A stretch of DNA of 64,000 nt, from NCBI RefSeq assembly GCF_032116555.1, contig NZ_CP134949.1, positions 496,001-560,000 on the forward strand. Reading direction: 5' to 3'. Of this stretch, positions 1 through 64,000 are shown piece after piece; within the stretch, counting starts at the first letter, position 1; the number at the start of each line of letters is the position of its first letter. This stretch comes from Halorarum halobium (GTDB taxonomy: Archaea; Halobacteriota; Halobacteria; Halobacteriales; Haloferacaceae). The notes below the pieces were generated by a model. It had not been told where the DNA came from. It ran no database searches and saw nothing but the letters and a program-made list of their open reading frames with translations. The position numbers were made by a program, and so were the translations under genes.

Positions 1-116
1 GTCGGCTCCCGCTCCGGGATCGGGACGTAGACGAACGAGCCGTCGGGGAACACCGGGCCGCGGCTCCCGGGCAGGTTCGTGTTCGCGGCGACGTTGATGG
101 CGACGGCTCGTGGCAC
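1..116 (-). CDS. N-terminus of a probable Nmad3-family putative nucleotide-modification protein (runs off the window edge)
   Basis: GTG at 116 reads MPRAVAINVAANTNLPGSRGPVFPDGSFVYVPIPERE; the GPxFxDGSFxYVPIPE pattern resembles Nmad3. Confidence 0.55.
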   Translation of the reverse strand, partial: MPRAVAINVAANTNLPGSRGPVFPDGSFVYVPIPEREP

Positions 117-133
117 GACTGCGCTTCCCCCGG

Positions 134-1057
134 TCAGTCGTCGGTTTCGGGGGCCTCGACGTCCGGCGGCGTGAGGTCGCGGTCGAACTCGTCGAAGACG
201 TCGAGGTCCTCGGGGAGGTCCGAGTCGATCCGGCGCTCGGCGGCGTTGTTCTCCAGTTTGTCGGCGATCGGGTCCGCGACCGACTCCCAGCCGGGTTTCA
301 CCTTCACGCTCCGGGCCGGGCTGCCGACGGCGACGTGGTGGGCCGGCACGTCGCCCTGCACGACCGACTTCGCGCCGACGACGCTGTTCGCGCCGACCTT
401 CACCCCCGCGCGGATCATCGAGTCGTACGTGATCCGGGCGTTGTCACCGATGATCGTGTGGAAGTTCTCGATGGCCGTCTGGTCGACGATGTCGTGGTCG
501 TGGCTGAACACGTGGGCGTGATCGGAGATGGAGACCTTCTCGCCGATGGTCAGCCTGCCGCGGTCGTCCAGGTGAACGTCGTCGTGGATCACGGTGTTGT
601 CGCCGATCTCGATGTTGTGGCCGTAGGTGAACGTGATCCCCTTGAACAGCCTGAGGTTCTCGCCGGCCTCGGCGAACAGGTGACCCGCGAGCATCTCGCG
701 GAATCGGAGCGCGAACTCGATGTTGTCGGCCATCGGCGTCGCGTCGAACTGCCGCCAGAGCCACTGGAGGTGTTTCGAGCGCTCGAACGTCTCCTCGTCC
801 TTCTCGGCGTAGTACTCCGATTCCAGGGTCGCGTTGCACGGGTCATACCCCTGCAGGCGGACCCGTTCGGCGGGCGTCACGTCGCCGCCGGCCTGCCACG
901 CCTCGTAGGCGTCACGGTCCCCGAACAGGTCCACGAGGGTGTCGCGGACGACCTCGCAGGTCTCCTCGTCGCCGGAGAGCCGTTCGTCCACCTGCTCGAT
1001 GAAGGCCCGGAGTCCCTCCTCCGCCTCCGCCGGGAGCGAGACGTGACGCTTGGTCAT
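134..1057 (-). CDS. Hexapeptide-repeat acyltransferase (maltose O-acetyltransferase-like)
   Basis: Left-handed beta-helix repeats (IEIGDNTVIHDDVHL, IIGDNARI, VGANSVVGAKSVVQGDVP...GSPAR); start taken at MTKRH. Confidence 0.85.
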   Translation of the reverse strand: MTKRHVSLPAEAEEGLRAFIEQVDERLSGDEETCEVVRDTLVDLFGDRDAYEAWQAGGDVTPAERVRLQGYDPCNATLESEYYAEKDEETFERSKHLQWLWRQFDATPMADNIEFALRFREMLAGHLFAEAGENLRLFKGITFTYGHNIEIGDNTVIHDDVHLDDRGRLTIGEKVSISDHAHVFSHDHDIVDQTAIENFHTIIGDNARITYDSMIRAGVKVGANSVVGAKSVVQGDVPAHHVAVGSPARSVKVKPGWESVADPIADKLENNAAERRIDSDLPEDLDVFDEFDRDLTPPDVEAPETDD

Positions 1058-1207
1058 GTCCCGGACTTGGCAGTCGGGAGCCAAAGGGGTTCGGATGTGC
1101 GTGCCGGTCGCCGGAGCGCCATCGGGCGGTACGGCGGTCCGCTCGGTTCGTGCGGTCGGGCGAGTTCGCCGTCCTCGTCGGCGACGACGCCTGCCCGTGC
1201 CGGGCCC

Positions 1208-1387
1208 TCAGCCGTGATCGTTCGCGGTGACGACGGCCAGATAGGCGAGCATCGACCCGACGGCGACCGCCGCGAGGAGGCCGACGGCCCCCTCGGTGGA
1301 GAGGACCTCGAACAGCAGGACGCCGAGGATTCCCGCGAGGAGCGCGACGATGACGTTCAGCCGGGCGGCGAGCGCGTCGGAGGGCAT
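1208..1387 (-). CDS. Small two-TM membrane protein
   Basis: 59 aa from MPSDALAARLNVIVALLAGILG; two hydrophobic segments. Confidence 0.5.
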   Translation of the reverse strand: MPSDALAARLNVIVALLAGILGVLLFEVLSTEGAVGLLAAVAVGSMLAYLAVVTANDHG

Positions 1388-1476
1388 ACCCTCGACCCTC
1401 GCCCCCACCGACTTTCCTCTTTTCACTGATGACGGCTGACGTGGTTGGGATTTCGGATCGGGATTCCGGAGGCGGT

Positions 1477-1820
1477 CGGCGCGCGTGACGGCGAGCCCCG
1501 AAGTGGGCGAGCAGACGCGCGCGAGGGACGAGCACCGCAGGCGAACGAGCGAAGCGAGTGAGACGAGGAGCGCAGGAGGCTGGGGAGGGTGAGGCGCGGG
1601 GCGGTCGCGGTGGGTGGGACTGAAAGGGGCCGGCTGGGTACGCGAACCCCGGACCCGGTGAGGCGAGCAAAGCGAGGCGAACCTCGGAAGTCGCAGCCGA
1701 CGAACGTCGCGAGGAGGACCGTCTTCCGTAGCAAGCACCGCAGGCGAGCGTAGCGAGCCGAGGAGCACAGCGCGGTCCGCGGGAGCGTAGCCAGCCGGGG
1801 GCTTTCGAGGCGGTCGTCAC
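1477..1820 (+). repeat. Modular intergenic palindromic repeat, copy R1 (full-length type)
   Basis: Colinear with reverse complement of 46163-46425; core GGGTGGGACTGAAAGGGGCCG at 1612-1632; terminal GGGGGCTTTCGAGGCGGTC. Confidence 0.9.
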
Positions 1821-1980
1821 TATCCACCGGCCCACGCCGGACGTGACACATCAGGAGCCGAGAACGGCGAGGGATTCCGTGTCCACTGCCACGATATCCC
1901 TTCGACCTGCGTTCGACCCACACAGTTGCCCACGTTCGAGGACCGGTCCGGCTAAGTCCCCGGATGCCCCACACCCGCGC

Positions 1981-3048
1981 ATGCACTACCGCGAACTGGG
2001 CGACTCCGGCGTCGAGGTGAGCGAGGTCGCCTTCGGCGCGTGGGTCGTGGGGACCGACTGGTGGGGCGACCGGAGCGACGCGGACGCCGTCGAGATGGTC
2101 GAGTACGCGCTGGAGAACGACGTCACGTTCTTCGACACCGGCGACGTGTACGGCCACGGCCGCTCGGAGGAACTCGTCGGCGAGGCGCTCTCGGAGCACC
2201 GCGACGAGGTCACGGTCGGCACGAAGGTCGGCTACGACTTCTACGACAACCCGCAGGCGGGCCACGGCGAACTCCCGAAGGAGCTGACCCCCGAGTACGT
2301 CCGTGAGGCCGTCGAGAACTCGCTCGACCGGCTCGACATGGAGTACGTCGACGTGCTGTTCCTCCACAACGCGAACGTCGACGAGGTGACCGACGAGCTG
2401 CTGGAGACGCTGTACGACCTCCGCGGGGAGGGGGTCGTCGACGCGCTCGGCTGGGCGCTCGGCCCCTCAATCGGCTGGCTGGCCGAGGGCGACCGCGCCG
2501 CGGAACTAGACTTCGACGCGATCCAGACCGTCTACAACCTGTTCGAGCAGACGCCCGGCAACCACTTCGTCGAGAGCATCCGCGAGGAGAACGCCGACAC
2601 GAGCATCGTCGCCCGCGTCCCGCACTCCTCGGGCCTGCTGAACGAGCAGGTCACGCCCGACACCGAACTCGGCGAGGGCGACCACCGCGCCTACCGACCC
2701 GACGACTGGTTCGAGACCGGCTGGGAGAAGCTGGATGAGATTAGGTTCCTCGAACGCGACGGCGCGCGGACGATGAGCCAGGCGGCCATCCAGTGGCTGC
2801 TCGCCCACGACGAGGTCGCCGCGGTGACGCCGACGTTCCGCTCCCGGGAGGACATCGACGAGTGGGCCGCCGCCTCCGAGACGCCCCCGCTCTCCGAGGA
2901 GGAGTTCGAACGCGTCGCCGACCTGTCCGCCCGGAACTTCGGCATCGACCGGAGCGACGGCATGGACGCCGAGGAGTTCCGCACCTCCGTCGGCGGCGAG
3001 GACCTCCGGGACGCGGGCGTCATCCCCGCGAACTCCGCCGAGAACTGA
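1981..3048 (+). CDS. Aldo/keto reductase
   Basis: MHYRELGDSGVEVSEVAFGAW, FFDTGDVYGHGRSEE, SLDRLDMEYVDVLFLH motifs. Confidence 0.92.
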   Translation: MHYRELGDSGVEVSEVAFGAWVVGTDWWGDRSDADAVEMVEYALENDVTFFDTGDVYGHGRSEELVGEALSEHRDEVTVGTKVGYDFYDNPQAGHGELPKELTPEYVREAVENSLDRLDMEYVDVLFLHNANVDEVTDELLETLYDLRGEGVVDALGWALGPSIGWLAEGDRAAELDFDAIQTVYNLFEQTPGNHFVESIREENADTSIVARVPHSSGLLNEQVTPDTELGEGDHRAYRPDDWFETGWEKLDEIRFLERDGARTMSQAAIQWLLAHDEVAAVTPTFRSREDIDEWAAASETPPLSEEEFERVADLSARNFGIDRSDGMDAEEFRTSVGGEDLRDAGVIPANSAEN

Positions 3049-3257
3049 TGGGAGGCGGCGCGCGACCGTCGGGGCGCGCCCCCGGACGGCGGGGAAGCCG
3101 CGGGCGAATCGCGGCGGCGACGCTCGTCGTACACGCGGGACTCGCAGCCGCCGTCGCGCTGGACGCGCGTGGAACCGATCGTGACGCCGGCCGCTGGGGG
3201 CTGGTGACGCTCGCGACCGGAGTCTTCGGCGCCCTCGCGTACGTTCTCACGCGCTGA
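3048..3257 (+). CDS. Small membrane protein
   Basis: ATG overlaps upstream TGA (TGATG); two hydrophobic stretches flanking DARG, ending GALAYVLTR. Confidence 0.55.
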   Translation: MGGGARPSGRAPGRRGSRGRIAAATLVVHAGLAAAVALDARGTDRDAGRWGLVTLATGVFGALAYVLTR

Positions 3258-3290
3258 CCGCGATTCTCTCCCCGTATCGGCTCCCCGGGG

Positions 3291-4862
3291 TCACTCCGCG
3301 TTCGTCCTGACCTCGAAGCGGGCCCCGCCCCCGTCGCTCTCGACGAGCGCCACGTCCCAGCCGTGGGCGTGTGCGATCTCCCGGACGATCGACAGCCCGA
3401 AGCCCGTCCCGTCCTCCGCGGTGGTGAAGCCGCGCTCGAACACCTCCTCGCGGTCCCCCGGCGGGATTCCCACCCCGTCGTCGGCGACGAAGAACCCCTC
3501 GGCTGCCGGGAGGGTATCGACCGTGACGGCGACGTCCTCGCCGGCGTGCTCGGTCGCGTTCCGGAACAGGTTCTCGAACAGCTCCCGAAGCCGTGAGGGG
3601 TCGGCGCTCACGCTCCCGAGTTCCGGGCTCACCGAGAGGTCGCCGCCGGGGACGGTCCCCCACACCTCTCGGGCGAGGGGCGCGAGCGCGACCGGCTCGA
3701 TATCGCCGAGGTCCCGGCCGGTCCGCGCCAGCGAGAGCAGGTCCTCGATGAGCGCCTCCATCCTGCCGTGTGCCTCCGCGATGCGGGCGTGGTGCTCGCT
3801 GTCCCCCTCGTCGGCCGCGAGTTCGAGCCGGCCCTGTGCGACGTTGAGCGGGTTCCGGAGGTCGTGGCTCACGACCGAGGCGAACTCCTCCAGCCGGTCG
3901 TTCTGTCGGGCCAGTTCCCGCTCGCGGTGGCGGAGCATCACCTCCCGCTCGGCCCGGTCGAGCGCCGCCTCGACGTTGTCGGCGAACACCCGTGCGAGAC
4001 CCAGATCCGACTCATCGAAGGCGTTCGTCTCGTCGGAGCCGGCCATGAACACGCCGTGCTCGCCGAGCGGGAGGACGACCTCGCTCCGGACCTTCGTGTC
4101 GGGGTTCTGGACGCGCTCGGATTCGCGCACGTCGCCGTGGAGGACGGCTTCGCCGGACTCGAACGCCTCCCAGCCCACGCTGCCGTCCTCCAGATCGGGG
4201 ATGTCGCCGAACATCGCTCTCGCCTCCTCGGTGACGCTCACCGGGACGAGCCGGGTCCCGTCCGAGGAGAGCAGGTGGATCGAGTTGACGCGGAGCCCGA
4301 GGATCTCGTGGGCCGCGTTCGTCGCGGAGGCGGCGACTGCGGCGGTGTCCCGGGCGGTCATCAGCTCTCGGGCCGCCTTGTGGAGCCGGTCGAGGCGGCG
4401 TTCGCGGTCGAGCCGGTCGAGCGCGACCCCCATGTTCTCGGCGAGCAGGTGGACGAGTTCGACGTTCGTCTCGTCTGCGTCCCGCTGGTCGGCCGCGCCC
4501 GCGACGAGGACGCCGTGGGAGCCGATGGGGACCACGACCCCGGCCTCGATCACCGAATCGCGGACCCGGTCGAACGTGACCGGCTCGCTCCCCTCGAAGA
4601 CGGACCAGACCGCGTCGCCACGCCGGTACACGGGGACCTCGTCGTAGCGCTCGCGGATCGCCTCGCTCGTCGCGATCGGTTCGAGGTGCCCGCTCGATTC
4701 GAGGAGGTAGACGCCGACGAACGGGAGCCCGAGGATGTCCTCGGCCGTCTCGACGGCCACGGCACAGAGCGACTCGCGGTCGGCGGCCGTCAGCAGATCC
4801 CGCGTCGCCGCGTAGAGCGCCCGCACGCGCTCGGTTCCCCCCTGGGGGTCGCGGGGATTCAT
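3291..4862 (-). CDS. GAF-GAF sensor histidine kinase
   Basis: FASVVSHDLRNPLNVA H-box, ENLFRNA N-box, DDGVGIP and GTGFGLSIV G-boxes; two GAF-like repeats. Confidence 0.9.
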   Translation of the reverse strand: MNPRDPQGGTERVRALYAATRDLLTAADRESLCAVAVETAEDILGLPFVGVYLLESSGHLEPIATSEAIRERYDEVPVYRRGDAVWSVFEGSEPVTFDRVRDSVIEAGVVVPIGSHGVLVAGAADQRDADETNVELVHLLAENMGVALDRLDRERRLDRLHKAARELMTARDTAAVAASATNAAHEILGLRVNSIHLLSSDGTRLVPVSVTEEARAMFGDIPDLEDGSVGWEAFESGEAVLHGDVRESERVQNPDTKVRSEVVLPLGEHGVFMAGSDETNAFDESDLGLARVFADNVEAALDRAEREVMLRHRERELARQNDRLEEFASVVSHDLRNPLNVAQGRLELAADEGDSEHHARIAEAHGRMEALIEDLLSLARTGRDLGDIEPVALAPLAREVWGTVPGGDLSVSPELGSVSADPSRLRELFENLFRNATEHAGEDVAVTVDTLPAAEGFFVADDGVGIPPGDREEVFERGFTTAEDGTGFGLSIVREIAHAHGWDVALVESDGGGARFEVRTNAE

Positions 4863-4981
4863 TACTGCTGGGGTATCGGAGGGGTCCTGATAAATCCCGC
4901 ACCTTCCGTGCGAGTGGTTCCCGAACGCGCGTGGATCGCCCGAACACGCGTGGGTCGCCCGGACGCTCGTGAACCCGCCGG

Positions 4982-6586
4982 TCAGGCCAGGAACACGTGC
5001 CGCGGCCGGTCGGCCAGGACGTCCCGGCCCCACGAGACGGTGTCCCGGAACGCGTCCGAGCGGAAGAACGCCATCGCGTCCTCCTTCGAGGCCCACTGGC
5101 TGGCGATGAACATGTCGTTCTCGTCCTCGCGGTTCACCATCAGGTCCGTCTCGTGGTGGCCCTCCATGTCGGCGAGCAGGTCGCCGACCGTCCCGAACTT
5201 CCCGACGAAGTCGTCGGTGTGTTCGGGCTTGACGGTGTAGAACATCCCCATGGTGCCGAACCCGGACTCCTCGCCGGCGCGCGCGACGATGCCGGGGAGC
5301 TCCGAGAGGAAGCCCGCCGCCGTCTCGGCCGCGCTGGCCGTCTCCCAGATGGAGACCACCGCCTCGCGGTCGGTCTCGGTGCCCGAGTAGACGGCCGTCT
5401 TCACGTGGGTGCCGTAGTGGTCGAAGTTGCCGCGCAGCCCCTCGACCTCCTCGAACAGTTCGTCCGGGTCGGCCTCGGAGTAGAGCACGGTGGCGAACAC
5501 GTCCTCGCCGTGGGGTTTGCCGGCGTAGATGTCGAGGTCCCCCAGTTCGGCGCGGATCGACGCCTCGTCGTCCGCCTCCGCCCCGTCGCCGTCGCGCTCG
5601 TCGCTCTCGCCGCCGTCGCGTCCGTGGTGGCCGCCCTCCGCGTGCGGATGGTCGCCGTCGCCGCTGTGGCCGTCGCCGTGAGGGTGGTCCCCGTGCGCGG
5701 ACTGGCCGTGCGGGCGGCCGCTGGTGGCACCTGCCTCGCCGGCAGCGTGCGGGTGGCCGCCGTGGTGCCCCTCGCCGTGCGGGCCCCCGGACTCGCCGTG
5801 GTCGCTCGTCGGCACCGGGTCGCCGGCGAGGTACGCGCCGAGATCGCTCGGCGGGAACCGGCGACCGACGTAGAACTGCCCGAACTCGCCGTAGCGCGAG
5901 GACGCCTCGTCGAAGCGCATCTCGTAGACGATGTCCTTGATGTCGGTCGGGTCCGACGCGAACAGGGTGACGCCCCACTCGTGGTCGTCGAACCCCACGG
6001 AGGAGGCGATGACCTGCTTGATCTTCCCGGCGTACTCCCGGCCCACGTCGCCGTGGCCCGACATCAACTCGGCGCGCTCGTCGAAGCTCAGGTCGTACCA
6101 GTTGTCCCGTTCGCCCCGGCGCTTGCTCATCGGGTAGAAGGAGACGTACTCGCCCTGGGGGATGTCCGGCTTCAGTTTCCCCTCGATGTAGCGGCGGAGC
6201 CCCTCGTCGATCTCGTCCTCGTCGCCCTCGAAGTAGTCGTCCGAGACGTATCCGGACACCTCGGTGACGGAGACGTAGGAGGTCGGCTGGCTCGTGAACG
6301 ACGCGAGCGCGGTGGATTCGAACCGGCGTTCGGCCGTCGAGAGCGCGTCCATCGTCGGCCGGAAGTGGACGACGAGCAGGTCGGCCTTGTGCCCGAGGAC
6401 GGAGAACACCGCCGAGGCACCTTCCTCGGCGTCGGCGACGTCCTCGTGGCGCTGCAGGTAGTCGGTCCCCTCGGCGATCGCCTGTCGACGGTCGCGCTCG
6501 GGGGCGTCACGCCAGCCGTCCCAGTCCACCTGCCGGAAGTCGTGGAGCACGTACCACCCTTCGTCGGTCCGCGGGGCTTCGGTCAT
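4982..6586 (-). CDS. pitA: PitA: chlorite dismutase/coproheme decarboxylase-like domain fused to ABM monooxygenase domain
   Basis: EGWYVLHDF, YPMSKRR...NWY, GFDDHEWGVTLF, MRFDEASSRYGEFG; His-rich linker; C-terminal ABM domain. Confidence 0.88.
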   Translation of the reverse strand: MTEAPRTDEGWYVLHDFRQVDWDGWRDAPERDRRQAIAEGTDYLQRHEDVADAEEGASAVFSVLGHKADLLVVHFRPTMDALSTAERRFESTALASFTSQPTSYVSVTEVSGYVSDDYFEGDEDEIDEGLRRYIEGKLKPDIPQGEYVSFYPMSKRRGERDNWYDLSFDERAELMSGHGDVGREYAGKIKQVIASSVGFDDHEWGVTLFASDPTDIKDIVYEMRFDEASSRYGEFGQFYVGRRFPPSDLGAYLAGDPVPTSDHGESGGPHGEGHHGGHPHAAGEAGATSGRPHGQSAHGDHPHGDGHSGDGDHPHAEGGHHGRDGGESDERDGDGAEADDEASIRAELGDLDIYAGKPHGEDVFATVLYSEADPDELFEEVEGLRGNFDHYGTHVKTAVYSGTETDREAVVSIWETASAAETAAGFLSELPGIVARAGEESGFGTMGMFYTVKPEHTDDFVGKFGTVGDLLADMEGHHETDLMVNREDENDMFIASQWASKEDAMAFFRSDAFRDTVSWGRDVLADRPRHVFLA

Positions 6587-6700
6587 GCTCGGGGGTTGGC
6601 ACGCGGGGGGTTTGCCTGTTTTCCTTCGATTCTTTTGGAAAGTGCGGTGTCGGCTGGGGATGACTCGGGTGGTGTTTCGGGTCTCAGGGGTTCGCTGGTG

Positions 6701-6929
6701 ATGACCGCGAAAGCCCCCGCGGCTCTCGGCTCCCGGGCCTCGCTGCGGTCCTCAGTCGCTCGCTCCGCTCGCGCCCGCCGCGGTGCTCGTCCATCAGATG
6801 CGGTCGGCGCGTGCCGGCGGGCCTCCGTGCCCGCCGGGTGCGCGCGAGGGGTGAGCATCGCAGCGAGCTTGCGAGCGAGAAGCGCAACGGCTGGGGAGGG
6901 CGAGGCCGTAATCACCGCCAGCAGTAGTG
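6701..6929. repeat. Modular intergenic repeat, copy R2 (composite, head-to-head modules)
   Basis: Begins CGAAAGCCCCCGCGG; 6800-6929 is a near reverse complement of 31170-31280. Confidence 0.85.
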
Positions 6930-7006
6930 ATCCAGTTGTTCGTCCAGTAGACTAGCGACGCACTCGCCTTCGAACCACCGCGATTCCGCTACCCGTTCAA
7001 ATCGGA

Positions 7007-7543
7007 CTAGTTCTCCTCGATGGCGTCGATCACCACCGCAGCGATGACCACCAGCCGCGGATCGATATCGCCCGACACCGACACCGTGTAGCGGTCCCGG
7101 AACGAGAACGCGCCCTCGATCCGCCCGACCTCGCTCCCGTCATCGGCCTCCACGACGTAGGCGAACGGCAGCAGCGTCGTCACCATCCGGCGGACGAACG
7201 CGCGCAGCCAGTTGTCCTCCTTCACCGTCGCCACGACGTCGCCGTCGGGACCGAGCAACTGGTACTCGTGTTTCAGCAGCGACTTCAGGCTCCGCTTGAC
7301 CGACCCGACGCGCTCGCCCGTCCGCGAGTCCTCGATGTCGTAGGCGGCCGACGTGTCGAGCACGCTGTCAGCTTTCACTCGGAACAGTTCCTCGCCGCCG
7401 TCGGCGTCGGTAAAGCGGAAGTCCTCCTTCAGCTTCAGCTTCTTCTGCTTGGACGCGAGGATCTCCCGACCCTCCTCGGAGACGACGTACGCGTTGCCGA
7501 TGGCGATCTTCTGCTGGATCTCGTAGCGGGAACCGTCGAACAT
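7007..7543 (-). CDS. LURP-one/scramblase-like (Tubby C-terminal-like) protein
   Basis: YEIQQKIAIGNAY, KQKKLKLKEDFRF, DPRLVVIAAVVIDAIE. Confidence 0.7.
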   Translation of the reverse strand: MFDGSRYEIQQKIAIGNAYVVSEEGREILASKQKKLKLKEDFRFTDADGGEELFRVKADSVLDTSAAYDIEDSRTGERVGSVKRSLKSLLKHEYQLLGPDGDVVATVKEDNWLRAFVRRMVTTLLPFAYVVEADDGSEVGRIEGAFSFRDRYTVSVSGDIDPRLVVIAAVVIDAIEEN

Positions 7544-7694
7544 GGCCGATGATGCCGCCCCCGCCGGCATGAACGTTCGGAGTTCGACCCGCGGCGCGGC
7601 CCACAGTTGCCGGGTCTGGTCCGACGCCGGATCCGGGTCGGACTGTGACGGCGTACCCGAATGCCTTTGCCCGAGCGGGGATTCCTCCCCGGTA

Positions 7695-9482
7695 ATGAAC
7701 ACGCTCCTGTGGGTCCTCGCGGGCGTGATCGCTTACACCGCGGTCCTCACGGCCCTCAAGTCCCGGGGCTACCTCCCCGACTCCGTGCGGGTGCAGGGCC
7801 CGCTCACGACGATACACACCGGCCGCGGCCGGGCGTTCCTGAACTGGCTCGCGTCCGCGAAACGGTTCTGGCGCGCCTGGAGCAACGTCGGCGTCGGCGT
7901 CGCGCTGGTCGTGATGTTCGGGATGTTCTACCTGCTCGTCCAGTCGGCGGTGCTGACGTTCCAGAACCCGGTCTCCACGCAGGCGAACGAGCCCCAGAAC
8001 TTCCTCGTCATCCCCGGGGTCAACGACTTCCTGCCGCTCGCGGTCGCCCCCGAGATCGTGCTCGGCCTGCTCATCGCGCTGGTGGTCCACGAGGGCGGCC
8101 ACGGCCTGCTCTGTCGCGTCGAGGACATCGACATCGAGTCGATGGGCGTCGTCCTGCTCGCGTTCATCCCCGTCGGCGCGTTCGTCGAACCCGACGAGGA
8201 GAGCCAGCGCGAGGCGGATCGCGGCGCCCGCTCGCGGATGTTCGCCGCCGGCGTCACCAACAACTTCGTCGTCACGATTCTCGCGCTCGTGCTGCTGTTC
8301 GGGCCGGTGGTCGGGGCCATCTCGGCCGCCCCGGGCGTCGCGGTCGGCGGCGCGTATCAGGGCGCGCCAGCGGCGACGGCCGGCATCGAGGGCGGCGACC
8401 GCGTCACCGCGGTCGGCGGGACGCCCGTCTCGAACGAGTCTGATCTCCGGGCCGCGCTCGCGGCCGCGCCGAACCAGTCGGTCCAGGTCGAGGTGAACGG
8501 CGAGGAGACGGTGCGGGTCGACCGGCGCGTCGTCGTCGTCGGGGCGACCGACGGGAACCCGGCCAACTTCTCGATCGGCCCCGACGAGCCGCCGGTGAAC
8601 GTCACGGCCGTCAACGGCACGGCGGTCGACACGTACGGCGAGTTCCGCGAGGTGGCGGCCGAACACGAGTACGCGCGCCTCTCGACGAGCGCCGGCGAGC
8701 GGACGATCCCGCTCGGCATCTACGTCTCCACGGTCGCCGCTGACGGGCCGATCGACAACGCGACCGGGCTGAACGGCTCGTTCGTCGTCACCGAGGTGGC
8801 CGGCGAGCGGGTCGTCGACCTCGCCGCCCTCGACGGGGCGCTCGCGGGCCACGAGCCCGGCGACACGGTGACGATGCGGGCGTACGTCGACGGCTCGTTC
8901 GAGGAACACGAGATCACCCTCGCCGGCACCGCAGCCGACCCCAGGATCGGCGTGTACGCGCCGGCGGGCGTCTCCGGGCTCGTCGTCGACGACTTCGGCG
9001 TCCGGTCGTACCCGGCCGACTCGTACCTCTCGCTGCTCGGCGGCGGCCAGGGCGAGGCACCGCCCGGACTGGGCGGGCTCGCGGACTCGTTCCTCGGGCT
9101 GGCGTACCTAATGCTCGTGCTGCCGCTCGCGGGGGCCATCGGCTACCTCCCGTACAACTTCGCCGGCTTCTACGGCGTGTTCACCAACTTCTACCAGGTG
9201 AGCGGCCCGCTGGCGACGTTCGGCGAGACGCCGGTGTTCCTCGCCGCGAACGTGCTGTTCTGGACGGCCTGGATCAACGTTCAGCTGGGCATCTTCAACT
9301 GCATACCGGGCTACCCGCTCGACGGCGGGCGCATCCTCCGGATGGTCGCGGAGGGGATCGTCTCGCGGCTCCCCGTCTCGGACCGCCCGCGGCTGGTCAG
9401 CACGCTCACCACGTCGGTCGGGCTGACGATGCTCGCGGCGCTGCTGGTCATCGTGTTCGGGCCGCAGTTCATCGCGGGGTAA
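7695..9482 (+). CDS. Site-2 protease (M50) with PDZ domains
   Basis: HEGGH zinc motif, NCIPGYPLDGG, PAATAGIEGGDRVTAVGG PDZ signature. Confidence 0.92.
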   Translation: MNTLLWVLAGVIAYTAVLTALKSRGYLPDSVRVQGPLTTIHTGRGRAFLNWLASAKRFWRAWSNVGVGVALVVMFGMFYLLVQSAVLTFQNPVSTQANEPQNFLVIPGVNDFLPLAVAPEIVLGLLIALVVHEGGHGLLCRVEDIDIESMGVVLLAFIPVGAFVEPDEESQREADRGARSRMFAAGVTNNFVVTILALVLLFGPVVGAISAAPGVAVGGAYQGAPAATAGIEGGDRVTAVGGTPVSNESDLRAALAAAPNQSVQVEVNGEETVRVDRRVVVVGATDGNPANFSIGPDEPPVNVTAVNGTAVDTYGEFREVAAEHEYARLSTSAGERTIPLGIYVSTVAADGPIDNATGLNGSFVVTEVAGERVVDLAALDGALAGHEPGDTVTMRAYVDGSFEEHEITLAGTAADPRIGVYAPAGVSGLVVDDFGVRSYPADSYLSLLGGGQGEAPPGLGGLADSFLGLAYLMLVLPLAGAIGYLPYNFAGFYGVFTNFYQVSGPLATFGETPVFLAANVLFWTAWINVQLGIFNCIPGYPLDGGRILRMVAEGIVSRLPVSDRPRLVSTLTTSVGLTMLAALLVIVFGPQFIAG

Positions 9483-9521
9483 ACGGTCGGAGAATCCCGG
9501 GAGGGTAGCGGTTCGTCGGTT

Positions 9522-10121
9522 TCAGTCGTCGCTGGCCCGTCCTTCGGCTTCCACGTTGTCGTCGTCGTCCTCCCCGCCATCTTCGTCCGCCTCGTTCCGT
9601 TCGGATGCGGGGGAGCCGCCGTGTGTCCCGTAGAACTCCGCGGGCGTGTCGGGGATGCGCTCGAACTCGCCGAAGTCGCGCTCGTGGTGTCTGACCATCT
9701 GCTCGACGATCCAGGCGGAGAAGGTGTCGTCGAAGCACCACTCGTCGGCGGGGGCGTCGGTCTCGAAGCGCTCGTCGGTGGCGAACGCGACGTAGACGTG
9801 ATAGAAGCCGAGGATGACGTCCGCGAAGTCGCGGGCTTTCCCGCCCGTCTCGGCGCGCTTCTCGGCGAGGTGCTCGTGGCCGGCGTCGGTCAGTTCGAAG
9901 TACTTCCGGTCGGGTTCGTCCTCGCGCTCGATGCGTTCCGCCCACCCCTCGTCCTCGAACTTGTAGAGGATGGGGTAGACCGAGCCGTAGGAGGGCTCCC
10001 AGTGCCCGCCGCTGATCTCCGTGATCTCCTTCAGTATCTCGTACCCGTACCGCGGTTTCTCCTCCAGCAGTTCGAGCACGAGATACGAGATGAGGCCACG
10101 CGGCGGGCCGCTCTTCCGCAT
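9522..10121 (-). CDS. PadR-family transcriptional regulator
   Basis: YGYEILKEI...WEPSYGSVYPILYKFE...RKYFELTDAG. Confidence 0.9.
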   Translation of the reverse strand: MRKSGPPRGLISYLVLELLEEKPRYGYEILKEITEISGGHWEPSYGSVYPILYKFEDEGWAERIEREDEPDRKYFELTDAGHEHLAEKRAETGGKARDFADVILGFYHVYVAFATDERFETDAPADEWCFDDTFSAWIVEQMVRHHERDFGEFERIPDTPAEFYGTHGGSPASERNEADEDGGEDDDDNVEAEGRASDD

Positions 10122-10270
10122 TGCCCGTGAGTTCCCGAGTTCGGAGGGTAAGGGTTTCGGTCCCTACAACGCCGTTTACTGGCCGGTCAGTTCGTCGGGT
10201 GGGATCTCGGTCGGTTCGTGGTTCGGGCAGCGTCCCGGTCCGTGGCTCGGACGGGAGGGCCGACGAATGG

Positions 10271-10451
10271 ACCACTGCTGCTGGCGGTGAGTACGGGCCA
10301 CAGCCTCCCGTCCCTCGGAGCGAACGTTTCGGAACTCGCTCTCGCTCCGCTCACGTGAACAGCCGCTTGCGGCCCTCGCGGGGCTCGCGAGCTCGCTGTA
10401 CATCTCACCTCTCGCGCGCGAGCCCCGCGAGGGGCGAGCGTCACGCGCGCC
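10271..10451 (-). repeat. Modular intergenic repeat, copy R3 (diverged)
   Basis: Starts ACCACTGCTGCTGGCGGTGA (cf. 31168); middle resembles 33825-33876; ends GTCACGCGCGCC (cf. 46413). Confidence 0.7.
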
Positions 10452-10570
10452 ACCGCGCCGGAAACGGCTCATCGGACCCGTTCGGACCGATATATAAATA
10501 CTCGCGTGTTATTCGGTGCCATACGTCGGAATCGTGGTGTGTGAGTGGGGTTGTCAGCCCCAGGCCGATG

Positions 10571-10582
10571 CTTTTATATAGA
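10571..10582 (+). promoter_or_regulatory. TATA box of thermosome gene
   Basis: TTTTATATA about 30 nt upstream of ATG 10606, consistent with a leaderless or short-leader transcript. Confidence 0.7.
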
Positions 10583-10605
10583 ACTGAGAACAATCAACGC
10601 TCGTC

Positions 10606-12291
<1,686 letters not shown>

Positions 12292-12455
12292 GCGCGGCTC
12301 AGGCCAACACCCATCCACCCGCGGCCGACCCTCGCACCGCTTCCCGAACACGTTCCGACTTCCTTCGCGCGCACCGTTCACCTCCCCGGAGCGCCGCCGC
12401 TCGCGGTGCTCCTGTCGGCGGGCCGACGTAATCGCGTGCCCGAACGCCCGCCGGC

Positions 12456-12908
12456 TCAGGCGACCGAGTCGGCGTGCGTCTCGATGTTCGTCCAGACCGC
12501 CCGCATGCGCTCGCCGGTCAACTCGATGAGCGCCTCGACCTCGGCGTCACAGTCCCCGGGCGCACAGCCCAGGTCCCGAATCGCCTTGGTGGCCGAGAAG
12601 TGGTGGACGTGGACCAGGTCGTCGTCGGCCCGCTCGTAGACGACGGTCGTACAGGGTAGCATGCCGCCGAGCGACGGGTCGATGGCGAGCGCGTCGCGGG
12701 CGATCTCCGGGTGACAGACGACGAGCAGCGCCGTGCGCTCGACGTCCTCGCCGAGCATGCCGGCGATCATCTCGTCGAGTCGGGTCACTTTCACCGTCTC
12801 GAAGTCCGCGAGCTCGTGTTCCAGCTGGACGAACGGGACGACGTCCTCGAACGGGGCCTCCAGCGTGAGGTGCATCGCCTCCTCGGCAGTGGGGGACCGC
12901 TGGCTCAT
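12456..12908 (-). CDS. DUF302-family protein
   Basis: LVVCHPEIARDALAIDPSLGGMLPCTTVVYE motif. Confidence 0.8.
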   Translation of the reverse strand: MSQRSPTAEEAMHLTLEAPFEDVVPFVQLEHELADFETVKVTRLDEMIAGMLGEDVERTALLVVCHPEIARDALAIDPSLGGMLPCTTVVYERADDDLVHVHHFSATKAIRDLGCAPGDCDAEVEALIELTGERMRAVWTNIETHADSVA

Positions 12909-13080
12909 ACGTTCGGCTGTGAGCGGTGGTCGCATAAGCGTGTTCCCCCGTCCGATTCGCGGGACGCGTGGTGCCGCCGTCCGTCTGATTTCGCCGTCCG
13001 TGCCGCCCCGCCATGGACGACTCAGCGGCGTTCGTTCCCGCGCCAGACCGCCCCGCCGCCGACGTCGGCGAGCGGGCGTC

Positions 13081-14778
13081 TCACCGATCCCGGTCGCCGT
13101 CCGGCGGGTCCGCCCGCGGCAGGTCGATGGCGATGACGCTCCCGTCCCCACCGTCGGTGTCCACCGAGAGCTCGCCGTCCGACGCCTCGACGACCCACTG
13201 GACGAGCCACAGCCCCAGCCCGCTGCCGTGTTCCAGGGACGTCTCCCGCTCGCGCTCGATCACGGCGACCTCGGCGGCCGGGATGCCCGGGCCGTCGTCG
13301 GCGACGGTGATCCGAACCGTCTCCGCGCGCGGCTCGACGGTCAGCCGGACCGACGCGTCGGCCGCGGGGTTGTGCGTGATCGCGTTCTCCCCGACGCTCT
13401 CTACCGCCACCGAGAGCTGGTCGTACCCGACGGCGGTCGCCCACGCGGCGTCCGGCGCGTCGACGTGAACCGACGCCTCAGGGTGGGTTTCCCCGAGGCT
13501 GTCCGCCGTCTCCCTCACGATCGCCGCGACGTTCACGACCTCGTCCCCGGTCCGCTCGGAGCCGATGGTCCGCTGGACGTGGCGGGCCTTCTCGCTGATC
13601 TGGAGGATGCGGTCGGCGGCCCTGTCGATCGTCTCGACGTGTTCGCGCCGGTCGCCGTCGAGTTCGCCAAGCAGTAGCTCGCTGTGGCCGGCCACGACCG
13701 TGAGTTCGTTGCGGATGTTGTGCCGGAGCACCCGGTTCACGACCGAGAGCCGCTGTTCGTGATCCCGGAGGATCTGGAGCGTGGTGACGTCACGCAACAG
13801 GACGAGGCGGCCCACCAGCTCGTCCCGGAAGTCCGTGAGCGGCGTCTCGGACACCTCGTAGGTCGTCGACCGGCCGTCGCCATCGAGGGACACGACGTCG
13901 CGGTCGATGTCGTCGGACCGGCCGATCACGGTGTCGGCGACTGGTCGCCCCTCGACGTCCTCGCCGAGCGCGCGCCGGGCCGCCGGGTTGGCGTCGACGA
14001 TCCGGTCGGCGGCGTCGAGGACGAGGATGCCGTCGGTCATGTCCTCGATGAGCGTCTCGCGGGCGACCGGCGAGAGCCCGAGCATCCGGAAGCGGAACAG
14101 CGCGAGCGCGAAGCAGACGCCCGAAACCGCGAACGCGAACGGCGTCAGGTCGAGGTTCGTGATGGGGTTCAGCCCCGGGACGACGTGAAACAGGGTGTTC
14201 ACCCCGATGGCCACGGTCGCGCCCAGGAGGATGAGGACGCTCTGCCGGCGGTACAGCCGGCTCGCGCGGACGATCACGCCGACGAACAGGGCGGTCCCGA
14301 CGAGAAACAGGAGGTACGAGTAGGCGACGTTCGCCCAGTAGGCGGGCCCGAAGACGAGTTCCGGCGTCGTGATCGGCCCGGTCGCGTCCAGCGACGCGCT
14401 CTGCCAGATGAGCCCGTGGGATCCGTTCGTCCACACCAGCAGCAGGACGACCGCCGGTTCGACGGCCAGCAGGCCGACGCGCCGCCGGGTGAGCCACTCC
14501 TCGTAGCCGGCGTACTCGACGGCCAGCAGCAGCCAGGCGGTCGGGGCGACCACCGAGCCGATCCACGCCACGCGGTCCCAGAACAGCATCGGTTCGAGCG
14601 CCGTGTAGCCCAGTTCGATCCCGTAGCCGAACGACCAGACCGAGAGGCCCATCAGGAAGACGGCGAAGGGGACGGCGGCGCGGTTCTCGCGTCGTCGCCA
14701 GGCGTACACGGCGAGCGCCAGCGTGACGACCCCGGCCGCGAACGTCGGCAGGAGGTACGGGGAGAACCGCCAGGCCAT
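13081..14778 (-). CDS. Membrane sensor histidine kinase (HisKA_7TM, PAS, HATPase)
   Basis: Multi-TM N-terminus with DLTPFAF; MTDGILVLD...ANPAA PAS; RVLRHNIRN H-box; DDGPGIP, HGSGLGLWLV. Confidence 0.9.
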   Translation of the reverse strand: MAWRFSPYLLPTFAAGVVTLALAVYAWRRRENRAAVPFAVFLMGLSVWSFGYGIELGYTALEPMLFWDRVAWIGSVVAPTAWLLLAVEYAGYEEWLTRRRVGLLAVEPAVVLLLVWTNGSHGLIWQSASLDATGPITTPELVFGPAYWANVAYSYLLFLVGTALFVGVIVRASRLYRRQSVLILLGATVAIGVNTLFHVVPGLNPITNLDLTPFAFAVSGVCFALALFRFRMLGLSPVARETLIEDMTDGILVLDAADRIVDANPAARRALGEDVEGRPVADTVIGRSDDIDRDVVSLDGDGRSTTYEVSETPLTDFRDELVGRLVLLRDVTTLQILRDHEQRLSVVNRVLRHNIRNELTVVAGHSELLLGELDGDRREHVETIDRAADRILQISEKARHVQRTIGSERTGDEVVNVAAIVRETADSLGETHPEASVHVDAPDAAWATAVGYDQLSVAVESVGENAITHNPAADASVRLTVEPRAETVRITVADDGPGIPAAEVAVIERERETSLEHGSGLGLWLVQWVVEASDGELSVDTDGGDGSVIAIDLPRADPPDGDRDR

Positions 14779-15172
14779 TTTCGAGTATGGGCCCGTGTGG
14801 CGGCATAAATGTGTGTCTCAGTTTGCGCGTCGTTGATACTCGGGCGGTCACCGATGGGGGTTTCTGTGGTGTGGTAAACTTGCCCCGGTCTCGGTGCCGT
14901 TGGATACACCGGATGCGTTCCCGTCCGTCGGGAGTGGCGGCGACCCGGTTTGGCTTGAGGGATGGCGCGAGGGACCAAGGTGGCGGTTAGATCGGGGCGG
15001 ATTGACCTTGCGATTCTATGCACGATTCGGCGGGGCGCTGCTCGTCGAGATACATGGATCGCGTTCGGCGTATCATCCGTGCATGTTCCCGACGTTCCGA
15101 CCTCTGAACCCCCATTCGCGGGGTTCCTCGGCGGCCGAACGCTTATGCGGCCCCGACGACTCGTTTTCGAAC

Positions 15173-15436
15173 ATGGCGAGCGCGACGCGCAACGGAGATG
15201 ACCCGGACGGTGGTGTCGAGTTCATCCGAGAGGACGACGGGAGTATCACCGCGCGGGACCTCGAAACCGGCCTCGCACGCGGCGGCGACTCGCGGGCCGA
15301 GGCGCTCGCACAGTTGGCCGAAATCCTCGCACTCGAAGCGGGCGAGGGCGAACCAGTGACTGACGACGATATCCGGGAGATGGGGTTCGACCCGGACGCT
15401 GGCGACGACGAGGAACTGCCCGAGTTCATGCGGTAG
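15173..15436 (+). CDS. hicB: HicB-family antitoxin
   Basis: EDDGSITARDLETGLARGGDSRAEALAQLAE fold signature; abuts hicA. Confidence 0.8.
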   Translation: MASATRNGDDPDGGVEFIREDDGSITARDLETGLARGGDSRAEALAQLAEILALEAGEGEPVTDDDIREMGFDPDAGDDEELPEFMR

Positions 15437-15682
15437 ATGGTCAGGTACACCTTTTCCGGTCGGGAAATCATCTCCGTCCTCCGAAGCTTCGGCTACGTGC
15501 CGAAATCGCGGCGTGGGAGTCACGTTCGCCTTCGGTACGAGAACCCGGACACGGGTGAGATTCGCAACGTCGACGTCCCGATGCACGACGAGATAAAAAT
15601 CGGGACGCTCCGGTCCATCGCAGACCAGTGTGGAGCCGACGACTTCGAGGTCTAGTGTCGGTGGATCGACGAACACGCGTAG
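15437..15682 (+). pseudogene. hicA: HicA-family toxin with premature TAG at 15653-15655 (72 aa instead of about 81)
   Basis: FSGREIISVL...RRGSHVRL...VPMHDEIKIGTLRSI; frame continues CRWIDEHA* after the TAG. Confidence 0.7.
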
Positions 15683-15785
15683 GGTTCTCGGTGGAGTTAA
15701 TCGCGGGAGAACGGCGGACAGCTCGGCGACAGCTCCATCCCGTGCAGTTCGAATTGGGACCACGTTTGGCACCGGAACCGGGCAG

Positions 15786-15920
15786 ACTGCGAGGAACTTG
15801 ACCCACGCCGAGACGGTCACTCCCTTCGGTCGCGCTGCGACTCGTCTCCTTCGAATCCCTCTCGCAATCACGATTCGCCGGACTCGGCTCCTCGCTCCGC
15901 TCGTCGCGGTGAGTCCGGCA
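15786..15920 (-). repeat. tRNA 3'-associated structured repeat, R4
   Basis: Stem 15877-15885/15911-15919, two GNA mini-hairpins, inverted T-arm copy and degenerate direct copy of tRNA 3' end. Confidence 0.7.
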
Positions 15921-15927
15921 GAACTAG

Positions 15928-16000
15928 CGGGCGGCGAGGGATTCGAACCCCCGACCTTTTGGTTCGGAACCAAACGTTCTATCCACTGAACTAGCCGCCC
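15928..16000 (-). tRNA. tRNA-Arg (anticodon CCG), no encoded CCA
   Basis: GGGCGGC/GCCGCCC acceptor stem, TTTGG-TTCCGAA-CCAAA anticodon arm, GGTTCGAATCC T-loop; 73 nt. Confidence 0.97.
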
Positions 16001-16048
16001 TCACCGTCGACTTTCACACCTCGGAGGTTAAGGCTTCGGAAAGCCGCG

Positions 16049-17641
16049 CTACCCACCCGCGGCCGTCTCCCGGCCCTCGATGACCGTCTCCTTCCACGTG
16101 CCACGGGTGAACCACGCCGCCGCGGCGACCGCGCCGATGATCTGCCCGGCGGCCATGCCGATCCAGATGCCCTGCTCGGCGAAGCCGAACTGGAACGAGA
16201 GCAGGTAGACGATCGGCACCCGGCCGAGCCAGAGCGCGACCAGCGAGAACGCCAGCGCCGTCTTCGTGTTCCCGGCGCCGCGGTAGGCGCCGAGGACGAC
16301 CTGGAGCACGCCGATGAACGCGAACTCGACCGCTCGGACGCGGATGTAGTCCGCGCCGTAGCCGATGGTCGCCGCCGCGGCGTCGGTGCCGGTGGCGATG
16401 AACACGCCGACGACGGGTTCGGCGAACAGGTACGCGACGATCGCCACGACGACCATCACCGCCGTCCCGACCTTCGCCGCGAGCCAGACCGCCCGCTCGG
16501 CGCGCCCCGGCTTCTCGGCTCCGAGGTTCTGCCCGACGATGGTGTTCGTCGCGCGACCCAGCCCCAGCGCCGGGAGGAACACCAGCGAGACGAGCCGGTT
16601 GCCCAGCCCGTAGGCCGCCACAACCTCCGGCGCGAACGTCGCGACCATCGCGGTCAGCGCGATCTGTCCCAGCGCGGCCGCCGACTGCTCCAGCGCGGAG
16701 GGGACGCCGATGGAGACGATCTTCCGGATGAACTCGAGCCGCGGCCGGAAGTCCGCCAGCGAGACGGTCGGCCCGGCGTCGGTGCCGAGCAGCACGTAGA
16801 GGCCGACGACCGTGGCGAGCCCGCGGGAGACGACCGTCGCCAGGGCGGCACCCTGCACGCCCGCGCCGGTGTAGTTCGTCGCCGCCAGGAGGCTCGCCTC
16901 CAGCCCGCGGACCCCCAGCATCCCGAACAGCGGGTTCGACTCGAAGCCGAAGATGAGGAACGGGTCGAGCGCGACGTTGACCGCGACCGAGAACGCCATC
17001 ACCAGCATCGGGGCGCGGGTGTTGCCGTAGCCGCGCATCAGCGAGGAGAAGACGAAGAAGCCGAACAGGAACGGCATCCCGAGGAAGAACACCTCCATGT
17101 AGCCGCTGGCGGCGGGGATGACCTGGGTCGCCGTGGCCTCGTTGGCCGGGAGCAGCCCCAGCAGTTCGTCGGCGAGCAGGTACCCGAGAACGCCGACCAC
17201 GACGGCGATGGCCCCGATGAACGAGAGCGTCTGGCCCGCGACCGTCCCGGCCGTCCCCCGGTAGTCGCCCTCGACGGGCGGGGCGTCCAGGTCGGAGTCG
17301 GCCGACGGGTCACCCTCGTCGGCAGCCTCCGCGTCCTCGACGGTCGCCGGGTCCGATTCGTCGCCGTCGGACCGCGAGCTCGCGCCGGTGTACTGGGCGA
17401 CCAGCGTCGCGCCGGCGACGTTGAACCCGCCGCCGACGCTGATGAACAGGAAGATGAGCGGGAACGCGAGGCTCAACGCGGCGACGGCGTCGGTGGAGTA
17501 GCGCCCCAGCCAGAGCGTGTCGGCGAGGTTGTACGCGACCTGGAGGAGCTGCGTGACGACGATGGGCCACGCGAGCGCGAACATCGGGCGTGCGAGGGTC
17601 CCCTCGGTCAGGGACCCGCTTCCGGGGAGTCGACTCGACAC
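16049..17641 (-). CDS. MATE-family efflux transporter
   Basis: LAWPIVVTQLLQVAYNLADTLWLG, RGYGNTRAPM, GQNLGA, RGAGNTKT; about 12 TM. Confidence 0.92.
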   Translation of the reverse strand: MSSRLPGSGSLTEGTLARPMFALAWPIVVTQLLQVAYNLADTLWLGRYSTDAVAALSLAFPLIFLFISVGGGFNVAGATLVAQYTGASSRSDGDESDPATVEDAEAADEGDPSADSDLDAPPVEGDYRGTAGTVAGQTLSFIGAIAVVVGVLGYLLADELLGLLPANEATATQVIPAASGYMEVFFLGMPFLFGFFVFSSLMRGYGNTRAPMLVMAFSVAVNVALDPFLIFGFESNPLFGMLGVRGLEASLLAATNYTGAGVQGAALATVVSRGLATVVGLYVLLGTDAGPTVSLADFRPRLEFIRKIVSIGVPSALEQSAAALGQIALTAMVATFAPEVVAAYGLGNRLVSLVFLPALGLGRATNTIVGQNLGAEKPGRAERAVWLAAKVGTAVMVVVAIVAYLFAEPVVGVFIATGTDAAAATIGYGADYIRVRAVEFAFIGVLQVVLGAYRGAGNTKTALAFSLVALWLGRVPIVYLLSFQFGFAEQGIWIGMAAGQIIGAVAAAAWFTRGTWKETVIEGRETAAGG

Positions 17642-17768
17642 TTTCGGTTCGTAGTATCCGCTCTCGGCGGGGGGTGTTGAACGATTCGGAACGGTTCCTG
17701 GATGGACCGTTCACCGATTTCGCCGCAGGGATCGGCTCGGTAAGCGCGACTGCTACCGTGGTGGCGAT

Positions 17769-18112
17769 CGCGGAAGCCCCCGCGTTTCTCGGCTCGCGCG
17801 CCACGCGCTGGGCTCCTCGCGCTCGCTCCGCTCGCGCTGTGGTGCTTACGGTGTCGTGCTTCCCCGAGAAACGCGGCCCCTTCCATTTCCGCCCGTCGGT
17901 AATTCGGTCGAGCGACGCTCCGCTGGCTGACCGATGTGTGCCGTCGGTCGGTCAGCCGGCATCGGCGCGCGGCGGCCGCGCTCCGCGCGGCCGCTCGTGC
18001 GAGGCTCAAGCGAGCGCAGCGAGGGTGAGTTCCGAGGAGCGTGCTCCGAGGTAAAGACGAGGTCCCGACCGAAGGGAGGGGCATCGCCGGTTGGGGAGGG
18101 CGAGGCTGCGGT
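17769..18112. repeat. Modular intergenic repeat, copy R5 (two modules in opposite orientation)
   Basis: CGGAAGCCCCCGCG end; perfect stem 17780-17792/17864-17876; variant core at 17874-17894; GNA hairpins at 17822, 18011, 18066. Confidence 0.85.
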
Positions 18113-18236
18113 CGGGTAGGGCTTCGTGGATGGTCGCAGTCGCGACCCGGCTTCACTACCGATCTAGTCATCGCGGCTCGACCGCTACTGCGCGTTGTTG
18201 TGGACGAACACCGTCACTCGAAACTCTTCCTGAAAA

Positions 18237-18818
18237 TCAGGGCGCTTCGCCCGTCTCGATCGTGAAGTCCGCGCGCGGGTAGGCGACGCACGTCAGCGTG
18301 TAGCCGTCGTCGAGTTCGGTCTCGTCCAGCATCTGCTGGTTGTCGTGGACGACGTAGTCCTCGGCGTTGCCGCCGTCGGTGATCTGTCCGGCACAGGAGA
18401 CGCACTGGCCCTCCCGGCAGGCGTACGGGAGGTCCCAGCCCTCCTCCTCGCCCTGGTCGAGCACCGTCTCGTTGTTGGCGAGTTCGACCGTCGCACCCTC
18501 CTTGACGAACTCGACCTCGAAGTACTCCACCTCGTCCTCGGGGATGTCCGCCGGGCTGGACGACTCCTCGGCGGCCTCGTCGCCCTCCTCCAGTTCGCCC
18601 TCCTCGCCGGCCGGCACCGCGCCGGCGACGCCGCCGCCGCCGATGGCCCGATTTCCGGGCTCGGGGAAGTCCGTCTCCGGGACGGTGGAGGCGCGCTGCT
18701 CGAGCACCTCCTCGGAGATGTCCGCGGTCGGCTCCCAACCCGTCCCGCGGGCGAAGTGCAGGGCGACGAAGACTAGGACGAGGCCCGCGCCGAACCCGAT
18801 TGCAACGGGGTCAACCAT
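18237..18818 (-). CDS. 2Fe-2S ferredoxin with N-terminal membrane anchor
   Basis: LPYACREGQCVSC and LTCVAYP; hydrophobic N-terminal helix and acidic linker. Confidence 0.9.
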   Translation of the reverse strand: MVDPVAIGFGAGLVLVFVALHFARGTGWEPTADISEEVLEQRASTVPETDFPEPGNRAIGGGGVAGAVPAGEEGELEEGDEAAEESSSPADIPEDEVEYFEVEFVKEGATVELANNETVLDQGEEEGWDLPYACREGQCVSCAGQITDGGNAEDYVVHDNQQMLDETELDDGYTLTCVAYPRADFTIETGEAP

Positions 18819-18890
18819 GGGCGCTGGTTGGGAGTGGGGGGTAACAAGGATTGTGATTGTCCACCGGTCGGGACGGCGGGACGGCTCGGA

Positions 18891-19475
18891 CTACGTCGCG
18901 GCCCCGGACCCGTTCGCCCAGACCTGCCGGGGCTCGCCGTCGCCCGGGCGGAACCGACTGCACCCCGTTTCGAGCGGGCTGGTAACGCTCCCGGAACAGC
19001 CGGCGTACTCGCCGTTCTCCAGCCAGAGAACCCGCGTCCCGTGCGCGTCCGGCACCAGCCCCTCCGGGCTTCCACCACCGGGGGTGATCGTGACCCGGTA
19101 CAGCACGCCGGTCTCGCAGGTCGCGTTCGCCGGCCCCTCGTGGTGGGAGTCGACGCGGACGCGGAACGTGCTGAGGTCCGCGCCCGGCGGCGACGTTCGC
19201 ACGACGCGGGCCGAGAGGTTCGCGTCGACGCTCCCGGTTCGGACGAACGCGGTCTTCGTGTAGTTGCCCGCGTCGTAGGCGCTCCCTGCGCGAGTCGCCA
19301 CCTGCTCGGCACAGCCGGCTTCGAGGCGGTCGAACGACGTGACGCGCATCTCCGACGGGCCGGTGTGATCGGAAAAGCCCGGCAGGGCGTTCACCGACGG
19401 GCCGAGGAGGAGACCGATCGCGAGTCCGGCGAGGGCGGCGACGGCGACCCGTCGCCACGACGGGCTGGGGACCAT
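18891..19475 (-). CDS. Hypothetical secreted or membrane-anchored protein
   Basis: RR plus hydrophobic N-terminus; four Cys. Confidence 0.6.
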   Translation of the reverse strand: MVPSPSWRRVAVAALAGLAIGLLLGPSVNALPGFSDHTGPSEMRVTSFDRLEAGCAEQVATRAGSAYDAGNYTKTAFVRTGSVDANLSARVVRTSPPGADLSTFRVRVDSHHEGPANATCETGVLYRVTITPGGGSPEGLVPDAHGTRVLWLENGEYAGCSGSVTSPLETGCSRFRPGDGEPRQVWANGSGAAT

Positions 19476-19591
19476 GTCGACCCGTTCCGCCGCCCGCCGG
19501 AAAGTCGTGGTGTTCCGCTCGTCCCGGGTGCGCGTGGGCGGCTCCGCGTCGCGCCGGAACGCGAAACCGGGACGCTCCGCGGTGTCGAGGA

Positions 19592-20506
19592 CTACTCGCC
19601 GTCGCGCCGCGGCACCTCGTGCCGACCGAAGCCGTACCGGAGCCGGTTCGACAGCCGTCGCGAGAACCGGCCGTCGTCGGCCCGCGACCCGAACCGTTCG
19701 GAGAGCGCCTGGTAGATGAGCGGCAGCGGCACCTCCTGTTCGAGCGCCTCCTGCACCGTCCAGGTCCCGGTGGAGCCGCCCTCCACGCGGTCGGCCACGT
19801 CGCCGAGGTCGCTCCCCTCCTCGCGGAACGCCTCCTCGCAGAGCTCGAGCAGCCACGATCGGATGACCGCGCCGTTGTTCCACGTCCGCGCGACCGCCTC
19901 GAGGTCGAGGTCGTACCGGCCCTCGTGGAGCAGTTCGAACCCCTCGCCGTAGGCTGCCATCAGCGCGTACTCGACGCCGTTGTGGACCATCTTCACGTAG
20001 TGGCCCGCCCCCGACCCGCCCATCCGGTCGTGACCTGCCGGGCCGGTGGCGACGGCGTCGAACACCGGCGCCAGTTCATCGTAGGCCCACTCGGGGCCGC
20101 CGACCATCAGCGAGAACCCCGCCTCGGCGCTCGCCGGGCCGCCGGAGGTGCCACAGTCGAGGTACGCGGCGTCGGTCGACTCCGCCCGGCGCGTCGAGTC
20201 CCGGAAGTGGGAGTTGCCGCCGTCGACGACGACGTCCGCCGCGTCGAGATGCGGGTCGAGTTCATCGAGGGTCGCGTCCACCGCGTCGCCCGCGGGGACC
20301 ATGAGCCAGATTCGCTTCCCGTCCCCGCCAGTGGCGAGCCGCTCCGCGAGGTCCGCGACCGAGTCGGCGGGGGTCGCGCCCGCCTCCGCCGCCGCGGCGG
20401 TCGCCTCCGCGTCGAGGTCGAACGCGACCACGTCGTGGCCGGCCGCGAGGCTCCGGTCCACCACGATCCGCCCCATCCGTCCGAGGCCGATGACGCCCAG
20501 TTCCAT
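19592..20506 (-). CDS. gnd: 6-phosphogluconate dehydrogenase (decarboxylating, short type)
   Basis: GLGRMG, VDGGNS, GHYVKMVHNGVEYALM, LRYGFGRH. Confidence 0.93.
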   Translation of the reverse strand: MELGVIGLGRMGRIVVDRSLAAGHDVVAFDLDAEATAAAAEAGATPADSVADLAERLATGGDGKRIWLMVPAGDAVDATLDELDPHLDAADVVVDGGNSHFRDSTRRAESTDAAYLDCGTSGGPASAEAGFSLMVGGPEWAYDELAPVFDAVATGPAGHDRMGGSGAGHYVKMVHNGVEYALMAAYGEGFELLHEGRYDLDLEAVARTWNNGAVIRSWLLELCEEAFREEGSDLGDVADRVEGGSTGTWTVQEALEQEVPLPLIYQALSERFGSRADDGRFSRRLSNRLRYGFGRHEVPRRDGE

Positions 20507-20634
20507 ACGGTCGCGTCGGCCACGTGGGGGGTAGGCGTTGCGGTTCCCCCGGAGCCGGCCGTCGCGGTTCGGATCCGCCCCCGATTCGAGCGCGAACCGT
20601 CGGGGCTTTGGCCGCCGGAACCGCCAGTGACCGC

Positions 20635-21768
20635 ATGGACGAGCGAGTCAGGGAGCACGCGAAGGTACTGGTCGACTGGAGCGCACGCGTCGAGGCGGGC
20701 GACCGGGTCGTGGTGGACGTCGCGGAGGACGCCCACGACCTCGCGGTCGCCGTCGCTGAGAAGCTCGGCGAGCGCGGCGCGACGCTGTTGACCACCTACG
20801 GGAGCGACGAAGTGTCGCGGGCGTTCCTCCGGGCTCACGACGGCGAGTTCGCCGAGAACGACCCGAAGCTGGCGATGCTCGAGGCCGCCGACGTCTACCT
20901 CCGCCTCGGCGGCGGGCGCAACACGACCGCGACCGCCGACGTCCCGACCGAACGCCGCCGCGCCGCGAAGCAGGCGAACAAGCGCGTCCGCGAAGCCCGG
21001 ATGGACACCGACTGGGTGAGCACGGTCCACCCGACGCGCTCGCTCGCCCAGGGGGCCGGCATGGCCTACGAGGAGTACCAGCAGTTCGTCTACGACGCCG
21101 TCCTGCGCGACTGGGAGTCGCTCGCAGACGAGATGGCGAAGGTGAAGGACGTGCTCGATGAGGGGAGCGAGGTCCGCATCGAGACGGATCGAACGGACCG
21201 AGACGGCGGCCGGGGACCGTCTCGGCGCACCGACCTGACCATGAGCATCGAGAACCGGACGGCCGTCAACTCGGCCACGTCTGTCGCGTACGACTCGCAC
21301 AACCTCCCCTCGGGCGAGGTGTTCACGGCCCCCTATGCGACCGAGGGCGAGGTGTTCTTCGACGTGCCGATGACCATCGACGCGACCCGCGTGGAGGACG
21401 TGTGGCTGGCGTTCGAGGGCGGCGAGGTCGTCGACTTCGACGCCGAACGGGGCGAGGAGGCCATCGCGGGCGTGCTCGACACCGACGAGGGTGCCCGCCG
21501 GCTGGGGGAACTCGGCATCGGGATGAACCGCGGCATCGACCGCTTCACCGACTCCATCCTGTTCGACGAGAAGATGGGCGACACGATTCATCTGGCCGTT
21601 GGTCGGGCCTACGACTCCTGCCTGCCGGAGGGCGAGTCGGGCAACGACTCGGCGGTCCACGTCGACATGATCACCGACGTGAGCGAGGACTCGCGGTTGC
21701 TGGTGGATGGCGAGGTCGTCCAGCGAGACGGGACGTTCCGCTGGGAGGACGGCTTTTCTTCCGCGTAA
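20635..21768 (+). CDS. Aminopeptidase (M29 family)
   Basis: NLPSGEVFTAP, LGELGIG, LFDEKMGDTIHLAVG, SAVHVDM. Confidence 0.92.
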   Translation: MDERVREHAKVLVDWSARVEAGDRVVVDVAEDAHDLAVAVAEKLGERGATLLTTYGSDEVSRAFLRAHDGEFAENDPKLAMLEAADVYLRLGGGRNTTATADVPTERRRAAKQANKRVREARMDTDWVSTVHPTRSLAQGAGMAYEEYQQFVYDAVLRDWESLADEMAKVKDVLDEGSEVRIETDRTDRDGGRGPSRRTDLTMSIENRTAVNSATSVAYDSHNLPSGEVFTAPYATEGEVFFDVPMTIDATRVEDVWLAFEGGEVVDFDAERGEEAIAGVLDTDEGARRLGELGIGMNRGIDRFTDSILFDEKMGDTIHLAVGRAYDSCLPEGESGNDSAVHVDMITDVSEDSRLLVDGEVVQRDGTFRWEDGFSSA

Positions 21769-21978
21769 TCGGGGTTCTGATCGGTTTCTGGTCGGTTCCT
21801 CGTGCGGCCGAGTTCGGGTTCGGGGTCCCGGTCGTGACCTCGGTCCCTCTCCTCGCACTCGGCTTCTCCGGGTTCCCGTCGCCGTGGCGTCGTTCCCGAC
21901 GGCCCTCCCCCCGCTCGATCGGCCGTGCGGTCGAAGCAAGGACATCGCTCCTACCGCGGCGGGTACCCGGAGTCACGC

Positions 21979-22683
21979 TCAGTCCTCGGTGAGCAGGTCG
22001 CTCGCGTCAAGCCGAACCGGCTCCTCGTCCCCGAGGAAGGCGGATTCGAGCGCGTCGCGCACGGCGTCGGGGTCCGCGGGGCCGGCGGCGGCGGCGACCG
22101 AGCCGACCGATCGGGGGTCGAAGGGGACGGCCAAGGCGTCGTACACCGGGGCCAGGACGTCGCGGAGTTCGTCGCGCCCGGCGACGGTGACACAGCCCGA
22201 GACCAGCGCCGCGTCCTGCCGGACCCGCTGTGCGATGCCGGCGATCTTGCCGCCGTCTGCGACCCGGACCGAGTGGTCGCCGGGGCAGTAGGAGTCGCGC
22301 GGCTCGCCGGGTTCCGCGTCGGCGCCGATTCCACGGAGGGCGTCGACGATGGTTTCGACCGCCGCGTCGTAGCGCTCGTCCATCCCCCGGCGCATGTCGG
22401 CGAGCGGGACGGCGTGGGCGAACGCGAGCGTCGAGTCGGCGTACGCGACCGCCCGGCCGCCGACCGAGCGCTCGGTCGGGGGAAACCCCCTGTCCTCGGC
22501 CGCTCGCCTCGCCTCGTCGTACCCCTCGGCGCGGGCGTCGCGGCGGCCGAACGCGACCTGTCGGCCGGGCGTCCAGACCCGGAGCGCCGGCTCCCCGGAG
22601 TCGGCCGTCCCGGCGAGCATGGCGGCCGTCGCGGCCCGGTCGCGCTCCCGCGTCGGGAGGGGTCCACGGTACACCCGAATCAC
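21979..22683 (-). CDS. Lipoate-protein ligase A family protein
   Basis: ERSVGGRAVAY, GKIAGIAQR. Confidence 0.85.
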   Translation of the reverse strand: MIRVYRGPLPTRERDRAATAAMLAGTADSGEPALRVWTPGRQVAFGRRDARAEGYDEARRAAEDRGFPPTERSVGGRAVAYADSTLAFAHAVPLADMRRGMDERYDAAVETIVDALRGIGADAEPGEPRDSYCPGDHSVRVADGGKIAGIAQRVRQDAALVSGCVTVAGRDELRDVLAPVYDALAVPFDPRSVGSVAAAAGPADPDAVRDALESAFLGDEEPVRLDASDLLTED

Positions 22684-22735
22684 GCCCGCCGGTCGGAGTC
22701 GCGTCGCCTAAGCGCTTCCGCCACGGAGACGGGGT

Positions 22736-23674
22736 ATGGACGAGACCGGGGGGACGGAGCCGGTTCCGCTTCCGGCCCACTTGATCGAGCGCTACCCCCG
22801 CTTTTCGCTGTACAACTCGCCGTACCCGGCCCACGACCACGGGCACGCGATCGACCTCTACCCCGACGATGATGCGGGCCGTTCGGGCGTCTCGCCCGTC
22901 GCCGGCGAGGTCCTCGACGTCAGGACGGTCGGCTGTCCGGACCGCCCGTACGCGGTCGACACCGACCACCTGATCGTCGTCGACGCCGGCGAGCACCTGG
23001 CGCGGATCCTCCACGTCGACCCCGCGGTCGAACCCGGAGACTCCGTCGCCGTCGGCGACTCGCTCGGGGAGATGGTTCGCTCGGGCTTCTTCGGCCGCTG
23101 GGTCGACAACCACGTCCACCTGGAGTTCCGCGGGCACGACAGGAACCCGTACCGGGCGTCCGGGTCGCTCCCGCTGGACGTCGACGTGCCGGTCGCAGCG
23201 CTCGACTGGGACGGGACCGGAACCGTCGTCGAAACCGGCGACAGCTACGCGCTGCTGGACGCGCCCGGCGGCCGGGTGGACGGCTACGCCGCCGTCGGTT
23301 CGGACGCGGGAGTCCCGCTGGACGGCGGACTGGCCCACTACGGCGCCGGCGGACGGTTCGGGCCGGCGCCGGGGTCGTCACAGTTGGCGGCGATGTCGTC
23401 ACCGTCGGCGTCGGCGGGAGCCACGGACGCCACGGTGGTCGAACTGCTCGGCGAACCGGTCGGCATCGTGGACGGGCGGGACGTCGCGTGGGGCGACGTG
23501 ACGGTGCTGGCGAACGGCGACCCCATCACGGGGCTGTCGCTGTTCGCCTCCCGGGACGACGGGTTCGGCGTCAAACTCGTGACGCGGCCGGGGGCGGGCG
23601 ACCCGCAGTTCGGGGTGGGCGAGGACGTCCGCGTCTCGACGGTGTCGACCGACGAGCCGGTTCGGCTGGATTGA
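22736..23674 (+). CDS. Conserved hypothetical protein with M23-peptidase-like motifs
   Basis: [39 protein letters not shown]. Confidence 0.6.
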
Positions 23675-23766
23675 GCCGCGACGGGCAGCGTGGCGGACTC
23701 TCCCGGAGTACCCCGCGGACCTCGCTTTCGACGCTCTTTTCTCTAACCGACGAGTTCGTTCCCGTA

Positions 23767-24378
23767 ATGGCTGAATTCAAGGTCGTCGTGGGCGACTCCG
23801 CCGGCGACACGCAGCAGTTCGACGTGGACGGACAGGACGCGAACCGGTTCCTCGGGCTCGACATCGGCGACGAGGTCGACGCCGGCGTCGTCGACGCCGA
23901 GGGGATGACGCTCGAACTGACCGGCGGCTCGGACACGGCCGGGCGGCCGATGCGCGAGGACGTGCCCGGCGCGAACCTGAAGGAGCTCCTCCTGGAGGGC
24001 GGCGTCGGCTACGAGCCGTCCCGCGACGGCGAGCGCAAGCGCGTCACCGTCCGCGGCCGCGAGGTCTCCGAGGAGACGGTCCAGATCAACGCCCGGCTCG
24101 TCGACGGTACGTTCGAGGGCGGCGCGGAGGAGGCCGAGGCGGAGACGGAAGACGCCGGGGCGGTCGAGGCGGACGAGGAAGCCGAGGCGGACGAAGCGGA
24201 AGCCGAGGAGGCCGAAGCGGAAGCCGAGGAGACCGACGAGGAAGCGACCGAGGACGCCGAGTCCGGGGAGGAGACGGCCGAGACGGAGGAGGCGGACGAG
24301 TCGGATGCCGACGTCGAAGACGACGACGAAGCGGAGGCGGCCGACGACGAGGACGGCGGCGAGGACGACGAGGAGTAG
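23767..24378 (+). CDS. rps6e: 30S ribosomal protein S6e with long acidic tail
   Basis: [29 protein letters not shown]. Confidence 0.95.
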
Positions 24379-24393
24379 CTCCCTTCCCGCTCC

Positions 24394-24828
24394 ATGTCCG
24401 ACAGCATCGCCAGCGACGCGGACGCGGTTACCACCTATCGGGCCCACCTCACGCGCTCGGGCGGAACCCGGCTTCCCTGCCTCCGGGTCCCCGAGGACGC
24501 CGCGGTCGAGGCCGGGGACGAGATCCGACTCGTCATCGACGGCGAGTCCTGCCACGCCCGGGTCGAGAGCGACGCCCGGGGTCGGCTGCTTCGGGGCGCG
24601 TACGACAACCGGCGGCTGGCCCGGAACCCCGGCGAGGGCGAGAACCGCCTCGTCGAGTGGTGTCGCGAGCACGGCCGCGAGGCCGACGACGCGGTCGACG
24701 TCGACGAGGTGGATCCCGGCTACCTGTACGGCGTACGGGTGCCCGGCGAGCGCACCGTCTACGAGATGACCGGTCGGCCGGACGAGGGGCTGCGGGACAT
24801 CGCCGATTCGCTGCTCGGGGACGAGTAG
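24394..24828 (+). CDS. Conserved haloarchaeal hypothetical protein
   Basis: Acidic ORF directly after rps6e; GAYDNRRLAR...GENRL, YGVRVPGER. Confidence 0.75.
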   Translation: MSDSIASDADAVTTYRAHLTRSGGTRLPCLRVPEDAAVEAGDEIRLVIDGESCHARVESDARGRLLRGAYDNRRLARNPGEGENRLVEWCREHGREADDAVDVDEVDPGYLYGVRVPGERTVYEMTGRPDEGLRDIADSLLGDE

Positions 24829-24963
24829 CACGGCGACGCCGCTCGGTCGAGCGCCGCGAGGTCCGGCGGCCGTACCGGGACACCGCCCGAAACGGCCCGA
24901 TGATGGGGTTCGAACACGACGAAGAGGGCAACACCTTTCACGAATTCCGCCACAGTACCCGCC

Positions 24964-25410
24964 ATGAGCCTGACCGTCGAACGCGTCCTGGCCCCGGTGG
25001 ACGGGAGCGACGAGTCCCTGGAGGCCGTCGAGTACGCCGTCGCGGTCGCCGAGCGCTACGACGCAGCGGTCCACGCGGTGTACGTGCTCGGCGAGGAGGT
25101 CGTCCGGGCCATCGAGACCGACGCGATCGACGAGGCCGAGGTCGCCGAGGACACCGAGGTGTTCACCGAGAGCGTCGAGCTGGTGGCCCGGGACCACGGC
25201 GTCCCCGTCTCGAGCTCCATCGCCTACGGCTTCTCGACGAACCGGAAGTCGCGCCACCCGGGCAGCGTCATCCTCGACACCGCCGAGGAGATCTCCGCGG
25301 ACTTCCTCGTCATCCCGCGCGAACCGCTCACGGGCGAACCGGGCGAGGTGCTGGAGAAGGCCGCCGAGTACGTGCTGTTGTACGCGAGCCAGCCGGTGCT
25401 GTCGGTCTGA
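24964..25410 (+). CDS. Universal stress protein
   Basis: VLAPVDGSDES...HAVYV, PVLSV. Confidence 0.9.
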   Translation: MSLTVERVLAPVDGSDESLEAVEYAVAVAERYDAAVHAVYVLGEEVVRAIETDAIDEAEVAEDTEVFTESVELVARDHGVPVSSSIAYGFSTNRKSRHPGSVILDTAEEISADFLVIPREPLTGEPGEVLEKAAEYVLLYASQPVLSV

Positions 25411-25537
25411 GCCGCTGTCATCCCCCGATTCGTCGGTGGTCGCCGAATCGACCGATCACTCGTCGTTCCCGGTCCAGGAGAGCACGTGAGAGAACAGCCC
25501 GGCTCCCTTCCCGGAGCGCTGTCCCTTCGAGAGCGCT

Positions 25538-26074
25538 TCATCGCGTTCGTCGTCTCTCATCACGTCCCGACGTAGGTCGGTCTCGGTTAAAAATCACGGC
25601 GAGTGCGGTCGACAGGAGTCCGAGAACGAGGAACGCCTGACACGCCGAGAGGAGACGGCTGTTCCGCTCGGTCACCGAGTGGTTCTCCTCGATCTAGAAC
25701 CCCGTCGTGTGGAGGTGGTCCTCGTTCCACGGCCGACCGTGGAAACCGTTCCGAATCAGCTGTTCGACGTAGGTACCCGTCGGCCCGAGAACGAGGTCCC
25801 GTGACTCCGAGTACGTGATGAGGCCGGCGACGATGGAGACGAACAGCGCCCCGCCACCGACGACGAGCAGTTCCCGGTGGAACAGCGACCCGTCGCTGAC
25901 GTTCCACGCGGTCAGAACGGCCCCGACGAGGAGCGCGGTCAGGCGGACGGTCCGCATCGCCTTCTCGTCGATGTCCGAGACGATCCGTCGCTGGGAGTTG
26001 AGCACCTCACGGACCTCCCGATACGTTACCGCCTCCCGACGTTCCGGCCACGCGAGCTCCGGGTCGTCCGACAT
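25538..26074 (-). pseudogene. Membrane protein interrupted by in-frame TAG at 25694-25696
   Basis: After ...TTGF* the frame continues IEENHSVTERNSRLLSACQAFLVLGLLSTALAVIF (third TM) to TGA at 25538. Confidence 0.6.
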
Positions 26075-26170
26075 GGGGGGAGTGGTCCCGTCTCCCCCGA
26101 TAGAGGTTACCGCCCTCGACGTGGCGTTCCAGTGGGCTGGAAAACGGCTTCTCCAGGCTGTCTCTCGCCG

Positions 26171-26734
26171 CTATCCGTCCCCACGGGGAGTTCCCAACCA
26201 CGCCGTCATCTCCAGTTCGAACGACTCGGCGTCGCTCGTCTCGAAGCCGACCTTCTCGTACAGCGAGACGGCCGGACGGTTCCAGCGCTCGACGGTGAGC
26301 CACACCCGCTCGACGCCGTTTTCGGCGCCGTGGCCGAGCAGCCCCTCGATGAGTCTGGTGCCGATGCCCGCGCCCTGATACGCCTGGAGGACGAAGATCG
26401 CCAGTTCGTACACTTCGTCGTCGTCAGGGACGAGCGTGGCGTGGCCGGCCGCCCGGTCGCCGTCCCAGGCGATGACGTTGAACCCGCCGCCGCCGAGGAT
26501 GCTGTCGAGCCAGTCGCGGATCGCCGACTCCCGGCTCGGCGGGATGCCCTGCGCGCGGTCGGCCGGGTCGAACGCGTCGTACATCTCGACGAGCGCCGCG
26601 AGTTCCTCCTCGCTGCGGTCGGCGTCGGCGTGGAACGGCCGGACCTCGATCTCGCGCCCCTCGCCGTCCGAGAACGAGAACGGCGGTTCGGCGAACGGGC
26701 CCGCCGGCTCGTCGGGGTAGGTTCGGTCGCTCAT
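26171..26734 (-). CDS. GNAT acetyltransferase
   Basis: IFVLQAYQGAGIGTRL, NRPAVSLYEKVGF. Confidence 0.9.
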   Translation of the reverse strand: MSDRTYPDEPAGPFAEPPFSFSDGEGREIEVRPFHADADRSEEELAALVEMYDAFDPADRAQGIPPSRESAIRDWLDSILGGGGFNVIAWDGDRAAGHATLVPDDDEVYELAIFVLQAYQGAGIGTRLIEGLLGHGAENGVERVWLTVERWNRPAVSLYEKVGFETSDAESFELEMTAWLGTPRGDG

Positions 26735-27099
26735 CGGACGAGGGTCACCGAAACGTGGGAGTTCAGGAGCACGAACTGTGCGATCTGGCCGAGGTTGATC
26801 TTCCCCATCGGGCTGGTCTGTCCGCCGCCGAGCGCGATGTGGTCGAACCCCTCCGACTCGGCGATGTCCACCAGCCGGCTCCCCGCGTCGCCCTCGACGC
26901 GCCGCACCGTGGCGTCGAGGTCCGCATCGCCGAGGAGGTCCCGGACGCGCGATTCGACGTCCGCCAGCGAGGCGTCCGACTCGGGGTTCTCCACGACCGC
27001 CACGGTGAGGTCGTCGCCCGCCTCCCGCGTGCGCTCGACGGTCCGTTCGAGCGCCGTGAGCGAGTCGCCGCTCCCGCCGATTCCGAGGAGCACCTTCAT
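26731..27099 (-). CDS. Universal stress protein
   Basis: MKVLLGIGGS, LGQIAQFVLLNSHVSVTLVR; overlaps GNAT start by 4 nt. Confidence 0.88.
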   Translation of the reverse strand: MKVLLGIGGSGDSLTALERTVERTREAGDDLTVAVVENPESDASLADVESRVRDLLGDADLDATVRRVEGDAGSRLVDIAESEGFDHIALGGGQTSPMGKINLGQIAQFVLLNSHVSVTLVR

Positions 27100-27257
27100 G
27101 GCCGAGGGGTCGGAAGCGCCGGCCAAAAGCGTGCCGCCACGGTCGACGGCGAGCGGATGCCGGGACGGGCGATCCGAGGGTTTGGGCCACCGTTCCTGTC
27201 GGCCGGGCGTCAGACGCGCGGGAACGGGTTTTTACCAGCGGGCCGGATAGGGCCGGT

Positions 27258-28133
27258 ATGGCCGATAACGCCGGGCAGGGGCGGGGACGACCGCCCGAAG
27301 GGGAGGGTGACGGGGTCGAGGGCGACCGTGCCGGGGACGCCGACGGCCGGGACGCGTCCGGGACCGAGCGCAGGGAGGACGTGGCTGGCGAGGAGACGGC
27401 CGCCGGGGATGAGGCCGTCGGCGAGGGGACCGCCGGTGCCGACGGCGCGGGGGCGACCGAGGACGAGGCCGTTCCGGGAGACGAGCCGATTTCCGGGGAC
27501 GAGGTGGCTCCGGGCGACGAACCAGCGCCCGGCGAGGACCCGGCCGCCGGCGACGACGCTGCCAGGGAGTCGCCGCCGGGGTCGGTGCCGGGGCCGGACG
27601 TCGACGCCGACGTGCCCGCGGACGTGCGGAAGTACGACCGCTTCCAGAAGATGGAGCGGGCCGAGTACGACCGCGTCAACGAGTTCCTGCGGGACCGCAC
27701 CTACGTCACGGCCCGCGAGTGGGCCATCGCGCGCCTCTGTGCGGACTTCCGGACGGAGACGGGCGTCGAGATGACGAAGATCGGCGAGAACCTCCCGCGG
27801 CTGGTGCCGTTCATGACCGACACGTACACCCCGCAGGCGGTGAACCAGGCGCGGGCATCCTTCGAGGAGAAGGTGAACAAGGCCGGCGCGACGTTCCTCT
27901 ACGGGGCGATGTGCGGCTTCTTCACCGCCGAACAGCTCGACGACATGATGTACGAGGTGACGGAAGTCGCCAAGTTCCTGCTGGAGGTCGAGGGCGTCGA
28001 CCTCGCCGTCGAGGACGAACTGGAGGCCGAGGACCGCATCTCGACGGTGATGCGGGAGGTGCGGCAGGCGAGCGCGGAGGTGCGCGGCGAGGAGGTCAAG
28101 TGTCCCGAGTGCGGGCACGTTCACGAGTCCTGA
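27258..28133 (+). CDS. Conserved haloarchaeal protein (DUF5806-like), acidic repetitive N-terminus and C-terminal CPxCG finger
   Basis: YDRVNEFLRDRTYVTAREWAIARLC; KCPECGH. Confidence 0.8.
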   Translation: MADNAGQGRGRPPEGEGDGVEGDRAGDADGRDASGTERREDVAGEETAAGDEAVGEGTAGADGAGATEDEAVPGDEPISGDEVAPGDEPAPGEDPAAGDDAARESPPGSVPGPDVDADVPADVRKYDRFQKMERAEYDRVNEFLRDRTYVTAREWAIARLCADFRTETGVEMTKIGENLPRLVPFMTDTYTPQAVNQARASFEEKVNKAGATFLYGAMCGFFTAEQLDDMMYEVTEVAKFLLEVEGVDLAVEDELEAEDRISTVMREVRQASAEVRGEEVKCPECGHVHES

Positions 28134-28204
28134 ACTGCTTTCCTGGCGACTGAACGGGGCTATTTTCCGCGGGATCCGAGTGTGCTGCTCGACGTGCGCC
28201 TGCG

Positions 28205-28300
28205 ATGACCGCCTCGAAAGCCCCCGCGGCGCTCGACTCCCCCGCACCACGCGGTTGGTCGAGCAGATGCGGTCGGTGCGGGCCGTTCACGCGAGCGAAC
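28205..28300 (-). repeat. Truncated repeat copy R6
   Basis: ATGACCGCCTCGAAAGCCCCCGCGGCGCTCG and CAGATGCGGTCGG shared with R2, R7 and R10. Confidence 0.75.
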
Positions 28301-28395
28301 CGAACGCGACGAGCGTCCGACTCCACGCCGAACGCCGACCCAAACCGACCGGAACGGCCGCTGTTCTTATCCCTCGCTCCGCCGTACACGGACCA

Positions 28396-28956
28396 ATGAC
28401 GACGTCGCGCCGCGCGTTGCCCGACGACGCCGACGGAGCGGCGAGCGGGGCGGCCGCGGACGTCGAGATCAGGCCGGCGACGCGGGCCGACCTGCTCGAC
28501 GTGTTCCGCATCGAGAAGGCCGTCTTCGACCAGCCATGGCCGTTCGCCGCGTTCGAGAAGGCGCTGAACGCGCCGGCGTTCCTCGTCGCCGACGGGCGCG
28601 ACGCGGCGGTGTCGGTCGGCGCCGACGGCGTCGCCGCGGGCGACACGCTCGGCTACGTCATCGGCGACGTGACGCCGAACCACGGGCGCGACATCGGCCA
28701 CGTCAAGGACATCGCCGTGCGCCCCGACGCGCAGGAGCTCGGGCTCGGCCGGCGGCTGCTGCGCGAGTCGCTGCGGGAACTGACGGCGGCCGGCGCGGCG
28801 GTGGTGAAACTGGAGGTGCGCGAGTCGAACCATCGCGCCCAGCAACTGTACGCCGACGAGGGGTTCGAGCCGGCCAGGCGGATCCCGCGCTACTACGCCG
28901 ACGGCGAACCGGCGTTCGTGATGGCGCTCGACCTGGAGGGGTGGGCCCGCCGGTGA
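28396..28956 (+). CDS. rimI: RimI-like GNAT N-acetyltransferase
   Basis: IEKAVFDQPWP, LEVRESNHRAQQLY...GF...YYADGE. Confidence 0.85.
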   Translation: MTTSRRALPDDADGAASGAAADVEIRPATRADLLDVFRIEKAVFDQPWPFAAFEKALNAPAFLVADGRDAAVSVGADGVAAGDTLGYVIGDVTPNHGRDIGHVKDIAVRPDAQELGLGRRLLRESLRELTAAGAAVVKLEVRESNHRAQQLYADEGFEPARRIPRYYADGEPAFVMALDLEGWARR

Positions 28957-29131
28957 GTCGCGCGACCGGTCGCGTCCGCTCGGCCCGACCCCCGTTCGAC
29001 GCGTGCAAGACGATGCAAAACACTTAGCCGTCTCGACCAGAATCCCCCGTGAGTAACCCGAACACGCGCCACGAAGCACGGGGGAACGGCCGGCAGGGCC
29101 GGGCGGGTGCGAGCACGGGAGCCTCACCGAC

Positions 29132-30619
29132 ATGACCGACACAACACCCGAGGTGGAGAACGTCCTCCTCGTCACGGTCGATTCGCTGCGAGCCGACGCG
29201 CTGGGCGGCGACCGCACGCCGGTCATCGACGACATCGCCGCCGACGGGACGACGTTCGAGAACGCCTTCGCGACGGGCAACTGGACCCCCTTTTCGTTCC
29301 CGGGCATCCTCGCCTCGCGGCCGGTGTTCGCCGAGGGGGCCGACATCGGCGTCCCGTCGACCCCGACGCTGGCGGAGGCGCTCTCGGAGGCCGGCGTCCA
29401 CACCGGCGGTTTCAACGCCGCCAACGGCTTCCTCACCGAGCACTGGGGGTACGACCGCGGCTTCGACGCGTTCGACTCGTTCGTCGGCGACGCCTCCAGC
29501 CGGTACAGCCGGTATCTCGCCGCCCACCCGACCGTGCAGGGCTGGCTCCAGTTGCTCCGTTCGCCGTTCCGCCGCGCCGCCGCGAAGCTCAACCGTTCGG
29601 ACGACGGCCGCCCCTTCGCGGACACCTCGCGCATGCTCGACGTCGAGCGGAACGCCATCTCGTTCATCGAGGAGACCGAGGGGCCGTTCTTCCTCTGGGT
29701 CCACTACATGGACCCGCACACGCCGTACGTCCCCGCGCCGCGCTACCTCCGGGCCGTCTCCTCGGACCGGGTCGGCACCGGCCGGATGCTCCGGGCACAC
29801 GTCCGAACGGGGCTCGGTCGCGCCGTCGGCCCGCGGACGCTCGCGGACCTCCACACGCTGTATCACGGCGGCGTGCGGCAGGTCGACGACAGCGTCGGCA
29901 GACTGCGGGACGCGCTCGCCGGGGCCGGACGGGCCGACGACACGGCCATCGTCTTCGCGGGCGACCACGGCGAGGAGTTCCAGGAGCATGGCCACCTGGC
30001 CCACTACCCGAAGCTGTACGACGAGCTGATCAACGTCCCGCTGGTCGTCGACGTGCCCGGCGCCGAGGGGCGGAGCCTCGAGCGCGCGGTCGGCCTCGAC
30101 GCGATTCCGCCGACCGTCGCGTCGCTACTGGGCACCGACGCCCCCGACGCCTGGGAGGGCGAGGACCTGACGGGCGCCGTTCGGGACGGCGAGTCGACCC
30201 GGCCGGCCGGTGAGTCCGAGCCGGTCGTCTCGGTCGCCGTCCGCGGCGAGGAGGTGACCCAGCAGCCCATCCCGCGCTCGCTGGTCGAGGGCGACCTGCT
30301 CGTCTCGGCCAGGACCGCCGAGTGGGCGTACATCGAGAACACCGAGACCGGCGTCGCGGAGCTGTACGACCGCCGGAACGACCCCGACCAGGAGTGGGAC
30401 CTGCTCGCCGAACCCGACGCGAACCGGCCCGCCGTCCTGACGACACTCCGGGAGACGGTCCGGGAGCACGCCGAGCGCATCGGCGGCGAGGGCTCCGAGG
30501 CCGCTCCGGATCGCGGCGACCACGGCCGCGAGGGCGACCGGACCGCGCCCGACGAGGAGGGCGAGGAGGGGATGGACTCGGCGATCGCCGACCGCCTGGA
30601 CGCGCTCGGCTACCGCTGA
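29132..30619 (+). CDS. Sulfatase-like alkaline phosphatase superfamily protein
   Basis: NVLLVTVDSLRAD, PFFLWVHYMDPHTPY, GDHGEEF, RLDALGY. Confidence 0.88.
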   Translation: MTDTTPEVENVLLVTVDSLRADALGGDRTPVIDDIAADGTTFENAFATGNWTPFSFPGILASRPVFAEGADIGVPSTPTLAEALSEAGVHTGGFNAANGFLTEHWGYDRGFDAFDSFVGDASSRYSRYLAAHPTVQGWLQLLRSPFRRAAAKLNRSDDGRPFADTSRMLDVERNAISFIEETEGPFFLWVHYMDPHTPYVPAPRYLRAVSSDRVGTGRMLRAHVRTGLGRAVGPRTLADLHTLYHGGVRQVDDSVGRLRDALAGAGRADDTAIVFAGDHGEEFQEHGHLAHYPKLYDELINVPLVVDVPGAEGRSLERAVGLDAIPPTVASLLGTDAPDAWEGEDLTGAVRDGESTRPAGESEPVVSVAVRGEEVTQQPIPRSLVEGDLLVSARTAEWAYIENTETGVAELYDRRNDPDQEWDLLAEPDANRPAVLTTLRETVREHAERIGGEGSEAAPDRGDHGREGDRTAPDEEGEEGMDSAIADRLDALGYR

Positions 30620-30623
30620 CCAC

Positions 30624-31043
30624 ATGGCGACACCCACAACGAGCACCGTCGACGGTGCCACGGTCGGCCGGATCGCCCGGTTCGCCACCGTGGGGGCCAG
30701 CGCGGCCGGCGTCCAGACCGGGCTGCTCTGGGCGTTCGTGGAGCACGGCGGCGTGAACTACCTCGTCGGCGCGGCGTTCGCCATCGAGATCACCATCCTG
30801 CTCCAGTACGTGCTCAACAACGCCTGGACGTTCAGCGCCTCCCGGCACACCGGCCGGGGCGAGTACCTCCGGGGGCTGCTCAGGACGAACCTGGTTCGCG
30901 GCTCCGCCATCCCGATCCAGCTCGGGCTGCTGGCGGCGTTCGTGAGCTGGGCCGGGGCCGGCTACATCGCGGCGAACCTCGGCGCGATCCTCATCAGCGG
31001 GACGTACCGCTACCTGCTCGACGCCAGGTGGACGTGGAAGTAG
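30624..31043 (+). CDS. GtrA-family protein
   Basis: RFATVG, NNAWTF, four hydrophobic segments, RWTW end. Confidence 0.85.
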   Translation: MATPTTSTVDGATVGRIARFATVGASAAGVQTGLLWAFVEHGGVNYLVGAAFAIEITILLQYVLNNAWTFSASRHTGRGEYLRGLLRTNLVRGSAIPIQLGLLAAFVSWAGAGYIAANLGAILISGTYRYLLDARWTWK

Positions 31044-31167
31044 GCTGGGGGCATTTCGGTCCGTGGTTGTCAATTTCGGGGTTGGTTCGTTCACCGACTC
31101 CGGTTTTCTCCGTTTAGACGGTTACTACCTGGTTCGATCTCTCAGGCCGGTTGGTCGGTGAGGTAGA

Positions 31168-31540
31168 CCACTACTGTTGGCGGTGATTGTAGCCACGGCC
31201 TCCCCAGCCGATTGCGATGCTCGCTCGCAGGCTCGCTGCGCTTCTCATCCCTCGCGCGCATCCGGCGCGGACGGAGCCGCGCCGGCACGCGCCGACCGCG
31301 GCCAACTCGACCAGGCCACGTGGTGCGCGGCGGCCGCCCCTCGTGGGCGACCGCTCGTGCGAGGGACGAGCACCGCAGGCCGAAGCTCTCGTGAGCGACG
31401 CAGGAGCGAACGAGAGCACGCGGGTCGAGCGAAGCGAGTCCCGCGAAGGCCGAGAAGCGCAGGAGGCTGGCGAGAGTGAGGTGCGGTGCCGTGCGGTGGG
31501 TGGGACTGAAAGGGGCCGCGGGGGCTTTCGAGGCGGTCAC
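31168..31540. repeat. Modular intergenic repeat, copy R7 (composite)
   Basis: Left part reverse-complements R2; core at 31498-31518 joined directly to terminal GGGGGCTTTCGAGGCGGTC. Confidence 0.9.
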
Positions 31541-31649
31541 CACGAGAGGGAAACCAACGAACGAGTCCACAGATGAGGGAACTCGCCGAACACGACGAGC
31601 CAGAATCGAGACAAGAGGGGTTTTCCCGCCCCGCCCCACACGACCGAGC

Positions 31650-32183
31650 ATGGGATACGCCTGCCCCGTCTGTGAGGTCCCCCAGCGGGACGGGGAACAC
31701 CTCGCCAACCACCTCGCGTTCACCGCGATGCTCCGGGAGGACGACCACGAGGCCTGGCTCGACGAGCACGTCCCCGGCTGGGGCGAGGAGACGCCGGGCG
31801 AACTCGCCGAGCGCGTGACCGACCACGCCGAGGAAGCCGAGTTCGACGAGGTGTTCGAGGACACGACCGAGGGGGCGGGCTCACACGACCACCCGCACGG
31901 ACACGACGGGGAGCACGATGGCGGGAGCCGCCCCGACGCGATGAACGGCCGGGAGGCTGGCGGGTTCGAGGGGATGGCCGAGGCAGTCACGGATGAGGCC
32001 GTCGAGTCGGTCATCCAGGACGCACAGGAACTGACCGAGGAGATGTACGGCTTCGACGAGGAGGAGTCCGAGGAAGCCGAGGAGGCGGGCGACAGCGGTG
32101 CCGATACCGGAGACGCCGGGGAAAACGGGCGCGATACCGGGAACGCTGACGAGGACGACGACCCCGAAGGGAACGACTCTTGA
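31650..32183 (+). CDS. C2H2-like zinc-finger protein (DUF5810-like)
   Basis: MGYACPVCEVPQRDGEHLANHLAF. Confidence 0.8.
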   Translation: MGYACPVCEVPQRDGEHLANHLAFTAMLREDDHEAWLDEHVPGWGEETPGELAERVTDHAEEAEFDEVFEDTTEGAGSHDHPHGHDGEHDGGSRPDAMNGREAGGFEGMAEAVTDEAVESVIQDAQELTEEMYGFDEEESEEAEEAGDSGADTGDAGENGRDTGNADEDDDPEGNDS

Positions 32184-32206
32184 TTCGCCCGGCCGCCTAG
32201 CCTGAC

Positions 32207-32695
32207 ATGGACACCGAGGGGACGCTGGCACCGGCGACGCCGGCCGAGGCGCGCGCGGAGTACGGATCGCTCGTGCCGGCCGCGAAGGTCGCCGTCCGCG
32301 AGGCGGCCAGGGCGATGGACTTCGACCGCGAGGAGTACCGCGACCGCGTCACCGGCGAGGTGATCGAGACCGTCCGGGACGCGCTGTTCGCGTCGCTGCT
32401 CCGGGTCCACGTCGGGACGGACGAGGAGTTCGACGAGTGGCTCGACGCGAACCCGGGGTACGGGTCGGACGTCGCCGGGAGCGAGAACGTCGAGCGCGTC
32501 GCCTGGCACCCGGTCCCGTTCGCGGGCGAGGGCGGCGTCGCCGTCGCCGCGACGTTTCAGGACGAGCGGGAGGCCGCGCTGGGGACGCTCCGCCGTCGAG
32601 CGTTCGGGGTGGTCTATCGGGAGCACGTCGCCGATTCAGACGACCACGACGACGCCGGCGTCGGCGACGACGAGGTCGACGACCCCGAGGCGTAA
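32207..32695 (+). CDS. Conserved haloarchaeal protein (DUF5809-like)
   Basis: DALFASLL, GSENVERVAWH, TLRRRAFG. Confidence 0.75.
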   Translation: MDTEGTLAPATPAEARAEYGSLVPAAKVAVREAARAMDFDREEYRDRVTGEVIETVRDALFASLLRVHVGTDEEFDEWLDANPGYGSDVAGSENVERVAWHPVPFAGEGGVAVAATFQDEREAALGTLRRRAFGVVYREHVADSDDHDDAGVGDDEVDDPEA

Positions 32696-32726
32696 TCGGT
32701 TTGCTGGGGGCCTCCCAAGCCGGGGT

Positions 32727-33110
32727 ATGCGACCCATCGCGCGGAACGGACTCCTCCTCCTGGTCGGCGTCGTCCTGGCGCTGCTGGCGCTCGGGGCGCT
32801 CCCGCAGTTTCTCGCCGCGGGCGACCCGTACTACCTGACCGTCGAGGGGGCCGAGGACGGCCCGACGCTCGAGGTGGACAACTTCTCGGCCCGGCAGTAC
32901 CCGTACCTGTTCGAGGCGCTTTCGAGCGACGACGGCCGGTCGTCGGCGTACCGGCGCGGACCGTGGGGCCTGAAGGAGCCGTTTACCAACTCGCCGTTCG
33001 ACGAGTTGCAGTCGCTCCTGGAGTTCGCGCCCGAGGGCGCGGCGACGGCCGAGGCCGCGTTCGTCGAGTACGAGGGGACCAGATACCGCGTGGCGGTGGT
33101 GCAGCCATGA
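32727..33110 (+). CDS. Hypothetical membrane-anchored protein
   Basis: N-terminal TM; stop overlaps next start (ATGA). Confidence 0.7.
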   Translation: MRPIARNGLLLLVGVVLALLALGALPQFLAAGDPYYLTVEGAEDGPTLEVDNFSARQYPYLFEALSSDDGRSSAYRRGPWGLKEPFTNSPFDELQSLLEFAPEGAATAEAAFVEYEGTRYRVAVVQP

Positions 33111-33709
33111 CCGACGGAACGGAGGAGGGTGCGGACGACGCGCCGGCGTTCGACGACGGTCGGCGACACGACTGGCCCGGCGAGCCCGAGTGGCCGGTCG
33201 TGGAGAGCGCGGTCGAGTACGAGACCGGCTGGGTGACCGCGGGCTACGATCTGGTCGAACAGCCGGACGGCACCCGGAAGCGCTACTACTGGGCGGAACT
33301 CCCGAGCGCGGTCGTGGTCGTCGCGCGGGCGGATGACCGGCTCCTGTTCGTCGAGCAGTACCGGCCGACGATCAGGCGGACGCAGCTCGAACTCCCGGCC
33401 GGCATCATCGAGGCGGGCGAGTCCGACACCGCCGCGGCCGAGCGCGAACTCCGGGAGGAGACGGGTTTCGCGGCGGGGAGTACGTCGCTGCTCCAGGAGG
33501 TCTGGTGCTGTACGGGGCTGTTGCGCCACCGCCGTGCGTTCGTGTTCGCCGAGGACCTGACGCCCGCCGAGCAGTCGCTCGACGAGAACGAGTTCCTGAC
33601 GCCCCGGTCGGTGCCGGTCGAGGAGGCGATCGACCTGGTTCGTGGCGGCTCGACGAACGACGCGACCGTCGAGGGGCTGTTGCTCGCCGAGGTCGAGGGC
33701 CTGCTCTGA
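33107..33709 (+). CDS. NUDIX hydrolase (ADP-ribose pyrophosphatase-like)
   Basis: EQYRP...LELPAGIIEAGESDTAAAERELREETG Nudix box. Confidence 0.92.
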   Translation: MTDGTEEGADDAPAFDDGRRHDWPGEPEWPVVESAVEYETGWVTAGYDLVEQPDGTRKRYYWAELPSAVVVVARADDRLLFVEQYRPTIRRTQLELPAGIIEAGESDTAAAERELREETGFAAGSTSLLQEVWCCTGLLRHRRAFVFAEDLTPAEQSLDENEFLTPRSVPVEEAIDLVRGGSTNDATVEGLLLAEVEGLL

Positions 33710-33819
33710 ACGGTGCTGGTTCGCCGTCGGCGCCCTCGTCGTCGGGCACGGTACGTCCCTCTATCGGCTGATCGGTGACGCGGATCGCTGCTTCCGGCGG
33801 TGATCGGGCCACAGTGTCG

Positions 33820-33892
33820 TTTCGCTCGGAGCACCCTCCTCGGAACTCACCCTCGCCACGCTCGCGTGAGCAGCCTCCTGTGCTCCTCGCGG
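33820..33892 (-). repeat. Repeat fragment R8
   Basis: Reverse complement matches 18011-18049 (GCGAGGGTGAGTTCCGAGGAG.GTGCTCCGAG); CAGCCTCCTGTGCTCCTCG identical to 46321-46339. Confidence 0.8.
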
Positions 33893-34002
33893 GCGTCGAC
33901 TCAACCCCATCAGGAGGGACGGGTCACGCGCGCAAAACGCCAAACAGCGCCGACCGCAGGAAATGCCCCGCGTGACCCGACCGTTCGGTCAACGCGAGAA
34001 CC

Positions 34003-35718
34003 CTATTCCTCGCGCCGAAGCCGCCGGACGACGAACTCCCGCTCCAGTTCGCCGAGGAACTCCCCGAGCCGCGGCCCCTGCGTCTCGTCGAAGAACAGCC
34101 GGTAGCCCGCCGCGAAGAAGTCCGACACCTCCACGTCGTGCCGGCGGGCGGTCTCGTGGATTTCGCCCTGGATCGCCTCGCCGTCGTGGCCCGCCGCGAC
34201 GAACTCCGCCAGGTCGTCCAGGGCCGCCTCGACGTCGGCGTCGAACTCGTGGTCGGGGAGGTCCGTCTGGAGTCGGTAGGCGTACTCGTTGTCGTTGCGC
34301 TCGGCCCAGCGACGGGCGCGCTCGACCCGTTCGAGCGCGTCGTCGATGGCCCACTCCGGGGTCTCGTCGGTGAAGTGTCCCTCGTCGCGTGCCAGTTTGA
34401 TCCTGAACTCGCGGTCCTCGACCATCCCGAGCACCGCCGCGAACGTGTACGGGAGGCGGACGCGTTCGGGGCGGACCTCGTCCACGACGAACGGGTACGC
34501 GCGCTCGGCGAGCGCCGTCAGGTCCTCGTCGGCGTCCGCCTCGCCGAAGGAGACGCGCTCGAACCGGTCGAACTCGTCGACGAGCAGGTCCAGCCGTTCG
34601 AGGTTCAGGTCCTTCGCCTTCTTCGGATTCCGGGCGAAGAAGTAGCGGAGCACCTCCGGCTCCACGAGGTCCAGCACCTCGCTCACGGTGACGACGTGGC
34701 CCTCCGAGGATGAGAGCGACTCCCCGTCGAGCGTGAACCATTCGTACACCATCGGCACCGGCGGTTCGTTCCCGAGCACGTTCCGGGCGACGTCGACCCC
34801 CGAGGGCCAGGAGCCCTCGGCGTGGTCCTTCCCGAACGGCTCGAAGTCGACGCCGAGCACCTGCCACTGGGCGGGCCACTCGAAGCGCCAGGGAAGCTTC
34901 CCGTCCCGGAACGACGCGGTCCCCTCGTGCCCGCAGCCCTCGATGTGTCGGCCGCCGGCCTCGATGCCCGAACAGCGGTAGTCGACGGTCCGCGCGTCGA
35001 GGTCGAACCCGAGGATGTCCTGGGTCAGCGTCCCGCACTCCCCACACTGGGCCATGAACGGCACGTAGTCCGCGTCGACCCCGTCCTGGTACTTCGCCAG
35101 CGTCTCGCGCGCCAGGTCGACGTTCCGGAGGACGTGCTCGAGGACGTCGTCGAACGCCCCCTCCTCGTACAGCTCGGTGTTGGAGACCATCTCCACTGGA
35201 ATCCCCAGCGCCTCGGCGTCGGCCGACAGCAGCGCCGCGAAGTGGGCGGCGTACGACTCGTGGCCGTCCTCGAACGGGTCCGGGATGTCGGTGTAGGGTT
35301 TCCCGAGGTTCTGCCCGAGCGCGCCGGCGTTCACGTCGCCGAGTTCGACGACGTTCCCGTCGGTGTCGGCGAGTTTCCGGGGGAGCTTCCGGAGCGCGTC
35401 CCGGTCGTCGCTGGTGAACACCTGCCGGACCTCGTGGCCCCGCTCGCGGAGCACTGCGGCGACGAAGTAGCCGCGGATGATCTCGTTGAAGTTCCCGATG
35501 TGGGCGATGCCGGACGGGGAGACGCCGCCCTTGATGACGATCGGTTCGTCGGGGTCACGGGCCTCGATCTCGTCTGCGACCTCGTCGGCCCAGAACGCCC
35601 GGTACTCGTCGTCACGCCCCTCACGGTCGCCGCCGCCGACCGCGTGCGGGTCGATGGACCCGTCCACGTCGCCGGCTTCCTCGCCTCCGGGCCCGCCGCC
35701 GTCCGCGTCGGCGCTCAT
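34003..35718 (-). CDS. lysS: Lysine--tRNA ligase, class I
   Basis: GVSPSGIAHIGNFNE, KLPWRFEWPAQW, EPFGKDH, QGPRLG. Confidence 0.96.
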   Translation of the reverse strand: MSADADGGGPGGEEAGDVDGSIDPHAVGGGDREGRDDEYRAFWADEVADEIEARDPDEPIVIKGGVSPSGIAHIGNFNEIIRGYFVAAVLRERGHEVRQVFTSDDRDALRKLPRKLADTDGNVVELGDVNAGALGQNLGKPYTDIPDPFEDGHESYAAHFAALLSADAEALGIPVEMVSNTELYEEGAFDDVLEHVLRNVDLARETLAKYQDGVDADYVPFMAQCGECGTLTQDILGFDLDARTVDYRCSGIEAGGRHIEGCGHEGTASFRDGKLPWRFEWPAQWQVLGVDFEPFGKDHAEGSWPSGVDVARNVLGNEPPVPMVYEWFTLDGESLSSSEGHVVTVSEVLDLVEPEVLRYFFARNPKKAKDLNLERLDLLVDEFDRFERVSFGEADADEDLTALAERAYPFVVDEVRPERVRLPYTFAAVLGMVEDREFRIKLARDEGHFTDETPEWAIDDALERVERARRWAERNDNEYAYRLQTDLPDHEFDADVEAALDDLAEFVAAGHDGEAIQGEIHETARRHDVEVSDFFAAGYRLFFDETQGPRLGEFLGELEREFVVRRLRREE

Positions 35719-36431
35719 CGCTGCGCCCAGTACGTCGGCTCCTCGCCGCCCGTCGGGACGATGTCGGTGCCGGTGTGCTCGCCGCGGAGCACCGCGTCCT
35801 CGACGGCCGCGGGGTCGTGTCCGTCGAGCACGACCGTCCGCATGCCGGAGCGTTCGATGAGTTTCGCCGCGAGCAGGTCGACCGGCGCGGACGCGCCGGC
35901 GTCGCGGCTCATCGGCGCGATGATGTCGACCAGTTCCGCCGGGGTGAGTTCGCCGTACTGCTCGGCGTCGTCGACCTCGTTCGGGTCGGCGTCGTAGATG
36001 CCGTCCGCCCCGGTGGCGTACACGAGCAGGTCGGCGTCGACGTACTCCGCGAGCGCGGCGGCGACGGCGTCGGTCGTCTGGCCGGGCATGACCCCGCCCA
36101 TGACCGAGATGTCGCCGCGGCGGATGGCGTCGCCGGCCTCGTCGTAGTTGTGGGCCGGGGTCGGGTCGACCATCTGGCCCAGTGCGGCGATGAGCAGGCG
36201 GGCGTTGATGCGGGTGACGTCGATGCCGAACTGGTCGAGCTGGACCTCGTTGGCGCCGAGCTCGCGGGCGGCACCGATGTAGTCCCGGGCGGTCCCGCCG
36301 CCGCCGACGACCGTGCCGAGCTCGCAGCCCTCGTCCGCGAGGCGTTCGATGGCGGCGGCGTGGCCCGACACCCGCTCCGGGTCGAGTTCGGGCGCGAGCA
36401 CGCTCCCGCCCAGCGAAATGACGACTCTCAT
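35715..36431 (-). CDS. pyrH: UMP kinase
   Basis: VVISLGGSVL, VVGGGGTARDYI, PGQTTDAVAA, DGIYDADP. Confidence 0.96.
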   Translation of the reverse strand: MRVVISLGGSVLAPELDPERVSGHAAAIERLADEGCELGTVVGGGGTARDYIGAARELGANEVQLDQFGIDVTRINARLLIAALGQMVDPTPAHNYDEAGDAIRRGDISVMGGVMPGQTTDAVAAALAEYVDADLLVYATGADGIYDADPNEVDDAEQYGELTPAELVDIIAPMSRDAGASAPVDLLAAKLIERSGMRTVVLDGHDPAAVEDAVLRGEHTGTDIVPTGGEEPTYWAQR

Positions 36432-36539
36432 TGCAACGGCGTTGCCGCGATTCGCTCTTAAGGCTCCCGGACTGGTCGTTCCGCGGGTCGCGCTGGCGGG
36501 GACGTCCTTCCCGGTTTCGAACGACCAAACGACCGGATG

Positions 36540-36762
36540 GCGCGCGGCGGCCGCCCCTCGTGGGCGGCCGACTCGCGCGAGGGATAGAGTGAGGGGAGCG
36601 ACCGAAGGGAGCGCCGAGCGAATCGGCTGGGGAGGCGTGTGGCCGTGCCGTGCGGAGCGGGTGCGGTGGGTGGGACTGAAAGGGGCCGCGGGGGCTTTCG
36701 ATGGGCCGAAGCGACGACCGAACCAACGCTCGAACCGAGAGCAGCCGGGGCTTTCGAGGCAG
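36540..36762 (+). repeat. Modular intergenic repeat, copy R9
   Basis: GCGCGGCGGCCGCCCCTCGTGGGCG shared with R7; core at 36668-36688; two GGGGCTTTCG termini. Confidence 0.88.
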
Positions 36763-36863
36763 ACACCATACTCTCAGTCGATCACACGATCGCCCCGACT
36801 CAACGAACACGAACCACCGAGACTGGCCGAAGGTCTAAGCCGCTCGCACGCCCCCACTCTCCC

Positions 36864-37643
36864 ATGCAGGCACTGAGCATCGTCGGCCCGGACGCCCACG
36901 CCGTGCTCGACTCGCTCGCGGCCCGCCTCGACGGCCGCGTGGCGACGGTCCGGCGGGCCTACGTCGAGGCGGAACTCGGCCCAGAGGACGCCGATTTCCG
37001 GGTCGACGAGGACGGGTCGTGGCGCGGGACCGGCCGGGGGGAGTCCGTCGACGCCGTCCTCGACCGGCTCGCGCCGGAGTTCGACTACGCGCTCGTGGCC
37101 GGCTACTCGCGGCTGCGGCTCCCGACGGTCGTCATCGGCGAGGAGTCCGTCCCCGGTGACGTCGTGGCGCGCCACGGGGACGTGGGCGACCTCGATCTCG
37201 ACGCGCTGGCGACCCGGATCGACGACGTCCAGCCACACGTCACCCTGGAGACGCTCGTTCGGGCGGTCAACGCCCACGAGGACGCCGAGCGCTCGGGGGC
37301 CGTCGCCACCTTCACCGGGCGCGTCCGCGCGAAGGACTCGCCCGACGACGACCGGACGACGCACCTCGCGTTCGAGAAGTACGACGGCGTCGCCGAGGAA
37401 CGGCTCGAACGGATCGAACGGGAACTCGAAGCGCGCGATGGCGTGTTCGCGGTTCGAACCCACCATCGCGTCGGCGTCGTCGAGGACGGCGAGGACATCG
37501 TCTTCGTCGTCGTGCTGGCCGGCCACCGGGCCGAGGCGTTCCGGACCGTCGAGGACGGCATCGACCGCCTCAAGGACGAGGTTCCCATCTTCAAGAAGGA
37601 GACGACCACCGACGAGGAGTTCTGGGTCCACGACCGCGCGTGA
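36864..37643 (+). CDS. moaE: Molybdopterin synthase catalytic subunit (degenerate MobB-like N-terminus + MoaE)
   Basis: GAVATFTGRVR, HHRVG, HRAEAF, LKDEVPIFKKE. Confidence 0.9.
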   Translation: MQALSIVGPDAHAVLDSLAARLDGRVATVRRAYVEAELGPEDADFRVDEDGSWRGTGRGESVDAVLDRLAPEFDYALVAGYSRLRLPTVVIGEESVPGDVVARHGDVGDLDLDALATRIDDVQPHVTLETLVRAVNAHEDAERSGAVATFTGRVRAKDSPDDDRTTHLAFEKYDGVAEERLERIERELEARDGVFAVRTHHRVGVVEDGEDIVFVVVLAGHRAEAFRTVEDGIDRLKDEVPIFKKETTTDEEFWVHDRA

Positions 37644-37909
37644 GTCACGTTCGGTCCCCGCGACGGCCGGATATGGGCCAATATTGCCTGATTACGCGCC
37701 CGTCAGCCCGGCGTCAGACGGCGGCTCTTCAGGAGAAAACGAACGGTTCTAACACGGCTATAAAACATCTAACCGTCTCCTGAACCGTCGTGAACGGTTT
37801 CGTTTCCCCCGTTTCACGCGGCGCCTGACATGAACGGAGTCGAATTACCGGTAACGGACGCGCCCTTATACCATCCCCTGGGCAGTAGGCAGGAACGAGG
37901 TGACACAGG

Positions 37910-38167
37910 ATGAGCGCAACTGCAAACCCCTCCACCGAACCTGACGTCGATAGCCCCTCCAAGGAAGAGCGCCTCAAGGGCTTCCTGCTCTCGAAGGCCC
38001 AGGATGGCGAGCTCTACTTCAAGAGCAAGTTCATCGCCGAGGAAGTCGGGCTCTCCCCGAAGGAGATCGGCGCACTCATGGTGAAACTCAAGGACTCCGC
38101 CTCGGAGCTCACCATCGAGAAGTGGTCGTACACGAGCGCGACCACGTGGCGCATCGAACCGGCATAA
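37910..38167 (+). CDS. Small haloarchaeal winged-helix-like protein
   Basis: YFKSKFIAEEVGLSPKEIG...IEKWSYTSATTWR; GAGGTG ribosome-binding site upstream. Confidence 0.8.
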   Translation: MSATANPSTEPDVDSPSKEERLKGFLLSKAQDGELYFKSKFIAEEVGLSPKEIGALMVKLKDSASELTIEKWSYTSATTWRIEPA

Positions 38168-38345
38168 CGAACCGACCCGACGACCGATCGACCGGCGGAT
38201 CGAATCGGCGCACAGTTCGCTCACGCGTGGTCCCCGCACGCGTCGAACGACCGGCCCCTCGCGGCCTCGTCCCCCGCTTTCCTCCGGTTCCCATCGTCGA
38301 TAGCGCCGGGGAGGACTTATCCATCCGTGGACCGAACGCTCGCCA

Positions 38346-39482
38346 ATGAGCGAAGCGGTCCCGGGGGACGTCCCCCGGCCCCCGGAACTGAACGCCGTCT
38401 TCCACCTCTCCGAGGTGCGGACCGACGGCGAGCGCGTCCTCTACTACGGCGTCAGCGACGTGGGCGAGGACGCGCTCGTCGAACGGATCTGGCCGGCGTT
38501 CCGCGAGCGAGGGTACGAGGTCCAGGTCGTCCAGACGGACCGCGGACTCGACGTCGTCGTCGCCCGGCCCTACTCGACCGGCGTCGACGGGGTCCCGTGG
38601 ACCAACGTCGTCCTGTTCTGTGCGACCCTGCTCTCGACCCTGCTCGTGGGCGCGACCGCGTGGTACTACATCCCCTTCTCGGCGATCCGCGAGAACCCGC
38701 TCGTCGCGCTCCAGGCGTGGCCGTTCACCGCGGCGGTGCTCGGGGTGCTGTTGACCCACGAACTCGGCCACTACGTCATGGGCCGGTACCACGACGTGGA
38801 CGTGTCGCTCCCGTACGTCATCCCCTTCATCCTCCCGTTCGGGACGATGGGCGCGATCATCCGGATGCGCGGGCAGATGCCCGACCGGAAGGCGCTGTTC
38901 GACATCGGCGTCGCGGGGCCGCTCGCGGGGCTCGGGGCGACGGTCGTCGTCACGGTCGTCGGCCTCCTGCTCGGCCCGTTCCAGGTCCCGGCTGAAATCG
39001 TCCAGCAGGGCGGGCGCGTCATCGTGTTCAACAACCCGCCGTTGCTCGATCTCATCGCGGGCGCGATCGGCCAGCCGACCGGCTACGCCGACCCGAGCCG
39101 GACGGCCCACCCGGTGATCATGGGCGCCTGGGTCGGGATGTTCTTCACCGTGTTGAACCTCCTCCCGGTCGGTCAGCTCGACGGCGGACACGTCGTCCGC
39201 GCGATGGTGGGCGAGCGCCAGGAGACGGTCGCCTCGCTCGTCCCCCTCGCCCTGTTCGGCGTCTCGGCGTACCTCTACTACGTCCGCGACCTCGGGCTCA
39301 ACGAGTCGGTCGGCCTCTGGGCGTTCTGGGGGCTCTTCTCCGCGTTCATCGCCTACCGCGGCCCGGCGAACCCCATCGACGACTCGTCGCTCGACGGGAA
39401 ACGGATGGCCGTCGGCGTGGTGACGTTCGCGCTCGGCCTGCTGTGTTTCATGCTGGTTCCGATCCGCGTCGTGACGCTGTGA
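38346..39482 (+). CDS. Site-2 protease (M50)
   Basis: HELGH, GVAGPLAG, NLLPVGQLDGGH. Confidence 0.92.
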   Translation: MSEAVPGDVPRPPELNAVFHLSEVRTDGERVLYYGVSDVGEDALVERIWPAFRERGYEVQVVQTDRGLDVVVARPYSTGVDGVPWTNVVLFCATLLSTLLVGATAWYYIPFSAIRENPLVALQAWPFTAAVLGVLLTHELGHYVMGRYHDVDVSLPYVIPFILPFGTMGAIIRMRGQMPDRKALFDIGVAGPLAGLGATVVVTVVGLLLGPFQVPAEIVQQGGRVIVFNNPPLLDLIAGAIGQPTGYADPSRTAHPVIMGAWVGMFFTVLNLLPVGQLDGGHVVRAMVGERQETVASLVPLALFGVSAYLYYVRDLGLNESVGLWAFWGLFSAFIAYRGPANPIDDSSLDGKRMAVGVVTFALGLLCFMLVPIRVVTL

Positions 39483-39514
39483 TCGGGCCGCCAGCCGCCC
39501 CGGCCGACCTCCGT

Positions 39515-39639
39515 ACTGATCCATTCCGGACCTGACTCGTCCCGGACTGATCCATTCCGGACCTGACTCGTCCCGGACTGATCCATTCCGGACCTGACTC
39601 GTCCCGGACTGATCCGTCCCGGACCCGACCCGTCCCGAC
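39515..39639. repeat. 31-bp tandem repeat, 3 exact + 1 degenerate units
   Basis: ACTGATCCATTCCGGACCTGACTCGTCCCGG at 39515, 39546, 39577; decayed unit at 39608. Confidence 0.95.
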
Positions 39640-40509
39640 TCAGTGACTGTATCCGCGGTCCGGCAGCGGCTCACCGTCCATCTCGACGCCCGACCCGGTC
39701 ACGGTCCCGATGCGCGTGAGCGCCGTCGGCGACGCCGCGCGCGCCGCCTCGACGTCGCGCTCGGGAACCGTGCAGACGAGTTCGAAGTCCTCGCCGAAGA
39801 ACAGCGCCAGTTCGCGCTCGTCGGCGTCGTCACCGGCGACCTCCGTCACGGCCGGGTGAATCGGAACGGCGGCGTCCTCGACAGCGAAGCCGCAGTCGCT
39901 CGCGGCCGAGAGCTGGTGTAACGAGCGCGCGAGTCCGTCGCTCGAATCCATCATCGCGGTCGCGTATCGCCCGACCGCGCCCCCGGCGGCGACGCGGGGG
40001 GTGAACCGGAACAGCTCGTTTCCGCGGTCGACGTCGCCCCGGTCGAACCGCCGGACGGCGGCCGCGGTCCGGCCGAACGACCCGGTGACACAGACGGCCT
40101 CGCCGGGGTTGGCCCCCGAGCGCGGAACCGGGTCGTCGGTGACGCCGACGGCGGTCGTGGCCACGGTGAACTCGTCGGTCCTGTCGAGGTCGCCCCCGAC
40201 GTACTCGCCGCCGACCGCCTCGCAGACGTCGCGCGCGCCGCGGACGTACGCGAGCAGTTCCTCGTCGTCGAGCGTCGGCGCGGCGTAGGCCGCGACGGCA
40301 GCCTCGGCGCTCGCGCCCATCGCCGCCACGTCCGAGAGCGAGGCCCCGACCGAGCGCCACCCGGCGGTGTAGCGGGTGACGCCGGGCGGGAAGTCCGTCG
40401 TCTCGTGGAGCATGTCCGTCGTGAGCACGCGGTCGCCCACGACGGCACAGTCGTCGCCGACGCCGGGGAGTTCCCCGGCGAGCAGCGAGAGCGCCTCGCG
40501 TTCGTCCAT
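39640..40509 (-). CDS. thiL: Thiamine-monophosphate kinase
   Basis: GDDCAV, TTDML...DF, SLSDVAAMGA, GGDLD, MDSSDGL, GEDFEL. Confidence 0.95.
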   Translation of the reverse strand: MDEREALSLLAGELPGVGDDCAVVGDRVLTTDMLHETTDFPPGVTRYTAGWRSVGASLSDVAAMGASAEAAVAAYAAPTLDDEELLAYVRGARDVCEAVGGEYVGGDLDRTDEFTVATTAVGVTDDPVPRSGANPGEAVCVTGSFGRTAAAVRRFDRGDVDRGNELFRFTPRVAAGGAVGRYATAMMDSSDGLARSLHQLSAASDCGFAVEDAAVPIHPAVTEVAGDDADERELALFFGEDFELVCTVPERDVEAARAASPTALTRIGTVTGSGVEMDGEPLPDRGYSH

Positions 40510-40643
40510 CGACGGAGTGTCGGTGTGGCCGGCCCGAAACGCTTTCGACGTGGGCCGGTCTGACCGCCCCGGATCGGGCCGCCACCGCCCCGCCGCCCGA
40601 ATCTTTCGACGGCTTGATACCGCGCCCCGCCGGACTCGGGGGC

Positions 40644-41672
40644 ATGGATCGGGACCAGCTTCGGGCCACCGTCCTCGGGTTCGGCGGCGCGATCGCCGTC
40701 CTGTCCGTGTTGCTCTACTTCGTCGGCGTCGACGAACTGGTGGCCGAACTGTCCCGCGCCGACAGCTCGACGGTGCTGCTCGTCGTCGGCGTGACGCTCG
40801 CCTGGCTGCTGGCCTGGGCGATCGCGCTCAAGACCGTCCTCGGGGTCCTCGGCGTCTCAGTCTCGCTTCCCCGGTCGTTTCTGGTGTTCAACGGGGCGAT
40901 GTTCTCGAACAACGTCACGCCGTTCGGGCAGGCGGGCGGCGAGCCGGTCGCGGCGCTGCTCATCTCGAAGATGGCCGACACCGAGTACGAGAAGGGGCTC
41001 GCCGCCATCGCCAGCGTCGACACGCTGAACTTCGTCCCGTCGGTCTCGCTGGCGCTGATCGGGGCGGCCTACTTCGCCACCGAGACGACGTTCGGCACGC
41101 GATTACAGCTCGCCACCGGCGCGGTCGTCCTCCTCGCGGTCGCCGTCCCCGGCGCGGTGTACGTCGGGTGGAAGTACCGCTACAGCCTGGAGAACCGGGT
41201 CGTCTCCGGGCTCACGCCGCTCATCCGGTGGATCACCGACCGGATCCCGGGCGTCCCGGTCCCGACCCCGGCGTCGCTCGAGTCCCGGATCGGCCACTTC
41301 TTCGGCGCGATCGAGCGCGTCGCGACCGACAGGCGGGCCATCGCGGTCTCGCTGGCCGCCTCGACGCTCGGCTGGGGGTTACAGATGTCCGGGCTCTGGC
41401 TCGCGTTCGTGGCCATCGGCGAGTCCATCCCGTTCTCGGCGGTGCTGTTCGTGGTGCCGATGGGCGCGATGGCCGGAATCACGCCCCTCCCGGGCGGGAC
41501 GGGCGGCATCGAGGCGGTGCTCGTGGCCGTGCTCGCGGCGCTTCCGGGGGTCACCATCGGCGTGGAGACCGCGCTCGCGGCCGTGGTCATCTACCGCGGC
41601 GCGGTGTACTGGGTGCCCGTGCTCGTCGGCGGGACGGTCGTGAGCGTCGTCGGCGCGGACAGCTTCGGCTGA
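40644..41672 (+). CDS. Flippase-like membrane protein (lysylphosphatidylglycerol synthase TM / UPF0104)
   Basis: NNVTPFGQAGGEP, PLPGGTGGIE, IYRGAVYW. Confidence 0.88.
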   Translation: MDRDQLRATVLGFGGAIAVLSVLLYFVGVDELVAELSRADSSTVLLVVGVTLAWLLAWAIALKTVLGVLGVSVSLPRSFLVFNGAMFSNNVTPFGQAGGEPVAALLISKMADTEYEKGLAAIASVDTLNFVPSVSLALIGAAYFATETTFGTRLQLATGAVVLLAVAVPGAVYVGWKYRYSLENRVVSGLTPLIRWITDRIPGVPVPTPASLESRIGHFFGAIERVATDRRAIAVSLAASTLGWGLQMSGLWLAFVAIGESIPFSAVLFVVPMGAMAGITPLPGGTGGIEAVLVAVLAALPGVTIGVETALAAVVIYRGAVYWVPVLVGGTVVSVVGADSFG

Positions 41673-41762
41673 GCAGTACCGATGGAACCGCCGGACGACG
41701 GTCGTTGCTGGCCGGCCGGTACGGGCCGTGTGGCCGACCACGAGCGGCGGAGATACGACGAG

Positions 41763-41768
41763 TTTAAA
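41763..41768 (+). promoter_or_regulatory. TATA box of rps19e
   Basis: TTTAAA 25-30 nt upstream of ATG 41793. Confidence 0.65.
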
Positions 41769-41792
41769 CGGCGGGACACTGAATTCGGCCGT

Positions 41793-42248
41793 ATGGTCAC
41801 TCTCTACGACGTCCCGGCGGCGGACCTCATCGAGGAGGTCGCCGACCGGCTCGAGGAACGCATCGAGGAGCCGGAGTGGGCCGGCTTCACGAAGACGGGT
41901 CCGAACCGCGAATTGCCGCCCCAGCAGGACGACTTCTGGTTCGTCCGCACGGCCTCGCTGCTCCGCAAGGTCGCGGACAACGGCCCCATCGGCGTCGAGC
42001 GCCTGGCGACCGAGTACGGCGGCTCGAAGGCCGGTACGAACCGCTACCGCGTCTCCCCGTCCGAGCACTCGGCCGGCTCGAAGAAGATCATCCGGGTGGC
42101 GCTCCAGCAGCTCGAGGAGGAGGGGTTCGTCGAGACCGCGAAGGGCGAAGGGCGACGGATCACCGACGACGGGACGGCGTTCCTCGACGAGGCCGCCGGC
42201 GACGTGCTCGAGGAGCTCGATCGGCCGGAACTGGAACGCTACGCGTAA
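41793..42248 (+). CDS. rps19e: 30S ribosomal protein S19e
   Basis: PEWAGFTKTG, FWFVRTASLLRKV, ALQQLE...GRRIT. Confidence 0.96.
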   Translation: MVTLYDVPAADLIEEVADRLEERIEEPEWAGFTKTGPNRELPPQQDDFWFVRTASLLRKVADNGPIGVERLATEYGGSKAGTNRYRVSPSEHSAGSKKIIRVALQQLEEEGFVETAKGEGRRITDDGTAFLDEAAGDVLEELDRPELERYA

Positions 42249-42511
42249 CGTTTCCCCTGTTGTGGCGTGTGGTTTTCGAACGTGATCGGTGAGCGACCGG
42301 TATCGTTTCCAGTTGCTAGCGGGGTCGGTGGCCGTGTGTCCGGCTGGGGCAGCAATCGTCGGGGAGTCTCCTGATCGGTGACCTCGAGCGCCGCGGGGGC
42401 GCTCCGGAACTGCGTCAGACCGACCGACTCGACGACCGAGTCGGCCACCGCCGTTCCCCACTCCGTCGGTTACGTACCGACCTCGGGGACGGATCCGGCC
42501 GAATCGATCAC

Positions 42512-43330
42512 TCAGGAGGACTCGTACCGGAGGCCAAACTCGCGTTCCAGCGCCTCGAACCACTCGTCCTCCGTAACCGACTCCCCGGTTTCCTCCCCGT
42601 CCACGTTCCACGTCACCGAGTCCACGCGCAACTTCACGTGTCCCCCGGGTGTCGCAACCGAGACCACGGGGTCGCCCGTGAACGTCGACTCGGGCGCGCT
42701 CTGGAGGTAGTCACACGTCGCCTCGAAGTACGACAGCGAACGCGGCTCGTCGCTGAACAGGTACCGATCGGTCCACTCGTCACTCCCGGGCTCCCGGTAC
42801 TGGGTCAGGTACGTCTCGTCGGGGCGGTCGCTCTCGACGACGCGCCAGGCGTAGCCCGCCGCATCGACCACCACCGCGCCGTCGAGCGGCGTCGGGCGGC
42901 GCATCGTCGGCACGCCCATCCCCACGTCCACCAGATACCGACGGCCGTCCGGTTCGACGACGTTCGCGTGGTGGTTCGCGGGCGGGCGACCGGTCCCGTC
43001 GTCGCCGACGACCCTGGCGGCGACCCGGTCGACGTCGACGCCGAGGTCGGCGAGCAGCGCGTGGGCCAGGCCGTTGAGTTCGAAACAGAACCCGCCGCGC
43101 TCGCGCTCGACGATCTTCTCGTACAGGTGCGGCAGGTCGAGAACCACGCCCGCGCCGTCGTCGGATCCGTCGAACGGGTGACCGGTGACGGCGAGCGTCT
43201 CGAACGGCACCGAGCGGACGTGTGCCGTCTGGAGGCGCTCGATCGCGTCCAGGTCGGGCCCGCCCGGGGCGTGCCACGCCGGAGCGTCGGGGTCCAGCCC
43301 GATTCGAGTCAGGTAGCGGTCCGAATCCAT
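42512..43330 (-). CDS. Arylamine N-acetyltransferase family protein
   Basis: HVRSVPFETL, RGGFCFELN (Cys), NHH (His), LVDVG (Asp). Confidence 0.92.
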   Translation of the reverse strand: MDSDRYLTRIGLDPDAPAWHAPGGPDLDAIERLQTAHVRSVPFETLAVTGHPFDGSDDGAGVVLDLPHLYEKIVERERGGFCFELNGLAHALLADLGVDVDRVAARVVGDDGTGRPPANHHANVVEPDGRRYLVDVGMGVPTMRRPTPLDGAVVVDAAGYAWRVVESDRPDETYLTQYREPGSDEWTDRYLFSDEPRSLSYFEATCDYLQSAPESTFTGDPVVSVATPGGHVKLRVDSVTWNVDGEETGESVTEDEWFEALEREFGLRYESS

Positions 43331-43444
43331 GGTCGTCCCGGCCGGACCTACCGGGCCGACGGTCAAAAGCGGTCCCTGAACCTCGTTCCTGTAACGGGGC
43401 TGATCCGTCCGCGGAATCGGCGGACGTGACTCACTCCAGCGTGC

Positions 43445-44038
43445 TCACTCCAGGGTGCCGCGGACGTACGTCTGCTCGTGAGCCGGGAACACCTCGGCGA
43501 CGGCGTCGTCGCCGCCGTCCGCCCGGAGGAGTTCGCGGAGTTCGCCCTCGTAGTCCGACTTGGGGATCTCCTCGCTCGGGCCCGATTCGACCTCGAGCGT
43601 CTCCCCGACCAGCCGGTCGACCGCGTTGCGGCCGAACCCGGAGAGCGGGGCGATGTAGTCGACGCCGTGTCGGTCCTCCAGCGACTGGGCGAACGCCCGC
43701 GAGACGGAGGGGACGCGGTCGTCACGCCGTGTGCCGTCGGCGACGGCGTCGACGTCGAGCGCGGCGACCTCCTCCATGGCGTGCTCGTGGACCTGCTGGA
43801 TGCCGTTTCGGGGGTAGCCGTCCTCGCGCATCGTCTCGACTGCCTCCGCGGCGACCTCGGGGTCGAGTTCGTGCGTCTCGAACGGGAAGCCGAGCGCCGC
43901 GGCCGCCTGGCGCGCGTGCTCGTGGTCGTCGGTGACGTCGAAGTGGGCCGTGACGAGCCGGACGTCGTAGAAGCCGTCGAGGACGAGCGCCGCGAGCGAG
44001 GAGTCCTTCCCGCCGCTGTAGAGGAGCGCGAGTTCCAT
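43445..44038 (-). CDS. Conserved archaeal PP-loop (adenine nucleotide alpha hydrolase) protein
   Basis: LYSGGKDSSL, ADGTRRDDRVP, SDYEGELR. Confidence 0.85.
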   Translation of the reverse strand: MELALLYSGGKDSSLAALVLDGFYDVRLVTAHFDVTDDHEHARQAAAALGFPFETHELDPEVAAEAVETMREDGYPRNGIQQVHEHAMEEVAALDVDAVADGTRRDDRVPSVSRAFAQSLEDRHGVDYIAPLSGFGRNAVDRLVGETLEVESGPSEEIPKSDYEGELRELLRADGGDDAVAEVFPAHEQTYVRGTLE

Positions 44039-44389
44039 TCAGCGGCGGCGGATGTCGAAGCTCTTCTGCTCGGGCTGGAGTTCGCGCAGCAGCGACTTCA
44101 TCTGCTCCTCGTCGATGCGGTCCTGGATGCGCCCGCTCTTGGCCAGCGCCGTGACCTGCTGTTTCACCTGCTTGGCGAAGTCGGGCTTGCTCATCTCGAC
44201 GGCGTTGAGCCGCTGGCGCGCGCCGTCGGTGAGGTACTGTTTGAGCAGCGCGTCCTGCTGTTGCTGGGCGCGCTCCTGGGCGGCCTGCTGGGCCTCCTGG
44301 TCGCCTTCGCCGCCGGCCTGTTCCTGAAGCTCCTGCATCTTCTGCTCCCGGAGCTCCTCCAGTCGCTCGTCGTCGGGGGTTTCGCTCAT
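44039..44389 (-). CDS. PDCD5-family DNA-binding protein
   Basis: [33 protein letters not shown]. Confidence 0.92.
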
Positions 44390-44739
44390 GCTGGGTGTGC
44401 GTTACTGTGGCGCGGCCAAAACGATTGCGGGTGAGGCGTGGATGGTGTGGGGAGAGTTGGTACGCGGGCGGTCACCGTCGCTTCTGCTCCGTCGGCTCAT
44501 TCTCCTCGATGCAGTTCCGGAAACTCCCGGCCACTCTTGGCTCCCGGTGTGCGGTCTTCGGTCCTGGCTTGGTCGTCGTGGCGGTCGAAACGACGACCAA
44601 ACAACCGCAGAAGCCGACAGCCACGGGAGTCCGCGAGGCGACTCACGTCGTAACATCGCGACCGACCGAACCCACCGACTCCGAAGGAAGAAACGGAAGA
44701 ACCACGACCTTAAACCACGTCACGCGAATACTCCGACCC

Positions 44740-46056
44740 ATGCCCACCTACGAGCGCCTGAAGGGGTTCCGCGACTTCTACGCCCCCGAGATGGCCGCGC
44801 GCCGCGAGGTCATCGACACGATCGAGGACGTCGCGCGGCGCTACGGCTTCCGGGAGATCGACACGCCGCGGCTCGAACGCGCCGAGATGTGGACCGACAA
44901 GAGCGGCGACGACATCGTCGACGAACTGTACGCGTTCGAGGACCACGGCGGCCGCCACGTCACGCTCGCCCCGGAACTGACGCCGACCGTCGCGCGGATG
45001 TACGCCGCGAAGGCCCAGGAGCTGTCCAAGCCCGTCAAGTGGGTATCGACCCGGCCGTTCTGGCGCTACGAGCAGGTCCAGCAGGGCCGCTTCCGCGAGT
45101 TCCACCAGACGAACGTCGACGTCTTCGGCTCCGCGGAACCCGAGGCCGACGCCGAGGTGCTCGCCGTCGCGGCCGACGCGCTCACCGGCCTCGGCCTGAC
45201 GCCCGAGGACTTCGAGTTCCGCGTCTCCCACCGCGACATCCTCGGGAGCCTCCTGCGCTCGTTCGACGCCCAGGTCGACGTGACCGCCGCCATCCGCGCG
45301 GTGGACAAGTCCGAGAAGGTCGACGAGGACGAGTATCTCGGCCTGCTGTACGACGCCGGCCTGTCGTACGACCAGGCGCGCGAGTTCGACTCGCTGCTCG
45401 ACGTCCGCGACCCGGCGACCCTCGACGAACTCACCGAGTTCGCGCCCGACGCCGAGGGGCTCGCGGACGCGGTCGAGAACCTCCGTGCGGTGCTCGCTGC
45501 CGCCGAGGACTTCGGCGTCGGCGAGCACTGCGACCTCTCGCTCCGGACCGCGCGGGGGCTGGACTACTACACCGGCGCCGTCTTCGAGTGCTTCGACTCG
45601 ACGGGCGAGGTGTCCCGCTCGGTGTTCGGCGGCGGGCGCTACGACGACCTCATCGAGGAGTTCGGCGGCCAGCCCACCCCCGCGGTCGGCGTCGCGCCGG
45701 GCCACGCCCCGCTCGCCCTGCTGCTCGAACGCGCCGGCGTCCTCCCCGACGCGGAGCTCTCGACCGACTACTACGTGCTCGGGGTCGGGGACACCCGCGA
45801 CGTGGCGGCGCGGGTCGCACGGGACCTCCGCGCGGGCGGCAACGTCGTCGAGTCGGACGTCGCCGGTCGGAGCTTCGGCGCGCAGATGGGCTACGCGGAC
45901 TCGGTGAACGCCGAGACGGTCGTCATCGTCGGCGAGCAGGACCTGGCAGACGGGAACGTGACGGTCAAGGACATGGGGTCGGGCGAGCAGACGACCGCGC
46001 CGGTCGAGGAGTTCCCCGGCGGACTGGAGCGGCCGACGTACGACGACTTCGCGTGA
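44740..46056 (+). CDS. hisS: Histidine--tRNA ligase
   Basis: KGFRDF, PELTPT, WRYEQVQQGRFREFHQ, RGLDYYTG, GGGRYD. Confidence 0.97.
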   Translation: MPTYERLKGFRDFYAPEMAARREVIDTIEDVARRYGFREIDTPRLERAEMWTDKSGDDIVDELYAFEDHGGRHVTLAPELTPTVARMYAAKAQELSKPVKWVSTRPFWRYEQVQQGRFREFHQTNVDVFGSAEPEADAEVLAVAADALTGLGLTPEDFEFRVSHRDILGSLLRSFDAQVDVTAAIRAVDKSEKVDEDEYLGLLYDAGLSYDQAREFDSLLDVRDPATLDELTEFAPDAEGLADAVENLRAVLAAAEDFGVGEHCDLSLRTARGLDYYTGAVFECFDSTGEVSRSVFGGGRYDDLIEEFGGQPTPAVGVAPGHAPLALLLERAGVLPDAELSTDYYVLGVGDTRDVAARVARDLRAGGNVVESDVAGRSFGAQMGYADSVNAETVVIVGEQDLADGNVTVKDMGSGEQTTAPVEEFPGGLERPTYDDFA

Positions 46057-46162
46057 TTAGTCAGGTTTGGGGGGCTATGGGTTGTTGCAGCCTTCGTTGA
46101 GTCGTTCTCGAACGGCCCCAAGGCGCTTGGCTTCGGTGCAGGTCCGGTAGTCGTGGCGCACC

Positions 46163-46425
46163 CCTCGAAAGGCCCCCGCGGCGCTCGGCTCCCACGAACC
46201 GCGCTGCGCTCCTCGTCACTCGCGTTGCTCGCTCCTGTGGTGCTTGCGGGTTCGGGGTTCGCCGAGAGCCGCGGCCCCTTTCAGTCCCACCCTCCGCACG
46301 GCACCGCACCTCACCCTCCCCAGCCTCCTGTGCTCCTCGGTTCACTCGCTTCGCTCGTTCACCTGCGGTGCTCGTCCCTCGCGCGCGTCGCCTCGCCCCT
46401 TGGGGGCTCGCCGTCACGCGCGCCG
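46163..46425 (-). repeat. Modular intergenic repeat, copy R10 (full-length type)
   Basis: Reverse complement colinear with R1; core at 46272-46292. Confidence 0.9.
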
Positions 46426-46479
46426 TCCGGCTGGTTCCCATCCACGTCGCCTAAGTCGGACGCCCGCCTGCCACGAATC

Positions 46480-47301
46480 GTGCGCGCGTTCCGAGTCGCC
46501 TACGACGGCCGGCCGTTCTACGGCTTCCAGCGCCAGCCGGACGTCCCGACCGTCGAGGGCGCGCTGTTCGACGCGCTCCGCGCGCTCGACGTACTGGAGG
46601 ACGACGATCGGAAGCCGCCCGGCTACGCCGCCGCCGGCCGCACCGACGCGGGCGTCTCCGCGGTCGCCCAGACGGTCGCGTTCGAACCCCCCGGCTGGCT
46701 GACGCCCCGCGCGTTCAACGCCGAACTCCCGGGCCGGATTCGCGTGTGGGCCAGCGCCGACGCCCCCGCCCAGTTCCACGCCACCCACGACGCGGCCGGG
46801 CGCGTCTACCGGTACCACCTCCACGCGCCCGCCGACGGGCCGGCCGGGTCGGACGCGCCGCTCGACCGGGCGCGCGACGCTGCCTCGCGGCTCTCGGGCG
46901 AACGCGACTTCCACAACCTGACGCCGGACGACGACGGGACGGTCCGGGAGCTCGACTGCTCGGTCGCCCGGGACGGGGAATTTCTGGTGGTTCGGGCCGC
47001 GGCTGGCGGGTTCCCGCGCCACTTCGTCCGAAAACTCGTCGGCGTCGTCCACGGCGCGGCGACGGGCCGGACCGGACCCGAGCGCGTCGACGCGGTGCTC
47101 GGCCCGGAGCCGCTGGCCGACGAGGCCGGCGTCCCGATGGCGTCGGCCGAACCGCTCGTGCTCGTCGGGGTCGACTACCCGGACCTCGACTTCGACCGTG
47201 ATTCGCAGGCAGCCGGGACGGTGGCGGACGTCTTCGGGGCTGCACGGACGGACGGGCTCGTTCGCGCGCGCATCGCGGACGAGGTTCTCGACGGCGTGTA
47301 A
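46480..47301 (+). CDS. truA: tRNA pseudouridine(38-40) synthase
   Basis: AYDGRPFYGFQRQP, AGRTDAGVSA, YRY, DFHNLT; GTG start inferred. Confidence 0.93.
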   Translation: MRAFRVAYDGRPFYGFQRQPDVPTVEGALFDALRALDVLEDDDRKPPGYAAAGRTDAGVSAVAQTVAFEPPGWLTPRAFNAELPGRIRVWASADAPAQFHATHDAAGRVYRYHLHAPADGPAGSDAPLDRARDAASRLSGERDFHNLTPDDDGTVRELDCSVARDGEFLVVRAAAGGFPRHFVRKLVGVVHGAATGRTGPERVDAVLGPEPLADEAGVPMASAEPLVLVGVDYPDLDFDRDSQAAGTVADVFGAARTDGLVRARIADEVLDGV

Positions 47302-47334
47302 GCCTGAACTGCCGGGTCGCCCGGCCGCCCGACT

Positions 47335-48663
47335 CTACTCCCAGCTCTCGGGCCAGAGCCCGGCGGCCTTCATCCCGGGCTCGAACGCCGCCTCCCTGAA
47401 CGCCGCCTCCAGGTCGTACTCGTCGAGCGCCGGCACCTCGACGGGCTCGCGGGCGAGTTCCCGCACCAGCAGCGCGGCGAGGATCCCGTGCTCGCGGACG
47501 TTCCGGTCGTCCACCTTGTCCCGCGTGTCCGCGTGTGTGTGCCCCCAGCCGCGACCGCGCTCGCCGCTGTCCGAGTGGAGCTGCAGCGCGGGAACACCCC
47601 CGCGGACGAACGGCCACTGGTCCGAGAACGGGTGCGGCTCCTCGCGCACCTCGATCGGCTGGCGGGTCCGTTCCTCGATCCGTCGGGCGACGTCGGCGGT
47701 CGCCTCGGAGGTGTGGCTCATCGCGACGAGGTCGCGGAACCGCCCCGCGCCGTCGACGTTGACGACTGCCTTCACCGAGTCGAAGTCGGTCTCGGCGGCG
47801 AGGTGTTCCGAGCCGAGCAGCCCCGTCTCCTCGCAGCCGACCGCGCCGAACCGGACGCCGACGTCGAGGTCGATCGCGGCCAGGACGCGGGCGGCGACCA
47901 GCAGCGTGGCGATCCCGCAGCCGTTGTCGAGCGCGCCCTCCGCGATGTCGTGTGCGTCGTAGTGGGCGAGCAGCAGCACCGACTCGTCCGTGTCCGGGCC
48001 GACCCGGCCCAGGACGTTTCGGCTCTCGCCCGGCACGGTCTCCGCCTCGACGCTCAGTTCCACCTCGCCGTCCGCGTCGGCGTACTCCGTGAGCCACGCG
48101 CCCGTCTCCTTGCTCACGCCGACCGCCGGGATCGACGCCTCCTCGCCGAACGTCAGCGACCCCGTCGGCGGAAGCTGACCGGGCACGTGGTTGACGAAGA
48201 CGAACGCCACCGCGCCGGCGTCGGCCGCGTAGCCGTACTTCTCCATCCGGTGGACGAATCGGCCGCCCGAGGGCGTCGTCGTGCTCGCGACCGCGACCTT
48301 GCCCTCGACGTCGACCTCGTCGATCTCGGCGGGCGTGCCGTAGCCGACGTCGACCAGTTCGCCCGAAACTTCCCCGGCGGGACTGTACGGCAGCGCGATC
48401 GCCTCGAACTCGCGGCCGTCGGGCGAGACGAGGTGCAGGTCCGTCGTGCCGCGTCGCCACTCGTTGACGGCGAAGGGCCGTTCGCGCACCCGATCCAGGC
48501 CGGCGTCCTCGAAGGCCTCCGCGACGAGCGCGGCCGCGCGAGCCTCCCCCTCGCTGCCGCCCATCCGGTTCCCGATGGCGGTGAGGTCGGTGAGGAACGC
48601 CCAGGGTCGATCGTCGAGCCACGCGCGTCCCACGGCGTCGGCGGTGTCGTCCTCGAGTTCCAT
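47335..48663 (-). CDS. M28-family aminopeptidase with PA domain
   Basis: AHYDAH, GALDNGCG, EETGLLGS, SDQWPF, HTHADT. Confidence 0.92.
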   Translation of the reverse strand: MELEDDTADAVGRAWLDDRPWAFLTDLTAIGNRMGGSEGEARAAALVAEAFEDAGLDRVRERPFAVNEWRRGTTDLHLVSPDGREFEAIALPYSPAGEVSGELVDVGYGTPAEIDEVDVEGKVAVASTTTPSGGRFVHRMEKYGYAADAGAVAFVFVNHVPGQLPPTGSLTFGEEASIPAVGVSKETGAWLTEYADADGEVELSVEAETVPGESRNVLGRVGPDTDESVLLLAHYDAHDIAEGALDNGCGIATLLVAARVLAAIDLDVGVRFGAVGCEETGLLGSEHLAAETDFDSVKAVVNVDGAGRFRDLVAMSHTSEATADVARRIEERTRQPIEVREEPHPFSDQWPFVRGGVPALQLHSDSGERGRGWGHTHADTRDKVDDRNVREHGILAALLVRELAREPVEVPALDEYDLEAAFREAAFEPGMKAAGLWPESWE

Positions 48664-48747
48664 ATGTACGGGGTCCGTCACCGGCGCAAAAAGTCCGCGG
48701 GTGGCGGGGAACCGCGCCGCCGGCACGTCTCGCTCGCGTGACCGGTT

Positions 48748-49992
48748 TCAGAGCTCGCCGGCGATCGCGTCCGCGACGGCCTCGCGATCGAACAGCCGTT
48801 CGCCGGCCGGGATCTCCGGGTACGGCTCGCCGTCGACGTAGCCCGGCCACTCGCCGAACGCGTCGGGATAGAGCTGCTTTGCGGCCATCTCGGTCTGGAA
48901 CAGGTTGAGGATCGGGCCCTGCCGGCGCGCCCCCTGCGTGTAGACGCGCCCCTCCCGGACGGCCGTGATCTCCCGCGTGACCTCGTCGTCCTCGAGCCCG
49001 CTCCTGATCTCGGCGATGTCGTGGTACTCCGTCATCGGGCCGAGCACGAGGAGCACGTCCGGATCCGCCTCCAGCAGCAGTTCGTCGTTCAGCGTGATGT
49101 TCCGCCCGTCGTCGCCGTACCCGTCCCCGACGGCGTCGGCGAGCGCGTCGGTCGCGCCCAGCGGCCGGGTGTGTGCGGCGTAGTAGCCGGGGTAGTTCAG
49201 CTTGTACCCCCACATGCCGTCGTCGCTCGTCGAGAACAGCACCTGGGCCGCGCTCGGCCGCTCGTCCGCGGGCGGCAGGTTCGACTCGATCTCGCCCATC
49301 ATCGAGTCCCGGACGGCCGCGAGCGCCTCGTACCGCTCGGTCTCCCGGAACACCTCGGCGACCCTGCCGAAGATCTCCCAGAGGTCGTAGTACTCGTACT
49401 CCTCGCCCCACCCCGCCGGCGGGGACTGCCGGGTCCCGCTGAGCGTGTTGCCGAACCACGGCGCGACGTTGCGCTCGATCTCCGCGAGGTCGTCCTCGTC
49501 CCACCCGTCCGCGGTGGCGACCTTCGCCGGGTCGGCGAGGTGGACGTCGCTGTCGAGTTCGTACAGCTTCTCCTTGGTCGGCGGCCATGAGGAGTACAGC
49601 CCCTCCCAGTCGACCGAGACGCCGTCGAGTCGCTCCAGGAACTTGGTGTACAGCGACTGGGTGTACCCCGGCGCGTGCATCGCGTTGACCGCGTCGCCGC
49701 GGCCGAGCGCGAGCACCATGTCGGTGTGGTGGCTGAGGATCGTGAACACGTCCTCGGGGACCGACTCGAACTCGACCTCGCCGGCCGGCGCCATCGTGAC
49801 CGTGTACGACTCGTCCCCGGCCGCGGTCCCGGTGGCCGTCGCCGTGTCGGTGGCAGTGGCCGGCGAATCGGGCGTCGACCCCGCTCGGTCGCCGGTACAG
49901 CCCGCGAACAGTCCGCCGCCGATGACGGTGCCGCCGTACTTTACGCAGTCGCGCCGCGTCGGTGCGCCCTCGTCGTCCGCTTCGGATCCCAT
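48748..49992 (-). CDS. Iron/siderophore-type ABC substrate-binding Tat lipoprotein (paralog 1)
   Basis: TRRDCVKYGG twin-Arg, FAGC lipobox, ELDSDVH, ADPDVLLV, QGPILNLFQTEM. Confidence 0.85.
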   Translation of the reverse strand: MGSEADDEGAPTRRDCVKYGGTVIGGGLFAGCTGDRAGSTPDSPATATDTATATGTAAGDESYTVTMAPAGEVEFESVPEDVFTILSHHTDMVLALGRGDAVNAMHAPGYTQSLYTKFLERLDGVSVDWEGLYSSWPPTKEKLYELDSDVHLADPAKVATADGWDEDDLAEIERNVAPWFGNTLSGTRQSPPAGWGEEYEYYDLWEIFGRVAEVFRETERYEALAAVRDSMMGEIESNLPPADERPSAAQVLFSTSDDGMWGYKLNYPGYYAAHTRPLGATDALADAVGDGYGDDGRNITLNDELLLEADPDVLLVLGPMTEYHDIAEIRSGLEDDEVTREITAVREGRVYTQGARRQGPILNLFQTEMAAKQLYPDAFGEWPGYVDGEPYPEIPAGERLFDREAVADAIAGEL

Positions 49993-49994
49993 GG

Positions 49995-50047
49995 TTTAGG
50001 CTCACCAAAACAGTTGAAATAGGTTCCGGATTTTAGGCGGTCCGAAA
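49995..50047. promoter_or_regulatory. Pair of TTTAGG-N4-CCTAAA-type operators (DtxR-family-like)
   Basis: TTTAGGCTCACCAAAA 49995-50010 and TTTAGGCGGTCCGAAA 50032-50047, just upstream of SBP paralog 1. Confidence 0.7.
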
Positions 50048-50072
50048 TCCTTCGCCCGTTCCGACCGCCCGA

Positions 50073-51116
50073 TCAGCGCTCGGACCACCTCCGGGCGCTC
50101 CCGTCGGTCACGTTCTCGAAGTGGTACCTGACGCCGAGCGCGACGGGCGCGGCGATCAGGCCGGCGACGCCGACGCCCGCGCCGACGCCCCGCCAGGTCA
50201 GTTCCCCGACCGGCCCTTCACCCACGAGGACGACGCCGCGCATCCCGCGGTCGCCGTACGCCGAGCACTCGTACTTCGAGAGGCCGTCGCCCCCGAACTC
50301 CACCGCGAACACGCTCCCCTCGCCCCGGCCCTGCTCGCTGGCGTATCCGAGCGTCTCGTCGACGACGTCGTACGGACCCTCGGTGCCGACCCACTCCCAG
50401 CGCACGACCGTCCCGGGGTCGACGTGGACGGCGGCGGGTTCGAAGGCGAACTGGCCGCCGTTGCCCGACGCGCCGACCTCGACGGTCACCTCGTCCTCGC
50501 CGCGCCGGTCGGCGACCCCGCGGTAGTTGTCGGTGTCGTCGAGCCAGCCGTCGAACGAGCGCATCGGGCCCAGTTGCTCGGGTTCAGGCGTGCTCGTCGG
50601 GGTCCCCGCGGGGCTCCCCGTCGAACTGCCGGGGAGCGTGACCTCCACGTCGCCGACGACCAGCGCGCCGCGCATCCCCATCGCCCGGTGGGGGGCACAG
50701 GCGTACCGGACGACGCCGGCCGAGGCGGGCGTCCGGACGAACGTCTCGCCCGCCTCGCCGTGGTACTCCGACTCGAAGGACCCGTCGCTCGCGACGACGT
50801 TGTGGCTGCCGCCGTTCCCGGTCCACTCCCAGGTCACCTCGGTCCCCGGGTCGACCCGGAGTACGGGCGGGCCAAAGCCCAGCGCGCCGCCGTTCCCGTC
50901 CGCGCCGACGGCGACCGTCACGGCGTCCCGACCCCGCTCGTCGACGACCCGCGTCGCGTTGTCGGTCGAGGAGAGCCACTCCGTGAGGTCGACAGGTCCC
51001 TCCTGGGCCGCGCTCGCCCGGCGCGGCAGGAGTCCCGCCCCGAGGGCTGCTCCCGCCCCGACCAGTACCGTCCGTCTGGCGTAGCCGCGTCCCGTCCGTC
51101 CGGCGTGGTCCGACAT
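50073..51116 (-). CDS. Halocyanin-domain protein (two cupredoxin domains, Tat signal, C-terminal TM)
   Basis: VDPGTEVTWEWTG...SHNV...YACAPHRAMGMRG; second domain VDPGTVVRWEW...YECSAYGDRGMRG. Confidence 0.85.
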   Translation of the reverse strand: MSDHAGRTGRGYARRTVLVGAGAALGAGLLPRRASAAQEGPVDLTEWLSSTDNATRVVDERGRDAVTVAVGADGNGGALGFGPPVLRVDPGTEVTWEWTGNGGSHNVVASDGSFESEYHGEAGETFVRTPASAGVVRYACAPHRAMGMRGALVVGDVEVTLPGSSTGSPAGTPTSTPEPEQLGPMRSFDGWLDDTDNYRGVADRRGEDEVTVEVGASGNGGQFAFEPAAVHVDPGTVVRWEWVGTEGPYDVVDETLGYASEQGRGEGSVFAVEFGGDGLSKYECSAYGDRGMRGVVLVGEGPVGELTWRGVGAGVGVAGLIAAPVALGVRYHFENVTDGSARRWSER

Positions 51117-51118
51117 GG

Positions 51119-52264
51119 TCACCCCTCGTAGCCGGCGTAGTCCATGATCTGTCCGAACAGTTCGGTGTCCATCGCCGGCGTGTACACCACCGCCGAGAGC
51201 ATCCCGCCCGGGTACGAGGAGCCGTTTCGGACGTGGTTCACCTTGTGGCAGTGGATGAGGTAGATGCCGGGGTCCGCGTTCGCCTCGAACTCGATGGTGT
51301 ACCGTTCGGCGGGCGCGACGTTCACGACGTCCTCGGTCAGTTGCATCGCCTCGGGGATGGGGCTCCCGTCCTTCTCCACGACCCTGAACCGGTGGTTGTG
51401 GAGGTGCATCGGGTGGCTGTGGAACCCGGCGTTGACCCAGTGGATCCGAACGGTGTCGCCGGGTTCGACGATGACCGGCGACCCCGTCTCGGGGTTGAAC
51501 GACGCGGGTGCGGACTTCCCGTTGATGGTGAACGTGTCCATCCGGCGGTCGGTGAGGTCGTAGCTGACGTCCTCGCCGCCGTACTGGCGGGAGAGCCTGC
51601 TGTCCCACTCCCTGATCGTCATGAAGTACTCCCGGTCGGCGCGCTCGTACCCCTCCGGTTCGACGCGCATCGTCCCGTACATCCCCATCTCCATGTGCAT
51701 CGGCGTCTGGTAGTGGCAGTGGTAGAGGTGGGTCCCGGGCGTGTTCGCGGTGAACTCGTAGGTGTGCGTCTCGCCGGGGCCGACGGTGATCCCCGTCGTC
51801 GTCGGGACGCCGTCGTTCTCCCACGTCTTCTGGATGCCGTGGACGTGGAACGTGTGGGGCATGTCCATCCCCGTGTTGTCCAGCGTGACGGTGAACTCCG
51901 CGCCCTCCTCGACCCGGAGGATCGGACCGGGAACCGAGGGCGTGCCGTCGTCGGCCTGCCAGGCCCAGACGACCGGGAGCGTGATGGGGCCGTTCATCGA
52001 CTCGCCGGGGTGGACGTGGTGGACCGCCTCGACCGTCTTCAGTGTCACCTCGTAGTCCCGTTCGGCCAGGTCGACGACCTCCGGGCGTCCAGTCGTCGGA
52101 AGGTCGCTCGTCGCCGCCCGCCGCCCGTCCGCAGCCACCTCCGAGACCGAGGGCCGTGACGTCGTCACACAGCCCGCGACCGCGGAGAGGCCCGCCGCGC
52201 CGGAGGCCGCGAGGAACCGTCGCCGTCCGATGCCGTCGCCGGGTGCGCCGATCTCGCTCGTCAT
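51119..52264 (-). CDS. Two-domain multicopper oxidase, Tat lipoprotein
   Basis: RRRFL, AVAGC; HTFHVHG, YHCHYQTPMHMEMGM, HPMHLHNH, HCHKVNH...GGM. Confidence 0.9.
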   Translation of the reverse strand: MTSEIGAPGDGIGRRRFLAASGAAGLSAVAGCVTTSRPSVSEVAADGRRAATSDLPTTGRPEVVDLAERDYEVTLKTVEAVHHVHPGESMNGPITLPVVWAWQADDGTPSVPGPILRVEEGAEFTVTLDNTGMDMPHTFHVHGIQKTWENDGVPTTTGITVGPGETHTYEFTANTPGTHLYHCHYQTPMHMEMGMYGTMRVEPEGYERADREYFMTIREWDSRLSRQYGGEDVSYDLTDRRMDTFTINGKSAPASFNPETGSPVIVEPGDTVRIHWVNAGFHSHPMHLHNHRFRVVEKDGSPIPEAMQLTEDVVNVAPAERYTIEFEANADPGIYLIHCHKVNHVRNGSSYPGGMLSAVVYTPAMDTELFGQIMDYAGYEG

Positions 52265-52444
52265 ACATGTCGACGTGGGGCCGCGGACGCCAAATGAACA
52301 CCAGACGGTTCCCGGGAACTGGGAAACGGCATTGAGAGGGAATCTACCTTGCGAAAATCGGCCTTTTCTCCGAATTGGTCCGAGTCCTCTGCCATGATGC
52401 CCCCGAGGACGGACACGTTCGGAACGGATGCGGCGGTCCGAATG

Positions 52445-52494
52445 ATTCGGCCGACCTAAATCGGAGGCGTTAACAGTTATTAGGTGGGCCTAAA
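52445..52494. promoter_or_regulatory. Second pair of TTTAGG-N4-CCTAAA-type operators
   Basis: ATTCGGCCGACCTAAA 52445-52460 and ATTAGGTGGGCCTAAA 52479-52494, just upstream of ATG 52499. Confidence 0.7.
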
Positions 52495-52498
52495 TCAC

Positions 52499-53764
52499 AT
52501 GGCGAACGACGAAACTGAACACGGGGAACCGACGCGGCGCGACTGCGTGAAGTACGGCGGCGCGGTCGTGGGTGGCGGACTGCTCGCGGGCTGTTCGAGC
52601 CAGCCCGGGTCCGGTTCGACGCCGACCCGGACGGACGCAGCGGGCGCGTCGACCGCCACGGAAACGGACACGGAACCGGTCAGTTCGGAGGACGGGAGCT
52701 ACTCGGTGACGATGTCGCCGGTGGGCGAAGTCGAGTTCGACCAGGTTCCGACGAGTCTGCTGACGTACTATCCGATCTCGGCCGGGACCGCGGTCGCGCT
52801 CGGGCACGGCGATTCGATAACCGCCATCGGCTACGACAAGGAGCTGTTCGGAAACACCGTCGATTATTACTACGACAGTCTCGACGGCGTTGCCTTCCAA
52901 TGGGAGGACCTTGGTCGGGTCACACGAAGCGGCAGCCCCGGTTCGCTCGACAGGGAGCTGTTTTACGAACTGGACAGCGACGTGCACTTTCTCGATCCGG
53001 CGCTCCTCCGGAGTAGTTCGTTCGGCTGGAGTCAGCGGGAGGTCGAGTCGATCGCGTCGGACGTCGGCCCGTGGTTCGGGAACTACTACAGCCGAACGAA
53101 CGGCCAGCCGCCGGAGGCGTATCGCGAGCAGTACGAGTACTACTCCCTCTGGGAGTACATCGGCAACATCGCGGCAGTGCTCCGTGAGGAAGAGCGGTAT
53201 CGGGCGCTGAAGGGGCTCCGTGACAACGTGGTCGATCGGATTCGGGCGGACCTCCCGCCCGAATCCGAACGGCCGTCGCTCGCGGTCGTCGCGTACACCG
53301 GCGGGACGTTCTGGCCGTACGACTTCACGCAGGACGGCTACCTCTGGGAGCACGTCCGCCCGTTCGGCGTGAAGAACGCGCTCTCGGAAACTGCAGGTGG
53401 GCCCGGTGACGACGGGTCCTACGATTACGAGGGGCTGATCGAAGCCCAGCCGGACGTCGTCGTGCGCTACTGGGGGACGGCGCTGGGGGAGTCGTTCATC
53501 GAAAACAGATCGACGGTCCTGAACGACCCCCTCGCGGAGGAGGTGCCGGCGTTCCGGAACGGGCGCTACCACGCGTCAGGACACGGCATGCAGGGGCCGG
53601 TCATGAACCTCTTCCAGCTGGAGATGACCGCCAAGCAGCTGTTCCCCGAGCGGTTCGGCGAGTGGCCGGGGTTCGGTGCCGGGGAGTCCTATCCGGATAT
53701 CCCCGCCGAGGAACAGTTGTTCGACCGCGAGGCCGTCGCGGACATCATCACCGGCGACGGATAG
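52499..53764 (+). CDS. Iron/siderophore-type ABC substrate-binding Tat lipoprotein (paralog 2)
   Basis: PTRRDCVKYGG, LAGC, YELDSDVH, QGPVMNLFQLEM; homologous to 48748-49992. Confidence 0.85.
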   Translation: MANDETEHGEPTRRDCVKYGGAVVGGGLLAGCSSQPGSGSTPTRTDAAGASTATETDTEPVSSEDGSYSVTMSPVGEVEFDQVPTSLLTYYPISAGTAVALGHGDSITAIGYDKELFGNTVDYYYDSLDGVAFQWEDLGRVTRSGSPGSLDRELFYELDSDVHFLDPALLRSSSFGWSQREVESIASDVGPWFGNYYSRTNGQPPEAYREQYEYYSLWEYIGNIAAVLREEERYRALKGLRDNVVDRIRADLPPESERPSLAVVAYTGGTFWPYDFTQDGYLWEHVRPFGVKNALSETAGGPGDDGSYDYEGLIEAQPDVVVRYWGTALGESFIENRSTVLNDPLAEEVPAFRNGRYHASGHGMQGPVMNLFQLEMTAKQLFPERFGEWPGFGAGESYPDIPAEEQLFDREAVADIITGDG

Positions 53765-53972
53765 CTGGACGGAACAGCGCTTGCGCGAGCGTTCCACGCT
53801 CTGCTCAGTTCACGAGTTCGGGGCCCGATTCGAATGGACGCCTCTGTACGCTCCGCCAACACTGTGGGCAGGAGTATCCGATTTCCTATTGCAGCATAGG
53901 ATTTACAGGTTGGACTTATGCGTCGTCCGGTCGTATCCCTCGCATGACCGAATCCGGCACGGAGGACCGCTA

Positions 53973-55091
<1,119 letters not shown>

Positions 55092-55159
55092 CCGGGAATC
55101 GGAACCCCCGTTCGGCCGGGTTTGACAAGACTTAGGGCCGAGGACGGGTAGCTTCGGCC

Positions 55160-56956
55160 ATGAGTTCGGTTCCCGAGCGGTCCGAAATCGACGAGGAGTA
55201 CACGTGGAGCATCGGCTCCATCTACGCCTCCGACGACGAGTGGGAGGCGGCCTACCAGGCGGCCGAGGAGTCGGTCGAGGACGTGGCGGCCTACGAGGGT
55301 CGGGCGACCGAGAGAGCGGCGACGCTCCGCGAACTGCTCGAGACGTACGAGTCCGTGATGCGCGAGGTGTCGAAGGTGGTCCAGTACGCGAACCTCCGGT
55401 CGAACGAGGACACGCGCGACCAGGAGTATCAGGCGATGGCCGCGAAGGCGTCCTCGCTCTCCTCCGAGGCGTCGAGCGCGGCCAGCTTCATCGAGCCGGA
55501 ACTGCAGGAGCTCTCCCGGGACGACATCGCCGAGTTCGTCGACGAGGAGCCGGCGCTCGCCGAGTACGAGCACTACTTCGACGACGTGTTGCGGACGAAG
55601 CCGCACACGCGCTCGGCCGAGGTCGAGGAGCTGCTTGCGGAGCTCTCGGAGGTCACAGACGCTCCGGGCGAGACGTACTCGATGCTCACGAACGCGGACA
55701 TGACGTTCCCGACCGTCGAAGGGCCCGACGGCGACGAGATCGAGATCTCGCAGGGCAACTTCACCACGCTCCTCCAGAAGCCCGACAGGGAGTTCCGCCA
55801 GCGCGTCCACGAGTCGTTCTTCGAGGAGTGGGCGACCGTGCGCAACGCCGTCGGCACGACGCTCTCGAAGTCGGTAAAGACGGACGTGAAGATGGCCGAG
55901 GCGCGCGACTACGAGACCGCCCGCGCGGCGGCGCTCGACGGCACGAACGTGCCGGTCGAGGTGTACGACACGCTCGTCGACACCGTCCGTGACAACCTCG
56001 ACTCGCTCCAGCGCCACGCCGACCTGAAGCGCCGCGCGCTCGACGTCGACGACCTGGAGATGTGGGACCTCTACATGTCCCTGACGGGCGACGAGGGGCC
56101 GGAAATCCCGTACGAGCGGGCGAAGGAACTCGTCGTCGAGGCGGTCGAACCGCTCGGCGAGCCGTACCAGGAGCGGATGGCCGAGGGGCTCGAGTCGCGC
56201 TGGGTCGACGTGTACGAGAATCGGGGGAAGCGCTCCGGGGCGTACTCGGCCGGAACCTACGACACCCAGCCGTACATTTTGATGAACTACCAGGACGACG
56301 TCTCCTCGATGTTCACGCTGGCCCACGAACTGGGTCACTCGATGCACTCGGAGCTCGCCAAGGAGGCCCAGCCGTGGCAGTACGCGAGCTACGAGATCTT
56401 CGTCGCGGAGGTCGCCTCCACCGTGAACGAGACGCTGCTCACGGAGCACCTGCTGGAGAACGCCGAGAGCGAGGAGCTGCGTGCCCACGCGCTCGACCAG
56501 TACCTCGAACGGTTCCGCTCGACGCTGTTCCGCCAGACGATGTTCGCGGCGTTCGAGCAGGCGATCCACGAGCACGCCGAGGCCGGGCAGCCGCTCACGC
56601 CCGACGTCCTCGACGAGCTGTACGGCGACCTGAAGGGCGAGTTCTACGCGAACGCGGTCGTCGACGAGCACATCCCCCGCGAGTGGATGCGCATCCCGCA
56701 CTTCTACTACAACTTCTACGTCTACCAGTACTCGACGGGCATCTCGGCGGCGGCGGCCATCGTCGACCGCATCCGCGAGGAGGGCGACCCGACGGCCGCC
56801 GAGTACCGCGCCGCGCTCGAAGCCGGCGGCGCCGAGTACCCCATCGACGTGCTCGAGATGGCGGGCATCGACATGACCTCGCCCGAGCCGGTCGAGTCGG
56901 CCATCGGCGTCTACGACGAGTTCCTCGGGCGGGCCGAGGAGCTGCTCGATCTGTAG
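55160..56956 (+). CDS. pepF: Oligoendopeptidase F (M3B)
   Basis: KRSGAYS, TLAHELGHSMH, AEVAST, RIPHFYYNFYVYQY. Confidence 0.96.
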   Translation: MSSVPERSEIDEEYTWSIGSIYASDDEWEAAYQAAEESVEDVAAYEGRATERAATLRELLETYESVMREVSKVVQYANLRSNEDTRDQEYQAMAAKASSLSSEASSAASFIEPELQELSRDDIAEFVDEEPALAEYEHYFDDVLRTKPHTRSAEVEELLAELSEVTDAPGETYSMLTNADMTFPTVEGPDGDEIEISQGNFTTLLQKPDREFRQRVHESFFEEWATVRNAVGTTLSKSVKTDVKMAEARDYETARAAALDGTNVPVEVYDTLVDTVRDNLDSLQRHADLKRRALDVDDLEMWDLYMSLTGDEGPEIPYERAKELVVEAVEPLGEPYQERMAEGLESRWVDVYENRGKRSGAYSAGTYDTQPYILMNYQDDVSSMFTLAHELGHSMHSELAKEAQPWQYASYEIFVAEVASTVNETLLTEHLLENAESEELRAHALDQYLERFRSTLFRQTMFAAFEQAIHEHAEAGQPLTPDVLDELYGDLKGEFYANAVVDEHIPREWMRIPHFYYNFYVYQYSTGISAAAAIVDRIREEGDPTAAEYRAALEAGGAEYPIDVLEMAGIDMTSPEPVESAIGVYDEFLGRAEELLDL

Positions 56957-57156
56957 GAACCGGGACGGCGCGGCCCGGACTCGACCACCGTCAGGATTCG
57001 TTATCGGGCCGGATTCGACCACTGCCCGGGTTCGCCACCGGTGGGATTCGCCCCCCGCGACGGGGTCGACTCCGTGTGGTGTGTGAACGTCACACGAGAT
57101 ATTATCGCGCGTCTTCCGGGTGAATTAAGGGACGACTCCCTGACGATTCGGACGCA

Positions 57157-58020
57157 ATGTTCGACAACTCGGGCCCGTCGAGCAGGACCGCGATCCTGCT
57201 CGTCGTGGCCGCTGCCCTCCTCACGAGCGCCGCGCTCGCGCCGATGGCCTACGAGGCCAGCGGTGGGCCGGAGGGATCTGTCATGGTCGTCTCCATCGGC
57301 AGTTCCATCTCCGCCTCGTCGGTCGACGAGGCCGTCGCCCACCTGCGTGACGCGCGGACGAACGACTCGGTGGAGGCAGTCGTCCTGAAGGTGGACAGCC
57401 CGGGCGGGTCGGCCGCCCAGAGTGAACGACTGTACATGGCCGTCGAGCGCACGGCCGCACGAATGCCCGTCGTCTCCAGCGTCCAGGGGATGGCCGCTTC
57501 CGGCGGGTACTACGCCGTCGCGCCCACCGACCGCATCTACAGCCTCCCCGCCGCCGAGGTCGGCTCGGTCGGCGTGATCGCCACGGCCCCCGCCGACACC
57601 CCCTCGAGTTACATCAAGAGCGGTCCGGACAAGTCGGCCGGGCGTGCCGACCAGACCCGCCGCGAGGTCGAGGAGCTCCAGGCGGCGTTCGTCGGGAGCG
57701 TCATGAAGCACCGCGAACTGAATATGACGCGCACCGAACTCGAGCACGCGAAGACGTACATCGGGATGCGCGCCGTGGAGAACGGCCTCGTCGACGAGAT
57801 CGGCACGACCGCCGACGCCGTCGACTACGCCGCGAGCGAGGCCGGTCTCGACAGCTACGACGTCGTCCGCCGCGACGCGACCCCGAGCACGGGGCTCCTC
57901 TTGCTCCAGGAGAACGCCAACGGGACGGTCGTCCTCTCGGCCGACACCGACTCCCCGTACCGCTACTACATGACGGTCGGCGAACCCGCCGACGAGGTGG
58001 TGATCTACGATGCCAGCTAA
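57157..58020 (+). CDS. S49 (SppA-like) peptidase, membrane-anchored
   Basis: VDSPGGS, MAASGGYY, GSVGVI, KSGPDK, GLVDEIG. Confidence 0.88.
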   Translation: MFDNSGPSSRTAILLVVAAALLTSAALAPMAYEASGGPEGSVMVVSIGSSISASSVDEAVAHLRDARTNDSVEAVVLKVDSPGGSAAQSERLYMAVERTAARMPVVSSVQGMAASGGYYAVAPTDRIYSLPAAEVGSVGVIATAPADTPSSYIKSGPDKSAGRADQTRREVEELQAAFVGSVMKHRELNMTRTELEHAKTYIGMRAVENGLVDEIGTTADAVDYAASEAGLDSYDVVRRDATPSTGLLLLQENANGTVVLSADTDSPYRYYMTVGEPADEVVIYDAS

Positions 58021-58981
58021 CCCCGCACGACTCGTCGGGACGTTCCTGCTCGTCGTCGTCGTCGTCGTCGGCGGCGCGGCGGCCGTCCCGCTCGTGTCGA
58101 CCCAGCAGACCCCCGACCCGGCACAGCTCGACAACCCGCAGTTCCAGCCCGACGAGTCCCTGATCGAGGACGCGGCCGAGGAGGGAACCGTCGAGATGGA
58201 GTCTGACGCCGAGCCGAAGACGGTGCTCGTCGACGCGGGGCACGGAGCCGCACCGTCGGCATCCGAGCTCGATCCGCTCGCCTCGGCGCTCGTCGCCAAC
58301 GGCCACACGGTCGAGTTCTACGACCCGCAGGCCGAGCCGCGCGTCACGCTGAACGAGTCGCTGCGCGGCGCCGACGCGTTCCTCACCGTCGCGCCGTCGG
58401 CCCGCTACAGCGACGCCGAACTCGCCGGAATCGCGGCGTTCACCGACGCCGGCGGCCGGCTCGCGGTGCTGTCCGACCCCGCAGGCGGCTCCTCGGCCTC
58501 CAGCGTCCTGGGCGGGCTGCTCGGCGTCTCGGCCGGCGCGTCCGGCCCCGCGACCACGGGGCTCTCCTCGCAGTACGGCATGGAGTTCCAGTCCGGGTCA
58601 CTCTACGAGATGGACTCCGAGCGCAACTACGCGGCCGTCTCGGCCACCGGTGCCGACGGCTCGCTGGGCGCGGGCGTCGAGAACGCCGTCCTGCGCGACG
58701 CCGCGCCGGTCGTCACGAGCGACTCGGCCACGGTTGCGCTGACCAGTACCGAGGGAACCACCCGTTCGACCACGCGCCGCGAGGGCAGCTACGCCGTCGC
58801 GGCACAGCAGGGGAACGCCGTGATCATCGGCGACACGGACTTCATGACCCCCGACGACGCCTACCGCGGGGACAACGAGGTCCTGATCGGCAACCTCGCT
58901 GACTTCCTGGTTTCGGGCGAGAAGTCGCCCGAGGACGCACCGACGACGTCCTCGCCGGGCGGCCCCGCGGGCGGGGTCTGA
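58010..58981 (+). CDS. Membrane-anchored extracellular protein (DUF4350/GldG-like)
   Basis: N-terminal TM, VLVDAGHG, FTDAGGRL, IGDTDF...DNEVLIGNLADFL; overlaps S49 gene by 11 nt. Confidence 0.65.
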   Translation: MPANPARLVGTFLLVVVVVVGGAAAVPLVSTQQTPDPAQLDNPQFQPDESLIEDAAEEGTVEMESDAEPKTVLVDAGHGAAPSASELDPLASALVANGHTVEFYDPQAEPRVTLNESLRGADAFLTVAPSARYSDAELAGIAAFTDAGGRLAVLSDPAGGSSASSVLGGLLGVSAGASGPATTGLSSQYGMEFQSGSLYEMDSERNYAAVSATGADGSLGAGVENAVLRDAAPVVTSDSATVALTSTEGTTRSTTRREGSYAVAAQQGNAVIIGDTDFMTPDDAYRGDNEVLIGNLADFLVSGEKSPEDAPTTSSPGGPAGGV

Positions 58982-59111
58982 GCCGGTCAACGCCCGATCC
59001 GTTCATTTTTCGACCGTCGAGTGCCGATCCCGTCGGTTCGCCAACCCGCCGAGGCGAACGCTCCCGCGACCCAAAGCCACATTAATGCCGCAGTCGAAAA
59101 CCCGGGCAAGA

Positions 59112-60344
59112 ATGTCTCGGAGCCCGTCCCTTCCAGACCGCCCTCGCCTCGATCTCGATCCGGACATGAGCGAGGCCGAACGGCTGGAGGCCCTGCGCCA
59201 GCACTTCGAGCGGCTCGTGCAGGTGAACGACGAACTGGACGACCGCCTCGAACGGGCGGAGTCCCGCGGCGGCGACCTCCAGGGCGAGGTCGACGAACTG
59301 AAGCGGCGAAACGAGGCGCTGAAGACGTCGTCGCTGTACGTCGCCACCGTCGAGGAGATCACCGACGACGGCGCGGTCATCAAGCAGCACGGCAACAACC
59401 AGGAGGTGCTGACCGAGGTGTCCTCGCGGCTGGCCGACGACCTGGAGGCCGGCGACCGTGTCGCGATCAACGACTCGTTCAGCGTCCAGACGGTGCTGGA
59501 CGACGAGACCGACGCGCGGGCCCAGGCGATGGAGGTCGACGCCTCGCCGGCGGTCGACTACGCCGACATCGGCGGCATCGACGACCAGGTGCGCGAGGTG
59601 CGCGAGGCCGTCGAGGCCCCGCTGGTGAACGCCGAACAGTTCGAGTCGGTCGGCGTCGAACCGCCGAGCGGCGTCCTGCTCCACGGGCCGCCAGGCACCG
59701 GGAAGACGATGCTGGCGAAGGCGGTCGCGAACGAGACGGACGCGACGTTCATCAAGATGGCCGGCTCCGAACTCGTCCGGAAGTTCATCGGCGAGGGCGC
59801 GCGGCTGGTCCGGGACCTGTTCGACCTGGCCTCGGAGCGCGAACCGGCGGTCATCTTCATCGACGAGATCGACGCCGTCGCCGCGAAGCGGACGGACTCG
59901 AAGACGTCGGGCGACGCGGAGGTCCAGCGGACGATGATGCAGTTGCTCTCGGAGATGGACGGCTTCGACGAGCGCGGCGAGATTCGCATCATCGCCGCCA
60001 CCAACCGCTTCGACATGCTGGACGAGGCGATCCTCCGGCCCGGCCGATTCGATCGGCTCATCGAGGTGCCAAAGCCCGAGATCGAGGGCCGTGAGCGCGT
60101 CCTCGACATCCACACCGACGACATGAGCGTCGCCGCCGACGTCGACTTCCACGGTCTCGCCGGCGATCTGGAGGGCTACTCCGGCGCGGACATCGCCGCG
60201 CTGTGCACCGAGGCGGGGATGTTCGCCATCCGCGACGACCGGACGACGGTGACCCACGGGGACTTCGAGTCCGCCCGCGAGAAGGTGGAGGCCGACGACG
60301 AGGGGGCGGTGACGAGCGACGGGTTCGGCGCGTACCAGTACTGA
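59112..60344 (+). CDS. pan2: Proteasome-activating nucleotidase Pan2 (PanB)
   Basis: Coiled coil, GPPGTGKT, FIDEID, ATNRFDMLDEAILRPGRFDR; C-terminal YQY. Confidence 0.93.
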   Translation: MSRSPSLPDRPRLDLDPDMSEAERLEALRQHFERLVQVNDELDDRLERAESRGGDLQGEVDELKRRNEALKTSSLYVATVEEITDDGAVIKQHGNNQEVLTEVSSRLADDLEAGDRVAINDSFSVQTVLDDETDARAQAMEVDASPAVDYADIGGIDDQVREVREAVEAPLVNAEQFESVGVEPPSGVLLHGPPGTGKTMLAKAVANETDATFIKMAGSELVRKFIGEGARLVRDLFDLASEREPAVIFIDEIDAVAAKRTDSKTSGDAEVQRTMMQLLSEMDGFDERGEIRIIAATNRFDMLDEAILRPGRFDRLIEVPKPEIEGRERVLDIHTDDMSVAADVDFHGLAGDLEGYSGADIAALCTEAGMFAIRDDRTTVTHGDFESAREKVEADDEGAVTSDGFGAYQY

Positions 60345-60707
60345 ACGCAGGGTTGCGGCTCCCCACCGACGGGTCCCGTCGGTCGCGGGCGGCTTCCGCG
60401 GACCGGGACGCCGTCCGCGTTCGAACTCCATCCGCCGATCAGCCGCGTTCGAACTCCGTCCGGCGATGCTCGCTGCAGTTCCGGAAGCGGAACCCGTGCT
60501 TTTGCTCGGCGGCCCTTCGAACCGCATCTCGGCCGTCGTCCGCCGCGGTTCGAGCGCGACGGGTGGGTACATCCCCGAGAGCGGAACGAACGGCGGGTGT
60601 CATCGCCGTCGCAGCGACGACGTTCACGGCGCGCTCGATCAGGAACTCGTCGCTGACGGTGCGGGACGGGCGTGCAGCCGACCGGCGAGGGGGCCCGTTC
60701 GCCCACG

Positions 60708-62940
<2,233 letters not shown>

Positions 62941-63066
62941 GCTGAGCCGAGGGCGGCGTGGTCGGCCGGGCGACCCGTTTTTCACCGACGAACGTCAGGC
63001 CGCTCGATCCCTTCGGCCGCTCGGTCGTGTCGACCGCTCGATCGCTCCTGTCCGTCCCCCGATTCC

Positions 63067-63384
63067 CTACGGTGCGCCGACGACGACCATCCGGCTCGGC
63101 TCCGCGAACTCGTAGTTCCGGGTGGCCGCGGGCGACACGCGGACCGCGTCCCCGACGTCGAGCGGGAGGGCCTCGCCGTCGACCGTGATGGTTCCCGAGC
63201 CCTCCAGCAGGAGGTACACCTCCTCCTGTCCGCCGTCCGCGTGGTCGTGTTCCATCCCGGTCCACTCGGAGTCGCCCTCGACGACCGTGATGCCGAGCGA
63301 GTCACAGTCCAGCGCGTCCCGGAGGAAGTGCATGCCGGGCGCTTTCGGTTCGACGTCGCCGTAGTTCTCCTTCGAGTATGCCAC
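63067..63384 (-). CDS. Cupin-domain protein
   Basis: EHDH...QEEVYLLLEGSG...LDVGDAVRVSP; GTG start inferred. Confidence 0.85.
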   Translation of the reverse strand: MAYSKENYGDVEPKAPGMHFLRDALDCDSLGITVVEGDSEWTGMEHDHADGGQEEVYLLLEGSGTITVDGEALPLDVGDAVRVSPAATRNYEFAEPSRMVVVGAP

Positions 63385-63500
63385 GTCGGAGGGTGGGCGG
63401 AGCGGGCCAAAAGCGTTCGGCCGGGCCGCCGTCGGAACGAGTCCGCCGTCGGAGCGCCCGGCTTCGATACGCACTTCACCCGCCGCCCGCTGGTTCGGAT

Positions 63501-63983
63501 ATGGAGATCCACGTCGCCGGCGGCAGCGGGCGGGGCCCGACCGCCATGGCGGCTTACGACGCCGCGCTCGCGGACGCGAACCTCCACAACTACAACCTCG
63601 TGACGGTGTCCTCCGTCGTCCCCGCGGACGCCACGGTGCGGGCCGTCGAGGCGGTGCCGGACCTCGGCCCCGCGGGGAACCGCCTGACCGTCGTGCAGGC
63701 CCGCGCGGCCGCCACCCCGGCGGACGCACGCGAGACCGAGGAGGTCGTCGCCGGACTCGGCTGGGCGACCGGCCCCGGCCCGGGGCTGTTCTATGAGGCC
63801 GACGGCACGGATCCCGAGTCGGTCCGGACCACGGTCGAGGAGGGGCTTCGAGCGGGCGCGGCCCTCCGGGACTGGTCAATCGTGGACGAGCACACGCTGG
63901 TCGAGCGCGCCGACACCAGCGAGGACGCCTACACCTCCGCGGTCGTCCTCGCGGCCTACGGCGAGAGCGAGCCCATCGCGTGA
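63501..63983 (+). CDS. pdaD: Pyruvoyl-dependent arginine decarboxylase
   Basis: YDAALADANLHNYNLVTVSSVVP (SS self-cleavage site), GPGLFYE. Confidence 0.88.
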   Translation: MEIHVAGGSGRGPTAMAAYDAALADANLHNYNLVTVSSVVPADATVRAVEAVPDLGPAGNRLTVVQARAAATPADARETEEVVAGLGWATGPGPGLFYEADGTDPESVRTTVEEGLRAGAALRDWSIVDEHTLVERADTSEDAYTSAVVLAAYGESEPIA

Positions 63984-64000
63984 GGGGACTCCGCTTGCGG

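Follow-up and report, generated by a model that had tools for sequence, protein, structure and literature searches.

The short hairpin motif that recurs in the 64,000-nucleotide stretch analysed here (the window) belongs to a family of modular intergenic repeats, of which about 130 clusters, making up about 30 kb, were found in the host genome (G000, 99.9% complete). In the preferred reading, which is given a probability of about 0.5, these are gene-less haloarchaeal repeats that fold as single-stranded DNA, carry the motif as a cap, and are kept by cutting near the end of one of their parts (the R unit) and recopying. No description of this family was found in the literature searched. The modules follow the order L1, L2, tip and M2, followed by R1, tip and R2 or by Z, and head-to-head pairs are common. 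The L unit, the R unit, nested cassettes and modules behind nine tRNA genes are the modular parts.

In the window, CGAGCGNAGCGAG was present in eight exact copies, while 0.10 were expected and 100 dinucleotide shuffles gave one at most. The sequence-only reading had reported these copies with all four bases at the variable position N, and each coordinate, strand and N was confirmed exactly. The same holds for the compensated stem variant CGACCGAAGGGAG at 15820(-), 18066(+) and 36599(+), and for the copies with other loops, CGAGCAAAGCGAG at 1664(+), CGAGCGTGGCGAG at 33852(-) and CGAGCAACGCGAG at 46219(-), all three intergenic. Two uncompensated matches to the general pattern, at 26609(-) and 27365(+), had been overlooked; both lie within coding DNA by our own gene calls and look like chance matches. 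The genome-wide comparison of intergenic and coding DNA proposed at the time revealed an intergenic excess, with 111 intergenic and 7 coding sites for the GC/GC stem, 51 and 1 for CC/GG, 22 and 1 for AC/GT, and 4 and 4 for GT/AC, a split that is approximate as it depends on our own codon-model gene calls. Intergenic sites with mismatched stems numbered 0 (GC/GG), 0 (CC/GC), 3 (AC/GC) and 2 (GC/GT). The stem was paired in 275 of 1027 intergenic GA-XY-GNA-ZW-GA sites, against a mean of 103 (maximum 136) after shuffling, and in 200 of 1940 sites in the coding control. The earlier claim that a fold is under selection is thus supported by covariation of the 2-bp stem across the genome (GC/GC, CC/GG, AC/GT).

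The modules can be followed along the window. The first L unit (1478..1588, +) consists of hairpin H1 (1478-1526), a GA-zipper hairpin (H2) with the tip CGAGCGAAGCGAG (1546-1558), and a G-rich end, M2 (1578-1588). It precedes an R unit (1612..1807, +) with the tag GGGTGGGACT, the base GAAAG-GGG, a rod tip at 1745-1757 and the end R2 (GGGGGCTTTC); a 74-nt nested insert (1658-1731) within this unit contains the 1664 variant. Behind R2 runs a tail (1808..1870, +, outer limit approximate), which is A-rich and G-poor at each third base throughout the family. A partial R rod (6708..6800, -; tip 6759-6771) stands head to head with an L unit (6806..6932, +) that has a non-GNA tip, M2 and a Z tail; the congener G002 holds an element with other modules at this site. 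A degenerate L unit (10270..10451, -) shows a tip variant at 10341-10353 and a Z tail. The tRNA-Arg(CCG) gene (15927..16000, -) is trailed by a module (15784..15926, -) with hairpin A (tip 15891-15903), hairpin B (tip 15820-15832), an inverted copy of the T arm (15850-15864) and a decayed direct copy of the tRNA 3' end (15784-15802). An R unit with the compensated base GGAAG/CTTCC (17770..17895, -; tip 17822-17834) is placed head to head with an L unit (17964..18099, +) carrying the tips 18011-18023 (GC/GC) and 18066-18078 (CC/GG) and an X hairpin. A remnant at 28204..28290 (-) comprises an R2 end and part of a rod arm, without tip. Another L unit with Z tail (31166..31293, -) is head to head with 31322..31530 (+), where an L unit (tip 31426-31438) is followed by a minimal R unit (31498-31530) without insert or tip. 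A degenerate L/X/Z element with the 33852 variant occupies 33790..33950 (-, limits approximate). The element at 36539..36756 (+) joins an L unit with a CC/GG tip (36599-36611) to a minimal R unit (36668-36700) and a second R2 (36746-36756, +) 56-57 nt downstream. Finally, a complete L+R element lies at 46166..46424 (-), with its tip at 46345-46357, the R tag at 46275-46292 and a rod with the 46219 variant.

The R unit is composed of a GGG-N-GGG tag and a rod of about 115 nt with a 13-bp stem. In 44 rods with 36 distinct arm pairs (two of 46 rods were left out for a register shift), the stem was 94% Watson-Crick paired, against 64% (maximum 74%) with shuffled partners. The base was GAAAG/CTTTC in 36 of the 46 rods, GGAAG/CTTCC in 8 and mixed in 2. 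In other genera, 874 of 924 stem cells were paired and G.T outnumbered A.C (27 vs 5) in 77 arm pairs, which had been preselected for 7 of 12 pairs. Of 84 rods anchored independently of the tag, 76 retained it, and tag and base recur in many genera and families; all such element counts overstate, because kin and paralogues are not independent. The rod tips were of the GA-GNA-GA type in 47 of 84 rods, other GNA loops in 8 and something else in 15, while 14 had no insert. Being replaceable, the tip is likely a stabilising cap and not a specificity element; the part read by a protein would be the invariant tag and base, GGG-N-GGG-ACT-GAAAG-GGG ... GGG-CTTTC. The 13-mer had been proposed as an element of its own, which is not supported since it caps hairpins within larger repeats. 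Its proposed role as recognition element for an ssDNA-processing enzyme is not supported as stated; no enzyme gene was found linked to it. The sole direct sign of a molecular machine reading the tip is the insertion of nested cassettes at one bond within it (see below).

By its sequence, the tip is predicted to stack a C-G pair, two sheared G.A pairs and a G-C pair into a CGAG block, with a GNA triloop on top. It shows the C-GNA-G loop, the free N, the paired 2-bp stem and the YGAR context in both arms that characterise DNA GNA mini-hairpins, and the outer C-G pair was present in 192 of the 275 paired sites. In the passages available from the structural studies (PMC13037366, PMC10085684), exactly this combination of one CGAG block and a GNA triloop is found, and the GC-GC and CC-GG pairs accepted there are the two commonest tip stems here; AC/GT stems and long rods are outside the coverage of these passages. 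The frequency of N at the tip across the genome (A110 > G78 > C69 > T18) follows the Tm order given for d(GCGNAGC) (PMC13037366, passages available). C-GNA-G triloops reached 1.89 per kb in elements and 0.34 in other spacers. Stem mismatches of the R rods, read on the motif strand, were G.T in 13 cases vs A.C in 2, and purine-purine in 12 vs pyrimidine-pyrimidine in 0. It is therefore likely that the repeats fold on the purine-rich strand as single-stranded DNA. Of the earlier proposal of ssDNA rather than RNA, the single folding strand and the DNA-type loops stood; the preference for DNA is indirect, and energy models choose the same strand for both. Under a standard DNA model, which lacks sheared pairs, the element 1478-1815 folded no better than its shuffles (z +0.97), and 46160-46425 gave z -2.58.

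It is improbable that the repeats act as a structured RNA, whether one that stabilises mRNA, a small RNA or a tRNA-linked RNA of the kind suggested for E. coli RtT. RNA parameters also fold the motif strand better in 40 of 46 rods, and tandem G.A pairs occur in RNA too. Modules were found behind 9 of 53 tRNA calls, sometimes in tandem copies (L034), and are likely transcribed because they lie on the sense strand of the tRNA genes. RtT, the E. coli tRNA-linked repeat (Rfam RF00391), likewise follows a number of tRNA genes and repeats the 3' end of the tRNA it adjoins; the haloarchaeal arms differ from it by DNA-type GNA tips common to the L/R family, and an Rfam search gave no match. Against RNA, GNRA loops are flat (0.49 per kb in elements, 0.47 in other spacers) with one cUNCGg, G.T makes up only 13 of 468 R-stem cells, and r(GCGAAAGC) is listed with a Tm of 39 C against 76.5 C for its DNA counterpart (PMC13037366, passages available). 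The orientation check suggested earlier gave no bias relative to transcription or chromosome region: 37 elements had the orientation of their flanking genes and 33 the opposite one, and the element strand was that of the upstream gene in 58 of 133 cases.

The missing regional strand bias also bears on the idea of a domesticated DNA signal, selected locus by locus, whose folded strand would load a host primase, restart or nucleoid protein in the manner of the ColE1 primosome assembly site. The likeness to that site is one of sequence: CGAGCGTAGCGAG occurs once in ColE1, at 1331, in a CCGCAG...CGAGG context resembling H2. This match presumably falls in the ssiA/pas region. The passages available from PMC3167613 name ssiA and give no coordinates. 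GNA mini-hairpins are described in RSF1010 ssiA, the G4 origin and N4 promoters (PMC13037366, passages available), the tip was present in 150 of 151 genomes of the class (the control for that count is itself inflated), and rods stay paired at old sites where MITE ends and target duplications have decayed. Such a signal is nevertheless rather unlikely: R1 copy number ranges from 0 to 59 per genome and is patchy among relatives, the R1 base is missing at 42 of the 125 R2 ends in intergenic DNA, rods were lost at orthologous sites (see below), and the elements are almost absent from the two small replicons of the host and are parasitised by cassettes.

These S cassettes (n=31; 14 of 111-116 bp and 17 half forms of 55-64 bp) all lie within host elements. 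They enter at the bond CG^C, after CG in 31/31 and without duplication; 9/31 went into the tip itself, and 2/31 had mosaic flanks. The cassette core was also detected in G008, G010, G003, G029 and G046. By description, the cassette resembles the SMR-A repeats that invade the PATEs of Haloquadratum walsbyi: both are of about 110 bp, have inverted termini, produce no TSD and enter palindromes of other repeats (PMC3119063, passages available). According to the same passages, PATEs are gene-less haloarchaeal repeats without TIRs and TSDs; the layout in G000 is likewise free of both, with near-terminal palindromes. The elements might thus be heterogeneous PATEs, i.e. IS200/IS605 ends moved in trans by TnpA via an ssDNA intermediate. 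The same tip type caps a CCCC...GGGG hairpin directly upstream of tnpA at 2 of 30 tnpA loci (L076, L087), and it also caps four related palindromes in G008. The chance of this is nonetheless small, as neither the L nor the R unit could be connected with IS605 ends or with TnpA: L/R modules were not found at the ends of the 30 tnpA loci (R1 in one, 1.4 kb away), element motifs are absent at the single tnpB gene that G000 has, TnpA was not found in most of the high-copy genomes, and G008, rich in tnpA relics, has no R1. No clearly fixed target tetramer or sharp 3' end was seen in the G000 elements, where a weak TCAC lies 9-13 nt behind R2; the TCAC was not seen in other genera.

In other genomes, 15 of 118 R loci held the rod within 17-bp terminal repeats at fixed offsets, with a target duplication matching 6-8 of 8 in 4 of these 15, and in G003 an IS6 transposase gene is bounded by the same ends. 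The IS6-family MITE is a carrier in some lineages and not the repeat family itself, because G000 lacks both its ends (IS6-type TIRs with 8-bp TSD in 0/61 elements) and an IS6 transposase gene. Profile searches detected no Y1 transposase (PF01797, HUH/RAYT type) in G000; it was also not detected in 7 of the 9 genomes that have at least 7 R1 copies, three of which are only 61-83% complete. DUF123 was missing from G000, G002, G017 and G060. A small GIY-YIG gene occurs just once in 57 of 61 genomes, and at 2 of 30 of its loci element modules lay no more than 1.5 kb away; among profile-detectable families, no small or single-domain GIY-YIG gene flanked by repeats was found. No nuclease recurred among 453 + 138 neighbour genes of elements. 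A diversity-generating retroelement was ruled against, with no reverse transcriptase gene (RVT_1) found in G000 and mismatches spread 61/56/73 over the triplet positions.

Turnover was followed at orthologous sites. Three of four G000 element sites hold an element with other modules in G002, and 16 of 16 empty spacers were also empty. Nine spacers with R in G001/G002 correspond in G000 to an element in five cases, an R2+tail remnant in three and nothing in one, the base rate being 127/2988. Rods were 90-95% alike at loci whose tails show near-background identity. Tandem duplications start at R2 in 51 of 331 ends, with lengths in multiples of three in 43 of 51 (13 of 19 distinct lengths). The allelic pair L349/L366 differs by a 48-nt unit, partly an exact and partly a mutated flank copy, and the L001 pair is identical over 150 bp, 74% over the next 55 and then about 85-97%. 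The tail is non-coding, 3-periodic and A-rich, with a period phased to R2 (control flat) and a keto skew of -0.23 (controls -0.05/0.00); among the 24 changes in second R2 copies, 11 are G>A. Hypermutation of the tail is not a general feature, as L132/L310 (genes 87-92%) kept the tail at 94-96%; the divergence of L161/L305 fits neutral decay. Synteny was broken at 17 of the 33 spacers that hold an element and at 14 of 81 others; when the comparison is made with spacers of at least 200 nt, the excess falls to p=0.07.

A tentative mechanism for the preferred reading is a break at the R2/tail junction followed by recombinational recopying. A putative nuclease would nick or break the junction, and the resected end would invade another copy or the sister chromosome via the host recombinase. 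In-register invasion would swap the rod; out-of-register invasion would duplicate R2 and tail, and the 3-periodicity of the tail would set the step of three. On the exposed strand, C-to-T changes would build up, read as the A-rich tail. Against the preferred reading, the duplicated spacers of G000 resembled their own second copy no better than they resembled others. Alternatively, and with low probability, no dedicated enzyme is needed: in old insertions, arms would be matched by template switching, gene conversion would shuffle the modules and slippage would duplicate the tails. The haloarchaeal cell is polyploid, a setting for such conversion, and the searches yielded no enzyme. Where a duplicated unit ends, it is similar to the rod arm that precedes R2 (6.5 vs 4.9 of 14), as slippage requires, and inverted tRNA copies match their own tRNA best in 5 cases, tie in 3 and lose in 1 (n=9). 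Arm matching would, however, remove the purine-rich loops as well as the GGG/GGG loop, yet both are kept; slippage does not explain a 3-periodic tail phased to R2, and the shared tag and base across families and the single cassette bond also argue against this alternative.

It is doubtful, though worth stating, that the R unit acts in Halobacteria as a hot spot of recombination that renews itself. RadA-driven repair proceeds in base-triplet steps. The four invariant G-runs (GGG-N-GGG, GGGG, GGGGG) might form a potassium-stabilised ssDNA quadruplex with the covarying rod as third loop, as the pattern of the conserved tag and of G4-like sequences suggests (42 on one strand of the 91 elements and 0 on the other, in part because G makes up 44%). 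A putative nuclease or host repair enzyme would cut at the 3' end of the R unit, RadA repair would swap rods between loci and write the mutagenised 3-periodic tail, and the GNA/CGAG cap would be the handle by which an SMR-A-like parasite finds its target bond. If true, this would make the long-open mobilisation of SMR-A directly testable. In any case, the fixed insertion bond provides a defined substrate for that question, and the duplications that start at R2 in triplet phase leave a trace by which DNA repair and rearrangement in haloarchaea can be measured at these sites. The repeats adjoin core genes in many Halobacteria and, with their deep covariation, are a natural case of DNA folding by way of sheared G.A pairs and GNA loops.

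REP, BIME and REPIN repeats are mobilised by RAYT (Y1 HUH) transposases. As far as the passages available show (PMC3733652), REP repeats are GTAG- and CGTC-tagged, and the haloarchaeal family shares with them the extragenic, oriented arrangement of a conserved unpaired 5' tag and a hairpin, the grouping into head-to-head dimers with short spacers and into mosaic clusters, stems that covary among paralogues, and a patchy copy number. It differs by rods of about 115 nt where REP palindromes measure 20-40 nt, by the sheared-G.A loops and GNA tips of these rods, by the GGG-N-GGG tag, by its archaeal host, by the 3-periodic tail with R2-anchored duplications, and by the lack of a detected Y1 gene in the host and most high-copy relatives. 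With the Ssn SRM/NTS repeats, as described in the passages available from PMC11893778, it has in common a repeat of defined orientation whose hairpin adjoins a conserved 5' part that stays unpaired, a single active strand, a free loop sequence and many intergenic copies; there is no sequence likeness, no repeat-flanked small GIY-YIG gene was detected, and the word archaea does not occur in the main text as available. Since REP-like bacterial repeats led to both enzyme groups, an archaeal family without RAYT or Ssn points to another enzyme or host pathway. On the best reading, the family would be akin to REP/BIME or Ssn repeats, with breakage and gene conversion via a putative enzyme maintaining it, and the Ssn nucleases would be the best model for how such an enzyme reads R.

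The window covers positions 496001-560000 of the chromosome of Halorarum halobium, whose genome comprises 3.68 Mb in three contigs (99.9% complete); it has a base composition of 68% G+C and encodes acidic proteins. The mini-hairpin C-GA-SC-GNA-GS-GA-G, hereafter the tip, had been flagged in the window by the sequence-only reading, and this observation is real. The eight listed copies of CGAGCGNAGCGAG were all recovered in place, where 0.10 were expected, together with three copies carrying a CC/GG stem at 15820 (minus strand), 18066 (plus) and 36599 (plus) and three copies with other loops at 1664 (plus), 33852 (minus) and 46219 (minus). Genome-wide counting, with an intergenic/coding split that relies on our own codon model and is approximate, gave 111 intergenic against 7 coding occurrences of the exact motif, 51 against 1 for the CC/GG stem and 22 against 1 for an AC/GT stem; mixed, unpaired stems were almost absent from intergenic DNA. 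Stem compensation also holds genome-wide: the stem pairs in 275 out of 1027 intergenic GA-XY-GNA-ZW-GA sites, against 103 after shuffling (maximum 136). The outer pair is C-G in 192 of the pairing sites, and N is A in 110, G in 78, C in 69 and T in 18 of them. This is the order of the melting temperatures of d(GCGNAGC) in the available part of PMC13037366 (76 °C for A, 73 °C for G, 71 °C for C and 70 °C for T), which also names GC-GC and CC-GG as acceptable stems. CGAG opposite CGAG is the CGAG block defined by NMR, as given in the available part of PMC10085684. All but one of 151 genomes from the class Halobacteria contain the tip.

In H. halobium the motif forms the tip of longer hairpins within about 130 intergenic clusters, in which two modules were distinguished. 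The L unit (57 full copies) combines a GCGCGCG hairpin, a GA-zipper hairpin bearing the tip and a G-rich end. In the R unit, the tag GGG-N-GGG-ACT is followed by a base of GAAAG/CTTTC, then by a loop of GGG/GGG, a stem of 13 bp, loops rich in purines and the tip; R2 forms its end. Units also occur as head-to-head pairs with spacers of 15-30 nt. Only Halobacteria were found among the named records sharing the repeats.

Pairing of the R stem was analysed on 44 rods, the hairpin part of the R unit, after 2 of 46 had been dropped. They contain 36 distinct arm pairs, in which pairing reaches 94%, compared with 64% when the partners are shuffled, and the base covaries as GAAAG/CTTTC (36) or GGAAG/CTTCC (8). 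The covariation is that of one strand: G.T mismatches outnumber A.C ones (13 vs 2) and purine-purine mismatches pyrimidine-pyrimidine ones (12 vs 0), a bias indicating that the strand which folds is the purine-rich one. Both the pairing and the strand pattern were repeated in other genera. Among 84 rods anchored without the tag, G3-N-G3 is kept in 76 and the GA-GNA-GA tip in only 47, with no insert in 14; tipless R units lie in the window at 31498-31530 and 36668-36700. Tag and base are thus constant, and the tip is optional.

The sequence-only reading had favoured a fold in single-stranded DNA over one in RNA. In favour of DNA, perfect stems closed by C-GNA-G triloops show a 5.5-fold enrichment that GNRA tetraloops lack, the share of G.T in the R stem cells is 3%, orientation relative to genes is random, and Rfam returned tRNAs only, with no match to the repeats. 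Against it, predicted folding prefers the same strand under RNA (40 of 46 rods) and DNA parameters (36 of 46), and one whole element folds no better than its shuffles in the folding model. Judged from sequence, a fold as DNA is likelier than one as RNA. The check for orientation bias suggested along with it was negative: orientation is random along the chromosome as well as relative to genes, and runs tests for a replichore bias gave p 0.43-1.0.

Several elements of single-stranded DNA type share the tip, which is therefore best regarded as a recurrent building block. It stands close behind 9 of 53 tRNA calls in H. halobium, within modules in which hairpin A is followed by the tRNA 3' end in inverted copy, by hairpin B and by a direct copy; the window tips at 15891 and 15820 are part of such a module. 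The inverted copy matches its own tRNA best in 5 of 9 cases, ties in 3 and is worse in 1. The module behind tRNA-Gly(CCC) is present in the congener G002, and the site is empty in H. halobium. These modules resemble the RtT-type repeats of E. coli. Tandem arrays of such modules, with 100-200 nt per unit, were seen at loci L039 and L044 (genome G073) and L034 (G001) and at tRNA-Met and tRNA-Glu of H. halobium. Just past the tRNA-Arg module, at 15173-15655 (plus strand) of the window, a DUF7387 gene and a HicA-family gene likely form a HicBA toxin-antitoxin pair. In IS200/IS605 a GA-CC-GAA-GG-GA cap sits on the hairpin before tnpA in 2 of 30 tnpA loci, and genome G008 has 4 palindromes related to this hairpin. 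A single copy of the exact motif lies in ColE1, similarly framed by CCGCAG...CGAGG and roughly 140 nt beyond the origin region, a position which we take to be ssiA. Outside the L, R and tRNA modules, more tip-bearing repeats with other flanks (e.g. beside CTTTTGGTCGAGCTTTT) occur at 26555-26889 and 46472-46613 of the chromosome.

A further element, the S cassette (31 copies), is nested within host elements in every case. It has the ends TGGTTCGA...TCGAACGA, two or four GNA-capped hairpins and no target duplication. Insertion is after CG in 31/31 and before C in 30/31 copies; 9 of the 31 were inserted at one single bond of the tip, GNAG^CGAG, and 2 have mosaic flanks. The core was found in five other genomes, at two loci directly behind an apparent tnpB 3' end as judged by eye. 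One match in viral contigs was low in GC and irrelevant. Compared by description, the cassette agrees with SMR-A of Haloquadratum, whose mobilisation is called "enigmatic" in the available part of PMC3119063. At L037 and L422 (genome G046), small GNA-capped hairpins form long arrays on the two strands, apparently stacked S-type cassettes. A second nested type with the ends TTCACG...CGTGAA (24-52 bp, in some with CG on both sides) lies at 429777, 453122, 566043, 602606, 1227618, 2215065 and other places of the chromosome.

Comparison between genomes revealed stable sites with changing modules. Three of four element sites of H. halobium hold an element with different modules in G002, and all 16 empty spacers are empty there as well. 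Of 32 R sites of G001 and G002 checked against H. halobium, 5 had no orthologue pair and 18 were non-adjacent; the nine adjacent spacers held an element (5), only R2 and the tail behind it (3) or nothing (1). Synteny breaks affect 17/33 element spacers vs 14/81 others (p 4e-4), but the excess is weaker against long other spacers (8/29, p 0.07). The 20-mer of the R tag occurs in 22 of 61 genomes, with 1 to 59 copies each and patchily over families. Rods 90-95% alike occur at loci with unrelated tails. Among 118 foreign loci, 15 have the rod enclosed in an IS6-type MITE, the ends of which match those of a transposase-bearing element in genome G003 and are absent from H. halobium; the ends and the target duplications have for the most part decayed, while the enclosed rod is still paired. 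Loci L014 and L142 share flanking gene pairs across genera with chromosome positions 3317838 and 3151814, suggesting that some sites are old or refilled. At L001 (genome G020, 3890-7270), an R-bearing unit of ~330 bp is present in two direct copies, with a DUF7509 gene and two HTH-like genes between them; DUF7509 adjoins an R unit in L314 too.

Over roughly 150-180 nt behind R2 and Z, the tail module of the L unit, the DNA is rich in A and poor in G, with a keto skew of -0.23 against -0.05 and 0.00 in controls. At 21-36 nt, one base position in three, in register with R2, is low in G (0.11 vs 0.36 and 0.31); the null range is at most 0.06, the control is flat, and the signal fades by 66 nt. 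A protein-coding tail was rejected: pN/pS is 0.78 in the best frame (27 disjoint pairs), showing no coding constraint, stops are common to copies, stop depletion is present in another frame too, and rod length is not frame-preserving (98/91/71). The tails are not captured spacers, their genome matches being only short or paralogous, and the flanks are not inverted copies of each other. Tandem duplications anchored at R2 were found at 51 of 331 R ends. Their lengths are multiples of 3 in 43 of the 51, including all five near-exact ones, and in 13 of 19 distinct lengths, related copies being non-independent. One allelic pair differs by a 48-nt R2 unit, whose start is an exact and whose end is a mutated copy of the flank; another pair is identical over 150 bp and 74% alike directly behind R2; a third pair has no excess tail change. 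The duplicated spacers of H. halobium are not locus-specific.

The suggested ssDNA-processing enzyme was sought by family profiles and sampled loci, an approach blind to unprofiled or unlinked genes. Profile tests of Y1, IS6, RT and two GIY-YIG families (small GIY-YIG and DUF123) as helper were all negative, as were TnpB ends as source of the repeats. DUF123 and DpnII neighbours occurred once each and did not recur. An autonomous copy was found neither in 15 loci of low-copy relatives and among the H. halobium neighbours nor in 138 genome loci and 138 neighbour proteins of metagenome loci; phage records had no match and viral contigs 0 R-tag matches. An origin-recognition box was discarded, its inverted core being absent from the R tag; an ORB-like pattern matched 2 other places. 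The genome has no tnpA; its sole tnpB (L016, 487290-490490 of the chromosome) adjoins tRNA-Thr in a low-GC stretch ~6 kb before the window, and a CRISPR repeat occurs 93 times outside the window. Within it, an intergenic tandem repeat at 39480-39634 (31-nt unit, about four copies) is unrelated to the hairpin family, and two paralogous genes on opposite strands are 73-88% alike in the stretches 48755-48989/53523-53757 and 49757-49968/52523-52749.

With a probability of roughly 0.5, we consider the tip to cap hairpins of gene-less modular haloarchaeal repeats which fold as single-stranded DNA and are recopied between copies. Such recopying may draw on two known processes, gene conversion in polyploid cells and the stepping of RecA-family proteins in triplets. 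A break-and-copy mechanism can be drawn tentatively, its detail being rather doubtful: a cut at the R2/tail junction would be repaired from another copy, giving rod swaps and tail duplications, and the lower strand would be exposed to deamination. A protein may read the R tag and base, analogous to SsnA, which reads NTS according to the available part of PMC11893778.

The literature searched, with subscription journals thinly covered and the Haloquadratum PATE/SMR sequence lists outside the comparison, holds no account of the L/R family. Comparison of the ends excluded its assignment to PATE. Membership in REP/BIME and in the Ssn repeats failed because the required gene was not found (Y1 and the partner gene, respectively); in its way of working, the L/R family is like both.

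What the first reader, a model, noticed from the sequence alone, without database searches (positions are those of the whole stretch)
1477..46425. Dispersed modular intergenic repeat family with an invariant 21-bp core and no transposase
Seen: about 10 intergenic spacers (1477-1820, 6701-6929, 10271-10451, 15786-15920, 17769-18112, 28205-28300, 31168-31540, 33820-33892, 36540-36762, 46163-46425) are built from the same shuffled modules, in both orientations. GGGTGGGACTGAAAGGGGCCG is identical at 1612, 31498, 36668 and 46272 (minus), with a variant at 17874. A terminal GGGGGCTTTCG motif recurs at least 7 times. All copies are intergenic, roughly one per 5 kb. Established: bacterial REP/BIME elements are modular palindromic intergenic repeats mobilised in trans by HUH (RAYT/TnpA-REP) enzymes. 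Inference: this is an archaeal REP/BIME-like or MITE-like system whose mobiliser or binding protein is encoded elsewhere. I do not know a named haloarchaeal family matching it, but cannot exclude one.
Basis: partly seen in the sequence, partly recalled or inferred. Interest (0 to 1): 0.85.

Follow-up and report, generated by a model that had tools for sequence, protein, structure and literature searches.

The report
Quadruplex-cored hairpin repeat of haloarchaea
The repeated spacers are copies of a gene-less DNA repeat found across salt-loving archaea, whose four runs of G lengthen and shorten together, so its core is predicted to fold into a G-quadruplex at the foot of a long hairpin, which would be rare evolutionary evidence that such folds matter in archaea.

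Summary
Real. Nine of the ten sites belong to one mosaic intergenic family (153 elements of 80 nt or more in this genome; core in 125 of 301 Halobacteria genomes, 0-187 copies in one genus). The tenth is a tRNA-tail repeat. The core is not invariant. It opens a ~110-nt hairpin whose stems vary but keep pairing. New here: four G-runs covary. Of 314 copies, 235 are GGG-type and 56 are GG-type, with no cross between the two types. This predicts a three- or two-tier G-quadruplex between two helices, probably in single-stranded DNA. It may rest on one evolutionary event and is unfolded experimentally. Copies mostly stay at fixed sites while their hairpin cassettes are exchanged. No RAYT was found in 301 genomes and this genome has no Y1 enzyme, so the REP/HUH reading is unsupported. 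A minority of copies elsewhere sit inside IS6-type miniature transposons. Closest in layout: REP/BIME and Pseudomonas TwoAYGGAY repeats. Ten literature searches found no description. This scan noted the same family on other DNA (e1-4371547, e1-4223972, e1-2324566); their short summaries do not mention the G-run covariation. The partner protein and any RNA remain unknown.

The parts
1478..1807 (+). Full long-form arm: hairpin A (1478-1528), hairpin B (1531-1575), G-rich box (1578-1588), 5-mer repeats, core (1612-1630), long hairpin C with a nested insert, end motif (1797-1807)
1612..1629 (+). Core: G-run 1 (1612-1614), 1-nt loop, G-run 2 (1616-1618), 3-nt linker, 5' strand of basal 5-bp stem (1622-1626), G-run 3 (1627-1629)
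   Evidence: sequence; fold leaves runs 1-3 unpaired; covariation
1797..1807 (+). End motif: G-run 4 (1799-1801) and 3' strand of the basal stem (1802-1806)
6703..6932 (.). Divergent doublet remnant: truncated minus arm (end motif 6708-6717), junction (6798-6807), plus arm with alternative end and no core
10272..10457 (-). Degenerate arm with alternative end, no core
15786..15920 (-). tRNA-tail hairpin repeat (different family; shares only GNA mini-hairpins)
15927..16000 (-). tRNA-Arg gene
17769..18112 (.). Divergent doublet: complete short arm on minus (17771-17894; variant core with a compensated basal pair, G-run 2 one G short), junction hairpin (17902-17947), plus long arm truncated before the core
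28205..28300 (-). Collapsed remnant: end motif (28215-28224) plus junction
31168..31540 (.). Divergent doublet: minus arm with alternative end, junction (31316-31323), plus long arm with collapsed core (31498-31530, four G-runs, hairpin C deleted)
   Evidence: same site filled in G302 and in G045 of another genus (L170)
33820..33892 (-). Fragment (cassette and hairpin-B end)
36539..36762 (+). Long arm with collapsed core (36668-36700) and a repeated end motif (36746-36756)
46166..46424 (-). Full long-form arm; core 46275-46292, hairpin C 46176-46274, end motif 46166-46175

Best explanation
These spacers are copies of a non-coding repeat family of Halobacteria whose conserved core is predicted to fold, likely in single-stranded DNA, into a G-quadruplex held between a 5-bp helix and a ~110-base hairpin; copies mostly stay at fixed intergenic sites while likely exchanging hairpin cassettes by recombination, and new sites are likely reached, at least in part, as cargo of IS6-type miniature transposons rather than by a REP-type HUH enzyme. 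Shown: anatomy, class-wide range, stem covariation, matched G-run lengths, strand-biased GNA mini-hairpins, retention at orthologous sites with swapped interiors, mosaic sharing between distant copies, IS6-type ends with 8-bp duplications around some copies, absence of RAYT. Inferred: the quadruplex itself; DNA rather than RNA; gene conversion and template switching as the exchange route; a chromosomal protein that reads the fold and so keeps it under selection (not identified).
For: G-runs: of 314 distinct copies, 235 have runs 1-3 = 3,3,3 and 56 have 2,2,2; none crosses the two types; 23 are other, mostly single-G losses. All 56 GG copies have the short fourth run about 100 nt away, and 233 of 235 GGG copies the long one; 0 of 44 copies from four genomes sampled for the GG type (two sampled with both types) are chimeric. 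The GG subtype pattern hits 34 of 301 genomes in 8 families; 27 of 30 fetched loci were elements. The 1-nt loop is free (C, T or A). Stems: Watson-Crick fraction 0.84 (54 arms, this genome) and 0.88 (182 arms elsewhere) against 0.58 and 0.41 shuffled; the basal pair is compensated in four variants, 177 of 182 matched. DNA signs: 174 GA-mismatch GNA-triloop hairpins in 47 kb of elements (37 per 10 kb, against 0.3-0.5), 41:0 and 59:1 on the core strand; GNA triloops 591 against GNRA tetraloops 169 in 281 hairpins; no orientation bias to genes (29 against 24 in tandem spacers) or along the chromosome. Fixed sites: in genus g2 one site is occupied in 13 of 13 syntenic relatives and another in 9 of 10 with both anchors, cassettes differing; L240 and L241 differ by an inverted interior with a perfected palindrome. 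In the own genus 9 of 114 spacer comparisons are filled in both, about 1.5 expected. Mosaic: none of 153 elements is matched over 90% of its length, yet 56 share a tract of 60 nt or more at 97% and 18 share 100 nt or more, median partner 511 kb away. IS6 route: ends match IS6 inverted repeats read; perfect 8-bp duplications in L261, L263, L270.
Against: No folding experiment. The GG subtype may have arisen once, so the covariation may be a single event; runs 1-3 are tightly linked; and for loci fetched with the GGG pattern runs 1-3 were fixed by the search (run 4, the GG subtype's upstream runs, this genome's 28 independently anchored copies, and the metagenome loci were not). Standard folding z-scores are modest (-1 to -2.5 on the core strand, stronger on the opposite strand for one arm). 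G-T over A-C bias (41:7 and 17:8) fits RNA as well as DNA. IS6-type ends flank both sides in only 3 of 81, 4 of 11, 0 of 53, 0 of 23 and 0 of 90 units; this genome has only an IS6 remnant, so how its copies reached new sites is unexplained. No partner protein found. The g2 site comparison used the 29 best-matching of 74 genomes, so it leans to close kin. Ten cores here have lost hairpin C and four window sites lack the core, so many copies are decaying.
Confidence: 0.5

Rival explanations
1. The unit is a multi-copy structured RNA (an archaeal counterpart of TwoAYGGAY-type repeats); the quadruplex and hairpin would form in the transcript.
For: Long covarying hairpin with G-T tolerance. Same layout as Pseudomonas TwoAYGGAY loci: divergent doublets (12 of 12 here, median about 250 bp; 68%, median 249 bp there), upstream 5-mer arrays (mean 1.97 against 0.71 per 60 nt), variable copy number (bioRxiv 10.64898/2026.09.22.753630 section 8). 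TATA-like sequence upstream in 15 of 24 copies of G031.
Against: 0 of 67 copies here have that TATA-like sequence. No orientation bias to genes. Loops are GNA triloops rather than GNRA tetraloops, and AYGGAY is depleted (17 against 70 expected). No Rfam match at E up to 5. The predicted quadruplex needs two antiparallel runs, which suits DNA better (recalled).
Confidence: 0.22
2. These are ordinary IS6-family MITEs and their decayed interiors; the hairpin would be passenger sequence kept palindromic by template switching, with no function of its own.
For: IS6-type inverted repeats at fixed distances (43-47 nt before the core, 52 nt after the end motif) with 8-bp duplications in several genomes; both subtypes occur behind such ends (L432, L441); copy number 0-187 in one genus suggests dispensability.
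Against: Most copies lack the ends (0 of 90 here); the seven IS6 elements whose ends could be read are about 700 bp with no room for the unit; template switching would erase, not keep, the G/G loop and G-A mismatches; it does not explain matched G-run lengths.
Confidence: 0.13
3. A REP/BIME- or PATE-like element moved in trans by a Y1 HUH enzyme acting on folded single-stranded DNA.
For: Mosaic palindromic layout, inverted doublets, conserved 5' leader before an imperfect hairpin; 55-60 and 111-116 nt mini-inserts enter at a fixed CG^C site without duplication (28 in elements), as single-strand transposition would.
Against: No PF01797 hit and no tblastn hit to 27 haloarchaeal TnpA proteins here beyond one 22-aa match; RAYT model over cut-off in 0 of 301 genomes, and high-copy G000, G009, G012, G014, G019 lack even a weak hit; PMC6006769 finds only IS200-type TnpA in archaea; 2 of 30 TnpA loci hold a core, and in L176 the IS simply sits in the tail with its own unrelated end.
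Confidence: 0.1

Closest known systems
REP / BIME / REPIN elements with RAYT (PMC3116915, passages read; PMC6006769, passages read)
   Same: Intergenic, multi-copy, mosaic imperfect palindromes; inverted doublets; lineage-specific core variants; likely single-stranded DNA substrate.
   Different: No RAYT, no GTAG/CGTC tag, much longer unit (about 125-330 nt per arm), no bias to convergent gene ends, covarying G-runs.
TwoAYGGAY repeats of Pseudomonas, Rfam RF01731 (bioRxiv 10.64898/2026.09.22.753630, section 8 read)
   Same: Multi-hairpin unit, divergent doublets about 250 bp apart, upstream degenerate 5-mer array, 3' repeats, widely varying copy number, no known mobiliser named in that section.
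   Different: No AYGGAY loops, no Rfam match, no sequence likeness found; no quadruplex core described there.
Haloarchaeal MITEs, PATEs and SMRs (PMC3119063 and PMC7002104, passages read; tables S8/S9 of the first not readable)
   Same: Transposase-free repeats of haloarchaea; some copies have IS6-type ends and 8-bp duplications; mini-inserts that target palindromes without duplication resemble SMR-A.
   Different: Most copies have no inverted ends; ends are unlike IS605 ends; class-wide structured core; long residence at fixed sites.
Recurrent potential G-quadruplex repeats of Methanomicrobiaceae (PMC8044849, parts 1-3 of 4 read)
   Same: Archaeal, intergenic, multi-copy, four G-runs with a 1-nt first loop, no strand bias to genes; quadruplex shown there in K+.
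   Different: There a C-rich tract follows and competes as hairpin or triplex; here runs 3 and 4 flank a long hairpin. The core pattern gave only 4 single hits in 240 non-Halobacteria genomes (control 2).
Ssn GIY-YIG nucleases with NTS/SRM repeats (PMC11893778, abstract and section 7 read)
   Same: Hundreds of hairpin repeats read as single-stranded DNA by a small protein is the kind of partner expected.
   Different: The small GIY-YIG gene here is not flanked by the repeat and is present regardless of copy number.

Membership tests
REP/BIME/REPIN (REPtron) | Multi-copy imperfect palindromes in intergenic mosaics | tested here: met
REP/BIME/REPIN (REPtron) | GTAG or CGTC tag at the foot of the hairpin | tested here: not met
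   Both depleted in elements (80 against 169, 528 against 1192); the leader is two G-runs
REP/BIME/REPIN (REPtron) | RAYT gene flanked by the repeats | tested here: not met
REP/BIME/REPIN (REPtron) | Inverted doublet as the main unit | tested here: inconclusive
   12 of 12 close pairs are divergent but hold only 24 of 103 cores
REP/BIME/REPIN (REPtron) | Cleavage or excision as single-stranded DNA | not testable with these tools
   needs biochemistry or deep reads of this strain; none held
PATE / IS200-IS605 derivative | Near-terminal palindromes like IS605 ends | tested here: not met
   30 TnpA loci: no end matches the core or end motif
PATE / IS200-IS605 derivative | Sequence match to HqIRS elements of Haloquadratum | not testable with these tools
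   supplementary .doc tables unreadable
IS6-type MITE | Terminal inverted repeats like a cognate IS6 | tested here: inconclusive
   Met in 11 of 143 loci and 4 of 11 g4 units; not met in this genome, 0 of 90; IS6 ends
IS6-type MITE | 8-bp target duplication | tested here: inconclusive
   Perfect in L261, L263, L270; 7 of 8 in L042, L114; absent in the other flanked loci
IS6-type MITE | Intact cognate transposase in the genome | tested here: not met
   PF13610 absent in G000 and G032; remnant in two frames at C1:2920839-2921419
TwoAYGGAY (RF01731) | Two AYGGAY terminal loops and Rfam score | tested here: not met
TwoAYGGAY (RF01731) | Divergent doublets and upstream 5-mer array | tested here: met
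Methanomicrobiaceae recurrent PQS | Four G-runs followed by a complementary C-rich tract | tested here: not met
   Four runs present, no C-rich tract; folds; range
Ssn/SRM system | Small GIY-YIG gene flanked by the repeat | tested here: not met
   Not flanked in G000; 5 of 20 g2 loci have one core about 1.1-1.3 kb away, none adjacent
G-quadruplex-duplex hybrid (structure class) | K+-dependent stacked G-tetrads | not testable with these tools
   Only sequence covariation

The most novel reading that the evidence does not exclude
A transposase-free class of self-maintaining DNA repeat: the quadruplex-duplex junction, stable in the molar potassium of haloarchaeal cells, stalls or nicks replication and so triggers gene conversion from other copies, which rewrites each site's hairpin cassettes and homogenises the core genome-wide using host enzymes only. 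Its inner hairpin module also occurs in contigs without the haloarchaeal scaffold, including attC-like sites, so it may belong to a cross-domain set of single-stranded DNA cassettes.
Probability: 0.22. Interest if true: 0.85.

Novelty: new variant of a known kind. Interest (0 to 1): 0.62.

Why it matters
Whether G-quadruplexes do anything in prokaryotic chromosomes is an open question, and usual arguments rest on motif counts. Here four G-runs, two of them about 100 nt apart, change length together across a class. That gives a natural three-tier versus two-tier pair that can be tested with short oligonucleotides and in lab haloarchaea. The family fills about 1% of some genomes, gives up to 187 near-identical recombination substrates per chromosome, and shows a REP/BIME-like system that persists without a RAYT.

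Tried and rejected
Mobiliser or partner searches in this genome, all negative: Y1 HUH, DUF559, Rep-Arvir DUF7845, reverse transcriptase, IS110 (tblastn, 76), intact IS6, HUH-motif scan of predicted proteins. Nine tyrosine recombinase matches exist (88) but were not linked to the repeat. The one TnpB gene lies beside the CRISPR array, not beside an element. Small GIY-YIG gene: present in nearly all 74 g2 genomes whatever the copy number, so rejected. Genes between close element pairs and neighbours of 80 loci are housekeeping genes with no recurring candidate; three single-copy loci showed none, one lying near IS110 genes in an IS-rich stretch. Terminator role: no enrichment between convergent genes (27 of 153 against 351 of 2283 spacers). 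Replication-direction bias: none (59 runs, 51 expected). Ancient sites shared between genera: 9 of 84 and 3 of 30 gene ends against 5-7% background, not convincing. Viruses: 20 hits of a 15-mer, none in element context; plasmids: 11 records, all large haloarchaeal replicons. Sequencing runs: no RNA holder listed and no holder above 0.13 of the words; contigs laid came from other organisms and showed only cassette-size variants. A formal pair count on alignment A1 was not obtained; covariation was scored by script. In one search the motif signature was crude: two of three relative-only rows are a spacer that does hold an arm here, and some own-only rows have remnants.
Full report
Observation. 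The 21-mer is exact at the four stated places. The 11-mer is exact five times, eight inside elements with one mismatch. Nine sites belong to the family; 15786-15920 follows tRNA-Arg and is a tRNA-tail repeat. Genome-wide there are 55 exact 21-mers, 221 repeat regions and 153 of 80 nt or more. They keep clear of gene starts (9 of 172 within 85 bp, against 63 of 134 for stops), show no preference for convergent spacers and are rare in low-GC DNA (2 in 28 windows under 60% GC, 111 in 145 over 70%).

Range. An exact 18-mer is in 125 of 301 Halobacteria genomes, control 0. A looser pattern hits 40 of 60 other Halobacteria and 4 of 240 other genomes of the phylum, single hits, control 2. In genus g2, 72 of 74 genomes carry 1-187 copies. 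It was not seen as an element in 20 viral hits and only on large haloarchaeal plasmids.

Anatomy. One arm reads: optional hairpins A and B, a G-rich box, a few 5-mer repeats, then G-run 1, one free base, G-run 2, a 3-nt linker, a 5-bp basal stem, G-run 3, a long hairpin, G-run 4 and the partner of the basal stem, then a tail that often repeats the end motif. Folding leaves runs 1 and 2 single-stranded and runs 3 and 4 facing each other in a 3x3 loop. Stems vary freely but pair: 0.84 and 0.88 against 0.58 and 0.41 shuffled. The basal pair is compensated by lineage, and once inside the window (17771-17894). All 12 core pairs within 1 kb are divergent, median about 250 bp. Double-hairpin mini-inserts enter at CG^C sites without duplication (28 in elements).

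The G-runs covary. Seven copies with a short run 3 turned up among 216, six of them with short runs 1 and 2. A pattern that fixed only run 3 and the last G of run 2 found this subtype in 34 of 301 genomes; 27 of 30 fetched loci were elements, and 24 of 27 scored copies had GG-N-GG upstream. Over 314 distinct copies, 235 are 3,3,3 and 56 are 2,2,2, none crosses, 23 are other; the fourth run follows suit in 56 of 56 and 233 of 235; none of 44 copies from G162, G282, G193 and G075 is chimeric. No C-rich partner exists, so a three- or two-tier quadruplex stacked between the two helices is the simplest reading (inference). Caveats: the subtype may have one origin, runs 1-3 are linked, and runs 1-3 were fixed by the search in loci fetched with the GGG pattern.

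DNA or RNA. Mini-hairpins with a GNA triloop and tandem G-A mismatches are about 70-fold enriched over other intergenic DNA and lie on the core strand 41:0 and 59:1; triloops outnumber GNRA tetraloops 591 to 169. That such loops are unusually stable in DNA, and that antiparallel runs suit DNA quadruplexes, is recalled, not tested. There is no orientation bias to genes. A TATA-like motif precedes 15 of 24 copies in G031 but 0 of 67 here. I favour DNA; RNA stays open.

How copies change. In the 29 best-matching of 74 g2 genomes, one site is occupied in 13 of 13 syntenic relatives and another in 9 of 10 with both anchors, with the scaffold kept and cassettes replaced; one pair differs by an inverted interior with a perfected palindrome, the mark of template switching (recalled). 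In the own genus 9 of 114 spacer comparisons are filled in both, 5 here only, 3 there only, by a crude signature. Within this genome no element has a full-length twin, but 56 of 153 share a near-identical tract of 60 nt or more with a distant copy. This fits gene conversion; polyploidy and efficient conversion in haloarchaea, and quadruplex-initiated conversion at Neisseria pilE, are recalled, from no call.

How copies spread. No Y1 enzyme here, no RAYT over the cut-off in 301 genomes, no recurring neighbour gene. IS605 ends are unrelated; one IS605-type element sits in a tail. Some short copies elsewhere lie between IS6-type inverted repeats at fixed distances, three with perfect 8-bp duplications; a note of this scan (e1-2324566) gave that lead and I tested it. 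This covers a minority and none of 90 units here, where only an IS6 remnant is left. The route of spread in this genome and the protein that reads the fold are unknown.

Comparison. It works like REP/BIME or REPIN but fails membership on tag and enzyme. Its layout closely parallels TwoAYGGAY loci of Pseudomonas without their loops or an Rfam match. The Methanomicrobiaceae quadruplex repeats share the four-run idea but not the architecture. Papers seen: PMC3119063, PMC6006769, PMC13107129, PMC7002104, PMC3116915 (passages), PMC8044849 (parts 1-3 of 4), PMC11893778 (abstract, section 7), bioRxiv 10.64898/2026.09.22.753630 (passages, section 8). Ten searches, one with the core letters, found no description; subscription papers, ISfinder and the tables of PMC3119063 were not seen and may bear on novelty. 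Earlier notes of this scan describe what appears to be the same hairpin family and the tRNA-tail family; these are unchecked AI notes, and the short summaries shown do not mention covarying G-runs.

Verdict. A real, class-wide, apparently undescribed repeat family: a new variant of the mosaic intergenic palindrome kind. Interest 0.62, carried mainly by the testable quadruplex covariation.

Noticed in passing
window 15786-15920; 14 of 53 tRNA calls in the genome: Hairpin repeats behind tRNA genes, with copies of the T-arm and the same GNA mini-hairpins; tandemly doubled at one tRNA in G301. A separate family, noted earlier by this scan.
   Followed up: partly
L278-L397 (metagenome contigs): The inner hairpin module also occurs in contigs without the haloarchaeal scaffold (64 of 120 by a rough filter that includes some truncated haloarchaeal copies): soil repeats, a repeat beside a recurring small gene (L282, L323, L343), tRNA flanks, and five low-GC contigs with attC-like ends. 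attC identity was judged by eye from recalled end motifs.
   Followed up: partly
window 1519-1588 and equivalents: A second G-rich arrangement brackets hairpin B in long-form arms and has its own variant in the GG subtype; it may be a second quadruplex-duplex junction. Untested.
   Followed up: no
G000, 28 copies inside elements: Double-hairpin mini-inserts of 55-60 or 111-116 nt at CG^C sites without duplication, resembling SMR-A of Haloquadratum.
   Followed up: partly
window 39480-39634: Tandem 31-nt repeat, four to five copies, between two convergent genes.
   Followed up: no
G000:C1:471582-489059 (just outside the window): A cas gene cluster (type I-B by recalled gene order, not profiled), a 93-repeat CRISPR array, an integrase fragment and the genome's only TnpB-like gene.
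   Followed up: partly
L176 (G129:C69): An IS605-type element has inserted about 20 nt into the tail of a family copy.
   Followed up: yes
L208-L227 (G031): In genus g2 a TATA-like palindrome flanks long-form copies on both sides and the tail forms tandem ~50-nt units.
   Followed up: partly
window 31168-31540 and L170: The same spacer, upstream of the same gene, is filled in the same orientation in G045 of another genus.
   Followed up: partly
window 48748-49992 and 52499-53764: Two paralogous genes in inverted orientation give the longest inverted repeat of the window; ordinary duplication.
   Followed up: no
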